In this document: positions 1-64,000 of the stretch, one piece after another | Numbering within the stretch: the first letter of the stretch is position 1 | Layout: each line of letters begins with the position of its first letter | Assembly (NCBI GenBank): GCA_030593295.1 | Contig: JAUVHO010000003.1 | Span: forward strand, 22,164-86,163 | Source of the DNA: Methanomassiliicoccales archaeon | Lineage (GTDB): Archaea > Thermoplasmatota > Thermoplasmata > RBG-16-68-12 > SOIM01 | Direction: 5' to 3' | DNA: 64,000 bases | Notes under the pieces: generated by a model | What the model was told of the DNA's origin: nothing | What the model saw: only the letters and a program-made list of their open reading frames with translations | The model's database searches: none | Program-made: the position numbers and the translations under genes

Positions 1-1
1 G

Positions 2-265
2 CAGTACAAGGAGACCATTGTCCCCATCATGAAATCCCAGCGTGAGACGATAATCATTCTCAATCAGTTCGCCAAGGAGATGGACCTCAACCCGATAGCA
101 ACGGTCGACCCTGACTCGATCGGCCTATCCAAGGAGCAGATAGAGAAGTGGGACAGGATATCGAGCGATGGCCGGTTCGAACGAGAGGACTATCCGGAGG
201 AGCTCAGGGACACCGTGTGGGATGAAGAGGTCTCCTTAGAGAAGATCAAGAACGGCCACAAGTGA
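2..265 (+). CDS. 3' end of a hypothetical protein gene entering from upstream of the window
   Basis: The frame is open from nt 2 (QYKETIVPI precedes the first Met at 29). Acidic C-terminus, no recognisable motif. Confidence 0.4.
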   Translation, partial: QYKETIVPIMKSQRETIIILNQFAKEMDLNPIATVDPDSIGLSKEQIEKWDRISSDGRFEREDYPEELRDTVWDEEVSLEKIKNGHK

Positions 266-325
266 TCATCCCCCATCCAAGTATAGACGATAGTATTTTT
301 TGGAACCTTCTCATACAGCATTCCT

Positions 326-1189
326 GTGAAAGCAGTCATTCCCGCTGCGGGTTTGGGTACCAGGTTTCTGCCGGCGACCAAGGCTCAGCCGAAAGAGATG
401 TTGCCGGTCGTGGACAAGCCCGCCATCCAGTACGTCGTGGAGGAAGCCGCCAATTCGGGTTACACCGAGATACTCATAATCACCGGAAGGGGCAAGAGGG
501 CCATAGAGGACCACTTTGACAAGAACATAGAGCTCGAGGAGTATCTAATCAAGAAGAACAGGAAGGAAGCCCTGGCAGAGATGAAGCGGATCTGGGAGAT
601 GGCCGAGATATTCTACGTCCGTCAGAAGGAGCCGTTGGGTCTAGGCCACGCTGTTCTGTGCTCACGGAAGTACGTCGGGAATGAGCCTTTTGGGGTCCTG
701 CTGGGTGATGACATCATCATTAGCAAGGTGCCATGCATCCAGCAATTGACGCAGGTCTTCAATGAGTTCAACAGCTCCGTTTTGGCGGTGGAGAGGGTCC
801 CCAAGGAGAAGATGGGTCTGTACGCCATGGTGGTTGGGAAGAAGGTTCGTGATGGGCTCTACAAGATCGAGGACATAGTGGAGAAACCTCCACAGGAGGA
901 TGTTGTCTCGGATATGGGCACTCTGGGAAGATATGTGTTCAACCCCACCATATTCAATCATCTGGAAAGAACTGAACCTGGCTACGGAGGGGAGATCCAG
1001 CTCACGGATGCTATCAGATCACTGCTTTCTGAAGAGGATGTGTATGCCTTGGAATTCCAGGGAAAGCGACACGACGTTGGGGACAAGATGGGCTGGCTTA
1101 AGGCGACCATCGAGATTGCCATGGCCAGGGACGAGTACAGGGATGAGCTTACCGGTTTTCTGAAAGAGATTGCTCATGAGGGAACCTGA
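326..1189 (+). CDS. galU: UTP--glucose-1-phosphate uridylyltransferase
   Basis: N-terminal signature 'KAVIPAAGLGTRFLPATKAQPKEMLPVVDKPAIQYVVEEA' and '...IEDHFD' are typical of GalU. GTG start. The stop overlaps the next start (ATGA). Confidence 0.92.
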   Translation: MKAVIPAAGLGTRFLPATKAQPKEMLPVVDKPAIQYVVEEAANSGYTEILIITGRGKRAIEDHFDKNIELEEYLIKKNRKEALAEMKRIWEMAEIFYVRQKEPLGLGHAVLCSRKYVGNEPFGVLLGDDIIISKVPCIQQLTQVFNEFNSSVLAVERVPKEKMGLYAMVVGKKVRDGLYKIEDIVEKPPQEDVVSDMGTLGRYVFNPTIFNHLERTEPGYGGEIQLTDAIRSLLSEEDVYALEFQGKRHDVGDKMGWLKATIEIAMARDEYRDELTGFLKEIAHEGT

Positions 1190-1635
1190 TGGAGAAAAGG
1201 AAGCCTTCGAAGAAGGCGAGAAACAGGTTCAGATCCACCGTCTTCCTACTGCCGGCCATGCTGGGACCTTTCTCCAAGATGAGGGTCTTCTTTCATAGGC
1301 TCAGAGGGGTGAACATCGGAGAGAACGTCGAGATCGGATACTATGTTCTGATAGACAATCTATATCCCGAGAGGGTCACCATCGAGGACGATGCCACCAT
1401 TGCGGCAAGGTCAACCGTGTTGGCCCATGACGAGTCAGCGTTGTACACTGGGACAGGCGAAGAATTGATCGAGAACACCAGGATATGCCAGAACGCCTTC
1501 ATAGGCGTCCATTCAGTCATTCTCCACGGGGTCACCATTGGCAGGAATTCCATAGTGGGAGCGGGATCAGTAGTAACCTCAGATGTTCCAGATAATTCGA
1601 AAGTCGCTGGCGTGCCAGCAAGGCCTCTGAAGTAG
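1189..1635 (+). CDS. Left-handed beta-helix (hexapeptide repeat) acetyltransferase
   Basis: Hexapeptide repeats 'IGENVEIGYYVLI', 'IGVHSVILHGVTIGRNSIVGAGSVVTSDVPDNSKVAGVPARP'. Translationally coupled to galU. Ends in TAG. Confidence 0.8.
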   Translation: MEKRKPSKKARNRFRSTVFLLPAMLGPFSKMRVFFHRLRGVNIGENVEIGYYVLIDNLYPERVTIEDDATIAARSTVLAHDESALYTGTGEELIENTRICQNAFIGVHSVILHGVTIGRNSIVGAGSVVTSDVPDNSKVAGVPARPLK

Positions 1636-1636
1636 A

Positions 1637-2488
1637 TCAGTGGGACATTATGTACCCGTAGTAGCCTCTCTGGGCTCCTATGTACCCCACCAGATACGTC
1701 CATCCCATGCTCATGTTTCCGTTAAAGAAATTGTTCTTCGAGTCCCTCAACTGTGTTCTCAGGAAGGTCCTTTTGAAGTAATGCTTGGCCTCCGCTGAAT
1801 AGCGATGTTTGGCAAAGAACGCACCGATACCAATCCTGTAACCCAGCATCATCGTCCGCACCTGGCTTCTTGTGTCCAGCGGTTCATGCTTGATAACCGC
1901 CTGTGGCGCATATACGATGTCATAACCTGCCCCTATCACACGCTGGAACACGTCGATGTCCTCCGCGCCTCGGTACCTTTTTCCGGGACCCAGTTCTTCA
2001 TCGAAGAGGCCGATCTTTGTTATCACATCCTTTCTCAGTGAGATGTTGTTCCCGGCTCCCATCTCCCAAGGCGGAACGAATCCATCGCTTTTCTTGAACA
2101 CCCTTCTCTCCGGGTGCCAACTAGTGGAAGCATACCAAAGACCCTGGCGGGTTGGCACCGAACCTCCAGTGACACATCCCACACCCTCCTCCTTGAACTC
2201 CTCCACAAGCTTCTCCACCCAGTCAGGCTCGCAAATGCAATCGTCGTCGGTCAGGGCCACGATCTCATGCTTCGCGGTCCTTATCCCCACGTTCTTGGCT
2301 ATCGAGACACCACGCCTCTTCTCGACCAGCACCTGGGCGGTCGGTTGAACCTCTTCGGGAAGGGACTCGACACTGGACACGCAGATTACCTCAAGGTCCT
2401 CATACGTCTGTTCGGACAAGGACTCAATGCATTTGACCAAGAGGTCGGATTTCTCCCCTGTTGTACATACGATGACGCTGCAACCCAT
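1637..2488 (-). CDS. Glycosyltransferase family 2
   Basis: 'CSVIVCTTGEKSDLLVKCIESLSEQTY', 'ALTDDDCICEPDW' (DxD), GT-A fold pattern. Confidence 0.85.
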   Translation of the reverse strand: MGCSVIVCTTGEKSDLLVKCIESLSEQTYEDLEVICVSSVESLPEEVQPTAQVLVEKRRGVSIAKNVGIRTAKHEIVALTDDDCICEPDWVEKLVEEFKEEGVGCVTGGSVPTRQGLWYASTSWHPERRVFKKSDGFVPPWEMGAGNNISLRKDVITKIGLFDEELGPGKRYRGAEDIDVFQRVIGAGYDIVYAPQAVIKHEPLDTRSQVRTMMLGYRIGIGAFFAKHRYSAEAKHYFKRTFLRTQLRDSKNNFFNGNMSMGWTYLVGYIGAQRGYYGYIMSH

Positions 2489-2494
2489 TCTGAA

Positions 2495-3262
2495 TCATCC
2501 TTTGAGTGTTCTCTTCATCTCCCTTCCAAACCTCTTGATGTTCTCCTTTCTAGTTAGTTTTGGATAGTTGCTGAACCAGTCAGTCCTCATCTCCCCCAGC
2601 CCTAGGTCTATCGTGTTCTCCTTGGCGGTCTTCTCTAGGTCCAGTTCTCTTATCTTGGTGGTCTTTAGCAGGTCGTACTCCTTCCTGAGAAGCCTGGTGA
2701 TGCGTTCCCTCTTGTTGTATCGCGTGGACAAGAAGTCATACGTTCCGCCCACCTCCTTCACATTGTCCCCCATCAGAACAGGATACCATCTCATCTTTCC
2801 GAGTTGCCATATCCTGATCCACATGTCCACGTCCTCAAAGGCGTTCATGCTTCGCCTGCCTCCTATCTGCTCCCATATCGGCCTTGGAAACACACCTAGG
2901 AACATCGCTTGAATGGCAACGTCCGTGTACTTCTCCAAGTATATCTTCAAGAACTCCTGGCTCGTGGGGAAGTAGACCGTATCTGTGTCCAGGACCAGAA
3001 TGTAGTCCCCGATGCTGTGACCGAATGAAATCTGCCTCCCCTCGCCCATGGTGCATTTCTTGGATAGGACCTTCATATTGGAGTGCTGGCCCTCCCATTT
3101 TTTAAGTATCTCCAGGCTCCCGTCCTTGGACTTGTTGTCAACGACTATGTACTCAAAATCGAACTCCTTGAGGTGTGTGAACACTGACTCCAGGTGCCTG
3201 TCCAACGCGTGAGCGCATTGGTAGTTCGTGGTGCAGATGCTGAATTGCATCGGATGTTCCAT
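2495..3262 (-). CDS. Glycosyltransferase family 2-like
   Basis: 'FSICTTNYQCAHALDRHLESV...YIVVDNKSKDGS...LVLDTDTVY' (GT-A, DxD). 6-nt spacing to the downstream GT2. Confidence 0.72.
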   Translation of the reverse strand: MEHPMQFSICTTNYQCAHALDRHLESVFTHLKEFDFEYIVVDNKSKDGSLEILKKWEGQHSNMKVLSKKCTMGEGRQISFGHSIGDYILVLDTDTVYFPTSQEFLKIYLEKYTDVAIQAMFLGVFPRPIWEQIGGRRSMNAFEDVDMWIRIWQLGKMRWYPVLMGDNVKEVGGTYDFLSTRYNKRERITRLLRKEYDLLKTTKIRELDLEKTAKENTIDLGLGEMRTDWFSNYPKLTRKENIKRFGREMKRTLKG

Positions 3263-3290
3263 ATTGACCCACTATATTAAAATTGGCAAC

Positions 3291-4742
3291 TCATTGTGCC
3301 CGAGTTCTGGCCAGCAGTCTTCTGAATTCTCTCCAGTAGTACTTGATCTTCTCCCCATCATAACCGTAGATCACGACCATGTAGACCACGGCTCCCACAG
3401 CCAGTGTGACAGCGAAAGGCGCCAGCCCCAATCCCAGTACCGATTTGGTGATAATCATGGAGATGAACATGAGCACCGAAGCGAACAGCGGGCCTCGGAA
3501 CGTGTCCCCAATATCATGGAACGTAACATCCAGGTTCTTCGTCACGAACCACCACAGGATGACCATGTGGGTGAAGTACACCGCTACTATGAGGAAGGAG
3601 ATCCCTGCGATTCCGTATTCCACGGTGGCCGTGTAGATGAATATCAAGATTAGGATGAGGCTCAGCAGGTTGGTCATGGACAGGACCTTGCTCTTCCCCA
3701 CCGCCAGGAAGACATTCCCGGCCGGTTCCGTCATCGTTCTCATCAGCCCGAAGAAGCACAGGATCTGAAGGGAGAGGACAGCCGGCATCCACTGCGAACC
3801 CAGTAGCAATTCAACGAACTCCGGAGCAACGACTATGAGTGCAAAATAGAGCGGAAATGCCATGAGGGAAAGGACGTCAAGCGTTTCCAGGTATCCCCTC
3901 TTCAACCTGCCAGGTTCCTCTTGAATCTGGGAATAGGTCGGGAACATGACCTTGTATACAAGTTTGGTGAGGAAATTGGCGAAGTAGGAAGACCATCTGT
4001 ATGCGATGTAGTAGTATCCCAGAACCGTAAGGCCGAGGAATGCGCCCACGAAAGCGTCATCGAGATGGAATATGAGGAAGACAAGGAAGAGCATCAGAAA
4101 AACATGCTTCCCGTAGGTGAAGAGCTCCTTGGCGATCCTTCTGTCTATGCGGAACCTCGCCTTCCAGGGGCAAACGATGTATAGCGCGATCAGCCCTATC
4201 GATGTCCCGATTATCGGTCCTATGATCATGGCCCAGTATGTTCGTGTGAACCAAGCGATTGCTATCGACGAAGAAGCGGATACCAAAGAGATGACGACCA
4301 TCACGATTCCTAGCTTTCCGAACTTGAGCTCTTTCGTCAGTCTGGTCGTGGACACGAACCCCGCCGAGGTGAGGAAGAACATCACCGCGGAAACCCTGAT
4401 CACCATGACAACCTCGTCCGACTTGAAGATCCAGGCCGCCACATCCGCCGTCAGGAATGCGACGATGAAGAGCGCCAGTGCGATGAGTATCCTTATCGCT
4501 CCCCCGGTGTAAAGCGCCTCTTCGGTGTCCTTCTGCCTTTGAATGACCGCAGGTCCCAATCCGAAATCACTGAACTGGCCAATGATTCCCAACATGAATC
4601 CGGCAATACCGACTATTCCGAAATCATAAGGCGTCAGCAAGTTTGCCAGGACTATCAGCGTAATTGCATTGACCGCGCTCGCGAAAACCTGAAGAACGGC
4701 GACGATACCTATGTTCCTGGCAGTCCTATCTCTGAGAGACAT
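3291..4742 (-). CDS. Wzx-like oligo/polysaccharide flippase (MOP superfamily)
   Basis: 483 aa, about 12-14 hydrophobic helices. N-terminus 'NIGIVAVLQVFASAVNAITLIVLANLLTPYDFGIVG' is typical of polysaccharide biosynthesis/flippase proteins. Confidence 0.78.
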   Translation of the reverse strand: MSLRDRTARNIGIVAVLQVFASAVNAITLIVLANLLTPYDFGIVGIAGFMLGIIGQFSDFGLGPAVIQRQKDTEEALYTGGAIRILIALALFIVAFLTADVAAWIFKSDEVVMVIRVSAVMFFLTSAGFVSTTRLTKELKFGKLGIVMVVISLVSASSSIAIAWFTRTYWAMIIGPIIGTSIGLIALYIVCPWKARFRIDRRIAKELFTYGKHVFLMLFLVFLIFHLDDAFVGAFLGLTVLGYYYIAYRWSSYFANFLTKLVYKVMFPTYSQIQEEPGRLKRGYLETLDVLSLMAFPLYFALIVVAPEFVELLLGSQWMPAVLSLQILCFFGLMRTMTEPAGNVFLAVGKSKVLSMTNLLSLILILIFIYTATVEYGIAGISFLIVAVYFTHMVILWWFVTKNLDVTFHDIGDTFRGPLFASVLMFISMIITKSVLGLGLAPFAVTLAVGAVVYMVVIYGYDGEKIKYYWREFRRLLARTRAQ

Positions 4743-4819
4743 TCGGCGTAGAAAATGGCTGTTGTATATAATAGGCTTGGTCTACCCCGTTATTTAATGA
4801 GAATAGGGTAAGTATGCCT

Positions 4820-5809
4820 CTACCCAGAAAGAACTTCGTCCAGGATTTCATGCAGCTTTCTTTCTCTGATCTCGAAGCTGAAGTTCTCCTGAACTCTCTT
4901 TCGGCAGATCTCTTGGTTTCTTGAGTCCATGGCTTTTCTGAAAGCCTCTACGGTGTCGTCAACATCACCGTAGTTCGCATAGAATCCAGTATCTCCCACA
5001 ACTTCTGGCAGAGCGGACCTCTCCGTGACTACTGGAATGCAGCCGCACGACATGGCTTCTGCGACAGCCACCCCAAACGACTCGTGGTAGGAAATCTGTG
5101 CATACACCCCTGCTCTCTGATAGAGTGAGAGAAGTTCTGCATCTGGGATGCGGCCCGTGATGGTAACGTTGTTCGGCGCCGATTCCCGAAGCTTCTTGTC
5201 CCATTCAGGGGAGTTCTCGCCGACTATCGCAAATTCAATCTCTGGCATCCTGGCAGCAGCCTTCAGGAGCGTATCTATGCCTTTCTTCTTGTACCGAGTG
5301 AGGTTGTCAATCGCCCCGACCGTAACAACTAAGTTCTGCTTGTTCCCCTTCGGAATGAATCTACTCGTGTCCACTGCATTGTAGACAACATCTACATCGC
5401 GATCCACCCATTGAAGAACCTCTCTTTTGGTGGATTCAGAGACGGCAATCACCCTGTCCGCTTTCCTGAGGGCGAATGAGGTCTTCCTGATCCGGTTCTC
5501 ACTCTTCATCGCTCCATAGTCAACATCTGGAAGATAGATTACGTCCCAGCCCCCAGCGATGACGATTGATTTCTTCCGGAGGATTCTGGACAGGAGGACG
5601 GATGTTGTTGCGTATCCAAGTGCGAACCAACAATACACGATCTTGGATCTCAGGAGAGCTCCTCCTAGGGATAGCAGATTGCGCTTTCCATTATACTGAA
5701 AAGGACGGACCCTGCATTTTCTTCGAAGGATCTCAATGTCGTTGACAACGAAGGTGGCTGGATTGCAGTAGACTACCAAGGCCTTACAGGGTGTTGATTG
5801 GGAGGTCAT
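4820..5809 (-). CDS. Glycosyltransferase family 4 (GT-B)
   Basis: C-terminal 'ESFGVAVAEAMSCGCIPVVTERSALPEVVGD' (E-x7-E motif). 4-nt overlap with the upstream GT4. Confidence 0.85.
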   Translation of the reverse strand: MTSQSTPCKALVVYCNPATFVVNDIEILRRKCRVRPFQYNGKRNLLSLGGALLRSKIVYCWFALGYATTSVLLSRILRKKSIVIAGGWDVIYLPDVDYGAMKSENRIRKTSFALRKADRVIAVSESTKREVLQWVDRDVDVVYNAVDTSRFIPKGNKQNLVVTVGAIDNLTRYKKKGIDTLLKAAARMPEIEFAIVGENSPEWDKKLRESAPNNVTITGRIPDAELLSLYQRAGVYAQISYHESFGVAVAEAMSCGCIPVVTERSALPEVVGDTGFYANYGDVDDTVEAFRKAMDSRNQEICRKRVQENFSFEIRERKLHEILDEVLSG

Positions 5810-6960
5810 TTGACGACTCCCTGCAAGACATTAGTGACCCTTTCTGCAACGACCTTCCAGCTATACTCCTCCTCGACGATCTTCCTTCCACGCTGACCCA
5901 TTGAGTCCATGAGTTCTTGGTCGGAGAGAAGTTCCACACTCTTGGTCGCCAGCTCCTCGACGTTATCTGGTTCGAACAATAATCCTGCACCGTCCTCCAA
6001 TACCTGAAAGCCCTCTACTCTGGATGCGATTACAGGCCTTCCACATGCCATGTATTCGTAGAGCTTGAGTGGTGAGTATCCGGAGCCAAGCACCTTCTTT
6101 GGAGCAAGGCAGACCTCACTAGCGCCTATATACAAGGGGACTCTGTCGTACGGAACGAACCCGGTAAAACGAATGACTTCAGTTAGGCCAAGGTTCTCTG
6201 CGAGCTTCTCAAGCTCATCTCTTTGAGGACCATCGCCCACGATAAGGAGTTCAGAGTCGGGGATCGCTTCGAGTACACTCGGGATAGCCTTGATGATATC
6301 ATCAACGCCCTGCCAGGGAATGAGGTTGCCGACAAAGAGGAGGTACTTCCCATCTTTCTTCAGATTGAGCTCCCTGCGGCAGAGGTCCTTGTCCATTGGC
6401 TTGAAAAGCTCTGTATTTGCTCCATTGTGGACAACAACCATCTTCTCCAAAGGGATTCCGTATCGTTCATTAAGGCCAGTCTTGATCCCCTTCGTCACAG
6501 CTACAATCTTCTCCGCCCTGGAGAAGAACCTCTTTCTAAGTGTTCTCCTGGTTCTCCCGGATACCTTTTTTGCCTGCTTAGTCTTGCCAATCGTTTCTAG
6601 TTCTTCATCTACCAGGCCATTTATCTCAATCACGAGCGGCAACTTGTGGATGGCGCCTAGAGTTGCGCCAATCTTTGCAGAGAACCTTCTCTCGTAGATC
6701 ACGTCTGGTCTGAAGTTCCTTATCAGTCGAGAACAGAACCTGAGAATGGACATGCCTTGTCTGCGTTTTGGCACATGTATGGATATACCGTCATTCTCTT
6801 CAAGAGCGGGAACCCCGCCCTTCAAGTCTTCAGGAAGGTATCCAACCAGTGCCAGTGTGTTGCCGATGCCAGACAATGAATTCGCCAACTCTCGCACGTG
6901 AGAAGAGTCTCCCGTTTTTCCAGACAGGTCTACATCCAGTGCCAGAAACAGTATGCGCAC
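5806..6960 (-). CDS. Glycosyltransferase family 4 (GT-B)
   Basis: 'MRILFLALDVDLSGKTGDSSHVRELA...', 'LLFVGNLIPWQGVDDII', 'LYEYMACGRPVIASRVEG'. Confidence 0.88.
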   Translation of the reverse strand: MRILFLALDVDLSGKTGDSSHVRELANSLSGIGNTLALVGYLPEDLKGGVPALEENDGISIHVPKRRQGMSILRFCSRLIRNFRPDVIYERRFSAKIGATLGAIHKLPLVIEINGLVDEELETIGKTKQAKKVSGRTRRTLRKRFFSRAEKIVAVTKGIKTGLNERYGIPLEKMVVVHNGANTELFKPMDKDLCRRELNLKKDGKYLLFVGNLIPWQGVDDIIKAIPSVLEAIPDSELLIVGDGPQRDELEKLAENLGLTEVIRFTGFVPYDRVPLYIGASEVCLAPKKVLGSGYSPLKLYEYMACGRPVIASRVEGFQVLEDGAGLLFEPDNVEELATKSVELLSDQELMDSMGQRGRKIVEEEYSWKVVAERVTNVLQGVVK

Positions 6961-7106
6961 GAGACGAGAATTGAGTAGACTATTAATATATTCTCCCTCG
7001 TGAATTCCATCAAACCCAAATGCCCTGCGAGCTCGTCTGGCAACCAGTCGACCTTCAGATCAAGTTCTTGATTCCTCTTTCGTTAGCTTTAAAAGGTAGG
7101 GGAAGA

Positions 7107-8222
7107 ATGATATTGAGAATGAAGGTCTGTCTCGTCACCGCTTACTCTCCCAGAGAAATCACTGGCGTTGGAGAGGTTGTGACCACGATTGGAAGGGGCC
7201 TGCTCGATCGGGGACACGATTTCACTGTGTTGACGAAGTCTACTGAAGAAGGCGGTCCGGGCATTCCCCAGCTGACCGAGATCAGATACCGCGATGTACG
7301 GTTCTTCGGAGGTCTGCTGTTGGTCATCCGTGCATTGCTGTGGCTCTTCAGGGAAAGGAAGAACGTCGACGTCCTTCATCTCCATTCTGTGAGCTGGCTC
7401 ACCGCTTCGACTGCCGTACTCGGTGCAGTACTGGGTATTCCCCGGGTGATGACTCTTCATGGCAAGTTCCCATCTCTGTCCAACAGATTTCTCAATGCCG
7501 TTTTCAACCTGAGCCTTTGGCTGGTGGTCAGGTACTCCAATGTCGCCACCTGCGTCAGTGAGGACACAAGAGGGCACCACCGACTCCATTCAGCTCTCAT
7601 CATATACAATGGCATTGACGCATCGAAGTTCCATCATGATTCCGGAGAAAGACAGGCGAAGAGGGAGGAACTGGAACTTGAAGGTCGCTTCACCTTGCTG
7701 TTTGTTGGCAGGCTAGATATCAATAAGGGCATCCGGGAGTTGATCGAGGTCATTGGGAGCTTGGTCCCTGAACATCCTAACGTCGAGCTGCTGATCGTAG
7801 GTCCGGGGGATGAAGAACTCGTGAAAGAATGCCTTCAGGAACACTCACTCGACAAGCATGCCATCATGATTGGAGGCGTGGAAGACACTGTACCATATTA
7901 CCAGAGCGCCGACGCTTACGTCCTGTTCTCGGCATTCGAAGGCATCCCTCTGACCCTGTTAGAGGCAATGGCCTGCGGACTTCCATGTATCGCAACCTCC
8001 GTGGGCGGGATTCCCGAGGTTGTTGTGGATAACGTCAACGGATACTTGGTAACCCCAGGTGACACAGAAGGTCTTAGGCAGGCCGTGATTCGAGTTCTCG
8101 GAAATGAGGATGAGCCCCAAGAGGTGTCGAGCAAGGCAAGAACCACCATCGAGAACAGGTTCAGCTCCACCAAAATGGTTGAGAACTACTTGGGTGTCTA
8201 CGAGTCAGTGTTCAACGGTTAG
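7107..8222 (+). CDS. Glycosyltransferase family 4 (GT-B)
   Basis: 'EGIPLTLLEAMACGLPCIATSVGGIPEVV'. I prefer the ATG at 7107 (MILRMKVCLVTAY, preceded by GGTAGGGGA) over the track start at 7020. Confidence 0.85.
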   Translation: MILRMKVCLVTAYSPREITGVGEVVTTIGRGLLDRGHDFTVLTKSTEEGGPGIPQLTEIRYRDVRFFGGLLLVIRALLWLFRERKNVDVLHLHSVSWLTASTAVLGAVLGIPRVMTLHGKFPSLSNRFLNAVFNLSLWLVVRYSNVATCVSEDTRGHHRLHSALIIYNGIDASKFHHDSGERQAKREELELEGRFTLLFVGRLDINKGIRELIEVIGSLVPEHPNVELLIVGPGDEELVKECLQEHSLDKHAIMIGGVEDTVPYYQSADAYVLFSAFEGIPLTLLEAMACGLPCIATSVGGIPEVVVDNVNGYLVTPGDTEGLRQAVIRVLGNEDEPQEVSSKARTTIENRFSSTKMVENYLGVYESVFNG

Positions 8223-9294
8223 AATAGAGTTCGAGGAAACTTTTTGAGGCCCTATCCCAGGTGAATTCTGACCTTACACATTCCTTTGCTTGTTGTCCCA
8301 ACTGATTGGATTTGAGCCGATTGCCCAACAGATCCTCAATCGCTGATTGCACGGATTTCCTGTTGGGGTCAACCAGAATTCCATTCTCTCCATTCCTCAC
8401 GACCTCTGGTATACCTCCCACGTTGGCGGCAATAACAGGTTTCCCCATCGACATCGCCTCCAATATGGCTTGGGGCAAGCCTTCCTGCATTGTTATGTGG
8501 ACATAGACATCGCTGAGTGCAAGCGGAGCGAACACGTTGTCCACTAGACCAGTAATCGTAACGCTGTCAGATAGGTTCAGTTCCTCCACGACCTTCTCAA
8601 CTTCGCCTCTCCTCGAACCGTCCCCCACCAGGAGGAGCCTTAGATTCGGATAGCTCTTTCTGACCTCTGCCACGGCTTCTATCAATATCTTGACTCCTTG
8701 GACCTTGTCTAGCCACTCTAGCAGTCCTGTGAACACCAATATTGGGCCATCCTCATCCAAGCCATGTCTCATCTTGAATTCCTCAATCTCATCGGCACTA
8801 GCCGTTCCGGCTGAGAACCCCGGATGGATCACTCTCTCTTCCGATCGGATCCGAATCTGGCTTGACATCTTCTCCATCAAGGACCTGCTCACGTATGTCG
8901 CCGCGTCGCACCTATTGAGCAGTCTTCCGAAGATGTTGGCCCTTGCCCCCTTCATGGGATCTACGGGCTCGGTGTGGAAAGTGAAGATGACCTTCACATT
9001 CTTGTGAAACCTCTTGTACACTACAGCAGGAGCAAGCATATGCCAGTGCGAGTGACAGTGTATCACATCAGGACTTAGGTCCCTCAGACGCTGAAGCGCT
9101 TTCAGAATGAAGAGGCCCTTTCCCGTATCAAGAACTGAAACGTGTTCTGAAGTCTCTCCTTCACGAGTGATTACGTTGACCTCCGCCGAACCCTCGATTC
9201 CTGCAACGAGGCCTGACACAAATCGAGCAATCCCGCCCTTGCACGGCGGGAAATAAGGTGTGATTTGAACCACTCTCATTGCCACGACTCCCAA
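8212..9294 (-). CDS. Glycosyltransferase family 4 (GT-B)
   Basis: 'MRVVQITPYFPPCKGGIARF', 'EGLPQAILEAMSMGKPVIAANVGGIPEVV'. Its 3' end overlaps the convergent GT4 by 11 nt. Confidence 0.86.
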   Translation of the reverse strand: MGVVAMRVVQITPYFPPCKGGIARFVSGLVAGIEGSAEVNVITREGETSEHVSVLDTGKGLFILKALQRLRDLSPDVIHCHSHWHMLAPAVVYKRFHKNVKVIFTFHTEPVDPMKGARANIFGRLLNRCDAATYVSRSLMEKMSSQIRIRSEERVIHPGFSAGTASADEIEEFKMRHGLDEDGPILVFTGLLEWLDKVQGVKILIEAVAEVRKSYPNLRLLLVGDGSRRGEVEKVVEELNLSDSVTITGLVDNVFAPLALSDVYVHITMQEGLPQAILEAMSMGKPVIAANVGGIPEVVRNGENGILVDPNRKSVQSAIEDLLGNRLKSNQLGQQAKECVRSEFTWDRASKSFLELYSNR

Positions 9295-9336
9295 GTCTTC
9301 AATCAGATCGCTCCATCATCCAAGCTCCACCCAGGT

Positions 9337-10983
9337 CTACATCGACATCCAAACGATATACCCGGCTGACTCATAAACCTTGTATCTACTGTATTGGACT
9401 TGACTCTCCAAGTAGGTTGATAAGCGTACTTTCCCTTCTGTGTAGAAATGACCAGAGAACCTCTTGTCCTCAAGGGCGTAGTGGATATCGTAGTCGATTA
9501 TGAGCTGTTCTGGGAAGGGTCCGAACGAGATGTGGCTTGGCCTCCATGTATGCAGCACCCAAAGATGCAGTTCAGCGTTTGGAACGTCTGGGGCATCGAA
9601 CAGTGAATCTGAGTTGATGGTGAGATCATCCAATGGGATCTGATTGACAGCGATTTCATCAGCGTCCACAAAACCATAGGCAAGCTGGTCGGGACCGGTG
9701 ATGGGGACCGTCGCCCCTCCAAGGGGGAGGGAAGGTAAACCCGAGATGGCCGAGACCCTGCTGCCTGGGAGTCCGTTGTTAGCCAGGAGCGTTCCATGTA
9801 AATAAAGACGGGCGTACAGTCCAATGTCGTATTCCTCCATCGTCAAGGAATCAACGGATTGGGATTCGTATTCAAGCATCACCCCTGTCAAGGCAAGCGA
9901 ACCTGCCAACGCTGAAAAGGCCATGAAAGCAGCTAGCTTCTTTCTCCTCTGCATTCGGATGAAGTAGTAGACCCCCATCCCCGCCAATATCGCTATGAAT
10001 ATGGGCACATAGAATCCAGTGTACCTTCTCAGATAGAGAGTAGGGATTATGGCCAGGGCAATGAATATGATCAGGAATTCCTTCAGGGCTTTGTTTCTCT
10101 GTGAAACGAAAGCGAACGTCCCAAGGAGAAGGAATGGAGTCAACACCCCCGAACTTCTCGTGAGGCTAATCCCCAAGTTCAAGGCCTCACCCGGCATCGA
10201 ATCCGAGTGCAGTATGCGGCCGTACTCATAAGCATCCAGTACATCGCTCCCCAGCAGTAGCATAACTCCAAGAGCGAGTAAGCCAACGAAACTCAGTTTA
10301 CGCATCCTGCTGCGGGTTCCAGACTTGAGAAAAAGCATGGGCATCTTTAGTTTCGCTATCCTCATGACTATCAGGAACATGGAGGTGAAGATGTACGCCA
10401 GGATGACGATGAGCATCAATATAGCGAGGCGGTGGAAGGTCGCGAGGATGAAAAGCATGAGGATCGCCATGGCGAAGTTCTTCCTGGTCGGGACCCGATG
10501 GGCCCTGAGCAACATGAATAAGAAGATTGGCGTGAAGGCCATGAACCCTCCACGGGTGGGCGTCTCCCAGCTTGTGTTCAGAATGAATTTGGGTGCCAGG
10601 CAGAAGATGAAAGCTACGATGAAGGCGAAAAGGTCGTCGTTCTTGAACTCCCTCGCCAGGATATAGGCGCCCAGAACTCCGATGATCCCCATCAGCATGC
10701 TGAGAGCCAGGATCGATATCTCGGACGGATACCCGGACAGGACGTCTAGGCTCGCCGGAAGGAAAATCCCTCCCGAAGGATACGACAGGGGGAACAGTCC
10801 CAGGTAGCTCAATGGGTGAATTATCCACGCAGCGAACCCTTCCGTGACTATGCTGTTGGCAAGTCCCTGCATCACAAAGGCATCGATACCCACGCTGTGC
10901 GACGTTCGCGGATATCTCAGGATGAAAGTCAGTGCAACGAGAAACAGGATGAGCGAGTAGTTCGTGTACTTGGGGAACTTCAT
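9337..10983 (-). CDS. Polytopic membrane protein, GT-C-like (candidate lipid-linked glycan transferase/polymerase) with a C-terminal soluble domain
   Basis: 548 aa, about 11 predicted TM helices followed by a soluble tail of about 150 aa. Acidic residue in the first loop ('GIDAF'). No WWDYG motif seen. Sits between two GT4 genes in one operon. Confidence 0.5.
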   Translation of the reverse strand: MKFPKYTNYSLILFLVALTFILRYPRTSHSVGIDAFVMQGLANSIVTEGFAAWIIHPLSYLGLFPLSYPSGGIFLPASLDVLSGYPSEISILALSMLMGIIGVLGAYILAREFKNDDLFAFIVAFIFCLAPKFILNTSWETPTRGGFMAFTPIFLFMLLRAHRVPTRKNFAMAILMLFILATFHRLAILMLIVILAYIFTSMFLIVMRIAKLKMPMLFLKSGTRSRMRKLSFVGLLALGVMLLLGSDVLDAYEYGRILHSDSMPGEALNLGISLTRSSGVLTPFLLLGTFAFVSQRNKALKEFLIIFIALAIIPTLYLRRYTGFYVPIFIAILAGMGVYYFIRMQRRKKLAAFMAFSALAGSLALTGVMLEYESQSVDSLTMEEYDIGLYARLYLHGTLLANNGLPGSRVSAISGLPSLPLGGATVPITGPDQLAYGFVDADEIAVNQIPLDDLTINSDSLFDAPDVPNAELHLWVLHTWRPSHISFGPFPEQLIIDYDIHYALEDKRFSGHFYTEGKVRLSTYLESQVQYSRYKVYESAGYIVWMSM

Positions 10984-10993
10984 CCTTTTTCAC

Positions 10994-12121
10994 CTATTCA
11001 CTTGGAAGTCTTAAATCCTCGTATACTCCAAGGGTACTCTCAAACGTTTTCTTGAAGCTGAATTCACTTGCCCTTGCGATACACCTTGGAGCGATCTTCT
11101 CTCTCTTGACATCAAGTAGGTCAATCACAGCATTTGCCATCGCCTCAGTGTCCCTTGGGACGATTATGCCGGTAGCTGTATCCTGCAAGAATCTCCTCAC
11201 CTGACCAACGTCCATTGATACCACGGGCGTGCCTGATGCAAGGGATTCCAGGACAACCAGAGGTCCCGACTCAAAGCTGGAAGCAAGGCAAAGGACATCC
11301 GAAGTCGCCATGTAGTCACGAACGACCTCAGAGGACTGTGATCCCAAGAAGCGCACGCCGTCCCCTTCTTCCTGCCCTGCAACTCTCTCCAGGTCCTTCC
11401 GTTGGGTCCCATCACCGATGATTATGAGCGAGCAGTCCTGAACCTCCTTTCTTACAATTTGGAAGCTGTTTATAATCAGATCAACGTTCTTCTCCCTCTC
11501 CAGTCTTCCGACATATAGCATCGTCTTTCCATGAGATTGAAGCCCAAGTTTCCTAGGCAACGAATCCCGATATTCTCGTCCCCAGCTTTCCAGATCTATG
11601 CCAACGGGAATCAGTGATGACCTCCGAACCAGGAACGGGTACTTCGAATGGAACAAATCCAATGTGCTCTGGTCAACGGCTATGACATGGTCAGCACCCT
11701 TCATGGCATAGGATTCCAGGAGCCTGTAGGCGATTCCATAGAAACTGCCCTTCCTCTCCCTTATGCTCCTCAACATCTGCCCGTGGAGGGTGCAAAGCAT
11801 CTTGTTCCTGTGCTTGCGGAATATGAATGGGAAGAGGTAGTCTGGTCTCTGGGCGTGGATTATCGTATCCGAAGAGAAGTCGGTCTTCTTGGAGACCTTC
11901 ATCAAACCTCGGAGGAATCTCACGCTGGACACTCTTGGAGCGACAACAGCGGGTATGAAGTCAAAGTCTGGGGGCCCGTCAGTCTGGTCATGATCGACCC
12001 CAATAAGGGAGAACTCGATGCTAGATGCCTTGAGGCTTTTGACAAGATTCATCACGTAGTTCCGTGTGCCACCAGGTTTTTCGACATGTGGATCGACAGG
12101 GGCAACGATAGAAACTCGCAT
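10994..12121 (-). CDS. Glycosyltransferase family 4 (GT-B)
   Basis: 'MRVSIVAPVDPHVEKPGGT', 'FESGPLVVLESLASGTPVVSMDVG'. The ATG at 12121 is preferred; the track's TTG at 12184 adds an atypical 21-aa extension. Confidence 0.85.
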   Translation of the reverse strand: MRVSIVAPVDPHVEKPGGTRNYVMNLVKSLKASSIEFSLIGVDHDQTDGPPDFDFIPAVVAPRVSSVRFLRGLMKVSKKTDFSSDTIIHAQRPDYLFPFIFRKHRNKMLCTLHGQMLRSIRERKGSFYGIAYRLLESYAMKGADHVIAVDQSTLDLFHSKYPFLVRRSSLIPVGIDLESWGREYRDSLPRKLGLQSHGKTMLYVGRLEREKNVDLIINSFQIVRKEVQDCSLIIIGDGTQRKDLERVAGQEEGDGVRFLGSQSSEVVRDYMATSDVLCLASSFESGPLVVLESLASGTPVVSMDVGQVRRFLQDTATGIIVPRDTEAMANAVIDLLDVKREKIAPRCIARASEFSFKKTFESTLGVYEDLRLPSE

Positions 12122-12189
12122 CTCAAGCTCAGTATTGCTCGATGTAGTTATATTTTTCCGAGAGGTTATTCTCGCAGACAACAATTGAC

Positions 12190-13335
12190 CTATCCGTGGA
12201 TAGCGCGAATCGTGTCAGTTCCCTGGAAGTGCATTCCATCCCAGAGCTGACCGGTCACCGTGAGGACGATATCCTCTCCGGCCGTGAGCATCTCCTCCAG
12301 ATCGGATCTGTCGAACTTGACATTGAGCGAATGGCCAGTGACAATCGGCTTCTCGGCTGCTATCGTTCCCTCCAATTCAACGGTGCTAGGATCGATATCA
12401 CTCTCCTCGAGATATGAAGGGAGTTCGATTATGCAAGTGACCCATCTGCCCTTGCTCTTCAGATTGAGCGTCTCGGGGTGAATCTCAATGCTGGCCTCAA
12501 TGGTTCTGAGCTCGATTTTAAGATCCACCATCTTCTCTACGACTTGATCAAAGGCATCCTCCGGGTCGCTCTCGGTCGACCAAACTACAGCCAATTGCAC
12601 GCTGGCCTCCTCGCCGAATTCCAGGTCGCCCAGACGGAAGGTCGCAATTGAAGGATTGAAGTCCGCCGAGTCGTTCACCACCAGTGAGTCAGGAACCGGG
12701 CTGTAAACCATTCCCATAAGAGGTCGGTCGTGTAATCCTGGATGATCCACGCCAAGCAATTGGCCTCCCTCGTACTTGTCCTCGTTGAAGATGGACTGAC
12801 CGTCATCAAACCTGTGCTTTTCAACGAACGAGACGTCACCTACGGTGTCAGATCCTAAGTTCTCGATCGTGAACGTGAGTAGGAACCTATCGGATGTCAG
12901 CTCTGCAGTTCGGGTCAGGCGGATATCGTTGTCCTCCCATACCGTCACCAGCGTTCCTCCGATGGCGCTCACAGAGGTTGCTGGAGCCGTGTCGTTCAGA
13001 AAGTAATCCAGAAGAACGCTCGAGTCACCCATCACCTGGTATCCAGGAGATCTCATTCCAACATTGTCTCCAGAGAACGACCCAGGTGTGTCGTTGTAGG
13101 GTATCATTGCGGGCATGTTCTCAAAGACAGAGCCGAAGATGAACTCGTCTCTCGTCAGGAAGTAGATTCTCTCAAGCAAGCCATCACCGTCGATGTCGTC
13201 CCAGATGTACATCCACAACGGCTCTTCAGGGTCGGGGGTGGGTCCCGATTCGATTGCCATCACAGGGAAAACAACAAATGTGAGCAGGCTAGTCACAAAG
13301 AAGACTCTGGCTATATCGGAGATATTCCTTCTCAT
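12190..13335 (-). CDS. Secreted/anchored hypothetical protein, paralog of 34419..35381
   Basis: N-terminal hydrophobic signal/anchor 'VFFVTSLLTFVVFPVMAIES'. C-terminal module 'PETLNLKSKGRWVTCIIELP...DIDPSTV...VKFDRSD...LTVTGQLWDGMHFQGTDTIRAI' is shared with 34419..35381. First gene of the minus-strand run 13335->8212. Confidence 0.7.
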   Translation of the reverse strand: MRRNISDIARVFFVTSLLTFVVFPVMAIESGPTPDPEEPLWMYIWDDIDGDGLLERIYFLTRDEFIFGSVFENMPAMIPYNDTPGSFSGDNVGMRSPGYQVMGDSSVLLDYFLNDTAPATSVSAIGGTLVTVWEDNDIRLTRTAELTSDRFLLTFTIENLGSDTVGDVSFVEKHRFDDGQSIFNEDKYEGGQLLGVDHPGLHDRPLMGMVYSPVPDSLVVNDSADFNPSIATFRLGDLEFGEEASVQLAVVWSTESDPEDAFDQVVEKMVDLKIELRTIEASIEIHPETLNLKSKGRWVTCIIELPSYLEESDIDPSTVELEGTIAAEKPIVTGHSLNVKFDRSDLEEMLTAGEDIVLTVTGQLWDGMHFQGTDTIRAIHG

Positions 13336-13572
13336 ATAATCTCCCCCCTGTCGGTTTTTGTACTGATATCTAATTGGACTGGTATATATATAAGGATTTC
13401 CTGATGTTCCTACACATAGTCTATTTTCAAGGCGGTGCAGTCACCTACAATCTCTTGTGCTTTTGAAGTCTCTCCAGATGATATGCTCAGGTGCTTGTGG
13501 GGGCTGAATGGGGTTGGAGATCGATGAGGTGATTCATACCCTTGGTGACAGGTGACCCAGTCGATATGGAGA

Positions 13573-14529
13573 TTACAGAGTCAACAAATAATCCTTGATG
13601 ATCTCGATCGGCCCAGTCTTCCCTCCAACACTCTTCACTGCTCCCATGTCTATTGCCCGGGAAACGCCTTCACCAATATCTTCTACGTTCTCCACCATGG
13701 TTACGAGACCCTGTCCAGCCAGGTATCTTGCCAGGTCTTGCTTGCTCGCATATTCGACCTCTCCGAACTCCTTCTTCCTGGGCACCACGACAACGTGCTT
13801 TCCAAATGAGAGGGCCAGCCCCATCGAACTTGCCCCATCGTGTGTCAGAACGATGTCGCTGTCTTTGAGGCTCTTCAGGAATGTGTCAAAGGGAACGAAC
13901 CTCTCCCATGGGAAGTTCTTCGGTTCATAGCTGGAGTGACCTATCTGTGCTCCGCTGACATCAATCTCACCCTTCTCAACCATTGCATCAACATGCTCCA
14001 CTAGCCGATGGAAACTCGCGGTATGGGTCCCCGTCGCCATGAAGATCCTTGGCCTTTCTGGAAGCCTCTCCTGCTCCGAGGCCATGTATACCGGCCCTGA
14101 GTAGACTGCGTTCTTGTATTGTTGTGTCATGGGCTGCCATTGAACCAGGACCTTGTCGGCAAAAGGGGCCAGAAAACGGCCGACCAAGGACGGTTCCCTT
14201 ACTCGCGCGAATGTTTCCAGGAAAACCACCTTGGAACCCATGATTTTCCCCAGTATGCACGTTGGCAACACATCTCCGGCGCCTGTCGTGATGATCACGT
14301 CGGGTCTTTCTTGCTTGAGAATTCGAAAACCCTCCAGTGCGTTCACAGGGAGCTTCCCGGGATTTCGCAGGATCTGGGTTATGTAGTAGGATTTCTCACT
14401 CTCCATGACATGTTCGGAGAAATCGTCCTTAATCGTGACGAAATAATGGTCGAGGTTTTGGTACACCTCCTTGAGCATCAGGATTTGAACCAGATGCCCC
14501 CCAGTTGTCGAGATTAGACAGACCTTCAT
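13573..14529 (-). CDS. Fused Alg14-like/Alg13-like glycosyltransferase (predicted beta-1,4-GlcNAc transferase acting on lipid-PP-GlcNAc)
   Basis: N-terminal half 'MKVCLISTTGGHLVQILMLKE...PDVIITTGAGDVLP' (Alg14/PssD-like). C-terminal half 'IFMATGTH...SDIVLTHDGASSMGLALSFGKHVVVVPR' (Alg13/GT28 C-terminal-like). Directly downstream of the aglH-like gene. Confidence 0.75.
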   Translation of the reverse strand: MKVCLISTTGGHLVQILMLKEVYQNLDHYFVTIKDDFSEHVMESEKSYYITQILRNPGKLPVNALEGFRILKQERPDVIITTGAGDVLPTCILGKIMGSKVVFLETFARVREPSLVGRFLAPFADKVLVQWQPMTQQYKNAVYSGPVYMASEQERLPERPRIFMATGTHTASFHRLVEHVDAMVEKGEIDVSGAQIGHSSYEPKNFPWERFVPFDTFLKSLKDSDIVLTHDGASSMGLALSFGKHVVVVPRKKEFGEVEYASKQDLARYLAGQGLVTMVENVEDIGEGVSRAIDMGAVKSVGGKTGPIEIIKDYLLTL

Positions 14530-14558
14530 GACACTCAGATTCCCTTATCGGTTTGAGA

Positions 14559-15517
14559 TCAGATTATCGTCAACGAAGCATAGGCCACCACGATCACTGA
14601 GACGAGTATCTCAATCCCCCAAAGGATGTATACCAGTTGCTTCTCCTTCACTCTCCTTCTTTTCATCATCACGTGGGCCAAGGATTCAATCCTTCCGTCA
14701 TAGGATAGGGTGCCGTCCTCCTCGATGGTCCCGTAGTTCTCGGCCCTGAAATGGCCTTTGGCCTTCAAGGCGAACTCAATGATCATCGGGATGAACAGGA
14801 TCGCGCCATAGCCTTTCAAGTTGGATATGATGGCGGCGCAGGCTATCGTCGCTCCCACGAACAGGGTCATGGAGTCTCCCGGAAATATCCTGGCAGGGTA
14901 CTTGTTGAACCACAGGAAGGCAACCAGTGCGCCCAGAAGCGGGAACAGGAGGAACAACGCCTCGGTCTGGCCTGTTATGAACGAGATCGCGATCATTGAA
15001 GATGTTATGATTATCCCGAGACCCACGCCCAGCCCGTTGAACCCTTCCAGCATGTTGGCTGCGTTCGCGGCGGCAGTGATCCCAAATGGAGCTATGAACA
15101 GCATCAGGATACCGAAGTCCACTCCCATCAGGACCGTGTTGCTGGTGTCGACCATCAGGCTTCCCAGAGGGATTGCGAATAGGAATGGAAGGAACGCCTT
15201 GACCCTCTGCCTCAGGCTGAAAAGGTCGTCCATTATGCCGGTCACAGCCGCGCCCAGTACGGCCAGTAAAGAGAGATAGAATATGGATGATGAAAGGCCG
15301 TTCTCCCCCCACACGGTCAGGACGTTCACGCCCACGTAGAACCCGATCACAACGGCAAGACCGCCCATCTCAGGTATCCTGGGGGCTCCAGCCTTGTTGT
15401 GGTCCCTCCCGACCGCGCTGGTGTTCTCAAGGTTCTTGATCAGCCATGGAACGACCAGGAAGGTTGTGATAAAAGAGGCTACGGCCGCAACAATGAATAT
15501 CAGTGAAACCGTCCCAT
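14559..15517 (-). CDS. aglH: Polyprenyl/dolichyl-phosphate GlcNAc-1-phosphate transferase (AglH/Alg7/MraY-WecA family), with an apparent 1-nt frame disruption near the 5' end
   Basis: The uninterrupted ORF 14559..15368 starts at 'MGGLAVV'. The same frame stays open a further 53 codons upstream and encodes the expected first TM helix and loop, 'VSLIFIVAAVASFITTFLVVPWLIKNLENTSAVGRDHNKAGAPRIPEMGG', but contains no ATG/GTG/TTG. An ATG at 15517-15515 lies in the adjacent frame, 24 nt downstream of a TATA box. Confidence 0.85.
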
Positions 15518-15541
15518 CACCGGCGTCTCAACAACGCTGCT

Positions 15542-15549
15542 CTTATATA
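15542..15549 (-). promoter_or_regulatory. TATA-box-like element (TATATAAG on the minus strand) preceded by an A-rich BRE-like run. Predicted promoter of aglH.
   Basis: Minus strand reads AAAAAAGTATATAAG-N24-ATG, a spacing that fits a leaderless or near-leaderless archaeal transcript. Confidence 0.4.
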
Positions 15550-15630
15550 CTTTTTTCTCTCGAAAGCAAACACGTTTTTATCTGATGCCACATTCTCCAT
15601 CTGGTCGATATTACGGAACTCGTTTCGCTC

Positions 15631-16506
15631 TTGGCGGTGCTGGCAATGATCGTCGGGCCAGCGATTATCTTCTGGCGGAAGATCCCGATAGTCTTTGGGC
15701 TGATGGTCGTCATAATCTTCATCTACATCCTGCAGATCGCGTCAAGCCCCATATCCCATCCGGTGGCGTCTCAGGTCTTTCTGGACCTGCACCTTGCCCC
15801 CACTGACATATTGACTCCCGCCTATTTCTACACCATTTTCACATCCATGTTCCTCCATGCCAGCACCATCCACCTTGTCTTCAACCTCTTCGCGCTTTTC
15901 TTCATCGGGATAATGCTCGAGAGAAGGATAGGAATGACCAGGTTCTTCGTCATCTACATCATCGCCGGGCTAATCGGAGGGTTGGTATGGGTTGCCATCC
16001 ACTGGGGCGATGCAGCCATGGCCATAGGAGCATCTGGCGCGATTATGGGTACGCTCGGGGCGTTTGCCAGATTGTACGGTCAGGAGAGGATCCGTATGTT
16101 GTTGCTTTTCTTCCCCATGCCTCCCATGCCCGCCTACATGATATTCGTCTTGCTCTTGATTATCGATCTCGTCATCGCCCTCACCAGCGTCCTGCCTATC
16201 GCAGCCGAGGCCCACATCGGGGGAGCCATCGCCGGTTTTCTCATTGCACCCTACGTCATGAGACTGCCCTCCAGGGTCGGCAGGCCAAAGCGGATCCGGG
16301 TCCATTATTCGATCCTGAGCCAGCTGGCAACCACGAGGGAATTGCAGGAGATATTGGCAAACATCGAGAAGGAGACCGAACCCGATGTCCAGCAGGTCTG
16401 GTTCACCCATTTCTTGAAGAAGGCTAGATGTCCCAAGTGTGGCGGACCCCTGGGTATAAGAGGGGGTACGGTGTATTCGGATTGTGGATGGAGGACGAGG
16501 CTTTGA
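15631..16506 (+). CDS. Rhomboid family intramembrane serine protease with a short C-terminal Cys-rich (zinc-ribbon-like) tail
   Basis: 'FTSMFLHASTIHLVFN', catalytic 'GASGAIMGTLGA' and 'HIGGAIAGFL'. C-terminal 'CPKCGGPLG...DCGW'. TTG start at 15631, alternative ATG at 15646. Confidence 0.85.
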   Translation: MAVLAMIVGPAIIFWRKIPIVFGLMVVIIFIYILQIASSPISHPVASQVFLDLHLAPTDILTPAYFYTIFTSMFLHASTIHLVFNLFALFFIGIMLERRIGMTRFFVIYIIAGLIGGLVWVAIHWGDAAMAIGASGAIMGTLGAFARLYGQERIRMLLLFFPMPPMPAYMIFVLLLIIDLVIALTSVLPIAAEAHIGGAIAGFLIAPYVMRLPSRVGRPKRIRVHYSILSQLATTRELQEILANIEKETEPDVQQVWFTHFLKKARCPKCGGPLGIRGGTVYSDCGWRTRL

Positions 16507-17129
16507 GCGAAGATGATCCAAAGATTTCGGATGTCCCAAGCGGAGCTACCCTGGACTGCCCCAAGTGCGGGGAGACCATGCATCGGATCCTGAAAGGCAA
16601 GGTCAGCGGCAGGAAGGGTCAGACCCTCGAGTGCGTTGTCAAGTGCTCTGAATGCGGGGAGGTGCGGAAAGCAACCATCAAACGGGAGAAGCCAGTTACG
16701 GTGAAGGTCATTGTGAGCGACGATGATAGGTCCAAGAGAACCGAGCTGGAGCTCCTGCCAAGTGAGGAGATAATTGTCGGGGACAAGATGATCCTGGGCG
16801 GTCAGGAGATCGAGGTTTCTTCCATCGAGTCCGACGGCAGAAGGGTCGAGGTGGCACTGGCAAAAGAGGTAGAGACTCTGTGGACCATAAGAGCAGACAG
16901 AGTCAAGGTCAAGTTCTCGATAAGCAAAGGCCGCAGGACGCTGTCCAAAGAGATATTCGCACAGCCCGACGAGGAGTTCCACGTGGGGGATATGGTGGAG
17001 CTAGGAAGGATGAAGGTGGTCATTCACAGGATCAGATGCACGGACAACAGAACGATCAGGGATGGCAGCGCAACAGCATCCAGCATCGTCAGGATATACG
17101 CAAAAGGAATCAAGGAGACCTGGGCCTAG
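16488..17129 (+). CDS. Conserved archaeal zinc-finger protein (two CxxC pairs) of unknown function
   Basis: 'LDCPKCGETMH...VVKCSECGEV' followed by a beta-rich domain. The ATG at 16488 is preferred and overlaps the rhomboid stop by 19 nt. Confidence 0.6.
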   Translation: MEDEALSEDDPKISDVPSGATLDCPKCGETMHRILKGKVSGRKGQTLECVVKCSECGEVRKATIKREKPVTVKVIVSDDDRSKRTELELLPSEEIIVGDKMILGGQEIEVSSIESDGRRVEVALAKEVETLWTIRADRVKVKFSISKGRRTLSKEIFAQPDEEFHVGDMVELGRMKVVIHRIRCTDNRTIRDGSATASSIVRIYAKGIKETWA

Positions 17130-18175
17130 TCCTTTCTCTTGAAGAGGAAGACGGTCGCGGCTACGACCAAGAGAAGAGAAGCGGTCGCACCGAGATAGAA
17201 GTCCATCCCTATCTCTTCGGGTCCGATCTTTGAAAGGATTATCGTCCTGTGGGAGAAGTGGGGAATGTTGATGAACACTTGTGTGGAATCCTCGTTCTGT
17301 AGGGCGTAATATGTCCCTTCACCGGATGATATGACATCCTTGACACTTCCTGCCAGTTGCAGTGTCTTGCCGTCCAGCTCCACTTTCATCTTGTTCAATG
17401 GGACGTCGAAAGCGGAGTCGTCTATGGTCAGTATGACCGTCCTCCCGTCCACAAAAGAGGCGTCAGCAGAAATCTCAACCTTGTCTTCGTCGGAGAACTG
17501 GACCTCCATGTCGATTGCCTGGTAGTCTATCACCGAGCTTATCAGGTTTTGACCGTCCAGCTCCAGGTACATCTCGCCGGCTATCCTGCCATCCGCGATG
17601 TCCGATCCAAGGCTCTCTTCATACATGTAGGAAGCACGGAAGTAGTATCTGTCACCCGGCTGCAAGGGAATGGATATGTCCTGGTCGTTCTTCACCAGGG
17701 TTCCGGAGCCCAGCAGTATCAGATCGCCACGGAAGTCGTCCGCACCTATGACAGCGGACTTGTCTGAGAATATGGCTCCCATGTCGGGAGATAGCCGGAA
17801 GTTGGCAGTGTCCTCGACGTTGGCTTCGAAGCTCATCACTCCCATGGGGATGTCGTGAGCTCGTGACGTTCCAGAAGATCCTTCGATGGTGAAGACACCG
17901 TCGCCGAACGTGGGTGCGTCCATGGCCTGGAAGTTGTCCAGCTGGACCCTCTCAAAAACGGGATATGTGACTACTTGGCCCTCAACGGTCTTGTTGACAG
18001 CGTAACCCCAGAAAACCTCCTCGAAGAATGTGTAGCAGATATGCCTTCCACATAACTCGTAGCTGCCATCATCCTGGGGTTCTACACCTCCACCGGTATC
18101 AGCACTTGAGCTGCCTATGCTGAGGACCACCAGGGTCGCCGATATGGCTAGTGCCGCCACCAGTGTTTTCTTCAT
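17126..18175 (-). CDS. Hypothetical secreted protein with a C-terminal TM anchor
   Basis: Signal 'MKKTLVAALAISATLVVLSIGSSSA'. C-terminal 'GATASLLLVVAATVFLFKRKD'. GAGGGAG SD-like motif upstream. Confidence 0.6.
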   Translation of the reverse strand: MKKTLVAALAISATLVVLSIGSSSADTGGGVEPQDDGSYELCGRHICYTFFEEVFWGYAVNKTVEGQVVTYPVFERVQLDNFQAMDAPTFGDGVFTIEGSSGTSRAHDIPMGVMSFEANVEDTANFRLSPDMGAIFSDKSAVIGADDFRGDLILLGSGTLVKNDQDISIPLQPGDRYYFRASYMYEESLGSDIADGRIAGEMYLELDGQNLISSVIDYQAIDMEVQFSDEDKVEISADASFVDGRTVILTIDDSAFDVPLNKMKVELDGKTLQLAGSVKDVISSGEGTYYALQNEDSTQVFINIPHFSHRTIILSKIGPEEIGMDFYLGATASLLLVVAATVFLFKRKD

Positions 18176-18380
18176 TTTCTCCCTCTTCTAAAAAGAATGG
18201 AGGAGGCTCCCTCCCCCATCGAGGGAGGTTCTATTATGTGGGCAGAATAATAGAAAAGCCTCAATCGTAGGAGAGCCTCGCTGGGGTTATATTGGATTTG
18301 GTACAACCGTCGAACAAACCTGATGAATCGCGATGTGTAGAAACCTTTTTTACCCAACATATGATTTTCCAGCGATTGCT

Positions 18381-18644
18381 ATGACTATAGAGGCATTTCT
18401 GACCATTCTGCTTGCCGGGTTGTCGTTCCTGCTGTTCGTGGTATCGATCCTCTCCTACAGGAGGGTCAAGAGCGTCAAGATCCTGTTCGTCTCCATCGCG
18501 TTCCTTCTTTTCTTCATAAAAGCTCTCGTGCTGCTGGTCAGCGTCATATCCAACACCTGGGATGATTTTGGGATGAGGTGGGAGCTTCTGCTACTCGATG
18601 TGATAGTCATCGTGATGCTATATCTGTCAATTGCGAGGAAATAG
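18381..18644 (+). CDS. Small membrane protein (3 predicted TM helices)
   Basis: 'MTIEAFLTILLAGLSFLLFVVSILSY...ILFVSIAFLLFFIKALVLLVSVI...LLLLDVIVIVMLYLSI'. 10 nt upstream of the wHTH regulator. Confidence 0.5.
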   Translation: MTIEAFLTILLAGLSFLLFVVSILSYRRVKSVKILFVSIAFLLFFIKALVLLVSVISNTWDDFGMRWELLLLDVIVIVMLYLSIARK

Positions 18645-18654
18645 GGGCGGATGA

Positions 18655-19179
18655 ATGGAGGAGGCCTTAGAGCTAGACAACAGGCGAAAGATATTCAGGT
18701 TCGTCTCCGAGAATCCAGGAGCGTACTTCAGAGAGATTCAGAGCAAACTGGAACTCGCGACGGGTGTCCTGGAGTACCACTTGGGCTATCTTGTCAAGAA
18801 GAAGCTGTTGTCAACCGAGAAGGACGGGAAGAAGGTTCGGTATTTCGTCTCTCAGGAGGTGCCTCACCCGGACAAGAAAGCACTGGGTCTCATGCGCCAG
18901 AAGACGCCCAGGAGGATTACCGTCCACGCTCTGCTGAACCCCAACTGCTCCTTTCAGGACCTCTTGAGCGAGTTCTCGATATCCAAGTCCACGTTGTCAT
19001 TTCACCTGAAGAAGCTGGAGAGGGCCGAGATACTGGAATCCACCAAGAAGGGCAGGAAGAAGTTCTACAGGGTCGCCGACCCGGATGAGGCCGCCAGGAT
19101 ACTGATCAGCTACAAATCGTCCTTCGTTGACAGCGTTGTGGACAGTTTCGCAGACGTATGGCTGGAGGTGGGCAGGTGA
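18655..19179 (+). CDS. Winged helix-turn-helix transcriptional regulator (ArsR-like, two wHTH units)
   Basis: 'RRKIFRFVSENPGAYFREIQSKLELATGVLEYHLGYLVKKKLL' and 'CSFQDLLSEFSISKSTLSFHLKKLERAEIL'. Confidence 0.72.
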   Translation: MEEALELDNRRKIFRFVSENPGAYFREIQSKLELATGVLEYHLGYLVKKKLLSTEKDGKKVRYFVSQEVPHPDKKALGLMRQKTPRRITVHALLNPNCSFQDLLSEFSISKSTLSFHLKKLERAEILESTKKGRKKFYRVADPDEAARILISYKSSFVDSVVDSFADVWLEVGR

Positions 19180-19826
19180 GCCACGAGGAAGATAGGGCGA
19201 GAATGGTCAAGAACCTGCAACGCAGCGGCTACGTTAAGAGCAGGAAGGTCGCAGAGGCGATGATGGCCGTTCCCAGGCATGTTTTCGTACCCCGCCGAGC
19301 TCGTGGAAATGCTTACGCCGATAGGCCCCTGCCCATTGGCGAAGGTCAAACCATTTCAGCACCTCACATGGTCGCGATGATGCTCGAGAAGCTGGACCTG
19401 ATGGAAGGCCAGAAGGTCTTAGAGATTGGAGGAGGCTCGGGCTACCACGCCGCACTGGCGGCGTATATGATAGGAGAAGAGGGCCTGGTCGTCTCGGTTG
19501 AGAGGATCGGGGCCCTCGCGGAGAGGGCAAGGGAGGTTCTCAAGGAAAGTGGGCTGGAACAGCGGGTGGTGATGGTCGTGGGCGACGGCTCCCTCGGGTG
19601 GGAGAAGAAGGCCCCATACGACCGGATATTCATCACCGCTGCCTCTCCGCAGATTCCTCCTCCGCTTCTGGAACAGTTGAAGGACGGGGGAAAGTTGCTG
19701 ATCCCGTTGGGAAGCCTGCATCTGCAGACGCTGATATTGGCCGAGAAAAGGGGGAACAAGATCAAGAAGAAGTACCACGGGGGGTGCATGTTCGTCCCCC
19801 TTATTGGCGAGTACGGATTCTCCTGA
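19158..19826 (+). CDS. pcm: Protein-L-isoaspartate O-methyltransferase
   Basis: 'VPRHVFVP', 'GQTISAPHMVAMMLE', 'VLEIGGGSGYHAA', 'APYDRIFITAA'. Exact start uncertain (19158, 19176 GTG or 19203 ATG). Confidence 0.9.
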   Translation: MAGGGQVSHEEDRARMVKNLQRSGYVKSRKVAEAMMAVPRHVFVPRRARGNAYADRPLPIGEGQTISAPHMVAMMLEKLDLMEGQKVLEIGGGSGYHAALAAYMIGEEGLVVSVERIGALAERAREVLKESGLEQRVVMVVGDGSLGWEKKAPYDRIFITAASPQIPPPLLEQLKDGGKLLIPLGSLHLQTLILAEKRGNKIKKKYHGGCMFVPLIGEYGFS

Positions 19827-19866
19827 AGCAAGACATAAATACGAAGAGGAAGGTCTTTTTGGCAGG

Positions 19867-20559
19867 ATGATAACAATAGTTGGAGTTGGCCACGTTTTCG
19901 ACATTGGCGATCAGGTCAGTGATGTGATAGTTCAGAGAAGTCCCTCGGTCGTCTGCGTGGAACTGGATGCCGCCAGGTTTGAGGCTCTCATGACCAAGGA
20001 GGTCAGGGGGAGCGCCCCATTGCCTTATCGAGCATTGGCGTTCTTCCAGAAGAGGATTGCCAAGAAGTACGGGCAGGAGGTGGGACAGGAGATGGTTGCT
20101 GCCGTGCAATCCGCCAGGCAGGTCGGGGCGAAGTTGGCGTTCATCGACCTTGACTCGTTGCAGGTCTTTCAGAAGTTCTGGCAGATGATGACATTCAAGG
20201 AGCGCGTGAAGCTCGTGTTCGCTCTCGTCACTAGCGTCTTCATTCCCAAGAAGACGGTTGACGAGGAGATCAAGAAGTTCGAGGATGCCGAGGCCGAGTA
20301 CATGGAGGTTTTCGCCTCCGAGTTTCCTTCGGCAAAGAAGATACTCATAGACGACAGGAACGTCCATATGGCCACCGCGATCAGGAAGCTGAACGAGGAG
20401 TATGAGAACATAGTCGCAGTTGTGGGGGATGGACACATCGAAGGCCTCACCAGATTGCTGGAGGACAAGTCGCCGGAGATCATAAGGCTAAAGGACCTGC
20501 GGGCCATGCATGTGGAGGGTTCAACGGTTTCTTTCAGCTATGACATTCGCAGTGAATAG
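19867..20559 (+). CDS. TraB/PrgY-family protein
   Basis: 'MITIVGVGHVFDIGDQVSDVIVQRSPSVVCVELD', 'DDRNVHMATAIRKL', 'AVVGDGHIEGL'. ATG at 19867 is preferred to the track start at 19804. Confidence 0.78.
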   Translation: MITIVGVGHVFDIGDQVSDVIVQRSPSVVCVELDAARFEALMTKEVRGSAPLPYRALAFFQKRIAKKYGQEVGQEMVAAVQSARQVGAKLAFIDLDSLQVFQKFWQMMTFKERVKLVFALVTSVFIPKKTVDEEIKKFEDAEAEYMEVFASEFPSAKKILIDDRNVHMATAIRKLNEEYENIVAVVGDGHIEGLTRLLEDKSPEIIRLKDLRAMHVEGSTVSFSYDIRSE

Positions 20560-20585
20560 AACTGGAATGTATGGAAGTCATTGCT

Positions 20586-21380
20586 CTATTTGGTTACACA
20601 GTACCTGCAACTAACCCAATACGGCCAATCAGTTCTGTCTTCTAATACTCTCAGAATTCTAACACCGCTCTTCTTGAGCAGCTTCTCAACCCTCTCTCGC
20701 TTCATCCAATACATCTCAATGACTGGTTCGTCGGTCTTCTGCCTGAGATGTTCATACCTGATCTTGCGAATCCAGTGTAGCAGGGCTTCCGGAGCAGTCG
20801 TCTTGGCAAGATGCTTGATGACTTTTCTCATGTTCTTTGAATCGTTTGGATCTAGTTTCGGCTCACTCAGGTATTGGAATACCAGGAGTCCTCCCGGTTC
20901 AACTACTCTCAGGAGTTCTCGTATGTAGTTCCCAGCGTATTTGGGCTCCATGTGCATTAGGGTGACATTTGAGTAAATGAAGTCAAACGTGCTATCCGGG
21001 AACAGGCCAAGGTCATCGCTTTCGTTCAAATGGTATCTACATCTGTTGCCGTGGGAGTTGAACTCGTTCGCCTTGTTTATCATTGAAGAGGAAATGTCCA
21101 CTCCATGGACCTCGTTGAAATAGCCAGCAAGCGCCTGCGTCAACCTGCCAACGCCGCAACCGAAGTCAAGTGCCAGCTTCCGGGGGACACAGACATCAGG
21201 ATATTCTGCTTCTATGGAGTCAACTATTTTCACGACTTCTCTGATTTCCGTCTCACCCCTCTCGAAAAACTCATCAACTCTGTGCTCGTCCCACTCTGGG
21301 GTGAGTATTGCCCCAAAGGGATCTTCCGTGCCCAATCTATTCCAGGTCTTCTTCAACTCTAGGAAATACTCATCTTTCAT
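20586..21380 (-). CDS. Class I SAM-dependent methyltransferase
   Basis: Motif I 'ALDFGCGVGRLT', 'VHGVDISSSMI', 'FDFIYSNVTLMHM'. Confidence 0.8.
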   Translation of the reverse strand: MKDEYFLELKKTWNRLGTEDPFGAILTPEWDEHRVDEFFERGETEIREVVKIVDSIEAEYPDVCVPRKLALDFGCGVGRLTQALAGYFNEVHGVDISSSMINKANEFNSHGNRCRYHLNESDDLGLFPDSTFDFIYSNVTLMHMEPKYAGNYIRELLRVVEPGGLLVFQYLSEPKLDPNDSKNMRKVIKHLAKTTAPEALLHWIRKIRYEHLRQKTDEPVIEMYWMKRERVEKLLKKSGVRILRVLEDRTDWPYWVSCRYCVTK

Positions 21381-21521
21381 CTTGCCCTCTGAAAGATATC
21401 TGATATTTCCGCCAAATATAAGTCTTTCTTGGTGAGTGGTCGCTCGTACGACACTAAAGGAGCTTCAATCGCGTGCATAAACCATTTAGCGTCTAACGAC
21501 TATTAGGGTCCTGGTGGAGAA

Positions 21522-22124
21522 TTGAAGGTCGAGCTTGTGCGTTACACTCGCGATCCCGTCGAGGCAGCCGGTAGGGCCGGAGGCGTCTGCTACGACAAGG
21601 AAGAGAAAGAGGACTACGGCAAGTTCATTCAAGGAATCGTCCGGAGTGGGCATGAGTCCGTCATCGAACATGTGGTTTTCACTTTCAGGGTAGAGGGCGT
21701 CAGCAGGGCGTGCACTCATCAACTGGTCAGGCACAGGATCGCGTCGTATTCCCAGAGGAGCCAGAGGTACGTTGACGAGGGGGAGTTCGATTATGTCGTA
21801 CCCCCCAGCGTTCAGCAATCAGAAGAGGCCAGAAAGGAGTTTGAACAGACCATGGATTTGCTGATAGGCGAATACGAGAAACTGAGAGACATGGGCGTCC
21901 CGAAGGAGGATGCGCGGTTCGTTCTTCCCAACGCATGCACGACGACCATAGTCGTCACCATGAACGCACGGTCATTGAGGAACTTCCTGAGGGTCAGGCT
22001 GGAGAGGCACGCTCAGTGGGAGATCAGGCAGCTGGCACAGGAGATGTTCGACCTGGTCAATGAGGTCGCACGACCGCTTTTTGAGGACCTTCAGTCCCTG
22101 AGGGACGCCGGAAGAGAGGAGTAG
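21522..22124 (+). CDS. thyX: FAD-dependent thymidylate synthase
   Basis: ThyX motif 'RHRIASYSQRSQRY', 'HESVIEHVVFTF'. TTG start preceded by GGTGGAGA. Confidence 0.92.
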   Translation: MKVELVRYTRDPVEAAGRAGGVCYDKEEKEDYGKFIQGIVRSGHESVIEHVVFTFRVEGVSRACTHQLVRHRIASYSQRSQRYVDEGEFDYVVPPSVQQSEEARKEFEQTMDLLIGEYEKLRDMGVPKEDARFVLPNACTTTIVVTMNARSLRNFLRVRLERHAQWEIRQLAQEMFDLVNEVARPLFEDLQSLRDAGREE

Positions 22125-22176
22125 TTTCACCAGACCGAGACGAACCCTTAATACTCGTCAATCCTTTTTCCCGCCG

Positions 22177-23385
22177 ATGAAAGGTGGGGAGGCGCCTCGG
22201 AAGACGATCGAATTCATCAAGGGACGGTTCAAGGACTACTACAATGAGGTTGAGCTGTACCTGCCCGAGAGGTTCGGCCGGAGGGAGTTCGGCTTCATGT
22301 TCTTCGATGCTGACTACGTTCAGAGGCACATGAACTTCGCCACCAAGAACGAGATTAAGCAGTACCTGGTCAATAGGATGCCGGCCCACGTTTATCATTC
22401 GGCAGCATACTACTCCAAACCTGGCGCCCCCACGATGATCCAGAAGGATTGGCTGGGGGCCGATCTGATATTCGACCTCGATGCCGATCATGTTATCGGG
22501 GCCCGGAAGATGACATACGAACAGATGCTCGGTGTGGTCAAGACAGAGACGATGAAGCTCATAGACGATTTCTTGGTAGGAGATTTCGGTTTCGAAGAAA
22601 AGGACCTTGTCGTGACTTTCTCTGGTGGAAGGGGGTATCACATACACATCCGTGACCCTCGCGTGTGGACACTCTCCAGCCATGAAAGAAGGGAGATTGT
22701 AGACTACATCCTTGGAACGGACATGGACGAGGAAGGTATCTTCGTTAAGAGCCCCTTCGACCGGACACCGTACGGGTTGAAGTACAAATTCGAGATGCCT
22801 GCCGTGGACGAGGTGGGGTGGAGGGGCCGGATCGCCAGAGGAATAGTGGAAGAGGTTGAACTGTTGAAGGAAATGGAGAAGGGCGAAGCCCTGGCCAGGT
22901 TGAAGAGCTTCGAAGGAGTGGGACACTCTACCGCCAAGGAGCTTTACGACATCCTTTTCGAAGGAGAGGATGGCAAGACCGGATACGACTACATCAAACA
23001 GGGTAATCTGGACATATTCCCTGGTGACAGATATCTGAACCGTTTCAAGAAGGGGTTCCTGAGCATTGTCACAGATACAAGGAGCGGGAAGACCGATGAG
23101 CCAGTCACGTCCGATGTCAAGAGGCTCATAAGGCTCCCAACCTCTCTGCACGGCAAGACAGGATTCAGAGTTGTACTTCTATCCAGATCGGAATTGGACG
23201 ATTTCGATCCCCTCGTCGAAGCGGTCCCCGCAACATGGTCCGATGACGAGCTTGTCCTCAAGGGGAGGTCCAAGGCCTCCGTCAAATTGAAGGGGGAAAC
23301 TTTTAATTTGGAAGATGACATAGTACGACTCCCCGAATACGCAGCAATGTTCTATATGTGCAGAGGCATGGCGACCCTTGCGTAG
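22177..23385 (+). CDS. priS: DNA primase small (catalytic) subunit
   Basis: 'GADLIFDLDADH', 'VTFSGGRGYHIHI', 'DEPVTSDVKRLIRLPTSLHGKTG'. Confidence 0.9.
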   Translation: MKGGEAPRKTIEFIKGRFKDYYNEVELYLPERFGRREFGFMFFDADYVQRHMNFATKNEIKQYLVNRMPAHVYHSAAYYSKPGAPTMIQKDWLGADLIFDLDADHVIGARKMTYEQMLGVVKTETMKLIDDFLVGDFGFEEKDLVVTFSGGRGYHIHIRDPRVWTLSSHERREIVDYILGTDMDEEGIFVKSPFDRTPYGLKYKFEMPAVDEVGWRGRIARGIVEEVELLKEMEKGEALARLKSFEGVGHSTAKELYDILFEGEDGKTGYDYIKQGNLDIFPGDRYLNRFKKGFLSIVTDTRSGKTDEPVTSDVKRLIRLPTSLHGKTGFRVVLLSRSELDDFDPLVEAVPATWSDDELVLKGRSKASVKLKGETFNLEDDIVRLPEYAAMFYMCRGMATLA

Positions 23386-25402
23386 GAGAGATGGGATGAG
23401 GAGATTCCGAGACAGGCTGGAAGGCGGCTATAGAGTAGTCCGCATACGGAAACTGAAGCACATGATGTACCTGCTCTTCGGAGTTCTCATACTCGTCGTC
23501 GGCATCCTCATGATGGTCCTTAACGGGCTGACACTTGATCCCTTCTTCCTTCCGCTTGACATGTTTCTTCTCGTGACCCTCTACTTCTTAATCATCGTAA
23601 CCGGTCTGAACTTCTTCTTCAGGAACCTCGAGATCAAGCATAACGCCAGGAACAGCCAGAAGCACCTGATGGCCAGGAACTCACAGAGGACCGGGATAGC
23701 GATAATAGGGATCTGCGCATTCGTGGCAATCATCGTCATGTTCCCGGCAACGGCAAGTTCCGCAAATGAGATACTATCGCTCGAGGGAAGGGACGCGGTC
23801 ACACTTGCCGGAGATCAGTTCGTACAGCACTTCGAGAATCAGGACAGGCTGGGTCTTTTCAAGTCCGAGTGGATCGACGTTCGGGCGATAACCGGCCAGG
23901 TGAACGTCCAGTTGTGCGAGGAGGCGGATTTTGAGGCAGACAGTGTCTGTGACAATCCGTACTTCGAGATGCCTTTTGGAGCCAACGTGCAGAGGAGGAT
24001 CCAAGTTCCGGAAGAAGGCTATGTCCAACTCGCTCTGATTATCACCAACCTACCCGGTGGCCCATCCACTTTCAGCTATCACGTCGAGAGGAATCCAGCT
24101 CCCGTTTTCATTGGTCTCCAACCGCTCCTGATATGCTTGGCCTTCGTAGTCTTCAACTCGGCATGGACGGTCTATCTTCAGCCGATCAAGAGAAGATATG
24201 CGACCACCTCGGTGTACAGTGAAGATTACATCGCTCCGACGGTTGCCGAGACCGAGTTAAGGACCGAGGCCGGGGCCAAGAGGGCGCCAGCCCCCGAAGC
24301 GGTGCGCTTCGGACCCGTAAGGCCCAAGATCCGCAGACGAAAGGTCGCGGCTCCGCCCCTGCAGGACGTGGACGCTCTTCCGCCTCCGCCTTTGCCGGGA
24401 ACGGCCCATCCACTTCCCAGAGGAGCTTTCCTCGACGAGCTTTTGGTCGTCATGGATTCCGAAGGTGACAAGAAGAGCACCATAGGCTTCCTAAGGAACC
24501 TGATCGGAATGGACCCGGTGAACAAGGACGCCCTTTACCATCTCGGGGATGTTTACCAGCAGGAAGGCAACTACCAGTTCGCATTCAACGAGTACGACAG
24601 GATCACCAAGATAGACCCCAAGGATGACCGGGCCTGGGTCAAGAGAGGGGAGGCCCTCATGCCGTTGGAGAGGGAGCTCGAAGCCGTGGGCAGCTTCAAA
24701 CACGCGGTCGGTCTCAATGCCGAAAACCCAGCCGCCATTGAATGGCTCAGAAGCATCAAGCGTGAGAACCAGAAACTGATGGCAAGGGCGATAGACCGTT
24801 CCACGAATAAGGACTTCAATGGGGCGATCGAGCTCTATGACAGGATCCTGCGAAGAGCCCCCGAGAACGTACATGCCCTGCTGGGAAAGGGGACCATGTA
24901 CAGGCGACTGGAGAAATGGCCTGCTTCCCTGGAGGCTCTCAACAATGTCCTGGAGATTGACCCGGAGAATGTCGCGGCCTTGCGTAACAAGGTCGAGGTG
25001 TTCGAGAGTGTGATGAGCTGGGAAGAGGCCCTGGACGGCTACGACGAGATGATCGAGAGGGCGCCGGACAACTACCTGGACTGGGTGAGAAGGGGCGATG
25101 TCCTGTTCGAGCTCGGGAGGACCGAGGACGCCATTGAGAGCTACAGAGAGGCTGAGAAACTGAAACCGGACTCAGAACGGGTCCAGAAGAGGATCAAGCT
25201 CCTAGTCGCTCCGGAGATGGATGAGATGGTGAAGAAGTTCACCAAAATCCCCGGTATCGGCAAGTCAAAGGCCATAGCTCTGTTCGAGGCGGGCTACGAG
25301 TCGGTGGACGACCTGAAGAAGATCGGCGTGAAGAAGCTGGCGAAGGTCAAAGGCATCAGCAGGGGTTTGGCCAAGAAGATAAAGCAGCACCTGAAGGATT
25401 GA
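23378..25402 (+). CDS. Membrane-anchored TPR-repeat protein with C-terminal helix-hairpin-helix motifs
   Basis: N-terminal TM helices, Pro-rich linker 'APPLQDVDALPPPPLPG', several TPR units ('ALYHLGDVYQQEGNYQFAFNEYDRITKIDP...'). C-terminal 'IPGIGKSKAIALFEAGY...KVKGISRGLAKKI'. Confidence 0.75.
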   Translation: MRRRDGMRRFRDRLEGGYRVVRIRKLKHMMYLLFGVLILVVGILMMVLNGLTLDPFFLPLDMFLLVTLYFLIIVTGLNFFFRNLEIKHNARNSQKHLMARNSQRTGIAIIGICAFVAIIVMFPATASSANEILSLEGRDAVTLAGDQFVQHFENQDRLGLFKSEWIDVRAITGQVNVQLCEEADFEADSVCDNPYFEMPFGANVQRRIQVPEEGYVQLALIITNLPGGPSTFSYHVERNPAPVFIGLQPLLICLAFVVFNSAWTVYLQPIKRRYATTSVYSEDYIAPTVAETELRTEAGAKRAPAPEAVRFGPVRPKIRRRKVAAPPLQDVDALPPPPLPGTAHPLPRGAFLDELLVVMDSEGDKKSTIGFLRNLIGMDPVNKDALYHLGDVYQQEGNYQFAFNEYDRITKIDPKDDRAWVKRGEALMPLERELEAVGSFKHAVGLNAENPAAIEWLRSIKRENQKLMARAIDRSTNKDFNGAIELYDRILRRAPENVHALLGKGTMYRRLEKWPASLEALNNVLEIDPENVAALRNKVEVFESVMSWEEALDGYDEMIERAPDNYLDWVRRGDVLFELGRTEDAIESYREAEKLKPDSERVQKRIKLLVAPEMDEMVKKFTKIPGIGKSKAIALFEAGYESVDDLKKIGVKKLAKVKGISRGLAKKIKQHLKD

Positions 25403-25453
25403 GCGTTGCACCAATGCTTTTTACGGTAGACCTGCATACTATCGGCGAGTCAG

Positions 25454-25693
25454 ATGAAAGCGTTCAGGTTTGAGGGCGAGTTCCTCATGAAGGACAAGTG
25501 GCAGAACTTCGTCAAAGAGATCGCCAGCAAGAACAAGAAGACGGCGACCGAGAGTTTGCTGTCCGACATGGGTGGAAGACACAGGGCCAAAAGGAAGAAC
25601 ATAAAGATCCACGATGTCAAGGAGCTCAAGCTCGAGGAGATAGAGAGCCCCTTGGTCAGGGAAGAAATGGCGGGTGACAAGGGTGGCGAATGA
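25454..25693 (+). CDS. rplX: Ribosomal protein LX (L18Ae/L20A family)
   Basis: 'MKAFRFEGEFLMKDKWQNFVKEIASKN...GGRHRAKRKNIKIHDVKEL'. Sits in the conserved archaeal order LX-pfdA-ftsY. Confidence 0.78.
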   Translation: MKAFRFEGEFLMKDKWQNFVKEIASKNKKTATESLLSDMGGRHRAKRKNIKIHDVKELKLEEIESPLVREEMAGDKGGE

Positions 25694-26108
25694 AGAGTTC
25701 CAGAAGGCCGCTACCGAATACGAGATGTTCCGTTCGCAGTTGGAAGCGCTGGCCCAGCAGAACGAACTGCTGACCATGTCGCTGGAAGAGCACATGAGGG
25801 CCAAGGAGACCATGACCCGGTTCCAGGAGGGTGGAAAGGGCTCGGAGATACTTGTTCCAGTGGGCGCCAACTCGTTTCTCTTCGCCGAGATCAAGGTGCC
25901 GGACAAGGCGATAGTCGGAATAGGTTCTGACCTTACCGTGGAGGAGGACATGGGAGATGCCATCAAACGTCTGGACGGAAAGATAGAAGACCTCAGCAGC
26001 GCCCTCAAGAGCTTGGCGGAGAAGATAGTGGAGGTCAGCCAGAATGCGGAGGAGAAGTCCGAGATCGTGAGGACGCTTTACGCGCAGGCGCAGCAGGGGA
26101 CGGAGTAG
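25674..26108 (+). CDS. pfdA: Prefoldin alpha subunit
   Basis: Coiled coil-beta hairpin-coiled coil pattern ('ILVPVGANSFLFAEIKVPDKAIVGIGSDLTVEED'), plus position between rplX and ftsY. GTG start uncertain. Confidence 0.8.
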   Translation: MTRVANEEFQKAATEYEMFRSQLEALAQQNELLTMSLEEHMRAKETMTRFQEGGKGSEILVPVGANSFLFAEIKVPDKAIVGIGSDLTVEEDMGDAIKRLDGKIEDLSSALKSLAEKIVEVSQNAEEKSEIVRTLYAQAQQGTE

Positions 26109-26131
26109 GCACATTTTGTGAGTAGGGATCC

Positions 26132-27064
26132 ATGTTCAAGGCTCTGAGAGATAAACTCAAGGTCTGGAAGAAACAGGCCGCGACCGAGCTCGATGATGTC
26201 ATATCCGAGGACAGCGGGAGGAAGATAAAGGAATCCAAGCTGGAGGATTTCCTGTGGGACCTCGAGATGGTGCTGATGGAGGCCGATGTCGCCCTACCAG
26301 TCATTGTGGAGATCAAGTCGAGGATAAAGGAGGACCTCATTGGCAAGAGGGTCACCAAGAAGGTCGGTTTTTCGGAAGGGATCGAGATCGCTCTGAGGAA
26401 CGCTATCAAGGACGTCATGCTGGTCGAACCTCTTGATTTCATTCAGTTCATCAAGAATCATGAGAAGCCTGTGGTGATAATGTTCGTGGGCGTGAACGGT
26501 ACTGGCAAGACCACGTCCATCGCCAAGCTGGCCCATTTGCTGAGGAAGAACAAACTGTCATCCGTATTCGCAGCATCCGACACATTCAGAGCAGGCGCGA
26601 TAGAGCAGCTGGAGAAGCATTCGTTGAACCTGGGAATAAGGGTCATCAAGCATCAGTCGGGGTCTGACCCGGCCGCAGTCTCGTACGATGCGGTGGAACA
26701 TGCCAAGGCCAGAAGGAAGGACGTCGTTCTTATTGACACGGCTGGAAGGATGCAGACCAACGTCAACCTCATGGACGAGATGAAGAAGATCAAGAAGGTG
26801 GCGAACCCGGACCTGATAGTATTTGTCGGTGACGCTCTCGCAGGCAACGACGCCGTGGAGCAGGCGGTCAAGTTCAATGAAGCGGTGGGGATCGACGCAG
26901 CCATTCTCTCCAAGATCGACGCGGACGCCAAAGGTGGCGCTGCGCTTTCCATTACACACTCTATCGGAAAACCAATTCTCTTTGTCGGAACCGGCCAAGA
27001 ATATGACGATATAGCATTCTTCGACGCAAAATGGATGGTTGAGAGGCTCTTCGAAGGCAAGTAG
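26132..27064 (+). CDS. ftsY: Signal recognition particle receptor
   Basis: 'VIMFVGVNGTGKTTSIAKLA', 'DTFRAGAIEQL', 'VLIDTAGRMQ', 'ILSKIDADAKGGAALS'. Confidence 0.93.
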   Translation: MFKALRDKLKVWKKQAATELDDVISEDSGRKIKESKLEDFLWDLEMVLMEADVALPVIVEIKSRIKEDLIGKRVTKKVGFSEGIEIALRNAIKDVMLVEPLDFIQFIKNHEKPVVIMFVGVNGTGKTTSIAKLAHLLRKNKLSSVFAASDTFRAGAIEQLEKHSLNLGIRVIKHQSGSDPAAVSYDAVEHAKARRKDVVLIDTAGRMQTNVNLMDEMKKIKKVANPDLIVFVGDALAGNDAVEQAVKFNEAVGIDAAILSKIDADAKGGAALSITHSIGKPILFVGTGQEYDDIAFFDAKWMVERLFEGK

Positions 27065-27066
27065 AC

Positions 27067-27753
27067 CTAGCTAAGGAAACGCTTTCTCCACAGGAATCTC
27101 CAGTTGAGCCAGGCATCCCCCCAAGAACGTATCTTCGCTTCCCCCTTCCTCGGGTAGTAATTGATGGGCACCTCTTTGAACTTGTAGCCCTTGATTATCG
27201 CTTCCAACTTTATCTCCTCCGACAAAGGCATTCCATCGTGAGTGAGATCCAGACCCGGCAGAATGCTCCTCTTGAAGAACCACATCCCAGATTGGCTGTC
27301 CTTCAGCTTCGTCCGGAACAGCACCCTCGCGGTGAAGCTGAGCATCCAGTTGCCGAACCGGTGCAGTCTTCTCATCGAGTCCTTCTCGAGAAGCGTTAGC
27401 CGATCGCCAGTGATGAAATCAAGGTTCTCATCCTCCAGCATCTGAAGGAACATGGGTATGTCCTCGGACGGATATGTGCAGTCGGCGTCCAGTGTGGTTA
27501 TGTACTCACCCAGGGCCTTCTCGAAACCGGTCTTGTAAGCCCTTCCGTACCCTCTTCTGGGCTCGTCCACGACCCTTGCTCCCTTCTCCCTGGCTATCTC
27601 AACAGTTCGGTCCTTGGAATTTGTATCAACTATCAGGATCTCGTAAGTAACAGAAGCCCTGCTCATGGCCTTGTGAACGTCATCCAGAACTTGCCCGATC
27701 GCCTCCTCTTCGTTCATCGTCGGGATGATGACCGAGACCTTGGGAGGGTCCAT
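27067..27753 (-). CDS. GT2 dolichyl-phosphate hexose synthase-like glycosyltransferase (DPM1/GtrB-like)
   Basis: 'VSVIIPTMNEEEAIGQVLDDV', 'ILIVDTNSKDRT', 'GYGRAYKTGF', 'TTLDADCTYP', 'DSQSGMWFFKR'. Confidence 0.83.
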   Translation of the reverse strand: MDPPKVSVIIPTMNEEEAIGQVLDDVHKAMSRASVTYEILIVDTNSKDRTVEIAREKGARVVDEPRRGYGRAYKTGFEKALGEYITTLDADCTYPSEDIPMFLQMLEDENLDFITGDRLTLLEKDSMRRLHRFGNWMLSFTARVLFRTKLKDSQSGMWFFKRSILPGLDLTHDGMPLSEEIKLEAIIKGYKFKEVPINYYPRKGEAKIRSWGDAWLNWRFLWRKRFLS

Positions 27754-27791
27754 GCTCCAGCCAATTCAAGTCGGGCTAAATAATGTTTCGC

Positions 27792-28601
27792 TCAGTTCTC
27801 TGACCTGTCCCATCCGAAGAACTTGTATCCAACGTAGCCCAGAAGCGCCATTGCGAGCCTTGAGAGCGACCAGATTGTCGTTTCCTGCCTGAACATCTCC
27901 CCCGGGCGGTAGTTCTGCCAAAGCCTTCCATGCTTCATGGTGAGCTGCTTCCTGCCAGCACCGTTCCAGAACGCCTGCTTGAAGAAGTTGTAGAACGAAC
28001 CTCTTGTCCTGTGGTAGACGACCGCGTCGTCACGGTAGACGATCCTGGCACCGTTCTCGACCGCTCTTAGATTGAGGTCTATGTCCTCCGCGGTGATGAA
28101 CCACTCATCGAAACCGCCAACGGACTGGAACAGGGCCTTGTCGTAAGCCAGGTTGGACGTTGGGAAGGTGATGTCGAAACCCTTGTAGATGAGCTCCACC
28201 CTTTCCAGGTCCTCGAAGGCGTGATATCCGATTTGGATGGTCTTCCCGGCGACAACCTTGGAGATGCTCAGCTCCTCCCTCAGGTTCTTCAGCCAGAAGG
28301 TGTTCGCGATGCAGTCCCCGTCGATGAATGCAACGGCTTCGCCGATTGACTTCTCCACACCGAAGTTCCTACCCGCTCCTATCGTTCCGCCCTTGAGATG
28401 GTACTTCACGTAATCATAATGCTCTTGGTACTCCCTGACTACCTCTCTGGTCCTGTCCGTGCTGTACGCGTCCACGATGATTATCTCGAACGGTCCTTCT
28501 TGTGTAACAAGGCTGTCAAGCAGGTCGCTGATGTTCCTTTCTTCGTTCCTTACGGTGATTACCACGCTTATGAACACGGGAATCGCAAAGTGGTCTTTCA
28601 T
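27792..28601 (-). CDS. Glycosyltransferase family 2
   Basis: 'ISVVITVRNEERNISDLLDSL', 'IIIVDAYSTDRT', 'AFIDGDCI'. The ATG at 28601 is preferred; the track start at 28754 adds 51 atypical residues. Confidence 0.8.
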   Translation of the reverse strand: MKDHFAIPVFISVVITVRNEERNISDLLDSLVTQEGPFEIIIVDAYSTDRTREVVREYQEHYDYVKYHLKGGTIGAGRNFGVEKSIGEAVAFIDGDCIANTFWLKNLREELSISKVVAGKTIQIGYHAFEDLERVELIYKGFDITFPTSNLAYDKALFQSVGGFDEWFITAEDIDLNLRAVENGARIVYRDDAVVYHRTRGSFYNFFKQAFWNGAGRKQLTMKHGRLWQNYRPGEMFRQETTIWSLSRLAMALLGYVGYKFFGWDRSEN

Positions 28602-28670
28602 ATTAATATTTCTCAAGAGAGAATCAAATTGGACTTCAATAGCAGATATGACCCAACAAATCCTTAAACG

Positions 28671-29810
28671 ATGACAAGGTATTCCGAGAAGCGAACCCAC
28701 ATGAGAAGCCTGATGATAGTCTCGAACGATGTAACGCGCGACGCGAGGGTCCAAAGGGAAGGGCGGTCACTGGTGAGGGCCGGACACGAGGTCGAGGTCA
28801 TCGGCTGGGACAGGCAGGGGACCGAGTCCAAGCGCGACACCATCGGAGGCGTCAAGGTCACCAGGATGAGGAACACGCGGCTGATGCGCGTCGCTCCGAG
28901 CGATTTGTTCAGGAATCCGCTGTGGTGGAGGATGGCTTACAGAGAAGGAGTCAAGCACGAGTTCGACATCGTGCACTGCCATGATCTGGATACCTTGCAG
29001 TCCGGTGTGAAGCTGAAGAAAAGGAAAGGGACACCTCTGATATTCGACGCGCACGAGATATTCACCTACATGATAGAGGAGGACGTGTCCAAGATAGTCC
29101 GTAACTACGCGGAGAGGATGGAGAAATCGCTTCTCCGAGATGTGGACCACATGATCACCGTCAACGGTGCCTTGCAGGACTATTATCGGGAGAGGTTCGA
29201 CGGAGATGTGAGCGTGGTCATGAACTGTCCGGAGGAGATACTCGCCGAATACGAGCCCCCGACGTGCGAGATGTTCACCCTCCTCTACATAGGGACGCTT
29301 CACAAGAGTCGGTTCGTGAGTGAGCTGGTCGATGTTGTTGGTTCCATGGACGATGTCCAGCTGAAGATCGGAGGGGAAGCGGAGCTCTATGACGAGGTCG
29401 AGAGGAAGAGCCAGCAGTACGATAACGTGTCTTTCCTAGGGACAGTTCCATACAAGGCCGTCATGCCACTTACGAAGGAGAGCCATGCCGTATTCTGCAT
29501 GTTCGACCCGGAGAACAGGATTAACCAGGTGGGGACGCCCAACAAGGTGTTCGAAGCGATGGCCATGGGAAAGCCTTCGATTGTTTCTAAGGGTATTCTG
29601 AGCGGGGATATCGTGGAAAAGGAGGAATGCGGTCTGGCCGTGGAGTATGACGAGGAATCCTTGAGAGATGCCATTGAGAAGCTGAGAGATGACACTTCCC
29701 TCTTTGAGCGGTTGGGGAGGAACGGACTTGAGGCGGCGAAAAGAGAGTACAACTGGGCTCATCAAGAGAAGAGCCTTCTGAACGCCGTAGGCAGATTCGA
29801 AAGCCCATAG
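28671..29810 (+). CDS. Glycosyltransferase family 4 (GT-B)
   Basis: 'MRSLMIVSNDVTRDARVQREGRSL', 'NKVFEAMAMGKPSIVSKG'. The start may be the ATG at 28701. Confidence 0.83.
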   Translation: MTRYSEKRTHMRSLMIVSNDVTRDARVQREGRSLVRAGHEVEVIGWDRQGTESKRDTIGGVKVTRMRNTRLMRVAPSDLFRNPLWWRMAYREGVKHEFDIVHCHDLDTLQSGVKLKKRKGTPLIFDAHEIFTYMIEEDVSKIVRNYAERMEKSLLRDVDHMITVNGALQDYYRERFDGDVSVVMNCPEEILAEYEPPTCEMFTLLYIGTLHKSRFVSELVDVVGSMDDVQLKIGGEAELYDEVERKSQQYDNVSFLGTVPYKAVMPLTKESHAVFCMFDPENRINQVGTPNKVFEAMAMGKPSIVSKGILSGDIVEKEECGLAVEYDEESLRDAIEKLRDDTSLFERLGRNGLEAAKREYNWAHQEKSLLNAVGRFESP

Positions 29811-29819
29811 GCAAGGTCC

Positions 29820-30962
29820 CTAGGAAACACCCTCGCTGAACAAGTTGGTGATGTACCAGTTCTCTGGCTTCAGGACATACTCGGCAGGAATCCCGTACGA
29901 TTTTACCAACACGTCCATACTGGCCCGAGGAAGTTCCAAGAAACCGGATTCAGAAAACACCTTTTCATTCAATCTTGATGTGTCATTCCTGGATATTCTT
30001 GTGGTGAGAATGTGTATCTTCTCGTTCTTCATCGATCGGACCACGCCTTCCATCAGAAGGCTCAACTCTCTCTCATGATCCTTCAGGCCCAGCAGGTCAG
30101 TGATTCTCCCCTCAATGGTCTTGTCGTTGTCCACAACAGTGAACGCCGCAAGACCGACCAGGTCCCCGTTCCTCTCAACACCGAACATCCTGTGAGGTAG
30201 TACGACATTCCCCGTCGTTCTCCACCTCATATGATCCGGTGATCGTTCGATCGTGACGCAGTCGTTCTCATCGCTGAATCTCTCCCAAAGCCCCTTCAAC
30301 GCGCTAAGGTCGTCTCGGATCTCGACAATTCGGACTTCAGGCTCAGAAGGCCTATCTGGCACGGCAATCCTGCTGAGTTTGTCCGAGGGCGTCGACCAGA
30401 TAGTCGGAGACCCCCTCAACGCTGAGATTCCAGGTAACCTCCTAATCAATGCTGAGGTCGTCTTCACGATACTGATTGGAAGAATGAGACTCGACATGAG
30501 AGAAACCATATGGTCATACCCCGCCTTCACCTGACCCTTTAGTGCATCCTTGTTCGGAAATCCCCATATAAGGTCAACACCGCTCTCGTGCGCTCGGTCG
30601 AACGTCTCGTTGATAAGGACACTGAAGAGGTTCCTTCTCTCTTTCTCTGGAAGAAAGGCAGCTCCCGCCTTGCCTCGGTATGACGGATGGATTGCCGATC
30701 CTTCTGCCTTGGCCCCAAGCACGTTCCCGCCTCCACATTTCATCCTCATTGGAAGGACGGAGTAATGGCCCATTATCTTGCCATCGTGCTCCGCAACCGT
30801 TATGACCGAATCCTCACAGCATTGCCGGTATTCCCACTCCCAGTTCCTCAAGGCGTTCTCGCCAGAAAGATGCTTCCAATCCTCTCCCATCAGTTCTATG
30901 ATCCCGAGCTCGTCACCCTTTTCATATGCCCTGACGATAATCTTGTCCTGCATGCGCTTCAT
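29820..30962 (-). CDS. GNAT-family N-acetyltransferase-like protein (two-domain)
   Basis: 'IIVRAYEKGDELGIIELM...ITVAEHDGKIMGHYSVLPM...HPSYRGKGAG' resembles a GNAT acetyl-CoA fold. The call rests on a weak motif only. Confidence 0.5.
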   Translation of the reverse strand: MKRMQDKIIVRAYEKGDELGIIELMGEDWKHLSGENALRNWEWEYRQCCEDSVITVAEHDGKIMGHYSVLPMRMKCGGGNVLGAKAEGSAIHPSYRGKAGAAFLPEKERRNLFSVLINETFDRAHESGVDLIWGFPNKDALKGQVKAGYDHMVSLMSSLILPISIVKTTSALIRRLPGISALRGSPTIWSTPSDKLSRIAVPDRPSEPEVRIVEIRDDLSALKGLWERFSDENDCVTIERSPDHMRWRTTGNVVLPHRMFGVERNGDLVGLAAFTVVDNDKTIEGRITDLLGLKDHERELSLLMEGVVRSMKNEKIHILTTRISRNDTSRLNEKVFSESGFLELPRASMDVLVKSYGIPAEYVLKPENWYITNLFSEGVS

Positions 30963-31125
30963 CCGACCTCTCAGATCCGTTCAAGATTGTGATTGCCTTT
31001 GAAGTTATATGTTTATCGACAGCCTGACCCATGCCAATGATTTCACCCTCCGAGGAAGAAGATAGAAAGACTTAAATCGAACCTGATTGTAGCTCATCCG
31101 ACCCTCTGGTTATCGGTGTGGCCAT

Positions 31126-32412
31126 ATGGTTTCAACGAGTTACATGAGAGATGTCTACGATAATATCGTGGGATCTCCCAAAGAGCAATCTGACGCAGTG
31201 AACTGGCAGAAGTATGAGAACCGAAGTGAGGAGTTCGGGTCACACCTCAGTGGAAGGACGCTTTCACACACTCCCAAGACACCGGTCATGAGCGAGTTGC
31301 TGAGGGAGATCGAGAACGAATCATGGCGGGATTGCGAGAAGAAAGGCCTTCCTTGGATCCAGAAATGGTATTATCCCGGCGAAAAGGAGTTCGCGGTGTT
31401 CTTGTCTCACGATGTTGACGAGATCGAATGGAGTTGGAGAAGGAAGCTCCTGATGGGGGTCAGGCATCCCTCTACATTGACGAATGGGAAGAACCACTAC
31501 TGGGGATTCGACGAGATCATGGAATTGGAGAGAAAGCACGGAGTTAGATCCACCTTCTTCTTCGTCTCCAAGAGCAGGCACAAGCGGGACCCTCCATATT
31601 CGATCCGTGATGTCGCCGACGTCATCAGAAAACTCAGAGAAGGGGGATGGGAAGTTGGGCTGCATGGTTCGTACAATTCGTTTAACAACCGTGAATTCCT
31701 CCAAGAAGAGAAGGAGGCCCTCCAGTACGTGGTTGGCGAAGAGATAAGCGGGGTGAGGCAACACTTCGTGAACTTCGACCCTGCCGTCACCTTCGGACTT
31801 CATGAATCCATCGGCTTCGCATATGACAGCACAATAGGATATCGAGAGGTCTCCGGCTTTGCTTCTGGTATCTGTCATCCTTACCGTTTCGAGGGAAGCT
31901 CATTCTATGAACTGCCTGTGATGGTGATAGATGGACAACTATTCTGGCACGAGAAGAAGAGTACTAGGGGTGCAATTGAAGAGGTCGAGAGGTTCTTGAA
32001 TACAACAAAGAAGTACAATGGCATCCTGACCATGGACTGGCACCAGAGGACGGTGGACGGATACACCTTTCCCGGATGGGCCGAGGCCTATGTCGAGTCC
32101 CTTGAGAGGATCAACTCGATGAACGTCTTTGTCGCCACCGGAGAGGAATTGCTGGATTGGTGGGAGAGGAGGGAATCTGTCGTCTTCGAAGGTCGAAACG
32201 TAACTGACGAATCAGTGGAATGGAACCTCCTGGCCGAAAGGAAGATTGACGATTTCACTTTGAGAGTTCGCATTCCCGAAGGGTCAAGATACAAGAAACC
32301 CGATGTCCAAAGCAAGGTCAAATTCCAGATCGCAGAAAGAGATAACGAAATCTGGATAAGGTTCAGTGCAATCCCCAAAGGAGAGAAGATCGGAGTTACG
32401 ATGGCGAGGTAG
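31126..32412 (+). CDS. Polysaccharide deacetylase-like (CE4-like) protein
   Basis: 'VFLSHDVDEIEWSW', 'VRSTFFFVSK', 'GWEVGLHGSYNSF', 'GVRQHFVNF'. Distantly similar to the central part of 54761..56503. Confidence 0.55.
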   Translation: MVSTSYMRDVYDNIVGSPKEQSDAVNWQKYENRSEEFGSHLSGRTLSHTPKTPVMSELLREIENESWRDCEKKGLPWIQKWYYPGEKEFAVFLSHDVDEIEWSWRRKLLMGVRHPSTLTNGKNHYWGFDEIMELERKHGVRSTFFFVSKSRHKRDPPYSIRDVADVIRKLREGGWEVGLHGSYNSFNNREFLQEEKEALQYVVGEEISGVRQHFVNFDPAVTFGLHESIGFAYDSTIGYREVSGFASGICHPYRFEGSSFYELPVMVIDGQLFWHEKKSTRGAIEEVERFLNTTKKYNGILTMDWHQRTVDGYTFPGWAEAYVESLERINSMNVFVATGEELLDWWERRESVVFEGRNVTDESVEWNLLAERKIDDFTLRVRIPEGSRYKKPDVQSKVKFQIAERDNEIWIRFSAIPKGEKIGVTMAR

Positions 32413-32431
32413 CACGCTCAGGGAGCCTATC

Positions 32432-34336
32432 ATGTGCGGAATCTGCGGGATCTATAGCCCCAAGATACAGGTCGATGAAGGGATCATCCAGATCATGAAA
32501 GACAGCTTGATCCATCGGGGGCCTGATGATGAGGGGAGTTACTTCGACGGCGATCTGGGTCTGGGGTTCAGGCGTCTCAGCATCCTTGACCTGGAGACCG
32601 GAAACCAGCCTATGGCCAATGAGGACGAAACTGTCTGGGTCGTGTACAACGGGGAGCTCTACAACTACCTCGAGCTGAAGGAGACCCTGGAGAAAAGAGG
32701 ACACAAGTTCTCGACCACCAGCGATACCGAGACATTACTGCACGCATACGAGGAATGGGGTATGGACTTCTTGAACCGTCTCAACGGCATGTTCGCATTT
32801 GCCATCTGGGACAAGGCGAAGAGAAGGCTCATCCTGGCCCGTGATAGGGTCGGTGTGAAACCCCTCTACTACTTCTACGATGGCGAGAAGCTCGCATTTG
32901 CTTCCGAGATGAAATCGCTGATTCTCTGTCCTGGAGTCCCAAGGTCCGTCAACAGGATGGCCCTGTTGGACTATCTGACGTATCAGAGCGTGTTCGGTCA
33001 GAAGACCTTCTTCGATGGCATCCAGAAGCTCCTCCCCGGACATTTCCTTGTCTATGATGGTGAGAAGGTTGATGTCCAGCAGTACTGGGACCTGGTCTTT
33101 GATGAATCTGGTGTGGGTGACGAGGACCATTACGCACAAAGCTATCGTACGCTTCTGAACCAGTCCGTCGAAATGCAGCTCATGAGCGATGTCCCGGTGG
33201 GCTTCCATTTGAGCGGAGGACTCGATTCCAGCTCTGTCGTTCTGGCCGCCTCTGAGCACATGAAGGACTTCAAGACCTTCTCGGGGAGGTTCCCTGAAAG
33301 GGGTTTTGATGAATCCCGGTATGCCCATGAAGTGGCCTCCATGGTCGGCGCTGAGGAATATGAGATGACCCTTCAGGCCGAAGACCTTTCACGGATGATC
33401 CAGGAGATCCTGTGGTTCGTCGACTCACCTCGCGGTGGTCCAGGTGTGATACCGCAGTATCATGTCGCCATGCTTGCGAGCCAACATGTCAAGGTCGTTC
33501 TCACCGGACACGGTGGCGACGAGCTGTTCGCTGGATATCCCGTCTACCTCGTGCCTCACATAATGGAATCCATGTTGAGGAGACCGACCCAACCGGGCGT
33601 CTCAAGAGGGAGAGAGATTGTGAATGCGATGGAGGATATCATTCCTCGAGGAAGAGTCGAAGGTTTCAGGAGGATATTGGGCCTTCCGGCCTATTCGATC
33701 ATCCAGAAGTCGTTGCGGAAATACGCAAGGGCGACCATGTTCGGAAAAGATGAGCTCTCCAGACTGCTACTTCCTGACGTAACTCATCAATGTGGTGGCT
33801 ACCAACCAGAGCACATATTGGACGCTTACCTGGAACGCACGAACGCGAAGTCGGCCCTGAACAAGCTGATCTACCTGGATGTGAAGACATATCTCCCCAC
33901 CTTGCTGGCGAACGAGGACAAGACCAGCATGGCTTACTCATTGGAGGCCAGGGTCCCGGTTCTGGACGATGTCATGGTGGAACTGTCAGGGAGGATACCG
34001 GCTCATCACAAGATAAGCGGTCTCACGCTCAAGAACATACCCCGAAAGGCGGCGAAGGGCGTTCTGCCGATCGATGTGATCAGTCACAAGAAACTCGGAT
34101 TCCCGGTCCCGATAGCCACATGGTTCAGAACTGAGCTGAAGAGCTATCTGTACGATACTCTGCTATCTCCTGACGCAAGAAGGAGGGGGTTCTTCAACAT
34201 GGAATCCGTGGAGAAGGTTCTGGACAAACACATGAGGGGCGTCAGGAACCACAGTGATAGACTCTGGTGTTTGCTGAACTTCGAGCTGTGGAACAGACTG
34301 TACATCGATCCTGAGAAGCCGACAAGACCAACCTGA
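32432..34336 (+). CDS. asnB: Asparagine synthase (glutamine-hydrolysing)-family amidotransferase
   Basis: N-terminal nucleophile 'MCGICGIY', 'RGPDDEG', 'RRLSILDLETGNQPM', 'NGELYNY', PP-loop 'HLSGGLDSSSV', 'LTGHGGDELFAGY'. ATG at 32432. Confidence 0.92.
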   Translation: MCGICGIYSPKIQVDEGIIQIMKDSLIHRGPDDEGSYFDGDLGLGFRRLSILDLETGNQPMANEDETVWVVYNGELYNYLELKETLEKRGHKFSTTSDTETLLHAYEEWGMDFLNRLNGMFAFAIWDKAKRRLILARDRVGVKPLYYFYDGEKLAFASEMKSLILCPGVPRSVNRMALLDYLTYQSVFGQKTFFDGIQKLLPGHFLVYDGEKVDVQQYWDLVFDESGVGDEDHYAQSYRTLLNQSVEMQLMSDVPVGFHLSGGLDSSSVVLAASEHMKDFKTFSGRFPERGFDESRYAHEVASMVGAEEYEMTLQAEDLSRMIQEILWFVDSPRGGPGVIPQYHVAMLASQHVKVVLTGHGGDELFAGYPVYLVPHIMESMLRRPTQPGVSRGREIVNAMEDIIPRGRVEGFRRILGLPAYSIIQKSLRKYARATMFGKDELSRLLLPDVTHQCGGYQPEHILDAYLERTNAKSALNKLIYLDVKTYLPTLLANEDKTSMAYSLEARVPVLDDVMVELSGRIPAHHKISGLTLKNIPRKAAKGVLPIDVISHKKLGFPVPIATWFRTELKSYLYDTLLSPDARRRGFFNMESVEKVLDKHMRGVRNHSDRLWCLLNFELWNRLYIDPEKPTRPT

Positions 34337-34418
34337 TACCTCAAGTGAAGATGGCCACGTTCTGCGAATTCTATATATATCGCCAGGTCGATAGTCATCA
34401 TGGAGGAGGACTGCGTAA

Positions 34419-35381
34419 ATGGATAGCATTTGGGCACCCATTGTGTCAATTGCATTCTTGGTTGCATCGATTCCCACCCTAGGTGTTATGCCTGTAGAAT
34501 ATGGAGACTCGGCTGAATTCAACTCGATGACCATTGTCCCTGTTTCCGACGGAACGAGCGTCACGATCTATGAGAGAACGGGAGATTGGTTCATACTGAC
34601 ATACACTGTGGAGACCCTCTCAGGTGCGGGAGGGAAGTTCGACACCGTGGCACATGAGCATTACACCTTCACAACCGACCGAACATACCTGATCTCTGAC
34701 TGCTACAGGACTTATTCCAACGGAGGGGCACATAACATTGTTGCCGTAAGGCTCAACGGTGTGCCAGAATATCCGGGCGGCATCTGGGCCGGTGAGGTTG
34801 TCAGCTACATTCTGGGTCGGGATGGAATACCCGAGACCCGGTTCAATGCGCTGGGAGAGTACATGGAGAACCATACCAGGTTCGGCGATGAGAACAGCCA
34901 ATTGGTGTTCGCCTTCCTGGTCGAATCCGCCCCGACAGAGATCGATGCTGAAGTGGAATGCGGTCCGCAGACCTTGAACATGGGAAGCATTGGGAACTGG
35001 ATAACGTGCTACATCGAGCTTCCTGTGCCGTATGACCCAAGGGACATCGATGCCAACACCATACTCATGAATGGTGTCCTTTCTCCGGAACTTGATCCAA
35101 AATACGGGTTCGTGAGCTTAGAAGAATCTTACATCGTTGATCATGATGAGGATGGGATTGAAGAGAGACTGGTCAAGTTCGACCGCGACTCAGTGCAGGG
35201 AATAGGGGTAATATCCCGACAGTGGGAGATAACCTTGACCGGGAGTCTCGTTGACGGAACTGATTTTGTGGGCCACGAGGTGATTAGGACCATTTATCCG
35301 CAGGCTGAGCCTATGGGAGGTGCTGAGTGCACAGAACGGCCTTTGTACGGAAACTACAATCAGGCCCAATCGTACTACTGA
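34419..35381 (+). CDS. Secreted hypothetical protein, paralog of 12190..13335
   Basis: N-terminal hydrophobic segment. C-terminal module 'PQTLNMGSIGNWITCYIELPVPYDPRDIDANTI...VKFDRDS...ITLTGSLVDGTDFVGHEVIRTI'. Confidence 0.7.
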   Translation: MDSIWAPIVSIAFLVASIPTLGVMPVEYGDSAEFNSMTIVPVSDGTSVTIYERTGDWFILTYTVETLSGAGGKFDTVAHEHYTFTTDRTYLISDCYRTYSNGGAHNIVAVRLNGVPEYPGGIWAGEVVSYILGRDGIPETRFNALGEYMENHTRFGDENSQLVFAFLVESAPTEIDAEVECGPQTLNMGSIGNWITCYIELPVPYDPRDIDANTILMNGVLSPELDPKYGFVSLEESYIVDHDEDGIEERLVKFDRDSVQGIGVISRQWEITLTGSLVDGTDFVGHEVIRTIYPQAEPMGGAECTERPLYGNYNQAQSYY

Positions 35382-35440
35382 CGTCAATTCATTTGATACG
35401 AATTCGCAGTGAGAGTCGCGCTCGCTTGGTTGCTTGAATC

Positions 35441-36094
35441 TCACTCTTCTTGGTCGGGAGACGCTTCCTCCTGCACTTCCTCTTCTGGCGTATCAGATTC
35501 CGGCTCCTCTTCTACCGTAGGCTCTTCTTCCTTCTTCCTGCGTTTTGCCAGCACGGCGGCGATCAGGGCCACGATGATTATGATGATCAGAAGCAGAAGC
35601 CACCAGTAATCAAACAGATCGAAGATCTCCTCCTCGGCGAGCTCACCTGAGAGCGAAACGGTGTTCGTTTCCTCATTTCCCGCTCCGTCCTCGGCCCTTA
35701 CCGTGAAATAATAGGTCACGCCCCTCTCAAGGTCCAGGAATGGATACTGCTGCTGACTCGTGGTCGCAGTGGGCTGAGCGAAATCGAAACTTCCGGGCAC
35801 TTCACTGACGTATATGTTGTAGGTGATGGGCATTGACGGGTCGCTGTTGCACTCGGGTTCATTCGGATCAACGGCAACGTTCCACACGAGGGCAATGTCT
35901 CCGGTATCGTCATCCGCTATCACGTTGGTGACCCCGCCGAAGGTCGGGGGTGTCGAGTCAACAGGAGTCGTGGGCATGGCAATGTGTTCGATGACGTTGC
36001 TCTCCTCGTTCCCAGCCGCGTCCTCCGCTCTGACGACGAAGTAATAAGTCACGCCGTTCTGCAGACAATCGTCATCGCTCCTGTTCTGAAGCAA
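35441..36094 (-). pseudogene. 5'-truncated remnant of a third T-type surface protein gene (end of one FN3 repeat, one complete FN3 repeat, TM anchor, acidic tail)
   Basis: The ORF opens inside an FN3 unit ('LQNGVTYYFVVRAEDAAGNEESNVIEHIAMPTTPVDSTPPTFGG...') and has no signal peptide or propeller. Collinear with the last roughly 215 aa of 44526..48368. Confidence 0.7.
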
Positions 36095-36096
36095 TC

Positions 36097-36104
36097 ATTA
36101 AATA
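36097..36104 (+). promoter_or_regulatory. TATA-box-like element (ATTAAATA) upstream of 36142
   Basis: Lies 37 nt upstream of the GTG start and is followed by ATGGGGGG-N6-GTG. Confidence 0.35.
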
Positions 36105-36141
36105 GACTGGAACAGATATTCAGGAAGATGGGGGGTAAGTC

Positions 36142-38574
36142 GTGAGGGAGAGAGCTTTTCTCTGTATAATTGTCTCGATGGCTCTGGCCTTGCCGGGTTG
36201 CGTCATGGCGAGTGATGTGGTGGAGGCCCCGAGTGGGATAAACTGGACCAAAATGGGGCTCATCCAGGATATAGGCAAGCCCGGCGATTTTGATGACAAT
36301 CGTGCTGATTCAGGGTCTGTAATTGTTGATGAAGGGGTGTACAAGGTTTGGTACTCAGCATTTGACGACGTGAATTGGAGGATAATGTATTCAACCTCGC
36401 CAGATGGTCAAGTCTGGACGAAGCATGGTGTCGTTGTCGACCTTGGGTCCCCAGGTGATTTTGACGATCAATACGCTATGGCTCCAGCAGTCTTGCGGAA
36501 CGATCAGGGTCTATTTCAAATGTGGTATATTGGTCAATCTTATGGGCAGCTCGGATGGAGGATGGGGTATGCGACTTCGAATGATGGCGTTAATTGGCAG
36601 AAACATGGTCTGGTCTTCACTAAACCCGGTATTTCCATTGGGCCTTCGAACGTCCTTATTGACGAGAACGGCATGTACAGATTATGGTATAGTGAATACG
36701 ACCTCACGCACTGGAGGATTGGACACGCTACGTCGAACGATGGCGTGAATTGGAGAGACGACGGAGTCGCCATTGACGTCGGTCAACCCGGCGCACCAGA
36801 TTCCAAGTACGTCTATTTCCCTGCTGTCATAATCGAGCCCGACGGGTCCTATCTGATGCTTTATTGCCACTACGACGGAGGTTCTTCAGGCCATTTGGAC
36901 ATTCAATATGCGACATCACCTGACGGGATGGCCGGAACCTGGACCAAACAAGGGCTGTCGCTCCCACACGGTCCTCAAGGTGCGTACGACTGGCTTCAAG
37001 CAACCCCCACAACCGTTCGATTGAGAGATGATGGGCAGCATGAACTATTCTACTCAGGATTCGAAGGAAACCACAGGAGGATGATGTACGCGATTGAGGT
37101 TGGCCAGATACCGCCCGTTGCGAACATAGGTCCTGATAGAACGGTGCTGGAAGGCGAGACTGTGGTCTTTGACGCTTCTCTCTCCCATGATCCTGACGGG
37201 CAGATAGTCAGATACGAATTCGATTTCGGTGATGGAGAATACCTGATACTTCAATCCAGATCAGGAAACAACGGTATGCTCTTCGATCGCTCGGATTCCT
37301 TGATGAGTGGTGAGAAAGGTCCGCTTGAACCATTCGACAGTGAACCCCCAATTCCTATTGGCGTCGACACCAAAGGGCCTAGAAAGAGTCGCGTATTGAT
37401 CGATAGCGGTGCTGAAACCCCTGCAGTATCTTCATACCTGCAGTCAACGTTGGATGGGGGGAATCAACCCCTCGTGGAGCACGTGTATGGGGATGATGGA
37501 CATGGAGTCGACGGCATTTACACTGTCACCTTGACCGTCACGGACAATGATGGACTCTCCGCAAGCGCAAGCATGATAGTGACTGTTGAGAACGTCCCTC
37601 CGTCAATCGACTCCTTCAACCACTTCATCAAGATAATCAACGCACCAAGGACGATAGGTTACTGGGGACATCAGTGCACGGTCGATTTGCCTTATGGGGA
37701 CCATACTGGGATAGTTCAGGACTGGATTGAGAACATATCCTCACAGTCTCAGGTGTTTTCATGGGTGTCTTCCAAAGAAGATGTGTGCTCGATCGTCCAA
37801 GATGGGAACGCTCAGGAAATGAGGGAGATGGCGAAGAGGCAGTTGATGGGTCTTTGGCTCAACATCATAAGCGGCAAACTCCATCCATCCACCGAGATGC
37901 GAATGCCCTCTCTTACTTCATCTAAGACCCTTGACCCTGCAATCAGAGAGATCGAGGAAGTGATACTGGCTTCCTTAGATCGGGAAGAACTTGAGAGAGT
38001 CAAAGATATTGCCGACACAGTCAACAACGGAACCGGCATTTCGAGAATGCTGGTCGGTTTCACTGCCGAGGTCACCGACCCCGGTTCTGACGACATGACC
38101 TTCAAATGGGACTTCGGAGACATGTCCCCGTTGCTCATTACGACTTATTACAACAATGCACCTTTGAACACTCCAGATCCATATCCAAGCCCGGATGTCA
38201 ATCCAGTTCAGCTTTCTGAGGTTGTTGACCACTGGTACGCGATACAGAGCATATTCGAGGTTCTGTTGATCGTCGAGGACGACGATGGCGGAACATCCAA
38301 TACGATGGTGATAGTCCAGTCTGATTTCCATACTATAAGCTGCTTCTCGTATGACGTGATTGACGTTGCTCAGCGCTCGATCTTCCTAGGTTCTTCCTTC
38401 GTATCGCATGCTGAGTCCGGTTCTGAGAGGGAGTACCTGGGGAACTTGGTTGATGGCCCGAGAACCGTGGAATACTTCATTCCCGAGGTTTACATCTCCA
38501 TGCCGCCGAGGAGCAGGTGGAACGTGCTTTCGGATCTCGTGCCTCCGTGGGAAGGCCTTACTATTTCAGAATAG
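36142..38574 (+). CDS. Surface protein A (P-type): signal/lipobox-like N-terminus, five-bladed beta-propeller, PKD domain with a roughly 60-75-aa insert, Cys-containing helical module, PKD-like domain
   Basis: 'ALALPGC' lies near the signal end. Five blades each read roughly 'W.K.G.V.D.G.PG.FDD...P.V....G...MWY.G.....WRIGYATS.DG..W'. PKD motifs 'DPDGQIVRYEFDFGDGE' and 'YTVTLTVTDNDG'. Helical module starts 'NAPRTIGYWGHQC'. Confidence 0.88.
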   Translation: MRERAFLCIIVSMALALPGCVMASDVVEAPSGINWTKMGLIQDIGKPGDFDDNRADSGSVIVDEGVYKVWYSAFDDVNWRIMYSTSPDGQVWTKHGVVVDLGSPGDFDDQYAMAPAVLRNDQGLFQMWYIGQSYGQLGWRMGYATSNDGVNWQKHGLVFTKPGISIGPSNVLIDENGMYRLWYSEYDLTHWRIGHATSNDGVNWRDDGVAIDVGQPGAPDSKYVYFPAVIIEPDGSYLMLYCHYDGGSSGHLDIQYATSPDGMAGTWTKQGLSLPHGPQGAYDWLQATPTTVRLRDDGQHELFYSGFEGNHRRMMYAIEVGQIPPVANIGPDRTVLEGETVVFDASLSHDPDGQIVRYEFDFGDGEYLILQSRSGNNGMLFDRSDSLMSGEKGPLEPFDSEPPIPIGVDTKGPRKSRVLIDSGAETPAVSSYLQSTLDGGNQPLVEHVYGDDGHGVDGIYTVTLTVTDNDGLSASASMIVTVENVPPSIDSFNHFIKIINAPRTIGYWGHQCTVDLPYGDHTGIVQDWIENISSQSQVFSWVSSKEDVCSIVQDGNAQEMREMAKRQLMGLWLNIISGKLHPSTEMRMPSLTSSKTLDPAIREIEEVILASLDREELERVKDIADTVNNGTGISRMLVGFTAEVTDPGSDDMTFKWDFGDMSPLLITTYYNNAPLNTPDPYPSPDVNPVQLSEVVDHWYAIQSIFEVLLIVEDDDGGTSNTMVIVQSDFHTISCFSYDVIDVAQRSIFLGSSFVSHAESGSEREYLGNLVDGPRTVEYFIPEVYISMPPRSRWNVLSDLVPPWEGLTISE

Positions 38575-38677
38575 ATGGCCTCTTCGACGGTATGTCTGTC
38601 ACCAACCGTCCAGCAAGATTTAAGGAAGCTTTATTATCGTCCGTCGCCCTTGCGTATCTCAGAGGGATGGAATAGCC

Positions 38678-40813
38678 ATGGGAGGACGGAGTGGGCGAAG
38701 ATTCGTGGTTCTCGCGTTATTCTGTGCCATGTTTCTCTCGGCATGCTCTTTCATGCCTTCCACTGAATCTGGAGACTCCGACGTTGAAGGAAGTAGCGGG
38801 GATGGTCTCAACTGGGTCAAGCTGGGTTTGAGTCTCGATGCTGGTCCCCCCGGCTCGCTTGACCAGGATAGGGTGACTTCGCCATCCGTGATTCTTGACG
38901 GCGACATCTACAAGCTGTGGTACTCTGGATATGACCTTACGAACTGGAGAATATTCTACGCGACTTCACTGAACGGGTATTCATGGACGAAGCACGGGAT
39001 GGTCTATGACATCGGTCCCCCCGGTAGCGCTGAGGATAGACACCTGGCGTTCCCAACGGTAATTCTGGACGATGGTGTATACAAGATGTGGTACACTGGG
39101 GAGTCCTACTCTCTTTCGGGCTGGCGAATATTCCATGCGACCTCCCCTGACGGGATCACGTGGACAAGACAGGGTATGGTGATGGACCTGGGTTTTGCTG
39201 GCGTATACGACTCTGTCGGGCTGGCCCATGCTACCGTGCTCAAAGAGCTTGACGGAACCTATTCCATGTGGTACAGCGGCTATGACACCTCCAACTACCG
39301 AATTCTCCACGCGACATCCAGCGACGGTCTGTCATGGATCAGTGATGGGCTGGCTTTGGATCTCGGTCCTCCTGGAAGCCTAGAGGATTTCGGAGTGTTG
39401 GCTCCATCAGTGATCTTTGCGAGGAATGGGACATATCAGATGTATTACTCGGGTGGATGGTCGGGTGACTTCTCCAAAGTCAGAATCTTCTATGCGTCCT
39501 CTCCCGACGGAGCCGGAAGTGATTGGCAGCGGGGCGGTATGGTCATCGATATTGGTCAGCCTGGTGACTGGGATAGTGTTCAAGCCATTGGACCGAAAGT
39601 GGTCAGGGAGTCCCGGTTCATGTACAAGATGTGGTACACGGCATTCAATGGTGTATCCAGAAGGGTCTGTTTTGCGATGGCCGGGGAGATGCCCTCCGTG
39701 GAGCCGACCAACCTCACGACCAGCGTGGTGAACGATAAAGACACCATGCTCAACTGGACCGACCCTGAACTGCCCTTTCTGGATCATTATCTCATCTACA
39801 GGTCATCTGACCACAGGAACTTCGACTTCGCCAGTTGGTACCACAACACATCCACTGACGTGGATCCCCTCGCAACCACCTGGACCGATTTGGATGCCGC
39901 AGCTCCTGGTTCTCCACGAGAGCTCTACTATGTGGTGAGGGCGGTGTACTTCTATGGCGGACTTAGTACAACAAGCAACACCGCAGGGAAATGGACCTTA
40001 AACTTCGATGCCGGCCTCGCTTCATTCTCTTTGCCGTTGAGACCCTTCATCGAGCGTAATGTCAGTTGGTATGCCGACCAGATTTCCAACCTCGAATATA
40101 TGGCGTGGCTTGGTCCCGACGACCGATGGGTTATGCGCAAACCACACCAAAACGAGGACGTGAAAGACACGGCCGCGAAATTCGGGTCAGGGTACGAACT
40201 GATGTTCAAAGCTGAATCGAATTTCACCGTGTGCGGGGCACCTGGATCAATGATCAAGTACAAAGAGGGTTTGGGAGAAGCTGTCTCTTGGGCCCGAAGC
40301 CTTTCTGCCATCCATGGGAACGGAGAAGTGACCTTGAGTTGGGACCAACTGCCAGGGGCCACAGAATACGACGTCCTGAAAGCGGAAGAGAGGGGAGGAT
40401 TGCACAACCTGACAATGCTCCCGGCCGTGACTGTCCCTGGAAGCGTGACCGGGTGGACCGACACCAACCCCTTCGAGAAATCATCCAGCGCATACTACAT
40501 GGTCATCGCAGTAAACTCCTCAGGTGTTCGAGGAAGCAGTACCTACAGCGTTGGCTTGGAGACAGTGCATTTAGAAAGCGGCATTCACAGTATCGGTTTG
40601 ATGTTGCAGCAGATCAAGCAGATGGATTTGTATGATTCTTGCAGCTCCTATCCTGGGATCGAAGGTGTTGCCTACGTAGTGTCCGGGGTGTGGAAGTTCC
40701 ATTCATGGGCGATGTCTCACAATGCTTACAATACCGATATGAACCAAGGAAATGGCTATCAAGTATCGGTGAGAAGCCTCTCCCAGCTGGATTTGGTGGA
40801 AATCGGGTACTAG
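38678..40813 (+). CDS. Surface protein B (X-type): lipoprotein-like signal, five-bladed beta-propeller, FN3-X-FN3-X stalk
   Basis: 'LALFCAMFLSAC' lipobox-like signal. Five repeats of the 'WYSGYD..NWRI.YATS.DG.SW' type. 'LNWTDPELPFLDHYLIYRS...ELYYVVRAV' (FN3-like). C-terminus '...GYQVSVRSLSQLDLVEIGY'. Confidence 0.88.
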   Translation: MGGRSGRRFVVLALFCAMFLSACSFMPSTESGDSDVEGSSGDGLNWVKLGLSLDAGPPGSLDQDRVTSPSVILDGDIYKLWYSGYDLTNWRIFYATSLNGYSWTKHGMVYDIGPPGSAEDRHLAFPTVILDDGVYKMWYTGESYSLSGWRIFHATSPDGITWTRQGMVMDLGFAGVYDSVGLAHATVLKELDGTYSMWYSGYDTSNYRILHATSSDGLSWISDGLALDLGPPGSLEDFGVLAPSVIFARNGTYQMYYSGGWSGDFSKVRIFYASSPDGAGSDWQRGGMVIDIGQPGDWDSVQAIGPKVVRESRFMYKMWYTAFNGVSRRVCFAMAGEMPSVEPTNLTTSVVNDKDTMLNWTDPELPFLDHYLIYRSSDHRNFDFASWYHNTSTDVDPLATTWTDLDAAAPGSPRELYYVVRAVYFYGGLSTTSNTAGKWTLNFDAGLASFSLPLRPFIERNVSWYADQISNLEYMAWLGPDDRWVMRKPHQNEDVKDTAAKFGSGYELMFKAESNFTVCGAPGSMIKYKEGLGEAVSWARSLSAIHGNGEVTLSWDQLPGATEYDVLKAEERGGLHNLTMLPAVTVPGSVTGWTDTNPFEKSSSAYYMVIAVNSSGVRGSSTYSVGLETVHLESGIHSIGLMLQQIKQMDLYDSCSSYPGIEGVAYVVSGVWKFHSWAMSHNAYNTDMNQGNGYQVSVRSLSQLDLVEIGY

Positions 40814-40865
40814 CGTACCAGTACGTCACAGTTGTCCGTGATACTTGGCCCTTGAGATCACCGAA

Positions 40866-43800
40866 TCAGGCTTCTTCCTCTTGACCACCCGTGGCATCTT
40901 CGACGGGTTCTTCCACGGCCTCCTCTTCAGCTTCGACCTTCACGGTCGGTTCTCCACCCTTCTTTCGTCTGGCCAGTAATGCAATCACGACCACAAGGAG
41001 GATTATGATGATGACCAGAAAGATCCACCAGTAATCAAGGAAATCAAACGGCTTCTCCAGCACTGCCAATTCTACCGATTTGGTCACTGTGTTGTCTTCT
41101 TCATTCCCGGCAGAATCTTCTGCCCGAACGATGAAATAGTAGTCCACTCCGTCCTGAAGACCGGTGATCTGGATGCTCGTGTCCGTGGTGGTTGCATCTG
41201 GGACCAGTAGGTTCTGTCCTCCTGAGATCGTTGAGTAGTAGATATTGTAGGTTATCGGCAACGATGGATCTGAATTGCACTCGATCAGGTCGGGGTCGGT
41301 GGCCGCTGCCCACACAAGGTCGACGGCTTCTCCAGTGCCTGCATCCGAGGCAAGAACGAGTCCGGAGAAGACCGGAGGTTCTGCATCTACGGGAGTCGTC
41401 GGCATAGCGCTGAGCTCCACGATGTTGGACTCTTGATTCCCGACTGCATCGGTAGCTCTGACGACGAAGTAGTAGGTCACACCATCTTGCAAGCCCGTGA
41501 TGTAGATCTGCGTGTTCTGGGTTGTGGCATTGGGTAGTAGGAAGTTCTGGTTGCCCGGGAGAGTTGAGGCATATATCGAGTATGTGATCGGCACGGAAGG
41601 ATCAGAGTTACACTCTATCGTATCAGGATCGGTGGCGGGAGACCATGTTAAGGAGACATTCCCACCCATGAGTGTGTCTACCGCCGTTTGGATTCCAGCG
41701 AATGTTGGCGGGGTGTCGTCCGTCGGGGTCGTGGGCACGGCGGACCTCTCAACAGTATTGCTTTCCTGATTGCCGACCGCGTCCCTCGCTCTGACCACGA
41801 AGTAGTATACAACTCCATCTGAAAGCCCGCTTATATCCATCATCAGATTCTGTGTGGAGGCGTAGGGTGAAAGGAAGTTCTGGCCTCCAGATGTGGTCGA
41901 ATAGAAGATGTCGTAGTTCATTGGAGGGGATGGGTCAGAGTTGCATTCTATTGTGTCCGGGTCAGTGGCAGTGAGCCAATTGAGCGAAACGGTCCCGCCG
42001 GTCCCCGAATCAACGGCAAACTGAATACCACCGAAGTTGGGCGGTGTACTGTCGACGGGCGTGGTGGGCATGGCGCTCTTCTCGATGACATTCGCCTCTT
42101 CATTCCCCGCTGAGTCCCGAGCCCTAACCACGAAATAGTAGAATACGCCATTGTCCAGACCGCTGATGTTTATCTGGGTGTTGGTGGTTGACGCATTTGG
42201 ATTCATGAAAGCTTGCCCACCTGGTACCTTCGAATGGTAGACGTTGTAGGCGATCGGAAGCGATGGATCGCTGTTGCACTCTACGGTATCCGGGTCCGTT
42301 GCCGCAGTCCAGGTCAACTGAAGTGTTCCTCCTGATCCAAGGTCGGCCACAGATCCAAGGCCTGTGAACGATGGCGGTGTTGAGTCGATCGGTGTAGTTG
42401 GCATTGCGCTCAGCTCGATGACGTTGCTCTCCTCATTCCCTGCAGCGTCCTCTGCTCGAACCACAAAGTAGTACGTGTTGCCGTCTGTCAGCCCAGTTAC
42501 ATCTACGTTCGTGAGTTGCGTTGTGGCGTCGGGAACCAGGAAATTCTGCCCGCCGGATGTTCCAGCATGATAGACGTTGTATGAAATCGGGGTTGAGGGA
42601 TCTGAGTTACATTCGATCGTATCTGGATCTGAACCAGCATTCCAAGTCAATGTGACTGTTCCACCGGTTCCAGAATCAGTCGCAGTTTGCAGACCAGCGA
42701 ATGTCGGTGACGTGGAGTCAATTGGTGTTGTCGGCATGGCGCTTCTCTCGACGGTGTTGGTTTCTTCGTATCCCAAGCTGTCTTGTGCTCTCACAATGAA
42801 GTAGTACTGGACCCCATCGTCCAATCCTCCAGCTTGGTAAGTCGTCAATTGTGTAGTGTAGTTGGGCACCAGGAAGTTCTGGCCCATGGAAGTGGTGGCT
42901 ATGTAGATGTTGTAGTCGATTGGAGTTGACGGGTCGGTGGCAGGGTTCCAGTTGAGAGTTACCGATCCGCCAGTACCATCATCCGTTGCCGTGAGCAGTC
43001 CTCCGAACAGGGGTCCGGCTATGTCATCCCAGGTGACGGCCCAGTCCTCGAGAAGCGGATTGTCGGTCGTTGTCCCATAGAAGTCCGCGCGCAGCCGAAT
43101 GCTATTATCGGCCTTCGGGATTGAGCTCAAATCGATGACCGTTCCAGATAAGTCGGAATAGCCTGGATAAGGACGAAGGGTGTTCGTGTTCAAAACGGAC
43201 ACAAGGACTTCAGCCTCATTCGGCACTATGGTCTTGTTCAGAAAGAGGGTGTCCCAATCGTAGCCTGATGATTTGGTGATTGTTGTCGATGTCAGATTGC
43301 CAAGCGAACCTATAGTGGCGATCATCACCCGGTCATCAATCGCTGCATCCCTCCCAGTGTAATAGAGCCAGCCGGCCATGTTCACTGGTAATCGCAAACT
43401 TCCTATCAAGGTCTTCACTTCGTCATAATCTCCAAGTCCTCCAATACCGAGAACAATGCCATGCCTGTCCGTCCAGTCGACCCCATCAGGAGATTCCGCA
43501 TACAGCACACTCCAATCCGTGCCAACTGCACTGTACCACATTCTGTACCTTCCTGTGGAGTTCTTCAGGACTGCATTTTTGACTATCGAGGAATCATCTG
43601 GCGCACCCAGTGGTCCGTTTGGCAAGACCAAACCTTGCTTGGTCCAGGTGACGGCATCGGGAGATGTAGCATGAAAGATCTGATAGTTACCTCCTCCTGC
43701 AACCCCACTATACCAAGCCTTGTAGTCTGCCACATCCTCCAATACTGAAGCGTATCCAGAGACTACAGTTTCTCCCGAACCCCCCACGTTTATGGCAAGC

Positions 43801-44384
43801 CCGTCATATGACCAACCGATGCCGTCAGACGAGACCGCCATGAGAGTGATTCGGGTGGTTCCCGACACTCCAGTGTAGTACATCCTGTACTGCGAGCCTT
43901 CGTCAATCACACAAGGAGAATACACACGGTCCGAGTCTGATCCGGTACCTGAGAAACCAGGGGAGAGGACAGGTCCATGTTTCTCCCAAGAGTACCCATC
44001 CCAGGAGGTGGCATACATTATACGGTACGTGTTCCCGGTCGTGACTCCAGTATACCACATCCTATAAAGTCCATCAGCCCCCTTCAATATCCAAGGTTCC
44101 GTGGCGGCCTTGCCATCGGGATCGGAAGCTGCACCCGTATCCATGACCAGACCTTTCTTCTGCCAGTTGTAGTCAGATGCAAGAACCTGTATCCTCGCGT
44201 TTCCACCAACGACCTCTGTGTTCGATTTTGAGTAGACCTTGGTTTCATCCGCGAAATCGTCCATCCAAACACCTGGTTGAGCCACCACACTTGTCGACAA
44301 TAGTGGGAAAGCTGACACCAGGACTAGAGCACTCACTAAGATAACTAGTTCACTTCTCCGTGCACTGATTGGTACCCTCCTCAT
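40866..44384 (-). CDS. Surface protein C (T-type): signal peptide, split beta-sandwich with a nested five-bladed beta-propeller, 6 FN3 repeats, TM anchor, acidic cytoplasmic tail
   Basis: SD GGAGGAGG lies 7 nt upstream of the ATG. '...VVAQPGVW'. Six units of about 110 aa end in 'YYF(V/I)VRA.D..GNEE.N'. 'DYWWIFLVIIIILLVVVIALLARRKKGG' is followed by a Glu-rich tail. Confidence 0.9.
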   Translation of the reverse strand: MRRVPISARRSELVILVSALVLVSAFPLLSTSVVAQPGVWMDDFADETKVYSKSNTEVVGGNARIQVLASDYNWQKKGLVMDTGAASDPDGKAATEPWILKGADGLYRMWYTGVTTGNTYRIMYATSWDGYSWEKHGPVLSPGFSGTGSDSDRVYSPCVIDEGSQYRMYYTGVSGTTRITLMAVSSDGIGWSYDGLAINVGGSGETVVSGYASVLEDVADYKAWYSGVAGGGNYQIFHATSPDAVTWTKQGLVLPNGPLGAPDDSSIVKNAVLKNSTGRYRMWYSAVGTDWSVLYAESPDGVDWTDRHGIVLGIGGLGDYDEVKTLIGSLRLPVNMAGWLYYTGRDAAIDDRVMIATIGSLGNLTSTTITKSSGYDWDTLFLNKTIVPNEAEVLVSVLNTNTLRPYPGYSDLSGTVIDLSSIPKADNSIRLRADFYGTTTDNPLLEDWAVTWDDIAGPLFGGLLTATDDGTGGSVTLNWNPATDPSTPIDYNIYIATTSMGQNFLVPNYTTQLTTYQAGGLDDGVQYYFIVRAQDSLGYEETNTVERSAMPTTPIDSTSPTFAGLQTATDSGTGGTVTLTWNAGSDPDTIECNSDPSTPISYNVYHAGTSGGQNFLVPDATTQLTNVDVTGLTDGNTYYFVVRAEDAAGNEESNVIELSAMPTTPIDSTPPSFTGLGSVADLGSGGTLQLTWTAATDPDTVECNSDPSLPIAYNVYHSKVPGGQAFMNPNASTTNTQINISGLDNGVFYYFVVRARDSAGNEEANVIEKSAMPTTPVDSTPPNFGGIQFAVDSGTGGTVSLNWLTATDPDTIECNSDPSPPMNYDIFYSTTSGGQNFLSPYASTQNLMMDISGLSDGVVYYFVVRARDAVGNQESNTVERSAVPTTPTDDTPPTFAGIQTAVDTLMGGNVSLTWSPATDPDTIECNSDPSVPITYSIYASTLPGNQNFLLPNATTQNTQIYITGLQDGVTYYFVVRATDAVGNQESNIVELSAMPTTPVDAEPPVFSGLVLASDAGTGEAVDLVWAAATDPDLIECNSDPSLPITYNIYYSTISGGQNLLVPDATTTDTSIQITGLQDGVDYYFIVRAEDSAGNEEDNTVTKSVELAVLEKPFDFLDYWWIFLVIIIILLVVVIALLARRKKGGEPTVKVEAEEEAVEEPVEDATGGQEEEA
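41076..43017 (-). repeat. Coding tandem array of 6 FN3 repeat units (about 330 nt each)
   Basis: Units start '(P)P.F.G(L/I)...' and end 'SAMPTTP(I/V)DST'. Units 2-6 carry the insert 'DPDT(I/V)ECNSDPS'. Confidence 0.85.
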
Positions 44385-44525
44385 AAGATACCTCCTCCAG
44401 TGCGTGTGATATTGTTGGAAGATTATAAGTTTAACTCACAGTACATGCATTTCCAACTTCGAGTTGGGAATCGTGAATTCCATTTGTGGTGCAATTGGTC
44501 CATAGCCGGCAGACAGTTGAGCGAT

Positions 44526-47500
44526 CTAGTTTTCATCCCCTTGCTCTTCCATCGACTCCTCTTCAACTTCTTCTTCCACTTCCGTCGGAGTCTCGACCGG
44601 TTCTTCCCCCTTCCGTCTTCTGCCAAGCAGAGCTATCACAGCCAATAGAAGGACTATGATGATGACCAGAAAGATCCACCAGTAATCAAGGAAATCAAAT
44701 GGTTTCTCCAGCACTGCCAGTTCTGCCGATTTGATCACTGTGTTCGCTTCTTCATTTCCGGCATTGTCTTCCGCCCTGACTATGAAGTAGTATGTCACAC
44801 CCCTCTCGAGACCTGATATTGTGAATTCCTGCAGGCCCGTCGTGGCGGTCGGAATCACGAAATCAAAAGATGTCTCTGTTTGCGAAACGTAGATGTTGTA
44901 TGTGATAGGATTCGAAGGATCGCTGTTGCATTCAGGGTCATCAGGATCCTCAGCCGCAGTCCATGAGAGGGTTACGTCACCATCGTCATCGTCTGCGAGG
45001 ACAAGATCGAGCCCGCCAAAACTCGGCGGTGAACTGTCAGTTGGAGTAGTCGGCATCGCACTTCGTTCAATTGTGTTGTCTTCTTCATTCCCAGCCGCAT
45101 CTTCAGCTCTCACGACGAAATAATAAGTGACTCCATCTTGAAGGCCAGTTATTTGTATGTTCGTGTCCTGAGTGTTGGCATCTGGATTCAGGAAGTTCTG
45201 TCCCCCTGAGGTTGTGGAGTAGTAGATATAGTACGTAATCGGCACCGATGGGTCGGAATTGCTTTCGATCGTGTCCGGGTCTGTCGCGGCCGCCCAGAAC
45301 AGGTCAACGGCCCCTCCAGTTCCTGCGTCTGAAGCAACAACCAGTCCAGCGAAGACCGGGGGAGTATCGTCCACTGGTGTGGTGGGCATCGCGCTCAACT
45401 CCACTACATTGCTCTCTTGATTGCCCGCAGAATCTCGCGCTCTGACAACGAAGTAATGCATGACTCCGTTCTGAAGGCCGCTCATCTCGATTTGAGTGAG
45501 CTGGGTCGTGGCATCTGGCGAGAGGAAGTCCTGGCCACCGGGTATTGTTGAGATGAACACGAGATATGTAATCGGCAATGACGGGTCTGAATTGCAGTGA
45601 ATCGTGTTTGGATCGGTCGCTGGAGACCACATCAGCGTGACCTTACCATCCGTCTGTGAATCGAAGGCCGAGGTGACGCCTGCGAAAGAAGGCGGCGTGT
45701 CATCTGTGGGAGTTGTGGGAATCGCTGATCTTTCTACAATGTTGAATTCTTGATTGAGTACAGCATCCCTTGCTCTCACGACAAAATAGTATGGTATACC
45801 ATTGGTGAGACCGGTCATATCGATTGTGAGCAGCTGGGTTGTCGCGTTGGGAGACATGAAATCCTGACCGCCCGATGCAGTAGAGTAGAAGATATCGTAG
45901 TTGATTGGCAGTGTAGGATCGGTGTTGCATTCCAGAGTATCTGGGTCTGTGGCCGCCAACCAATCTAGGGTGACCGTTCCTCCGGTACCGGCGTCGATTG
46001 CGAACTGAACCCCAGCGAAGCTCGGAGGCGTCGTATCCACCGGTGTCGTTGGCATCGCACTCACTTCAACTAGGTTGTTCTCCTCGTTTCCAACGGCATC
46101 TTCGGCTCTCACGACGAAGTAGTAGAAGGCCCCATTATCCAGAAAACTCACATTGTACTGCGTGCTCGCCGCGGTCGCATTCGGATTCACGAAGTCCTGT
46201 CCGCCAGGAATCTTCGAGTAGTAGATGTTGTAGGTTATCGGCAAAGAGGGGTCCGAATTACATTCTGGTGTGTCTGGGTCGGCCGCGGCTGTCCAGTTCA
46301 ATCTCACGCTTCCACCCGTGCCCAGGTCAATGGCCGTTGCGAGGCCTGCGAAAGCGGGAGGAGTACTGTCGATAGGTGTTGTGGGAATTGCGCTTAGTTC
46401 AACCAAATTCTTTTCCTCGTTTCCCACTCCGTCTTCCGCGCGGACGACAAAATAATAGTTGGTGCCATCTGTCAGTCCGGTCACTTCATAATTGGTGTTC
46501 TGTGTGGTGACGTTTGGCGACAGAAAATCCTGTCCTCCGGGTATCTCGGAGTAGTAGATGTTGTATGTGATTGGCAATGACGGATCAGAGTTGCTTTCTG
46601 GAGAATCTGGATCAGTGGCAGTATTCCAGCTCAAAGCCACACTGCCTCCTGTACCAGAGTCGGTTGCCGACTGTATCCCTCCGAAACTTGGAGGAAAATA
46701 GTCAAGAGGAGTGGTTGGTATGGCACTTCTCTCTGCCGTATTGCTGTCCTCAAATCCCCAAGTATCTTCCGCTTTTACTACGAAGTAGTGTCTGGTACCA
46801 TTCAGAAGTCCTGAAACCCGGAAGGTGGTCAGTGAAGTGCTGTAATCGGGCACAAAGAAGTTCTGTCCTCCTGAGATGGTGGCTATGTAGATATTATAGC
46901 TGATTGGAGGACTCGGATCCCACGCTGGATTCCAACTGAGAGTTATGTCACCATCTGTGCCATCATCAACCGCTGAAACCAAACCCCCAAAGACTGGAGG
47001 CATAAAATCGTCCCATGTAACCGCATAGTCGTGGAGAACCGGAGTTGAAGCTAGGTTGTTCTGAAAATCCCACAAATCCGCCCTCACTCGTATTGAAGGG
47101 TGAGTCAAAGCATCAATGGAAGCCATCGAGAATTGTGGAGCCAGTATCTGAGGGTATCCCATCACTAGGTTACCAGTTGCTCCGTCCAGAAACGAATAGG
47201 CAACGAAAACGTCTGGACCCACATCAGTCTTGTTGGAGAAAAACTCCAGCCAACCATAGCCGGCGATCGGTCCAATGACTTCGGAAATCACATATCCGTT
47301 TCTTGCGTAGGTCGCCAAGCAGATCCTACCATCGGATGAACTGTCCACGCACCCATACCACGAAGTCGTGACCCAGTTTGAGTCTATCAAGACAGTTCCG
47401 GCGAAGAGATGCGCATCTTCAGGTGTATTCGGAAGCAGATCCAAAGACACACCCTGCTTTGTCCAACTCACTCCTCCGGGAGATGTTGCGTTGCCGATTC

Positions 47501-48368
47501 TCCAGTTGAGGCCATTAGAACCTGAATACCACATATGGTATATCCCCAGAGGATCTTTCGTCACCGTCGGTTCTATCGCTTGGCTACTGTCAAAACTACC
47601 CGGGATGCCGATATCTATTGCCAGACCCTGAGATGTCCAGGCTATACCATCGTTCGATGTGGCATATAGGATTCGATAATTGCCACCGTCATATCCTGCG
47701 TACCACATTTTGTATACGCCCCCCTCTTTTATGACCTCAGGGAAGACAACCCCTCTGTCATCGAGAGGACCTTGAAATCCAATGTTCATCACCATTCCCT
47801 GCCTCGTCCAAACATACCCAGAGGGGGATGTGGCATAGAATATTCTGGCTCCACCTGAACCGAAATCGTCACCAACATACCACATCTTGTACATTCCTCC
47901 GTCTTCGATCACTGTTCCCGCGTAGACTCTATCTTCTTGGCTGGCGTTTGCGCCGATGACTATTCCTTGTCTGTCCCAGTTCCTGCCATCAGCCGAAGTT
48001 GCATATCGTATGAAGCGAGGTTGTGGTGACCCCCCTGAAGTACCTGTGTACCACATCCGCCACGTACCATCAGAGCCCTCCAAGACCTCAGGATAGGCAC
48101 TCGCCAGAAAACTGCTTCCTGGAGGCCCCACATCAAGAAGAATGCCATGCCTGAACCAATCCCAATTACCAGCATCTAGGGTGACATCCCCACCTGCAAC
48201 CACAACGTTGTTCTGTTGGGAGATCTTGGTTGTATCGTCGAAGAGATCTTCCCAGACCCCGGGTTGAGCAAGGGCGCCAAAAGACAGAAACCCAGACGAC
48301 GATAGAACGATCACCAGTGTCAAGCCCACAGCCAGATGGTTAGCTTTGATTGGAGTAGCAACCCTCAT
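44526..48368 (-). CDS. Surface protein D (T-type): signal peptide, split beta-sandwich with a nested five-bladed beta-propeller, 7 FN3 repeats, TM anchor, acidic cytoplasmic tail
   Basis: I prefer the ATG at 48368 (MRVATPIKANHLAVGLTLVIV) because GGAGGAGG lies 7 nt upstream; the track GTG at 48422 adds 18 aa. Architecture is collinear with 40866..44384. Confidence 0.9.
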   Translation of the reverse strand: MRVATPIKANHLAVGLTLVIVLSSSGFLSFGALAQPGVWEDLFDDTTKISQQNNVVVAGGDVTLDAGNWDWFRHGILLDVGPPGSSFLASAYPEVLEGSDGTWRMWYTGTSGGSPQPRFIRYATSADGRNWDRQGIVIGANASQEDRVYAGTVIEDGGMYKMWYVGDDFGSGGARIFYATSPSGYVWTRQGMVMNIGFQGPLDDRGVVFPEVIKEGGVYKMWYAGYDGGNYRILYATSNDGIAWTSQGLAIDIGIPGSFDSSQAIEPTVTKDPLGIYHMWYSGSNGLNWRIGNATSPGGVSWTKQGVSLDLLPNTPEDAHLFAGTVLIDSNWVTTSWYGCVDSSSDGRICLATYARNGYVISEVIGPIAGYGWLEFFSNKTDVGPDVFVAYSFLDGATGNLVMGYPQILAPQFSMASIDALTHPSIRVRADLWDFQNNLASTPVLHDYAVTWDDFMPPVFGGLVSAVDDGTDGDITLSWNPAWDPSPPISYNIYIATISGGQNFFVPDYSTSLTTFRVSGLLNGTRHYFVVKAEDTWGFEDSNTAERSAIPTTPLDYFPPSFGGIQSATDSGTGGSVALSWNTATDPDSPESNSDPSLPITYNIYYSEIPGGQDFLSPNVTTQNTNYEVTGLTDGTNYYFVVRAEDGVGNEEKNLVELSAIPTTPIDSTPPAFAGLATAIDLGTGGSVRLNWTAAADPDTPECNSDPSLPITYNIYYSKIPGGQDFVNPNATAASTQYNVSFLDNGAFYYFVVRAEDAVGNEENNLVEVSAMPTTPVDTTPPSFAGVQFAIDAGTGGTVTLDWLAATDPDTLECNTDPTLPINYDIFYSTASGGQDFMSPNATTQLLTIDMTGLTNGIPYYFVVRARDAVLNQEFNIVERSAIPTTPTDDTPPSFAGVTSAFDSQTDGKVTLMWSPATDPNTIHCNSDPSLPITYLVFISTIPGGQDFLSPDATTQLTQIEMSGLQNGVMHYFVVRARDSAGNQESNVVELSAMPTTPVDDTPPVFAGLVVASDAGTGGAVDLFWAAATDPDTIESNSDPSVPITYYIYYSTTSGGQNFLNPDANTQDTNIQITGLQDGVTYYFVVRAEDAAGNEEDNTIERSAMPTTPTDSSPPSFGGLDLVLADDDDGDVTLSWTAAEDPDDPECNSDPSNPITYNIYVSQTETSFDFVIPTATTGLQEFTISGLERGVTYYFIVRAEDNAGNEEANTVIKSAELAVLEKPFDFLDYWWIFLVIIIVLLLAVIALLGRRRKGEEPVETPTEVEEEVEEESMEEQGDEN
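44727..47000 (-). repeat. Coding tandem array of 7 FN3 repeat units (about 330 nt each)
   Basis: Same unit structure as 41076..43017. Units are positionally orthologous between the two genes (for example unit 4 of both contains 'NYDIFYST'). Confidence 0.85.
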
Positions 48369-48457
48369 ATTTAATCCTCCTCCGCAACATGGATTCAGTA
48401 CGCACCTGATAATATTTCCCACTGATATGCTGTGATTCCAGCCGTACTGGGGAATCG

Positions 48458-48466
48458 TTAAGTATA
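48458..48466 (+). promoter_or_regulatory. TATA-box-like element (TTAAGTATA) upstream of 48513
   Basis: Lies 46 nt upstream of the TTG start and is followed by ATGGGGGA-N6-TTG. Confidence 0.35.
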
Positions 48467-48512
48467 TCGGCCATCTTATGTTGAAATCAGAGAAGGGAAT
48501 GGGGGATGACTG

Positions 48513-50609
48513 TTGAGGGGTACAATCCTTCTGACTGTGCTGTTAGTACTATCGTTTTCTATTCCCGTTCACATCACTGCAGATACCAACGAAGATGATT
48601 CGACTACCAACTGGGGGGAGGGGATTCGCTGGATTAAGATGGGATTGATTGTAGATGTTGGCAACCCTGGGGATCCTGATGACAAGTGTGCATCCGCCGG
48701 CCATGTGATCTTCGACCAAGGTCTTTACAAGATCTGGTACTCCGCATACAATCAACCAACGGCAACCTGGAGCATAATGCATGCCACTTCACCAGATGGA
48801 ATGACATTCACAAAACAGGGGGTCGTACTGCAAGTCGGGGCACCGGGCGAAATGGATGACGACTTCGTTAGAGACTCGATGGTTCTGCGCAATGACGACA
48901 CCGGATTGTATGAGATGTTCTACACAGGTCAGAAGAAAGGGTTGTACGGTTGGAGGATATTCCGAGCGCTATCTACAGACGGAATCAGCTGGCAGAAGTT
49001 GGGCGTTGTGTTCTCAGGAGTAGGAGCTGTCGGTCATCCGCATGTCATCCGAGATTCAAGTGGTTTCTACCGAATGTGGTTCAGTCAATATGACACTGTC
49101 AACTGGAGGATCAGGTATGCCACGTCAAACGACGGTCAGATCTGGATCGACGAAGGTCTCGTTCTCGATATCGGATCCCCAGGCGACCCTGATTCTCTTC
49201 ATGTTTACATGCCCAGCGTCCTGATCGAACCTGATGGAACTCATGTCATGTTCTACAGCACCTCAAACGGGAATCCCTTCAACATTGTGGACATCTACTA
49301 TGCTACATCTCCCACTGGCATGGCAGGTTCATGGATGAGAATCGGATTGGCCATCGAACATGGAGGTCCTGGTGATTACGATGAGGTCCAGGCTATCCGA
49401 CCCATAATAACGAGGAGGCCCAATGGACTGTACGAGTTGTGGTATTCATCCTATGATGGGGTGTATCGAAGACTGATGCTAGCTTTGGGGGCAGTAGATG
49501 TCGCCATCAAGCTTGTGACGAGTGTCGAAAATGATTCGGATGTTCTTCTCAATTGGACTTCTCCGGATTCTCCCTTTATCGATTACTATCTCGTCTATAG
49601 AGCTCCGGACCAAAGATCCTTTGACTTCTCGATGTGGCTTCATAATACCTCCGACGACCCAGACCCTCTCAAGAGAAGTTGGCATGATATGGGAGCCGCC
49701 CTTGAGAACTCGCCCACAGAGTTGTACTATATCGTCAGGGTCGTGTACTCATATGGGGTAATCGGTGTAACCAGCAACACTGCAGGCAAGTGGACAATGA
49801 GTTTCGATGAGGGTATGACTTCATTCTCATTGCCTTTGGAGCCTTTCGAAGTTCATAATGTCAGTTGGTATGCAGAGCAAATCACCCATCTGGACTACAT
49901 TTCCTGGATGAGTTCAGATGACAATTGGATTGTGCATCGGAAGACCATGGACGAAGGTGTGAACGATTCACTCATGCTATTCGGGCAAGGCTATGAATTG
50001 TCTTTCACTTCTTCATCGTCATTCACTTTCTGCGGACTGCCAGGATCGATGGTTAGATTCAAGGAAGGCTTGGGTGACGATATGGATTGGGCGACAAGCC
50101 TCAGGGCAACCGATGACGGCACTTGGGTTGATGTTCACTGGAATCAGACCCCAGGCGCCTCAGAGTACGTTATCCTTCAATCTCACAAGAGTATTGGGGT
50201 GAACGAGCTTAATTCGATTCCCGTTGCCATAGTGCCCAATAGCCAGACATCGTGGGGTTTCGCGGATCCTTTTTACGGACGAATAAGCCGGTATTTCATG
50301 GTTATTGCTGTGAATTCCTCGGGAGCCTGGGGAAGCAGCACGTATAGCGTTGGCATTGAGAGGATCGACATCAGTCCCGGGATCATTTCCCTGGGGCCAC
50401 ATCTAGATTCGCAAAACAAGAAAGACATTCATCGCTTCTGCAGAGAGTATCCATCGGTTGTTGGTGTCGCCTATACCTCGTCCGGTTTATGGAAGTTCCA
50501 TTCATCAGTGATGCCTCCCTCTGCCTACAATACTTGGATTGAGCAAGGTCGTGGTTATCAGGTCTCTGTTGAGTTCTCTAGCGTGACCATCATAGAAATC
50601 GGCTACTAG
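48513..50609 (+). CDS. Surface protein E (X-type): signal peptide, five-bladed beta-propeller, FN3-X-FN3-X stalk
   Basis: The stalk is collinear with 38678..40813 (same C-terminal 'GYQVSV...EIGY'). The propeller sequence is closest to that of 57300..60242. Confidence 0.88.
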   Translation: MRGTILLTVLLVLSFSIPVHITADTNEDDSTTNWGEGIRWIKMGLIVDVGNPGDPDDKCASAGHVIFDQGLYKIWYSAYNQPTATWSIMHATSPDGMTFTKQGVVLQVGAPGEMDDDFVRDSMVLRNDDTGLYEMFYTGQKKGLYGWRIFRALSTDGISWQKLGVVFSGVGAVGHPHVIRDSSGFYRMWFSQYDTVNWRIRYATSNDGQIWIDEGLVLDIGSPGDPDSLHVYMPSVLIEPDGTHVMFYSTSNGNPFNIVDIYYATSPTGMAGSWMRIGLAIEHGGPGDYDEVQAIRPIITRRPNGLYELWYSSYDGVYRRLMLALGAVDVAIKLVTSVENDSDVLLNWTSPDSPFIDYYLVYRAPDQRSFDFSMWLHNTSDDPDPLKRSWHDMGAALENSPTELYYIVRVVYSYGVIGVTSNTAGKWTMSFDEGMTSFSLPLEPFEVHNVSWYAEQITHLDYISWMSSDDNWIVHRKTMDEGVNDSLMLFGQGYELSFTSSSSFTFCGLPGSMVRFKEGLGDDMDWATSLRATDDGTWVDVHWNQTPGASEYVILQSHKSIGVNELNSIPVAIVPNSQTSWGFADPFYGRISRYFMVIAVNSSGAWGSSTYSVGIERIDISPGIISLGPHLDSQNKKDIHRFCREYPSVVGVAYTSSGLWKFHSSVMPPSAYNTWIEQGRGYQVSVEFSSVTIIEIGY

Positions 50610-50687
50610 CTCATTAGACAGACTCAGCGTCAATTCAAGCACAATCTTTATGGCTTGGTTAGGTTTCTTTAGCGAATTGCCAACCGG

Positions 50688-52565
50688 GTGTCTGGAGATT
50701 CCACGTGGGGTATTTGTGGGGTATACGGCTTCGAGGATCGGGCTCCAATCAAGAGAATGTGCTGGTCTCTTCAACATCGTGAGCCAGAAGGTGTCGGATA
50801 TCACGTAGACAAAGACTTGATGCTTGGCCACGATAGACTTGCGATCATCGACCTGCGAACGGGAGATTAACCCATCTACAATGAGGATCGATCATTGTGC
50901 GTCATAGACAATGGAGGAATCTACAATTTCGTGGAGCTACGTCAGGAGCTCGAGAAGAAAGGCCATAAGTTTTACACCAAGCCGGATACGGAAGTTGTTG
51001 TTCACTGCCACGAAGAATATGGCCTGAAGGCCTTTTCGAGATTCAATGGCATGTTTGCAGTCGCCCTATGGGATGATAACAAGAAGGAGCTCATTCTAGC
51101 TAGGGACAGAGATGGTGTGAAACCGTTGTACTATGCTATGCTCAAGGACGATAAGTTCCTGTTCGCCTCCGATCAAGGCCATTCTGCAACACCCAGAGGT
51201 CCCTAGAGAGTTGAACTTGGAAGCTTTTCACTTCTTCGTGAATCTTCGATACCTTCCAAGGGAACTCACAATGTTCAAGGGAATACACAGGCTCCTCCCA
51301 GCTCAGTACGCAGTTATCAGCAAAAAGGGCTTCAAGACTGGCTTCTTTTCACAATACAAGTTCAGACTCTAGAGAAAGAGCGAGGACTTCTTCGTAAAAT
51401 CTCTGCGAAACTACCTGAAACAGGCAGTGAGGCTCCAGATGGTTAGCGATGTGCCAATCGGGATATGTCTGTCTGTAGGGTTGGACAGTAGTGCAATCGT
51501 GGCTTTCGCATCCATGCAAACGGACGAAACCGTAAAGACCTATCGCATGGGATTTGGTGAGGACACAGATGAGATAGAAGAGGCCAACTTCGTGGCGGAT
51601 CACTTCAAGACCGATTATCGAAACCTCATAGTCAAGACCGATCTCTTGAAGGAATATTCCAAAATGATTTAGTGTGCAGATGCACCCAAGAGGATTCTTT
51701 ACCCCTACTACCTTTCTGAGCTTGTAGGTCAGAAAGTAAAGGTCGCCCTGGGAGGTCTGGGTGGGGACGAGCTCTTCGGAGGCTACATCGGGAAATACCA
51801 GTACGCTGAAGACGCAATGAGAAAGAGAAGAACGATCCCCTCAAATGTGAGAAGGAAATTGGCTAGTAGTGCTCAAAACCTGATTGCTTTCCAGTCTTCC
51901 CAAGGTCACTTGTCAGATGACAAGAATCTGGAATACCTAAAGAAAATAAAGCACATTGATAGCAACGTGGACCTTTACCTCAACATTCAGAGCATGGATG
52001 AGGTTCTTCCCAAAAGGTATCTCGAGAGTCTATACGGGACCAAGATGTCGAGAGCAAAGTTTAGGAAATCAGGGAACCGTTCAAACCCTTCTTTAAGTCC
52101 AACAGTCAACTGATGAAGCAATCCATGGAGACCGATTCTCAGGTTAAGATGGTCGACGGTTTCCTCTTTGTTGAGGATGCCATGTTGATGGTCCACTCGT
52201 TGGAGCCCCGGATTCCCTTCTTAGAAAAGAACTTAGTGGACTTCGCTTTTACGATTCCTCCTTCCCTCAAGTGGAAGGATGGAATGGGGAAATACATATT
52301 CAGAAGAGCTATACGGCCCTATCTGCCAAAGGAAGTGTTTCACAAAAAGGAAGCAAGGCTTCGGAAGCAATGTGTTCAGAATGTGCCTGGACGAGATACA
52401 TGAGGTCGCCAGTCAAAGGCTATTGGAAGGGAACATCATCGCTGAAGGACTCATGAGCAAGAAGTTGTCGAAAGGGTTGTTAATCACGAACCTACGCCTG
52501 CCCTAACAAAACACTATTGTCTAGCACTGAGTCTGCTCACATTTGAGATTTAGCATGACATCAAC
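50688..52565 (+). pseudogene. Degraded asparagine synthase-family (asnB-like) amidotransferase gene
   Basis: Homology to 32432..34336 runs through four or more frames. 'ICGVYGF' sits where MCG is expected. In-frame TAA at 50868, TAG at 51370, 51670 and 52551. Frame changes near 51168, 52055, 52345 and 52500. The PP-loop reads 'SVGLDSS' instead of SGGLDSS. Confidence 0.88.
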
Positions 52566-52674
52566 ATGAAGAATGAGAACCTCAGGAAGCCTCGGTTGGA
52601 TGCTTCGAGATACTTCTGAATTCCGGTATCTTCTGAGACTGCAAAAGACTTAAGGTGTTTCTGATATTGACTGG

Positions 52675-53811
52675 TTGACTCTTGACAGGATAGTGATTCA
52701 TGTGGAAAGGCAGATTAAACTGATTGAACCCGTCGTGGGAGATGAGGAATTGTCTCTTATCCGGGAGGTTCTGGAATCTGGATATATGACAGAAGGCCCA
52801 AAGGCCCGAGAGTTTGAGAAGAGTTTTGCGGAATTGGTTGGGGCCAAGCATGCGATAGTAACAACTTCCTGCTCAACTGCGCTTCAGTTGTCAGTCGACA
52901 TACTTGGAGTTGGACCCGGGGACGAAGTAATTGTCCCTGATTTCACCTATCCCGTGACAGCTGATGTGGCTAGACTGAGAGGGGCCAGGGCGGTATTGGT
53001 TGACGTGGACGAAAGCACGTACAACATCGACCCAGATGAGGTCAGGAAAGGTATCACAGATAAGACAGTGGGTATAGTGCCTGTCTCCTTGTTCGGTCAC
53101 CCGCTTGACATGGCTCCTTTGAGGGAGATTGCTCAAGAACACGATTTATTCATCTTGGAAGATGCCGCTTGCAGCACTGGCGCGAGGTTCAATGATGAGA
53201 AGACCGGTTCGATGGCGGACTTGACTTGTTTCAGCTTCCATCCCAGGAAAGTGATCACTACTGGGGAGGGTGGAATGCTGACTACAGACGATGATGAATT
53301 GGCAGAGAAAGCAAGGGAGATGAAGAGATTCGGTATGAGAATGGTGGACGGAAGATCTCTATTCATGACTGTCGGAACCAACTACAAGCTGAGTGATGTT
53401 CTGGCCGCAATTGGCGTGAAGCAGCTTGAGAAAATCGACAGGATCATTGAGAGGAGGCGGGAGTTGGCGGCTGTCTACGATTCCCTCCTTACCGATGTTG
53501 TCCTTCTCAAGAAACCAGCAGTGGATAATCGGGTTTACCATACATATCAGACCTATGCTGCTTTTGTGATCAAGGATGGCGTTCGAGACAGGCTCATCAA
53601 GGACATGGGAGAGAAGGGAATCGAAACGCAAATCGGAACCTACTCACTGCACATTCAGCCGAGTTTCAGTGATGAAACAAGGATTGGAGACCTTGTCCAC
53701 TCGACGAAGCTCTTTGAGAATCTGTTGGCCTTGCCCATGTCCCAATCAATGACCGAAGACGACCAGGAGATGGTTGTCCGAGAAGCAATTGGACTTCTCG
53801 AATCATATTGA
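52675..53811 (+). CDS. DegT/DnrJ/EryC1/StrS-family PLP-dependent sugar aminotransferase
   Basis: 'IKLIEPVVGDEELSLIREVLESGYMTEGPKAREFEKSFAELVGAKHA', 'FSFHPRKVITTGEGGML', 'NYKLSDVLAAIG'. Start uncertain (TTG 52675 or GTG 52702). Confidence 0.85.
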   Translation: MTLDRIVIHVERQIKLIEPVVGDEELSLIREVLESGYMTEGPKAREFEKSFAELVGAKHAIVTTSCSTALQLSVDILGVGPGDEVIVPDFTYPVTADVARLRGARAVLVDVDESTYNIDPDEVRKGITDKTVGIVPVSLFGHPLDMAPLREIAQEHDLFILEDAACSTGARFNDEKTGSMADLTCFSFHPRKVITTGEGGMLTTDDDELAEKAREMKRFGMRMVDGRSLFMTVGTNYKLSDVLAAIGVKQLEKIDRIIERRRELAAVYDSLLTDVVLLKKPAVDNRVYHTYQTYAAFVIKDGVRDRLIKDMGEKGIETQIGTYSLHIQPSFSDETRIGDLVHSTKLFENLLALPMSQSMTEDDQEMVVREAIGLLESY

Positions 53812-53823
53812 GGATGTGATGTA

Positions 53824-54729
53824 ACGAAAAAGCTTATCGTATTTGGGGCCGGAGGGTTTGTTGGAAGGAATCTAGTTCACAGTCTACACGATGATGGGAT
53901 TCATCTGATTGCCTGTGATGTGATGGATTCTCCGTTTCCTGAGGATGTTCTATACGATAAGGTCGACATCACAAGAAAAGAAGAAGTTGCCAAAGTCATG
54001 GAAGGTGCTCAGTCAGTGATTCACTTGGCCGCATCTCCGCTCACAATGTCCTTGGAAGATCCCATATTGGATATGCGTGTGAATGTGGGTGGCACTTTGA
54101 ACATAATGGAGCGCTCAAGAAAAGAGAAGGTCAGTCTGATTATCTACTCCTCAGCCTCATCCGTGGTTGGGACCCTCCAGCATAACCCAGTGGATGAGAA
54201 TCATCCTTGTGTTCCCAGGACAACCTACGCAGCTTCCAAACTATCTTGCGAACACTACCTCCGCGTTTATCAGGAGATATACGGGCTCAACTATCTGGTG
54301 TTCAGGTTCTTCAACATCTACGGACCATGGCAGTATCCAACAAGTGGAGGTCTAATTCCTTCTATCATTAATCGAGTCCTCAACAAAGAAGATATTAAAG
54401 TATTCGGAGACGGCTCCGCCAGAAGGGATTTCGTTTACGTTGAGGATTTGGTGCATCTGTACAAGTCTGCTATTGAGGGAAAAGTCACTAACGAGGTACT
54501 AAACTTGGGTACAGGTACTGGAACTTCAATAATGGAAGTTGTTGAGACTGTTGGTGACGTACTGGATATTGAACCGAACATACAATATGAGCCAAAGAGG
54601 GATGGCGAAATCAACGATTTCTATGCAGACACTGCAAAGCTCGAGAGGACGTTTGGATTCAAGCCGAATACATCCTTGAGAGAAGGCGTTGAGAAGACGT
54701 GTCAATGGTTCCTGGAGGAGAACATATGA
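53824..54729 (+). CDS. NAD-dependent sugar epimerase/dehydratase (SDR family) lacking a canonical start codon
   Basis: The Rossmann motif 'TKKLIVFGAGGFVGRNL' is encoded at 53824-53874 in frame with ORF 53920..54729 ('YAASKLSCEHY' = YxxxK). There is no ATG/GTG/TTG between the TGA at 53809 and the GTG at 53920. An ACG at 53824 sits 9 nt after GAGGA. Confidence 0.8.
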   Translation, partial: TKKLIVFGAGGFVGRNLVHSLHDDGIHLIACDVMDSPFPEDVLYDKVDITRKEEVAKVMEGAQSVIHLAASPLTMSLEDPILDMRVNVGGTLNIMERSRKEKVSLIIYSSASSVVGTLQHNPVDENHPCVPRTTYAASKLSCEHYLRVYQEIYGLNYLVFRFFNIYGPWQYPTSGGLIPSIINRVLNKEDIKVFGDGSARRDFVYVEDLVHLYKSAIEGKVTNEVLNLGTGTGTSIMEVVETVGDVLDIEPNIQYEPKRDGEINDFYADTAKLERTFGFKPNTSLREGVEKTCQWFLEENI

Positions 54730-54760
54730 AAGCATCCCGAATTCAGTGCCAGATCACTAA

Positions 54761-56503
54761 TTGCGGACCCAGGACGGCCGTACAATGATTGGAGTATTGA
54801 AATCATCAATCAATAGAGATAACTACGCCACAAAGAGGCTGCATGATTTCGGCTTGAGATGGTTTAGATACATCGAGTCTGCCAGAGACGACCTTTCAGA
54901 ATTCCATCTTCTCTTGGTCCCAAAAAGCGAACTTAGCAAAGAGGAGACTGAGAATATCCTAGATTTCTTGGAGAATACGGGGTCCGTCATATCTCTATAC
55001 CCAAACGAAGAGCTAGTCCATAATGTCGGGTCACTCAACGAGTTCTTGGAGGTTCCTCAAGACCAACTCTCCGGTCATGTAATGCTAGATTCGATTGATG
55101 TCCCTGTCTTCGGCCGGATCTGCAACATTGGTGATACAGAGTTTTCCCTTGAGATGGCTGGATCTGAGTTTCCGGCTTTGGCTAGGAGACGATTCAACAA
55201 AGGCTCTCTTTTTGTGTTCTCATATTCTCTTTCGGATTCTGTTCTGGAAACCACACAACGTCTATTGACTGTCAATCCCAAACTCGGAGATGGAGTAAAA
55301 TGGGGGGATTATCCTGGAAACCTCCTCGATGTAACCAAAGAACCGCTCGATGTCCCATATTCAGACATTCAAATGATATTCCTGAGGAGCTTGATTCTCA
55401 CAGAACTTCACCGGCAGGGGATAGCATTGCCCATCGTCTGGCATGTTCCGTATGCCAAGAGGACCTGCGTGATGATAACGATGGATGAGGATTGGACTAA
55501 CCCATGCTGTCTTGACCATTCTCTTAATCTCCTGGCCGAGAGAAACTTGCCATCAACATTGTTCGTCACTGAGAAGATCGAAGGGTCAAAAGCGTTCTTA
55601 TTTCAGCACGAATGTGACCTTGCTGTGCATCCGTTCCACAAGAATGCGACTTTCAGCAAAGACACTCTAAGAAGGAGCACAGGTTTCCTGTCTGAGAGTC
55701 CAAAAGGAGTCAGAAACCACCGGAGACTAGTGGCTCGACCCGAAATGTTTTCAGCTGAAATCGACCTGGGCTTTCAATGGGAATCGAATCTCGGTGTCTC
55801 GAAGACCTCAGGATTTGCCAATGGTACGGGCCTCCCATTCTTTTTGTGGGATAATGGTGACGAGTACGACTTGCTGGAGTTCCCTATTCATTTCGAAGAT
55901 GATTTGTATCTGTTTGAAGAAGCCAATTTTGATTTCAGGGAATCGGTCATTAGAAAGATGTTGGAAGAATCAAGGGAGAGGTTCTTCTCATGTCTGAATC
56001 TGGCATTCCATCCTATTCACATATTCTTGAACTCGACAAGCATAGCTGACTATGAGGATTGCAAGCAACATGGTGTGTCAAAGAACGGCCAGAAGCTTCA
56101 GGAGTATCGAGCTTCTCTTCCAACCAGAAAGGGAGTAGAGAACCTGTTCACGGCGTTATTGGACTATCTTATCGCCGAGTCGCACGACATTCTAGTCACT
56201 ACGTGCCAGAAGATCAACGATTATGTTCGAGAATGCCAGTCCGTTGAGATATCTTTTGATAACAGGAAGACTACCATATCAGGATGTTTCGAAGGACTCA
56301 CCATTCTCTTTCCCTTTACAGATGAATCCAGATTGGATGAGGTGGAGAATCTCTTTGCCAAGGCCCAATCAATCGATGTCGGCGGGATCCGGAGCATCCT
56401 AGCACAGGTTTCCTCAGAAGGTGTAAGGAAGGGAAGCATTGAAATCGAAGGAGAATCTTTCAGCTCCAACGCTCCTGGAACTGAAGAAGGAGGAGGGTGT
56501 TGA
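54761..56503 (+). CDS. Hypothetical protein with a central polysaccharide-deacetylase-like region
   Basis: 'CVMITMDEDW', 'LPSTLFVTEK', 'LAVHPFHKN', 'GVRNHRRL' resemble 31126..32412. N- and C-terminal parts are unassigned. The start may be the ATG at 54785. Confidence 0.45.
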   Translation: MRTQDGRTMIGVLKSSINRDNYATKRLHDFGLRWFRYIESARDDLSEFHLLLVPKSELSKEETENILDFLENTGSVISLYPNEELVHNVGSLNEFLEVPQDQLSGHVMLDSIDVPVFGRICNIGDTEFSLEMAGSEFPALARRRFNKGSLFVFSYSLSDSVLETTQRLLTVNPKLGDGVKWGDYPGNLLDVTKEPLDVPYSDIQMIFLRSLILTELHRQGIALPIVWHVPYAKRTCVMITMDEDWTNPCCLDHSLNLLAERNLPSTLFVTEKIEGSKAFLFQHECDLAVHPFHKNATFSKDTLRRSTGFLSESPKGVRNHRRLVARPEMFSAEIDLGFQWESNLGVSKTSGFANGTGLPFFLWDNGDEYDLLEFPIHFEDDLYLFEEANFDFRESVIRKMLEESRERFFSCLNLAFHPIHIFLNSTSIADYEDCKQHGVSKNGQKLQEYRASLPTRKGVENLFTALLDYLIAESHDILVTTCQKINDYVRECQSVEISFDNRKTTISGCFEGLTILFPFTDESRLDEVENLFAKAQSIDVGGIRSILAQVSSEGVRKGSIEIEGESFSSNAPGTEEGGGC

Positions 56504-57201
56504 GAATGACAAAGGTCAGATTGCTGGGTGAAAACATCTTAATCGGAAAGAACGTGAGGTTTGGAGAGAACGTCATTGTATACGACAACGTTGAAATCGG
56601 AGATCGTGTTGTCGTTGAACACAACAGCATCATAGGATACGACCACTTGACTAATCTGCGCGATGAGGTGAGGAATCTAGAGACGCCCTATCTCACCAGA
56701 GTAGGAGATGATGTACTCATTCGACCCAGTTCGATCATCTATGCTGGTTGTAGCATCGGGGATTACAGCCGGATATGCAGCCATGTCATAATGAGGGAAT
56801 TCACTGAACTGGGTGAGAATAGCTATCTGGGGAATGGCACGAAGGTGGAAGGCTATACTAAGATAGGGAACAACACCGCCATCGAAACCCAGGTTCATGT
56901 TACTGCAAAAGCCTTGATCGAGGACAAGGTGTTCATCGCTACTATGACCGTTCTGGCAAATGGACTGACTATGAATTGGAGTCGACCTCATATTCCGACA
57001 GTTGAAGAAGGTCCTAGGATTCGGAGAGGCGCTAGAATTGCCATCGGAGTAAAAATCCTGCCCGGAGTTGAGATAGGGAGGGAGGCTCTAATCGGAGCGG
57101 GCGCGGTCGTGACCAAGGACGTGCCTCCATTCAAAATCGCATTGGGAGTCCCAGCGAGAGTTGTCGGTGAAGTTCCCGAAGAGGAAAGGCTTAGGGAGTA
57201 G
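56497..57201 (+). CDS. Left-handed beta-helix (hexapeptide repeat) acetyltransferase
   Basis: 'IGKNVRFGENVIVYDNVEIGDRVVVEHNSIIG', 'IGVKILPGVEIGREALIGAGAVVTKDVPPFKIALGVPARVV'. Confidence 0.8.
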   Translation: MLRMTKVRLLGENILIGKNVRFGENVIVYDNVEIGDRVVVEHNSIIGYDHLTNLRDEVRNLETPYLTRVGDDVLIRPSSIIYAGCSIGDYSRICSHVIMREFTELGENSYLGNGTKVEGYTKIGNNTAIETQVHVTAKALIEDKVFIATMTVLANGLTMNWSRPHIPTVEEGPRIRRGARIAIGVKILPGVEIGREALIGAGAVVTKDVPPFKIALGVPARVVGEVPEEERLRE

Positions 57202-57247
57202 GGGACGGCCACTCCCTACGGGGTTATTGAGTTTTCCTCCAATAGTC

Positions 57248-57255
57248 ATTTATAC
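57248..57255 (+). promoter_or_regulatory. TATA-box-like element (ATTTATAC) upstream of 57300
   Basis: Lies 44 nt upstream of the ATG and is followed by ATGGGGGA-N6-ATG. Confidence 0.35.
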
Positions 57256-57299
57256 CGGCTTACGCATTTGTATGATAGGAGAAGGATGGGGGAAAGTCC

Positions 57300-60242
57300 A
57301 TGCGAGGGGTAACTACTTGGTCCGTCCTGATTGTTCTTAATCTAGTCACGCCTATTGTTGTCGCTTCCGAGGCCCTGGATCAGACTTCTTTCAACTCCAT
57401 TCCCACGTTTACCTGGAAGAAGATGGGAGTCGTAATAGACATTGGTGCCCCGGGTGAGCCCGACCATGTTGCCGCGTCTTCGGCTTATGTCATGTATGAC
57501 AACAACACATACAAGATTTGGTACTCAGCATACGATGGCAACAATTGGAAGGGAATACTCTACGCCACATCCATCGATGGGCATACATTCACGAAACATG
57601 GAATAATCTTGGATGTTGGGGCACCAGGAGATATGGATGATGATTTTGTTAGGGATCCATCGGTCCTGAAGAACAATCAAGGTCTCTACGAGATGTGGTA
57701 CACTGGACAGAAGAAGGGTATTTGGGGATGGAGGATTTTCCACGCCACTTCGACTGATGGCGTGAACTGGCAGAAGCATGGCCTGGTATTCTCAAGAGCT
57801 GAACTCGCAGTGGCTCATCCAGATGTTATACTGGCTGGTGACGGTACATATAGAATGTGGTTCAGTGAGTATGACAAGACCCATTGGAGGATTCGGACTT
57901 CAACTTCCCCTGATGGTCAAACGTGGACTGACCAAGGCCTTTGTCTCGATGTGGGACCTCAAGGTGGTCCTGATTGGCTGTATGTTTACATGCCAAGTGT
58001 GATTGTGGAGCCGGATGGCACATATGTCATGTTCTACAGTGATTCTGATGGCAATCAGTATAACCACGTGGATATTTCCTATGCCACATCTTCCAGTGGC
58101 ATGGCAGGAACATGGACAAAGCATGGAGTAACACTGGATCGTGGGCAGCCTGGTGAGTATGACGACGTTCAAGCCATCAGCCCATCCATAGCGATGGGAC
58201 CAGATGGAATTCACAGGCTATACTACTCCAGTTATGATGGACAGAATAGAAGAATGATGCTCGCGATAGAGGCTGGCCCTCAACCTCCAGTGGCAAATAT
58301 CGGGTCGGATAGGACAATAGAAGAGGGAGAATCCGTGGTTCTGGATGTGTCTGATTCTTATGACCCCGATGGATATATCGCTCGATATGAGTATGATTTC
58401 GGAGATGGGACCTACTTCGTCTATGTACCACCATCGCCGGGGCAGAAGCCACCCTTGATTGGGAACCAGTACGGGGACGATGGCAAAGGCAACGACGGTT
58501 TCTACACGATTACTCTCACGGTCACTGATGATGAGGGAATTTCTGCCACTGATAGTATGATAGTGACCGTCTTGAATGTCAATCCCACAACCTCATCCAC
58601 TGCACCTTCAACAGTTTATGAGGGGGGCGCGGTAACAGCGTCACTTGAGGTTACCGATCAAGGTAGCGATGACTTGTTCATTGAGATTGACTGGGGGGAC
58701 GGAAGTTCGCCAAGCGACATTGTTAGCCTGAATGACCCGTCTGTCGGTCCCGATCCATACCCAAGCCCGGAGGTCAATCCTCGACATCTCACGAAGTCGG
58801 CTCATCATGTCTACGGAGACAATGGAATCTTCACGCTAACAATATCAGCGTCAGATGATGACGGAGGAGTATCCATTTCCTCTCAAGATATCAAGGTGAT
58901 GAACCTCCCGCCATCTCTATCTGTCCCAGAGCCCCGTGCAGTTTCTGAGGGTCAGGGAGCTACACTTCAGATAGATGTGCTGGATCTTGGAAGCGATGAC
59001 ATCTCAATATCGATTGACTGGGGGGACGGGTTGTCCGAGGAAGAGATATACTACAATGATGGAGTTGGGCCAGATCCCCCGGAGAGTCCCCAAGGCGCAC
59101 ACCCTGTCAGCATTTCGAAGACATTTACCCATACCTACGGGGACAATGGAATCTACAGGGTAACAGTCGTCGCATCAGATGACGATGGCGGTGAATCAAC
59201 CAAGACTGTAGATATGGAAGTCCTGAACGACGCTCCGACTGTGAATCCGTTCGGTCCTTTCACGATCGATGAAGGATCCTCTCTTTTCATTGGAACTAAG
59301 GCCAGAGATGCGGGAAGTGATGATTTGACTTTCTGGTGGATATGGGAGCTTGGCCCTAGCATCGAAAACACCTACTTCAATGACGGGATTGGCCCTGATC
59401 CATATCCGAGTCCACATGGCACTTATCCGTTCTCTACAATGGATGTATCATCCAACACTTATGGAGACAACGGGAATTACTCTATTGTGTTATCAGTCCG
59501 GGACGATGATGGAGCAGTCACAAATCTCGCAACTTATGTTCTCGTCTCGAATGTTGCACCTTCGATTGTATCGGTCAGCTATACCGTCTTCACTAACGCC
59601 CCAAGGACGATAGGTTATTGGGGCCATCAGTGCGAAGTCTTGGCACCGTATGGCGACCATACGGGAATACTGCCGGAATGGGTTGCGGAAATCTCCTCCA
59701 AATCCCAGGTTTTCTCGGGCATTACGAGTGAAGTCGAGGTGTGTGAGGTGTTGCAGACAGGTGATGCATCAGAGATGGTGGAAATGGGGAGGAGACAACT
59801 CATGGGTGTCTGGCTCAACGTCGTGAGCGGCAAGCTGAGCCAAGAAGCGGAGTTGAACATGCCCAACCTCACATCGACATCCACGGTATGGGATGCAATT
59901 CTAGAGGTTGAGAACTTGATACTCACTCTTGCAGAGAGAGACGAGTTGGAGAGAGGGAAGAACATTACGGACAACATGAACAATGGGATAGGTATCGCAC
60001 TGGCAACCGTCGAATTCATCAGCACGGCAACAGATCCCGGGTCAGACGATTTGATATTCACCTGGGATTTTGGCGATGGTACTGTGCAGAAGAATTCATA
60101 TCTAAACGATGGGACATTTCCTGTCGAGGTTACTGACTTCATTGGACATTCATACTTCTCTGCAGGATCGTTCATCGTCACTCTGACCGTTGAGGATGAT
60201 GACGGCGGAGTATGTACTGTCACGATTCCAATCGAAGTCTAG
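57300..60242 (+). CDS. Surface protein F (P-type): signal peptide, five-bladed beta-propeller, PKD domain, three PKD-like 'GSDD' repeats, Cys-containing helical module, terminal PKD-like domain
   Basis: Same domain order as 36142..38574, with three extra repeats ('GSDD(L/I)...DWGDG...NDG(V/I)GPDP(Y/P).SP...H.YGDNG.Y...DDDGG'). Helical module starts 'NAPRTIGYWGHQC'. Confidence 0.88.
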   Translation: MRGVTTWSVLIVLNLVTPIVVASEALDQTSFNSIPTFTWKKMGVVIDIGAPGEPDHVAASSAYVMYDNNTYKIWYSAYDGNNWKGILYATSIDGHTFTKHGIILDVGAPGDMDDDFVRDPSVLKNNQGLYEMWYTGQKKGIWGWRIFHATSTDGVNWQKHGLVFSRAELAVAHPDVILAGDGTYRMWFSEYDKTHWRIRTSTSPDGQTWTDQGLCLDVGPQGGPDWLYVYMPSVIVEPDGTYVMFYSDSDGNQYNHVDISYATSSSGMAGTWTKHGVTLDRGQPGEYDDVQAISPSIAMGPDGIHRLYYSSYDGQNRRMMLAIEAGPQPPVANIGSDRTIEEGESVVLDVSDSYDPDGYIARYEYDFGDGTYFVYVPPSPGQKPPLIGNQYGDDGKGNDGFYTITLTVTDDEGISATDSMIVTVLNVNPTTSSTAPSTVYEGGAVTASLEVTDQGSDDLFIEIDWGDGSSPSDIVSLNDPSVGPDPYPSPEVNPRHLTKSAHHVYGDNGIFTLTISASDDDGGVSISSQDIKVMNLPPSLSVPEPRAVSEGQGATLQIDVLDLGSDDISISIDWGDGLSEEEIYYNDGVGPDPPESPQGAHPVSISKTFTHTYGDNGIYRVTVVASDDDGGESTKTVDMEVLNDAPTVNPFGPFTIDEGSSLFIGTKARDAGSDDLTFWWIWELGPSIENTYFNDGIGPDPYPSPHGTYPFSTMDVSSNTYGDNGNYSIVLSVRDDDGAVTNLATYVLVSNVAPSIVSVSYTVFTNAPRTIGYWGHQCEVLAPYGDHTGILPEWVAEISSKSQVFSGITSEVEVCEVLQTGDASEMVEMGRRQLMGVWLNVVSGKLSQEAELNMPNLTSTSTVWDAILEVENLILTLAERDELERGKNITDNMNNGIGIALATVEFISTATDPGSDDLIFTWDFGDGTVQKNSYLNDGTFPVEVTDFIGHSYFSAGSFIVTLTVEDDDGGVCTVTIPIEV
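58605..59580 (+). repeat. Three tandem coding PKD-like repeat units (about 325 nt each)
   Basis: Units begin near 'TAPSTVYEGG', 'SVPEPRAVSEG' and 'NPFGPFTIDEG'. Each contains GSDD, (D/I)WG(D/E) and YGDNG motifs. Confidence 0.75.
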
Positions 60243-60421
60243 GATTGCGGGCCAGTCTCCCTCTTGTTCAAGGTCAGTCGTTCAATCTCCCCTGTTCGTC
60301 AAAGTTATATATCTCCCCAAGTTTACAACATCTTGTTTGAAATGGCCTTCTCTTTAGTACTGCAGCAGGGGATGGTTCCACGGATTTAGAGATTGGAACT
60401 ACTCTAGTATATCTGATTCCT

Positions 60422-61972
60422 GTGTTAGCTTTGACATTCTTCTTGAGAGTTGCCTTTCGAATCTTCAACAAGAACTCTTCAGGCGGAGATCTCTGGTGGC
60501 ACATGCATGCTTCAGAGGAGACTCGAAGGAACAAGTTCCACATCCCAGAGAGGCTCGATAGATTCACCATGAAAACGGTTTTTGACAATCCTCCACTTTA
60601 TCCTTGGATCTTCTCCTTCTTCAGGAAGAGAACAAGGGAAAGAATCGAATGGGCATTGGGGCCTGCGGCTGATACGGTATTCGTTTTGACTGTATTCCTT
60701 TTCTGTCTATTTACATTTGAAAGCTACACAGCTTCCTTCCTGGCTGGATTGATATTCTCGATTATCCCAATTCTGATCAAGTCAGATGCTCGAACCTTCT
60801 TCTTCAGTCCGAGACCATATGGCGAGCTATTCGCAGCACTCTCAATCCTTTATGCTCTTCTATTTGTGCTGTTTCTCGATCCTCTGTATGGATTCTTGTC
60901 TTCTGCTTTTGTGTCTCTTGTGCTTCTGACTGGCAAGTTTCCAACACAGGCAGTCTTCTTTTCCTTTGTTGGTTTCTCGCTCTACTATCTGACGCTTTGG
61001 TTTCTTCTACTCTACATATTCGGGATGGTCCTAGCTATAGTCTTCTCTCGAGGCTACTATTTGAAGAGTCTGAGGGCGCACATAAGACATAGTGTCTTTT
61101 TCAGGAAGACGATAGTAGATCGACATCGACTTACCACTACTGTTACGGGCCTTGACGACTTGAAATCCGCGCTTGCCAAGTCTTCAAAGAAAGCGGAAAT
61201 CAGAACAACCCTTCTACGGAATCCTATTATGAGCGCCCTTGTCTTTGCTCCCTTTCTTCCTTTTCTGTGGCTCATGACACCGTTTGTGTGGAGTACTTTG
61301 GTGGAAAACCAAGTTCTTTCATCCATGTTCGTTTGGGCGAATGTCACGTTCATTCTGGTAGTCATAGTCTCTCTGAGACAGCTGAGGTTTCTTGGAGAGG
61401 CCGAGAGGTATGAGGGCTTTGGTGTGTTCCCCCTCTCCATTCTCATCCCTATCTTGGTGATAACCTTGAATTCACTCTTGTTCTGGATGCTCTTCTCGTT
61501 GGTTGTCATCTATTCCTTCGTTTTGTGGTTCATGAACTACAATGTGTCCAAAAGGTACTTCGCATTGTCAGAAACAGACAAAGAACTGTCAGATGAGTTC
61601 TTCAAGCATCTACGAACTCTTACACCTGGTAGGGTCCTATGCATCCCAGCTAATGTCAGTCCAGAAATCACGTATAAAACCCATCATAACACTCTATACT
61701 GGGGAGGAAGCCTTCCGGCAGAGGATTTCGGTCATGACGAGTTTATTGAGGTCTTCGCTGAGTTTCCATATCCCACGAAGAACCTGGGAATCGTCGCCAA
61801 GAAGTATGGCATAGATTTCATCACGTTCACGAAGAAAGGACTTGAAGAAGAGGAGAGTGAGGCATCCTACGATATGACTGGATACGAGAGGATATACCAC
61901 AATCAAAGACATTCCATCTATCGCTTGAAATCGGAAAACGAAAATCCCGAACTCCCCATTCCATCATCCTAA
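60422..61972 (+). CDS. Polytopic membrane protein (GT-C-like candidate) with a C-terminal soluble domain
   Basis: About 10-12 hydrophobic helices followed by a soluble tail of about 130 aa. The GTG start falls inside a hydrophobic stretch, and the frame is open for 27 more codons upstream ('...TTLVYLIPV') without a canonical start. Confidence 0.5.
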   Translation: MLALTFFLRVAFRIFNKNSSGGDLWWHMHASEETRRNKFHIPERLDRFTMKTVFDNPPLYPWIFSFFRKRTRERIEWALGPAADTVFVLTVFLFCLFTFESYTASFLAGLIFSIIPILIKSDARTFFFSPRPYGELFAALSILYALLFVLFLDPLYGFLSSAFVSLVLLTGKFPTQAVFFSFVGFSLYYLTLWFLLLYIFGMVLAIVFSRGYYLKSLRAHIRHSVFFRKTIVDRHRLTTTVTGLDDLKSALAKSSKKAEIRTTLLRNPIMSALVFAPFLPFLWLMTPFVWSTLVENQVLSSMFVWANVTFILVVIVSLRQLRFLGEAERYEGFGVFPLSILIPILVITLNSLLFWMLFSLVVIYSFVLWFMNYNVSKRYFALSETDKELSDEFFKHLRTLTPGRVLCIPANVSPEITYKTHHNTLYWGGSLPAEDFGHDEFIEVFAEFPYPTKNLGIVAKKYGIDFITFTKKGLEEEESEASYDMTGYERIYHNQRHSIYRLKSENENPELPIPSS

Positions 61973-62032
61973 CCCATACCTTCACAAGAGACAGCTTTAA
62001 TACCCCCATCACTATCTGATGTTATCTCTGAG

Positions 62033-62572
62033 GTGTCTGTTGTGCCATTTGAATCACTGAAGGATCTTTTTGAGAAGATGAGGGAGGTCTTCGGGGAAGA
62101 GATGATGGAGAAATGGCAGAGAATCCTCCCGCTGGATGAAATGGTTGCTGATCGCTGGAAGAAGTCAGAATTGCTGGGCTTTGGCGAGGGTACAAACGTC
62201 TACGAGAACGCGTATGTCTACGGAAAACCCAAAGTTGGCAAGGACGTTTGGATTGGCCCATTCGTTCTCCTTGACGGTACTGGAGGATTGGAAATAGGAG
62301 ACGGTTGTTCAATATCATCAGGTGTTCATATCTATACTCATAGTGTGCAGGAATGGGTTGTCTCGGAAGGAAAGAAGCCACGGACAAGAAGCCCAGTGAA
62401 AATCGGGGATTATGTGGCTATCGGTGCAAACACAACCGTTCTCCCCGGCGTGACCATAGGCCATCACTCAATTATCGGAGCGGGCTCGGTCGTGACCCAG
62501 GATATCCCGCCAAATTCTACAGCCGTCGGAATTCCGGCTAAAGTCATCAAGAAGCGTGAGGAAGCTGAGTGA
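62033..62572 (+). CDS. Left-handed beta-helix (hexapeptide repeat) acetyltransferase
   Basis: 'WIGPFVLLDGTGGLEIGDGCSISSGVHIYTH', 'IGDYVAIGANTTVLPGVTIGHHSIIGAGSVVTQDIPPNSTAVGIPAKVI'. Confidence 0.8.
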   Translation: MSVVPFESLKDLFEKMREVFGEEMMEKWQRILPLDEMVADRWKKSELLGFGEGTNVYENAYVYGKPKVGKDVWIGPFVLLDGTGGLEIGDGCSISSGVHIYTHSVQEWVVSEGKKPRTRSPVKIGDYVAIGANTTVLPGVTIGHHSIIGAGSVVTQDIPPNSTAVGIPAKVIKKREEAE

Positions 62573-62606
62573 TGGATACTCGCAGTGTTAGTAATCTAGT
62601 GATCGA

Positions 62607-63821
62607 ATGAAGCTCTTGCAGCTGGCTCCCCACATATGGAGGAGGCAAGTAGACGGCATGCCCATCGGATTCCTTACTCAGAGGGAGTTCGTCAGGCATG
62701 GGCACGAGGTGCACTATCTTATCCCAGGAGACAAGGAGAAATATCGGGAGCATGAGGGCATCAAGATACACCGCTTCTGGATGCCGATGTATGAAAGAAG
62801 GCCGACCAGGTTTGGAAGAGGTTTGTGGTGGCTAGTGTCGAGAATACAGTGGTTCTCCTTCGTCTTCTTTGGTTCCGTCAGCATGGCTCGCCTTGCCAAG
62901 AAGATTCAACCAGATGTGGTTTACGGACATGGTACGTTGTGCGTGCCCCCTGCTTTCTTAGTGGCGAAACTCCGGGGGATACCGAACATAACCAGAACCT
63001 ACGGATTTGTGTTTGCCAGAAAGTACACGAGATTTCAACATCTCCTGAATTTCGACTTCGCTCTCACTTTGATGCTTCCTGCGGCGGCTTACATCATTGG
63101 TGATGACGCAACCTGTGTGAAGCAATTGTCCAGTAGATTCGGAGTGCCTGTGGATAGGGCCTATTTTTGGGTTGGTGGGCATGAAAAGAACCCTGTGAAG
63201 GAGGGCTTCAATCCAGATGCATTTCGAGAGTCCCTTGGGCTGACCAAGGAATCCAAAGTCATACTGACTGTAGCATCCTTGACAAGGTTGAAAGGCACAC
63301 ATCATGTTGTGAGTGCCTTCTCAAAGGTTGTTGATAGACATCCAAATGCTGTGCATGTCGTTGTTGGGAATGGTCCTCAGATGAATAACCTCAAGAAGCA
63401 AGCCTCTGAACTTGGTGTTGCTGACCGGGTATTATTTGTTGGGAGAGTCCCCCACAACGAGGTCTGGAAATACATGGCCATTGCGGATATCGTTCCTGCC
63501 CTCTGGTCCATTGGACCCCTTTTTGAGGCTATGTTAGTGGGCAAATGCGCCATCACGATAAACATAGGTGAGACCGAAAGGTTCATTCAAAACAGGAAGA
63601 ATGGCATCTTGATTGAAGAGGAAGACGTGGGAAAGCTCCACGAAATCATCAACGAGCTCTTAGACGACGACTCTCTCAGATTTAATCTTGCTGAGAACGG
63701 GAAGAAATGGGCGCTTGAGAATCTGGATACATGGGAGGAGAGAGTCCAAAAGGAGGTCAGGATGGTCGAGGGCGTTGTGGAAGAATGGGAATCAGAATCA
63801 GGTCAAAGGCTATCCACGTAG
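62607..63821 (+). CDS. Glycosyltransferase family 4 (GT-B)
   Basis: 'MKLLQLAPHIWRRQVDGMPIG', 'LTVASLTRLKGTHHVV', 'LFEAMLVGKCAITINIGE'. Ends in TAG. Confidence 0.82.
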   Translation: MKLLQLAPHIWRRQVDGMPIGFLTQREFVRHGHEVHYLIPGDKEKYREHEGIKIHRFWMPMYERRPTRFGRGLWWLVSRIQWFSFVFFGSVSMARLAKKIQPDVVYGHGTLCVPPAFLVAKLRGIPNITRTYGFVFARKYTRFQHLLNFDFALTLMLPAAAYIIGDDATCVKQLSSRFGVPVDRAYFWVGGHEKNPVKEGFNPDAFRESLGLTKESKVILTVASLTRLKGTHHVVSAFSKVVDRHPNAVHVVVGNGPQMNNLKKQASELGVADRVLFVGRVPHNEVWKYMAIADIVPALWSIGPLFEAMLVGKCAITINIGETERFIQNRKNGILIEEEDVGKLHEIINELLDDDSLRFNLAENGKKWALENLDTWEERVQKEVRMVEGVVEEWESESGQRLST

Positions 63822-64000
63822 AAATGTGTCCACTGTGATCTCCAGACCTTTTCTCATGTTGTACTTGGGTTCGAACCCCATCAGTTCTTTCGCCTTGGAG
63901 ATCTCCGCCCACGAGTCCCTTATCTCCCCCGGTCTTGGCGGAACATGCTCCACACCTGTCTTCTCACCGACAAACTCGAACACCATTTGTGCAAGATTAT
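63810..64000 (-). CDS. 3' end of an NAD-dependent sugar epimerase/dehydratase gene (partial, continues beyond the window)
   Basis: My own reverse-strand translation gives '...VEHVPPRPGEIRDSWAEISKAKELMGFEPKYNMRKGLEITVDTFLRG*', a typical GalE/SDR C-terminus. It overlaps the convergent GT4 by 12 nt. It is absent from the ORF track because its start lies outside the window. Confidence 0.7.
   Translation of the reverse strand, partial: NLAQMVFEFVGEKTGVEHVPPRPGEIRDSWAEISKAKELMGFEPKYNMRKGLEITVDTFLRG

Follow-up and report, generated by a model that had tools for sequence, protein, structure and literature searches.

Six paralogous genes (A to F), whose products carry one kind of N-terminal head on three kinds of stalk (P, X and T), raise the question whether this locus encodes a dedicated surface assembly or an island of modular surface proteins, and whether the heads are enzymes or recognise carbohydrate. 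The genes lie at positions 35441-60242 of the window, which is the whole stretch of 64,000 nucleotides analysed. A check of open reading frames found all six, and the remnant of a further gene (R), at the coordinates and on the strands of the original prediction, and the common head of approximately 290 amino acids was present in each of the six (Table 1). The surrounding genes were GT2, GT4, GT1, AsnB, DegT, epimerase, deacetylase and acyltransferase genes, and both sets (A-B-C and D-E-F) fell within the glycan-biosynthesis island of the window. Between E and F, Pfam matches identified a DegT aminotransferase, an NAD-dependent epimerase, a WbmS-like deacetylase and a hexapeptide acyltransferase. 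D and E are divergently transcribed from a spacer of 90 bp, and comparison of the D and C N-termini indicated that the true start of D is probably an internal Met 19 codons downstream.

Table 1. Positions of the head genes, their parts and neighbouring genes in the window
Feature	Position	Strand	Content
R, 5'-truncated remnant of third T-type gene	35441..36094	-	One-and-a-bit FN3 units, TM helix, basic stretch, acidic tail
A, P-type	36142..38574	+	LPGC signal, head, PKD with insert, two-Cys module, PKD, 80-aa C-terminal extension
A, propeller head	36244-37107	+	
A, two-Cys module	37639-38046	+	136 aa
B, X-type	38678..40813	+	Signal with RR motif and LSAC, propeller head, (FN3+X)x2 C-terminal module
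B, propeller head	38810-39697	+	
B, (FN3+X)x2 module	39698-40810	+	
C, T-type	40866..44384	-	Signal, head, linker domain, six 111-aa FN3, TM helix, basic stretch, acidic tail
C, head	43290-44168	-	
C, FN3 units	41076-43025	-	
C, TM helix	40971-41027	-	
D, T-type	44526..48422	-	Signal, head, linker domain, seven FN3 units, TM helix, acidic tail
D, head	47283-48158	-	
D, FN3 units	44724-47009	-	
D, TM helix	44622-44678	-	
E, X-type	48513..50609	+	Signal, propeller head, (FN3+X)x2 module
E, propeller head	48630-49502	+	
E, (FN3+X)x2 module	49503-50606	+	
asnB-like pseudogene	50688..52500	+	Frameshifted; asparagine-synthase-like fragments in several frames; between E and sugar-modification genes
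Four glycan-modification genes	52675..57201	+	Pfam matches; same order in L003; between E and F
F, P-type	57300..60242	+	Signal, head, PKD domains, 136-aa two-Cys module at start of last PKD
F, propeller head	57414-58289	+	
F, two-Cys module	59595-60002	+	

The heads were alignable over about 290 aa with pairwise identities of 31-56%, and their 30 blades aligned nearly gap-free, with blade-to-blade identity within a head averaging 28-39%. When each head was scanned with an HMM trained solely on the first blades of the remaining five, all five blades were recovered in every case (6.5-77 bits, with C5 and D5 the two weakest), the best decoy among 200 shuffled sequences per head scoring 8 bits. 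The AlphaFold2 model of head A contained 20 strands in five sets of four (pLDDT 94.9, pTM 0.91), and the predicted five-bladed propeller was thereby confirmed by model and blade HMM alike. When the model was searched with Foldseek, the GH130 structure 9FJ8 ranked top (TM 0.78, E = 1e-13, 17% identity), followed by GH43, GH117, GH159 and GH62, and no lectin propeller was found among the 50 best matches. With a profile of the wider family, 7FIP and 9FJ8, both GH130, were matched at E = 1e-32. The heads belong to the GH43/32/117/130 superfamily and have an S-x-D-G-x-x-W turn resembling an Asp box, the likeness noted in the original prediction. Pfam GH32N scored slightly over the gathering cut-off in A, D and F, and PF04041 was below its gathering score or absent in all six heads.

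The best fold match is thus to the GH130 beta-mannoside phosphorylases and hydrolases (Teth514_1788, 9FJ8; Teth514_1789, 7FIP; BT3780, 5A7V), and blades 1-2 of 9FJ8 weakly match the window blade motif. However, identity to the window heads is only 13-18%, and the window heads have five alike blades whereas only two of 9FJ8 were recognised by the blade HMM. The GH130 phosphorylases are intracellular (PMC4599007), in contrast to the window proteins, which appear to be exported and are fused to long stalks. Members of the Pfam beta-fructosidase-like propeller clan (GH117, GH43, GH32, GH62 and GH159) have the same five-bladed fold; GH117, GH32 and GH43 gave partial profile matches (including GH117 4AK5 at E = 2e-15), and a G-x-W/F-D ... 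P-x-V motif before strand A is common to this group and the window heads. These matches nevertheless span one or two blades, which differ from head to head, and the Asp/Asp/Glu catalytic sets have no conserved counterpart in the window clade.

Closer relatives were found among 125 head homologues, which are automatically annotated as 'GH43/DUF377 family glycosyl hydrolase' and many of which carry a T9SS sorting domain or FlgD-Ig, marking them as secreted. The head clade is a widespread, uncharacterised family under this annotation. Its bacterial proteins (Eisenbacteria, Dehalococcoidia and others) are exported, fused to surface-targeting domains and share with the window heads the five-fold consensus W-x-K...NPVL..G..G-x-WD......P-x-V......Y-x-MWY-x-G........IGYATS-x-DG, but they are 25-40% identical to the window heads and carry bacterial anchors (T9SS CTD or FlgD-Ig) where the archaeal proteins have X, P or T scaffolds.

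In the alignment of 113 members of this family, all 40 best-conserved columns (≥74%) fell in the periodic motif, namely S-x-D-G..W, MWY, the strand-A Val and flanking scaffold residues. Asp/Glu-rich columns (the WD Asp) and basic columns (W-x-K and the residue before MWY) recurred once per blade, and no conserved acidic or basic residue specific to one blade was found among the 113 members. Conservation that is five-fold periodic, not blade-specific, fits the lectin-like impression given by the original prediction better than it fits an enzyme. By motif-level sequence alignment, as distinct from structural superposition, the position of the invariant GH130 Asp (Asp142 in BT3780; PMC4599007) is occupied by A, F, S and A in heads A to D, respectively, and by D in E and F. 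In E, F and their orthologues this Asp stands in an R-D-P/S motif ('RDP' in F), which aligns with the catalytic E-D-P-R motif of GH130. Among the paralogues, identity was 28% in strand A, 24% in the top B-C loops and 26% in the bottom A-B turns, compared to 44-57% in strands B-D. Between orthologues, in contrast, heads were more conserved than stalks (90% vs 74% for E, 81% vs about 72% for F, and 92% vs 76% for B, the B head value being that of the aligned head part), which points to purifying selection on the heads.

The three stalk types are mutually unrelated and each occurs twice, as had been predicted. PKD domains were found in A and F, whose two-Cys modules are 58% identical. The FN3-X-FN3-X reading of the X type proved to be a tandem duplication (hhalign of the halves: probability 99.9%, E = 4e-36). 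Six FN3 units in C and seven in D agree with the predicted six to seven; the DNA period is 333 nt, and the 3' ends of C and D are 80% identical at the DNA level. R is 62% identical to the D C-terminus, matches the FN3-unit and tail HMMs and has its TM helix at aa 165-183. Its FN3 similarity ends at about 36064 and is absent upstream, so that R is a 5'-truncated fragment of a T-type gene, in keeping with its earlier description. Apart from their FN3 parts, the X and two-Cys modules had no sequence counterpart in Pfam or the PDB and, judged by sequence, are undescribed domain families.

A hydrophobic signal-like segment was present at the N-terminus of all six proteins, including the lipobox-like LPGC of A and LSAC of B noted previously. 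Only C, D and R end in a TM helix, a basic stretch and an acidic tail, in this order, confirming that the TM anchor is restricted to the T type. These features suggest that the proteins are exported and displayed at the surface. Models of PGF-CTERM and other sorting signals gave no match, and N-glycosylation sequons were not enriched in the six proteins, which thus lack this mark of major glycoproteins.

Taken together, we consider the most probable explanation (roughly 55%) to be a variable island of genes for exported cell-surface proteins of modular build, with propeller heads, likely carbohydrate-recognising, on generic scaffolds, the island being embedded in a surface-glycan biosynthesis cluster of an uncultured Thermoplasmata archaeon. 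Each protein has an N-terminal signal sequence and then, as its distal head, a divergent, pseudo-five-fold-symmetric GH130-related propeller. The head is carried on a rod of 111-aa FN3 units leading to a transmembrane helix and acidic cytoplasmic tail (T), on the C-terminal (FN3+X)x2 module, a compact body of four domains (X), or on a PKD string whose last PKD holds the two-Cys module (P), all three being lineage-typical scaffolds. The heads would most likely recognise carbohydrate, the ligand suggested by homology, at the top-face funnel. The innermost strands and the loops of the top face vary from one paralogue to another but are maintained among orthologues, from which about six specificities may be expected. 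Catalysis is probably absent from most heads (A to D), whereas E and F, with their Asp at the GH130 catalytic position, may still have weak glycosidase activity.

That the heads instead form a new GH130/GH43-like family of active glycoside hydrolases, tethered outside the cell at its surface, the six paralogues breaking down different environmental polysaccharides or trimming the cell's own surface glycan, seems unlikely, although the fold, the remote homology to GH130, GH117, GH43 and GH32 enzymes, the annotation of the relatives, the R-D-P/S Asp of E, F and their orthologues and the selection on the heads would all suit it, and surface-tethered GH130 hydrolases with signal peptides, such as BT3780, are known (PMC4599007). 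The lack of any blade-specific acidic or basic residue, the Pfam scores for PF04041 and the loss of the invariant Asp from A to D argue against it, and of the strands it is the innermost, where these enzyme families have their catalytic residues, that is least well conserved between paralogues. In an alignment read by eye, the equivalent of BT3780 Asn74 was kept in neither E nor F. An unconventional catalytic mechanism is possible in view of the GH32N scores and the hydrolase annotation. The same periodic, scaffold-like conservation could also mean that the propellers are structural or protein-binding envelope elements, serving in a lattice or in cell-cell adhesion, with the glycosidase likeness as an evolutionary relic. 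Long rod-like stalks typical of adhesins and the surface-protein genes that adjoin in relatives are in agreement with this, but every characterised relative of the fold is a sugar binder, the genes lie within a glycan-biosynthesis cluster, and divergence between paralogues is greatest in strand A and the B-C loops, which form the sugar-binding funnel of related enzymes; we regard it as the least probable of the readings considered. A mainly non-catalytic, glycan-recognising head is most likely.

The original prediction had also proposed two alternative three-component sets (A-B-C and F-E-D) forming a heteromeric layer, in which X and P, having no membrane anchor of their own, would dock on T as the anchored stalk. 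The co-occurrence of the three types outside this genome was indeed observed. In the Thermoplasmata MAG RS_5_45, orthologues of D, E and F only were found in the conserved order T(-), X(+), glycan genes, P(+), with identities of 65%, 81% and 75%, respectively, to the orthologues on L003. Orthologues of A, B and C were found on contigs of one other sample, 3300041077 (A on L108, 74-89% identity; B as P0121 on L001, 82% over B aa 120-711 by tblastn). At five sites, also in the more distant genome bin24, a T-type gene adjoins an X-type one, and the X module is predicted to be a rigid four-domain body (pTM 0.92). However, the syntenic relatives are close (flanking genes 87-94% identical), so that their common gene order says little about a functional link. 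Each of the three stalks recurs, in related proteins of archaeal or metagenomic origin, below heads of unrelated kinds (beta-helix, vWA, ThuA, CARDB, PQQ and FG-GAP). The X module was found in 43 proteins with other heads and at least 13 times in a single MAG, the two-Cys module in 264 representative homologues, some with other heads, and the TM-plus-acidic-tail HMM also matched other large proteins. The X-type protein encoded next to the T-type gene of bin24 has a ThuA head in place of a propeller, and soil and sediment contigs with T-type genes had no X or P gene nearby within the available sequence. Moreover, the head of E shares 56% identity with that of F and only 40% with that of B, so that head relationships cut across stalk types. 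With generic stalks and T genes lacking X or P nearby, a dedicated three-component system is not supported and a heteromeric assembly is improbable; the locus is best read as an island of mix-and-match surface proteins, not as a new machine of dedicated parts.

Modular archaeal adhesin-like proteins and membrane-anchored S-layer stalks (e.g., SlaB of the Sulfolobales) likewise combine a signal peptide, PKD/FN3 spacers and a distal domain, in some cases with a C-terminal TM anchor, and cluster with glycosylation genes. To our knowledge, the window proteins have no sequence relationship to known S-layer proteins. Literature searches found no published description of this head/stalk arrangement, in line with the earlier impression that the combination was not a described system. 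Repeated-blade propeller lectins (e.g., tachylectin-2) share the high blade-to-blade similarity, and the Streptomyces umbrella toxin lectins (PMC13274773) the presence of several diversified paralogues per genome, which would suit multiple ligand specificities; both are analogies only, and they have no sequence similarity to the window heads. The surface-protein genes next door in relatives code for proteins with beta-helix, FG-GAP and CLIPPER domains. Where the window has the asnB-like pseudogene, L003 carries an intact gene of 644 aa.

The six paralogous genes of the original prediction (A to F), each with an N-terminal propeller head, and the truncated third T-type gene (R) were found at the positions and on the strands listed in the table. 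A hydrophobic signal-like segment was present at the N-terminus of all six proteins. A TM helix followed by a basic stretch (RRKK) and an acidic tail of approximately 30 amino acids was found at the C-terminus of C, D and R only, in agreement with the predicted limitation of the TM anchor to the T-type. The X-type proteins ended in ...EIGY, and the P-type proteins were without a hydrophobic C-terminus. Surface proteins with a C-terminal sorting signal carry a signature motif, a TM helix and, at the very end of the chain, a short basic tail, in that order; no archaeosortase/PGF-CTERM-like sorting-signal model in NCBIfam matched these proteins. N-glycosylation sequons were not enriched in them, and therefore no claim is made that they are major glycoproteins. 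No public record matched the exact sequence of F.

Positions, strands and types of the propeller genes and the T-type remnant
Gene	Position	Strand	Description
A	36142-38574	+	P-type, propeller head
B	38678-40813	+	X-type, propeller head
C	40866-44384	-	T-type, propeller head
D	44526-48422	-	T-type, propeller head
E	48513-50609	+	X-type, propeller head
F	57300-60242	+	P-type, propeller head
R	35441-36094	-	217-aa remnant, truncated third T gene

The N-terminus of B (38678-38760) contained a twin-arginine-like SGRRFVV together with a lipobox-like LSAC, which hints at Tat export and lipid anchoring of this protein. LPGC was present in the signal of A, and neither a twin-arginine-like motif nor a lipobox was seen in E and F. 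At the 5' end of D (48368-48422), the listed GTG start places 18 extra residues (MGNIIRCVLNPCCGGGLN) ahead of 'MRVATPIK...'; the true start is probably this internal Met, since 'MRVATPIK...' resembles the start of C.

The approximately 290 N-terminal amino acids of the six proteins aligned with a pairwise identity of 31-56%. When each head was cut at the conserved Trp, the resulting 30 blades (51-63 amino acids each) aligned nearly gap-free with the consensus W..k.G.v.d.G.pG..d......p.V......g.y.mwYsg.d.......r.i.yAtS.dg, and the mean identity between blades of one head was 28-39%. An HMM of blade 1, trained on the other five heads, recovered the full set of five blades from each head, with scores of 6.5-77 bits, compared to 8 bits for the top shuffled decoy. 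The AlphaFold2 model of the head, built from a 99-sequence alignment, was a five-bladed, 20-stranded propeller (pLDDT 94.9, pTM 0.91), which confirmed the fold proposed in the original prediction. Together with Foldseek, it showed the arrangement that characterizes the superfamily of GH32, GH43, GH62, GH68, GH117 and GH130, in which five antiparallel blades of four strands each surround a central funnel. Foldseek matched the model to GH130, GH43, GH117, GH62 and GH159 structures with TM scores of 0.6-0.78; the top match was the GH130 protein Teth514_1788 (9FJ8; TM 0.78, E = 1e-13, identity 17%), followed by other GH130, GH43, GH117, GH159 and GH62 entries, and no lectin propeller was found among the best 50 matches. 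The profile of the six heads matched 4AK5 with E = 2e-15, a significant sequence relation to the superfamily, and the 99-sequence profile of the wider family matched the GH130 entries 7FIP and 9FJ8 with E = 1e-32. These findings show that the head is a genuine but distant relative of GH130.

In Pfam, only weak or partial matches were obtained, with GH43, GH130 and BNR_2 under their cut-offs; for PF04041 (GH130; gathering cut-off 26), B scored 19.8 bits and the other five heads gave no match at E <= 0.01. GH32N scored 24-26 bits (cut-off 22.1) in A, D and F, each match spanning only 100-150 of the 307 model positions. Two GH130 models of NCBIfam matched weakly, on different blades in different heads, and the GH130 equivalogs reached 17-54 bits compared to cut-offs of 450-550. 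A large protein database contained 125 homologues of the head, often labelled 'predicted GH43/DUF377 family glycosyl hydrolase', from MAGs of Thermoplasmata, Dehalococcoidia, Eisenbacteria and others; the nearest was 65% identical, and therefore the window's own proteins are absent from that database. Many homologues carried a T9SS sorting domain or a FlgD-Ig domain, and the consensus of the wider family was also a five-fold repeat. Conservation of the motif S-x-D-G-x-x-W reached 83-100% in four blades out of five. Its length falls one residue short of the canonical Asp-box S-x-D-x-G-x-T-W, a hairpin that connects strands C and D in successive blades (PMC9218822, citing Quistgaard and Thirup 2009). 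The nearest homologues (P0001-P0006) had a fourth architecture, a head followed by a C-terminal domain of approximately 150 amino acids with the motif LNLKSKGNWITCYIELP-GYDP-DID--TILLN; this domain had no Pfam match in the two members scanned (P0002 and P0004).

In GH130, the invariant catalytic Asp (Asp142 in BT3780, Asp131 in BF0772, Asp104 in UhgbMP) belongs to an E/Y-D-P-R motif with which the innermost strand of blade 2 begins, and mutation of this Asp abolishes activity (PMC4599007). In a motif-level alignment, with the register set blade 1 to blade 1 from sequence and a Foldseek alignment over the full length (304 and 297 residues in 314 columns) and not from superposed coordinates, this position was Ala in A and D, Phe in B, Ser in C and Asp in E and F, within 'RDS' in E and within 'RDP' only in F. 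A second support for the register was the blade HMM, which placed 'PRIV' of 9FJ8 on the motif's P-x-V. When the periodic profile was aligned to PDB entries by HMM, the alignments were one blade out of step with the structural register and were left out of the catalytic-residue mapping. The Asp position was not conserved across 113 aligned members of the clade, in which all of the 40 best-conserved columns (>=74%) were positions of the periodic motif. GH130 phosphorylases have three basic phosphate-binding residues and GH130 hydrolases a Glu227/Glu268 pair, GH43 enzymes use Asp/Asp/Glu as catalytic carboxylates, and GH32 enzymes use the Asp of WMNDPNG, the Asp of RDP and the Glu of EC. Among the 113 members, no blade-specific acidic or basic column was found, as the enriched columns repeat once per blade; the blade-specific catalytic carboxylates of GH43 and GH32 had no conserved counterpart, all Asp/Glu-rich columns being periodic.

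Only blades 1 and 2 of the GH130 protein 9FJ8 still fit the blade motif (7-15 bits), in contrast to the heads of the window, in which all five blades fit. Of the blade strands, strand A, which lines the central channel, had the lowest identity among the six paralogous heads (28%), compared to 44-57% in strands B-D. Loop identity was 24% in the top B-C loops, but it was similarly low (26%) in the bottom A-B turns. Between orthologues, the heads were better conserved than the stalks (90% and 74% for E, 81% and about 72% for F, 92% and 76% for B, respectively), indicating that the heads are functional and specialised and not decaying. From these patterns of conservation, the heads look like binding modules with a fixed scaffold and a variable ligand-binding funnel, and residual catalysis is possible in the E/F lineage.

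The C-terminal 370 amino acids (approximately) of the X-type proteins B and E were 52% identical. This stalk was found to be a tandem duplication, (FN3+X)x2, with the two halves aligned by hhalign at a probability of 99.9% (E = 4e-36); a BLAST self-comparison missed the duplication. The X module was modelled as a compact four-domain body (pLDDT 96, pTM 0.92). Foldseek returned only generic tandem-FN3 proteins for the stalk model (TM about 0.2), hence no hint at function, and no global analogue, and PDB sequence matches were limited to the FN3 parts. The module was present in 43 database proteins, the named ones nearly all from Thermoplasmata-type MAGs, in which other heads preceded it (parallel beta-helix/NosD, vWA, ThuA, Big_13 and CARDB). 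When each GTDB species was scanned through one genome, with a 13-sequence subset as the 45-sequence X-stalk alignment was too diverse, 25 loci emerged, exclusively in MAGs assigned to Thermoplasmata, Methanomassiliicoccales or 'Methanobacteriota'. The MAG RS_5_45 alone had at least 13 copies, and the heads at these loci included CARDB, BNR/GH43-like with CARDB, LTD+vWA+MAM, and ThuA. Three giant X-stalk genes in tandem (1250-1815 amino acids) were observed at about 5.8-20.7 kb on each of L018, L020 and L024, from three different MAGs, and LTD and vWA domains were seen in those of the giant proteins that were scanned; the X module therefore serves large adhesin-like arrays too. At 34419-35381 (+), the window encodes a 320-aa protein without a Pfam match that was 43% identical over 178 amino acids to the N-terminal part of a 570-aa X-stalk protein (3972-5684) on L003, the syntenic locus of RS_5_45. 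This product may be a further head domain encoded alone.

In the P-type proteins A and F, the 136-aa two-Cys module embedded in the PKD stalk was 58% identical. A word-index search with this module was empty, and an exhaustive HMMER search yielded 264 representative homologues, of which 97 had E < 1e-10. The match lay mostly near the C-terminus of the host protein, and the hosts sampled had PQQ-propeller, NosD+vWA, FG-GAP or GH130-like heads on PKD strings. Nothing was found with it in a PDB sequence search.

The T stalk contained six 111-aa FN3 units in C and seven in D, compared to five and eight in the orthologues on L003 and L022, respectively, and the HMM of the TM helix and tail also matched other large proteins. 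The stalks of C and D were 69% identical and their heads about 35-36% (protein). At their 3' ends (40940-41162 and 44591-44813; last FN3 unit, TM helix and tail), the two genes were 80% identical at the DNA level, which suggests a later, recent exchange between the stalks by recombination or gene conversion. Stalks so much more alike than their heads indicate gene conversion or the shuffling of domains. The FN3 variant of 111 amino acids, with a conserved insert DPDT-x-ECNSDPS, was common in soil and sediment metagenomes (192 confirmed stretches, L028-L107), and of the scanned metagenome loci only the three closest combined it with a propeller head.

The window is archaeal, with PriS and FtsY genes, and the six genes lie in a glycan-biosynthesis cluster (GT2, GT4, GNAT, AsnB, DegT, epimerase, WbmS-like deacetylase, hexapeptide acyltransferases and GT1). 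L003, from the Thermoplasmata MAG RS_5_45, was syntenic with the window. It shared flanks encoding a 428-aa protein (94% identity), AsnB (93%) and the 320-aa protein (88%), followed by the 570-aa X-stalk protein with a different head, a T-type gene (-) 65% identical to D, an X-type gene (+) 81% identical to E, an intact asnB-like gene, DegT, epimerase, deacetylase and acyltransferase genes, and a P-type gene (+) 75% identical to F. A second relative, L108 from JGI sample 3300041077, was syntenic with the window at 22-30 kb (PriS 87%, FtsY 94%, then GT2, GT2 and GT4) and continued with an asnB paralogue and an orthologue of A (74-89% identity). On L001, from the same sample, an orthologue of B (82%) was convergent with an orthologue of C (77%). 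RS_5_45 thus holds the D-E-F set, sample 3300041077 the orthologues of A-B-C, and the window both sets and the truncated third T gene; the locus shows the cassette-like turnover typical of quickly evolving surface islands. Head identities cut across the stalk types (E-F 56%, A-F 50%, B-E 40%, C-D about 35%). The original prediction had already discounted a simple inverted duplication, and as an origin of the two three-gene sets it was rejected, the paired heads (A-F, B-E and C-D) being far less identical than orthologues (65-81%). The two sets therefore separated before these genomes diverged.

In the best-supported reading, the locus would be a rapidly evolving island that encodes exported surface proteins of modular build, and the pseudo-symmetric propeller derived from GH130, probably glycan-recognising, would be one of many heads on three generic scaffolds. 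The original prediction had proposed a dedicated heteromeric surface system of T, X and P proteins in two sets, A-B-C and F-E-D. Such a system would be consistent with the conserved synteny in relatives, the repeated adjacency of T and X genes and the co-occurrence of the types outside this genome, in RS_5_45 and in sample 3300041077. However, no stalk was specific to the propeller head, as the X module was also joined to beta-helix, vWA, ThuA, CARDB, LTD and BNR heads and the two-Cys module to PQQ, NosD+vWA and FG-GAP heads; the proposal therefore loses its main support and appears quite unlikely. The soil and sediment contigs L028-L030 also had T-type genes, a tandem pair in the case of L028, and neither X nor P genes were seen over their 7-18 kb. 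In the genome bin24, a ThuA head was found on the X-type protein encoded next to a T-type gene. A more far-reaching possibility, which we consider unlikely, is that (FN3+X)x2 and the PKD-embedded two-Cys modules are undescribed archaeal modules of envelope attachment or assembly that give Thermoplasmata a combinatorial 'head x anchor' display, with the TM-anchored T rods as docking partners, and that T, X and P with pseudo-symmetric, GH130-derived lectin heads form a heteromeric glycan-binding canopy. The X and two-Cys modules would then correspond in function to SLH domains, to the T9SS C-terminal domain or to cohesin-dockerin pairs.

Modular archaeal surface proteins as in the island reading are of a known kind. 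New are the non-enzyme-like conservation pattern in a large clade annotated as glycoside hydrolase and two unannotated, lineage-restricted C-terminal modules that may be envelope anchors; literature searches that covered symmetric propellers, Thermoprofundales and the surface proteins of Thermoplasmata gave no description of these modules. The X and two-Cys modules end many different surface proteins and are therefore candidate envelope-attachment modules, which matter because the cell surface of this archaeal group is essentially uncharted. The head clade is large, cross-phylum and secreted, and it retains only the five-fold scaffold motif, without common catalytic residues, under a glycoside hydrolase label given by automatic pipelines. 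If the heads are lectins and not enzymes, CAZyme counts in sediment and soil metagenomes are inflated, and the clade would be a natural case of an enzyme propeller that has become a near-symmetric binding module.

Among the neighbouring genes, an asnB-like coding sequence at 50688-52500 (+) was split over several reading frames and looks like a frameshifted pseudogene; its counterpart on L003 (11185-13119) was intact, with 644 amino acids. Three asnB paralogue types, with a mutual identity of 33-55%, flanked the surface-protein cassettes of the window, L003 and L108. The Rossmann N-terminus of the epimerase (ORF 53920-54729) was encoded in frame at 53830-53919 (KLIVFGAGGFVGRN), before the first ATG, GTG or TTG after the stop codon, and agreed with the L003 orthologue, so that the gene would have either a non-canonical or a lost start codon. 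The G+C content was 0.45-0.50 at 48000-62000 (E, the sugar-modification genes and F) compared to 0.51-0.56 over most of the window.

Follow-up and report, generated by a model that had tools for sequence, protein, structure and literature searches.

A family of paralogous surface-protein genes raises the question of whether the two halves of each protein share one evolutionary history or have been assembled from separate lineages. The window analysed here is a stretch of 64,000 nucleotides from a Methanomassiliicoccales archaeon (contig JAUVHO010000003.1), and it carries six such genes, A to F (Table 1). Each protein would comprise a signal peptide, a propeller head and a C-terminal tail, of which there are several interchangeable kinds. 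The head spans about 287 amino acids in five blades. The tail is a PKD array in A and F, an FN3 array with a membrane anchor in C and D, and a module of about 375 amino acids, here called X, in B and E, while a further paralog on another contig, G, has a short 'K' tail. We believe, with a probability of roughly 85%, that A to F are secreted surface proteins encoded in a hypervariable island, and that heads and tails of different ancestry have been recurrently recombined at the domain junction. The comparison sequences come mostly from metagenome bins, such that some assignments of two genes to the same genome are assignments by contig linkage only.

Table 1. Genes, protein segments and 5' elements, in positions of the window
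Feature	Position	Strand	Remarks
E TATA-like box TTAAGTATAT	48458..48467	+	46-55 nt before start; also in congener G002 as TTAAATATAT
E ATGGGGG motif	48499..48505	+	G-rich Shine-Dalgarno-like element, 7 nt before TTG start
Gene E	48513-50609	+	head and X tail
E signal peptide and linker (aa 1-37)	48513..48623	+	TTG start then AGG GGT (M-R-G)
E head, five-bladed beta-propeller (aa 38-325)	48624..49487	+	A/E/F/G head clade
E head/tail junction (aa 321-340)	49473..49532	+	F-like to B-like switch; maximum-chi-square breakpoint at codon 330 against congener ortholog
E tail, X module (aa 326-698)	49488..50609	+	compact, beta-rich, FN3-like parts, terminus ...EIGY
F TATA-like box ATTTATAC	57248..57255	+	
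F ATGGGGG motif	57286..57292	+	7 nt before ATG start
Gene F	57300-60242	+	head and PKD tail
F head, propeller (aa 37-324)	57408..58271	+	60.7% identity to E head
F tail	58272..60242	+	PKD array with Cys-containing helical insert (GYWGHQC...)
A ATGGGGG motif	36128..36134	+	7 nt before GTG start
A TATA-like box ATTAAATAG	36097-36105	+	
Gene A	36142..38574	+	propeller head 36238-37098 and PKD-type tail
Gene B	38678..40813	+	divergent propeller head 38807-39679 and X module 39680-40813; without ATGGGGG
Gene C	40866..44384	-	propeller head, FN3 array, TM anchor; GGAGG Shine-Dalgarno
Gene D	44526..48422	-	propeller head, FN3 array, TM anchor; transcribed divergently from E; true start likely the ATG at codon 19, with GGAGGAGG before it

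A preliminary description, made from the letters of this DNA, had proposed that the propeller of E is closest to that of F and that the head of B is more divergent, and it quoted peptide strings that are all present in E, F and B. Pairwise alignment bears out both statements. The E and F heads share 60.7% identity, and the A head is 52.3% identical to that of F and 50.2% identical to that of E. The B head reaches only 43.7% with E, 42.1% with F and 41.4% with A, and those of C and D show 33-40% identity with all the other heads. In a head tree of 41 sequences, E, F, A and G form one clade (support 100/99) with B outside it, and this clade contains 12 PKD, 7 X and 5 K tails. Mapping the X label onto the tree requires four changes, each forced by well-supported branches. 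Approximately unbiased (AU) tests reject a single clade of all heads that carry X tails (p=1.2e-5), as well as a grouping of the B clade with the E clade (p=0.0012).

The tails give a different arrangement. The stalk of E was described as collinear with that of B, and its tail indeed matches that of B only, at 51.5% identity over 367 amino acids. The tails of A and F share 44.6% over 296 amino acids and those of C and D 64.6% over 746, and there are no cross-type tail matches among A to F. The assigned types are supported by PKD domains (PF18911; 91.9 bits in A and 136.9 in F, cut-off 27) and by FN3 repeats (PF00041; 101.7 and 125.5 bits in C and D, cut-off 25), and the translations of C and D have a C-terminal hydrophobic anchor, '...DYWWIFLVIIII...', followed by an acidic tail. 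In the tail tree, the E clade is sister to a group made of the B clade and P0004, a protein from a syntenic metagenome contig (100/100), apart from the X modules that stand behind other heads. The tail alignment rejects the head topology in turn (AU p=0.0003), and thus the two trees are incongruent both ways. Grouping the P0004 tail with B in preference to E is not decisive (AU p=0.09), and we therefore claim neither a donor nor a direction of transfer.

The change of affinity within E is abrupt. In 20-residue windows along the protein, identity to F exceeds identity to B up to residue 320 and the reverse holds from residue 341, which places the switch within the region of codons 320-345 where a breakpoint had been anticipated. 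The idea that heads and stalks have different histories through recombination or domain shuffling is therefore upheld by the incongruent trees, by the switch at the predicted junction and by the failure of a rate artefact to explain them. Heads and tails of differing ancestry would have been joined repeatedly by homologous recombination or gene conversion, both between paralogs and between alleles, and the crossovers that survived would be those at the head/tail domain junction. Gene E may thus be a mosaic in which everything from the promoter-proximal region through the G-rich ribosome-binding site and the signal peptide to the end of the head belongs to the A/E/F lineage, and the tail to the B/E lineage of X modules; either half may be the one that moved. 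The biological purpose of such exchange is probably surface variation at the level of the population, driven by viruses or other surface-targeting pressures.

Exchange in this family has occurred more than once and at different times. On the syntenic metagenome contig, L044, P0004 has an X tail and P0011 a PKD tail. Over about 750 nucleotides the DNA of their heads is 85-97% identical, and in the flanks identity is only 40-64%, as for a gene-conversion-type tract between paralogs. The dS between these two heads is 0.61, compared with saturation for E and F. A further case involves E and its ortholog in the congener G002, whose heads are 90.6% and tails 79.4% identical. A block from about position -120 to codon 330, which takes in the promoter, signal and head, is approximately 91% identical, whereas the surrounding region stands at 55-83%, and the maximum-chi-square breakpoint falls at nucleotide 990 (codon 330), a value that was reached in 0 of 500 permutations. 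The corresponding dS stands at 0.31 in the head and at 0.71 in the tail, although the lower head value could come in part from constraint on synonymous sites rather than from a different age. Within the window itself, a recent gene conversion between E and F was considered and is ruled out, because pS between them is 0.75 and dS is saturated, as it also is for E-A and E-B. The resemblance of E to F is thus ancient rather than the product of a recent event, and for the same reason exchange is not shown to be ongoing in this particular genome.

The upstream strings quoted previously are exact (A gATGGGGGGtaagtcGTG, E aATGGGGGatgactgTTG, F gATGGGGGaaagtccATG), and they belong to a shared block of the form ATGGGGG-N7-(A/G/T)TG-AGR-GGN. 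The proposal of a common initiation region exceeds chance expectation, since the full 7-mer begins at exactly -14 in only 3 of the 2283 long open reading frames of the genome, and these three are A, E and F. The G-rich motif is kept in 9 of 12 genes of the A/E/F clade from five genomes or contigs, with X, PKD or K tails behind the head. Genome-wide, GGAGG, GGGGA, GAGGG and GGGGG are enriched 2.4- to 4.6-fold at -22 to -3, with a peak at -15 to -9 for GGGGG and at -14 to -11 for GGAGG. The G-run of the motif in A, E and F occupies -12 to -8, which is the usual Shine-Dalgarno distance in this genome. A search of this 88%-complete metagenome-assembled genome for the SSU rRNA, which would carry the anti-Shine-Dalgarno sequence, found none. 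The block is best read as a G-rich variant of the Shine-Dalgarno sequence plus start context that was inherited with the A/E/F head lineage. TATA-like boxes are also present, at -45 to -37 in A, -55 to -46 in E and -52 to -45 in F, such that the previously given distance of 37-46 nucleotides fits their start-proximal edges only. A movable 5' cassette of UTR, signal and head had been suggested as well. In its favour, the motif tracks the head clade whatever the tail, and the block shared with the congener reaches from about -120 into the gene. However, the tract on contig L044 covers the propeller only and leaves the UTR and signal peptide outside, and thus the 'cassette' is not a fixed unit.

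Two explanations that dispense with recurrent exchange must be weighed. It could be argued that there was no recombination at all, in that a single X-type ancestor gave rise to both B and E by vertical descent, the B head evolved faster or is misplaced by long-branch attraction, and the likeness of E to F is ancestral or convergent. The B clade does sit on a long branch, and the tree-building tool warned of long branches meeting there. However, the rejection of a B plus E head clade speaks against this scheme, and the B head is closer than the E head to eight of eight outgroup heads (38-45% versus 32-40%), which is the opposite of what a fast-evolving B predicts. A rate artefact or long-branch cause for the position of the B head is excluded on these two grounds. 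Moreover, the B orthologs evolve slowly (93% head identity between B and P0008), and the ratio of patristic head to tail distance, mostly 0.13-0.76 between orthologs, is 1.8 for B-E and 2.7 for B-P0004, and B-E stands at 2 to 10 times the value of most ortholog pairs. X tails also occur behind A-like heads (P0005 to P0007) and non-propeller heads. We regard this scheme as already largely refuted and give it hardly any credence. A single ancient fusion for each architecture, followed by purely vertical descent with neither recurrent exchange nor gene conversion, fares somewhat better but is still unlikely. It agrees with the saturated synonymous divergence of E from F, A and B noted above, and with the finding that, across four genomes or contigs, the orthologs of E and F have retained their architecture as well as their synteny. 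It does not anticipate that P0004 and P0011, which share a contig, resemble each other in the head far more closely than E and F do, or that these two heads make up a separate clade with P0012 (100/98). A grouping of P0004 with the E clade is rejected (p=0.012), albeit in a post hoc test. The mosaic of E and its congener ortholog is likewise at odds with purely vertical descent, as are head/tail ratios that range from 0.13 to 2.8 among B, P0008 and P0009.

A separate alternative is that ATGGGGG is more than a ribosome-binding site, either as a tiny upstream open reading frame (uORF) acting through termination-reinitiation or as a dedicated regulatory site of another kind that these genes have in common. 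The exact placement of the 7-mer in A, E and F favours this proposal, as do the retention of 'AT' in the same 9 of 12 clade genes and the weak TTG or GTG start codons in most of them. The putative uORF has five codons in A and E, with a TGA that overlaps the GTG or TTG start, and its stop likewise overlaps the start in G002_E, G003_A, P0004 and P0011. However, the overlapping TGA is an automatic consequence of NTG-AGR, the encoded peptides are not conserved (MGGKS, MGDDC, MGVDA, MGESPCEG), and P0003 (TCGAGGG) and P0013 (ACGGGGG) lack the ATG while keeping the G-run and its spacing. The G-run also lies within -9 to -15, the interval of genome-wide enrichment for GGAGG and GGGGG. Finally, the TATA-like boxes of E and F lie approximately 37-41 nucleotides before the ATG of the motif. 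The usual archaeal spacing from TATA box to transcription start would put the predicted start of E and F transcripts several nucleotides upstream of this ATG, which would therefore not be a leaderless start. Given the loss of the ATG in two clade members, the variable peptide, the automatic TGA and the distance of the TATA box, we have downgraded the leaderless uORF with termination-reinitiation, and we consider any dedicated role of the motif improbable relative to its reading as an inherited ribosome-binding site.

An AlphaFold2 model of E places about 20 strands in residues 39-327 in a five-bladed propeller fold. Foldseek comparison of this head with the PDB returns GH130 chains at TMt 0.70-0.72, together with GH43, GH32, GH117 and GH159 chains. 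The structures on which the model superposes include beta-1,2-mannoside phosphorylases and hydrolases of GH130 (e.g. Teth514_1788, PDB 9gph; 7fip), with an rmsd of 3.5-3.9 Å over about 287 columns. However, sequence identity to GH130 and the wider group of GH43, GH32 and GH117 propellers is only 12-20%, and the five blades of the head are unusually regular repeats in comparison. Profile matches are weak and name GH32N, GH43, GH130 and BT3780-like families, with those in NCBIfam far under their cut-offs. PF00251 (GH32N) has a cut-off of 22.1 bits, which is exceeded by A (25.6), D (24.9) and F (24.1), the GH130 match of B (19.8 bits) is below the cut-off of 26, and a Pfam search of E gave no match at all. 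Sequence matches of the head in the PDB have E-values of at least 4.5e-4 and span one or two blades only. Acidic residues are conserved in every blade (G-x-P-G-x-x-D, S-x-D-G) and are thus indistinguishable from structural repeats. The role of the head may be to bind glycans and not to cleave them. A GH130-like propeller on the cell surface, as a candidate lectin or enzyme, is one of two parts that we mark for experiment, the other being the X tail.

The X tail is an undescribed C-terminal module. It is always located at the extreme C-terminus, it stands behind many unrelated heads, and searches of Pfam and NCBIfam matched it to no family. Structure prediction yields a single compact unit of 374 amino acids (pLDDT 93.8, pTM 0.91). 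Parts of this unit match FN3 domains in tandem arrays such as LAR FN1-4 (PDB 6tpw) and fibronectin (Foldseek E=2.5e-9), but the TM-score over the whole module is only about 0.2, and the likeness in the PDB is confined to FN3 pieces. As a 375-amino-acid unit that is unannotated and common to many unrelated secreted proteins of Thermoplasmata, it is a candidate envelope-anchoring domain. We tentatively entertain a broader reading, which we hold to be rather doubtful, in which X is an undescribed Thermoplasmata domain for attachment or sorting to the envelope, and the island works by cassettes, dealing out a small set of glycan-recognising heads anew, sometimes together with the promoter and initiation region of the head, onto X, PKD, FN3-TM and K anchors. 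If true, this would allow rapid surface variation in a population and would constitute an archaeal analogue of the cassette switching of bacterial surface antigens.

All six genes lie in a hypervariable island of cell-surface and glycosylation genes. Its left flank, 13.9 kb at 21479-35383 of the window, is 93.7% identical to G002, whereas to the right of 35383 identity falls to 55-83% and gene content differs. No counterparts of A, B or C were found in the G002 contigs searched. In addition to the six surface-protein genes, the island carries genes for a DegT aminotransferase, an epimerase, a WbmS-like protein and a hexapeptide transferase, as well as asnB. Many glycosyltransferase-like open reading frames are located upstream.

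A literature search on this protein family in Thermoplasmata returned nothing specific. The principle that recombination diversifies hypervariable surface islands is well known from other archaea and from bacteria, and it is a familiar route to microbial surface variation. What we add is a clean example, with statistical support, of mosaic evolution at the level of domains in the surface proteins of an uncultured archaeal lineage, at three time depths (ancient, intermediate and between congeners) and with breakpoints at a single domain junction. An archaeal island of surface glycoprotein and glycosylation genes that lies between conserved flanks and differs strongly between close lineages has been described, and its diversity was attributed by the authors to homologous recombination (2015, PMC4535781). 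The contrast between flank and island relative to our congener is of the same kind. However, the present island belongs to Thermoplasmata, phylum Thermoplasmatota, and encodes other protein families, and its unit of exchange is resolved to one domain boundary within paralogs, between head and tail. A further parallel is provided by the VARTIG modules of Thermococcales (Makarova et al. 2021, PMC8416519). These secreted archaeal proteins are large, contain Ig-like domains and are encoded in hypervariable loci. In both systems, recombination has given part of the protein a history of its own. The variable part of VARTIG is the C-terminal Ig domain, and its locus, with partner genes downstream, is reminiscent of polymorphic toxin systems, whereas here it is the propeller at the N-terminus and entire tail architectures that are exchanged, and the neighbouring genes encode glycosylation enzymes.

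Heads and tails of the surface-protein genes in the window have different histories. All six paralogs (A to F) have at the N-terminus a signal peptide followed by a ~287-aa repetitive domain, the propeller head, and are divergent beyond it: the tails of A and F consist of PKD domains, those of C and D of FN3 repeats plus a membrane anchor, and those of B and E of ~375 aa, the X module, without a match to Pfam or NCBIfam models. Codon 19, an ATG, is the probable start of gene D. The signal peptide contains a lipobox-like motif with a Cys in A (..LALPGC..) and B (..FLSAC..) but in neither E nor F, so N-terminal lipid anchoring may vary among the paralogs. Two additional propeller paralogs are encoded in the MAG as a whole (2.14 Mb, 91 contigs, 88% complete), namely G, with a short tail called K, and H, with a very divergent propeller and a remotely X-like tail ending ...GWGYWVYVETDTSWIVDNY. 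The gene directly upstream of H has a similar C-terminal sequence, which suggests two tandem genes with tails from one related family.

Coordinates of the genes and other features discussed (window positions unless a contig is named)
Feature	Location	Strand	Length
Gene A	36142-38574	+	810 aa
Signal peptide of A	36142-36210		
Gene B	38678-40813	+	711 aa
Signal peptide of B	38678-38760		
Gene C	40866-44384	-	1172 aa
Gene D	44526-48422	-	1298 aa
Gene E	48513-50609	+	698 aa
Gene F	57300-60242	+	980 aa
Paralog G	C59:20938-22380	-	480 aa
Paralog H	C42:100391-102600	-	
X-tailed protein	C4:1848-4769	+	
X module of X-tailed protein	C41:75745-76842	-	
X-tailed protein	C46:17551-22866	+	
Propeller-less K-tailed ORF	34419-35381	+	
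Propeller-less K-tailed ORF	12190-13335	-	
FN3/TM-anchor gene remnant	35441-36094	-	
Decayed asnB	50688-52619		
Intact asnB	L044:12069-14078		669 aa
Intact asnB	L045:11402-13321		639 aa
Left flank	21479-35383		13.9 kb

The preliminary description had proposed that the head of E is closest to that of F and its tail to that of B, and every peptide and upstream string that it quoted is found in the sequence. Head identity is 60.7% for E-F and 43.7% for E-B (A-F 52.3%, A-E 50.2%, F-B 42.1%, A-B 41.4%), and the E head is thus indeed nearer F. Tail identity is 51.5% over 367 aa for B-E, 44.6% for A-F and 64.6% for C-D, and comparison of the six tails with one another gave no match across tail types. 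In 20-aa windows, identity of E to F exceeds that to B in most of them up to residue 320 and is lower in none, and from residue 341 onwards identity to B is the higher, which places the switch between residues 320 and 341, where the junction had been expected.

For phylogenetic analysis, family members were taken from G002 and G003, which are congeners, from less closely related genomes within the order, from a search of a 5.8-billion-protein collection and, for context, from three metagenome contigs. Relatives in databases are labelled Thermoplasmata or Thermoplasmatota archaeon; P0014, a close F ortholog (tail ~93% identical), bears the NCBI label ‘Candidatus Thorarchaeota archaeon’, and its contig is probably mis-binned, given that all other relatives are labelled Thermoplasmata. 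In a maximum likelihood tree of 41 heads (LG+C20), A, E, F and G fall in one clade (support 100/99) in which tails are mixed (12 PKD, 7 X and 5 K), and B with its orthologs P0008 and P0009 is placed outside. Four changes of the X label are required on this tree, each forced by well-supported branches. AU tests of the heads reject a single clade of all X-type heads (p=1.2e-5) as well as a grouping of the B and E clades (p=0.0012), the latter hypothesis having been named in advance in the preliminary description. A rate artefact behind the position of the B head is excluded, as B is more similar than E to all eight outgroup heads (38-45% versus 32-40%).

In the tree of 38 X modules, the sister group of E, its G002 counterpart and P0003 is formed by P0004 together with the B clade (100/100). 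This assemblage is separate from X modules behind other heads and from those of P0005 to P0007, whose heads are A-like, and the topology of the head tree is rejected by the tail data (p=0.0003). The two trees are therefore incongruent. The patristic head/tail ratio is 0.13-0.76 in most ortholog pairs, meaning that heads evolve more slowly than tails; B-E and B-P0004 have ratios of 1.8 and 2.7. PKD tails are congruent with their own heads, so the propeller-plus-PKD architecture, which is present in more distant genomes too, may be ancestral.

A shared initiation region had also been claimed for A, E and F, and ATGGGGG beginning at -14 is limited to these three among the 2283 long ORFs of the genome. 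GGAGG, GGGGA, GAGGG and GGGGG are enriched 9-15 nt upstream of starts genome-wide, and the G-run thus occupies the Shine-Dalgarno position of this organism, whose 16S rRNA gene was not found in the 88% complete MAG. C, D and G carry GGAGG instead, and the context of B is different. Within the A/E/F head clade, sampled in five genomes or contigs, ATGGGGG-N7-start is kept in 9 of 12 genes irrespective of tail, and P0003 (TCGAGGG) and P0013 (ACGGGGG) have altered motifs at the same spacing. Most start codons in this clade are TTG or GTG, and AGR GGN (M-R-G) comes next. TATA-like boxes, (A/T)TTAAATA(G/T) or TTTATA, lie 45-55 nt upstream of the start, which at the usual archaeal TATA-to-start spacing would imply leaders of ~15-25 nt. 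A five-codon uORF begins at the ATG within the motif, and in most members its TGA overlaps the gene start. A regulatory role for this uORF is unlikely because the ATG is absent from P0003 and P0013, its peptide shows no conservation and NTG-AGR automatically generates the TGA.

Comparison with G002 reveals both an island edge and a mosaic E gene. The left flank is 93.7% identical to contig C31 of G002, and this identity stops abruptly at position 35383, at the end of the plus-strand K-tailed ORF, falling to 55-83% beyond. A hypervariable island has its left edge at position 35383. No counterparts of A, B or C were found in G002, where the sequence beyond the edge instead holds an X-tail gene that lacks a head and is identical to P0051. 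A 5'-truncated remnant of an FN3/TM-anchor gene lies at the edge, 47 nt from the A start, and resembles what an earlier rearrangement between genes of the FN3 type would leave behind. Inside the divergent region, the stretch of E between about -120 and codon 330 is ~91% identical to G002 and the E tail 79% (dS 0.31 in the head, 0.71 in the tail), with a maximum-chi-square breakpoint at nt 990 that was matched in none of 500 permutations. For this pair, then, promoter, UTR, signal peptide and head move as a unit apart from the tail, as the suggested 5' cassette shuffling holds; overall, the original observation is confirmed and its interpretation supported. Between F and its ortholog at the corresponding position in G002, dS is ~2.5 in the head and saturated in the tail, compared with 0.31 for the E head between the same genomes, and the two F alleles belong to different sub-clades, suggesting allelic replacement at this locus.

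Two metagenome contigs, L044 (JGI 3300041075) and L045 (SRR14699983), share the gene order of the window: FN3-type (-), X-type (+), asnB, DegT, epimerase, WbmS-like, hexapeptide transferase and PKD-type (+). In L044, DNA identity between the heads of P0004 (X-type) and P0011 (PKD-type) is 85-97% over CDS positions of about +110 to +860, compared with only 40-64% in their 5' regions and tails. The dS between these heads is 0.61 (saturated for E-F), and they form a separate clade with the P0012 head (100/98). On these sequences, L044 records a later head homogenisation between two syntenic genes, confined to the propeller. Lying between E and DegT, asnB is decayed in the window but intact in the equivalent place on both syntenic contigs, so its pseudogenisation is lineage-specific.

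The E head is a five-bladed propeller in an AlphaFold2 model, nearest among solved structures to GH130 beta-1,2-mannoside phosphorylases (TM 0.70-0.72) and then to GH43, GH32 and GH117 enzymes, and sequence similarity of the heads to these families is marginal. The head may be an enzyme or a lectin. Modelled alone from a 31-sequence alignment, the X module gives a confident compact structure (pLDDT 93.8, pTM 0.91) that matches only FN3 pieces in the PDB (TM ~0.2). Among database proteins it is always C-terminal, within ~15 residues of the end, behind propellers, CARDB/BNR-like repeats, beta-helices, VWA, PKD arrays, YVTN-like repeats or a subtilase-like domain. Three more X-tailed proteins occur in the same genome, two after BNR-like repeats plus CARDB and one a 1772-aa VWA-containing giant. 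Envelope attachment or sorting would be a reasonable reading of the X module's role. The K tail (C-G-P-x-T-L-N-L-K-S...Y-D-P-R-D-I-D...) terminates G, the database proteins P0013, P0017, P0020 and P0021 and two propeller-less ORFs of the window, and is a fourth tail of the interchangeable kind. In P0051, the N-domain of the plus-strand ORF recurs ahead of an X tail.

A literature search found nothing on this protein family. In behaviour, the locus is similar to the hypervariable cell-wall islands of Haloquadratum walsbyi, in which surface glycoprotein and glycosylation genes are diversified by recombination (PMC4535781), and more loosely resembles the VARTIG proteins of Thermococcales, which are recombining Ig-domain proteins (PMC8416519).
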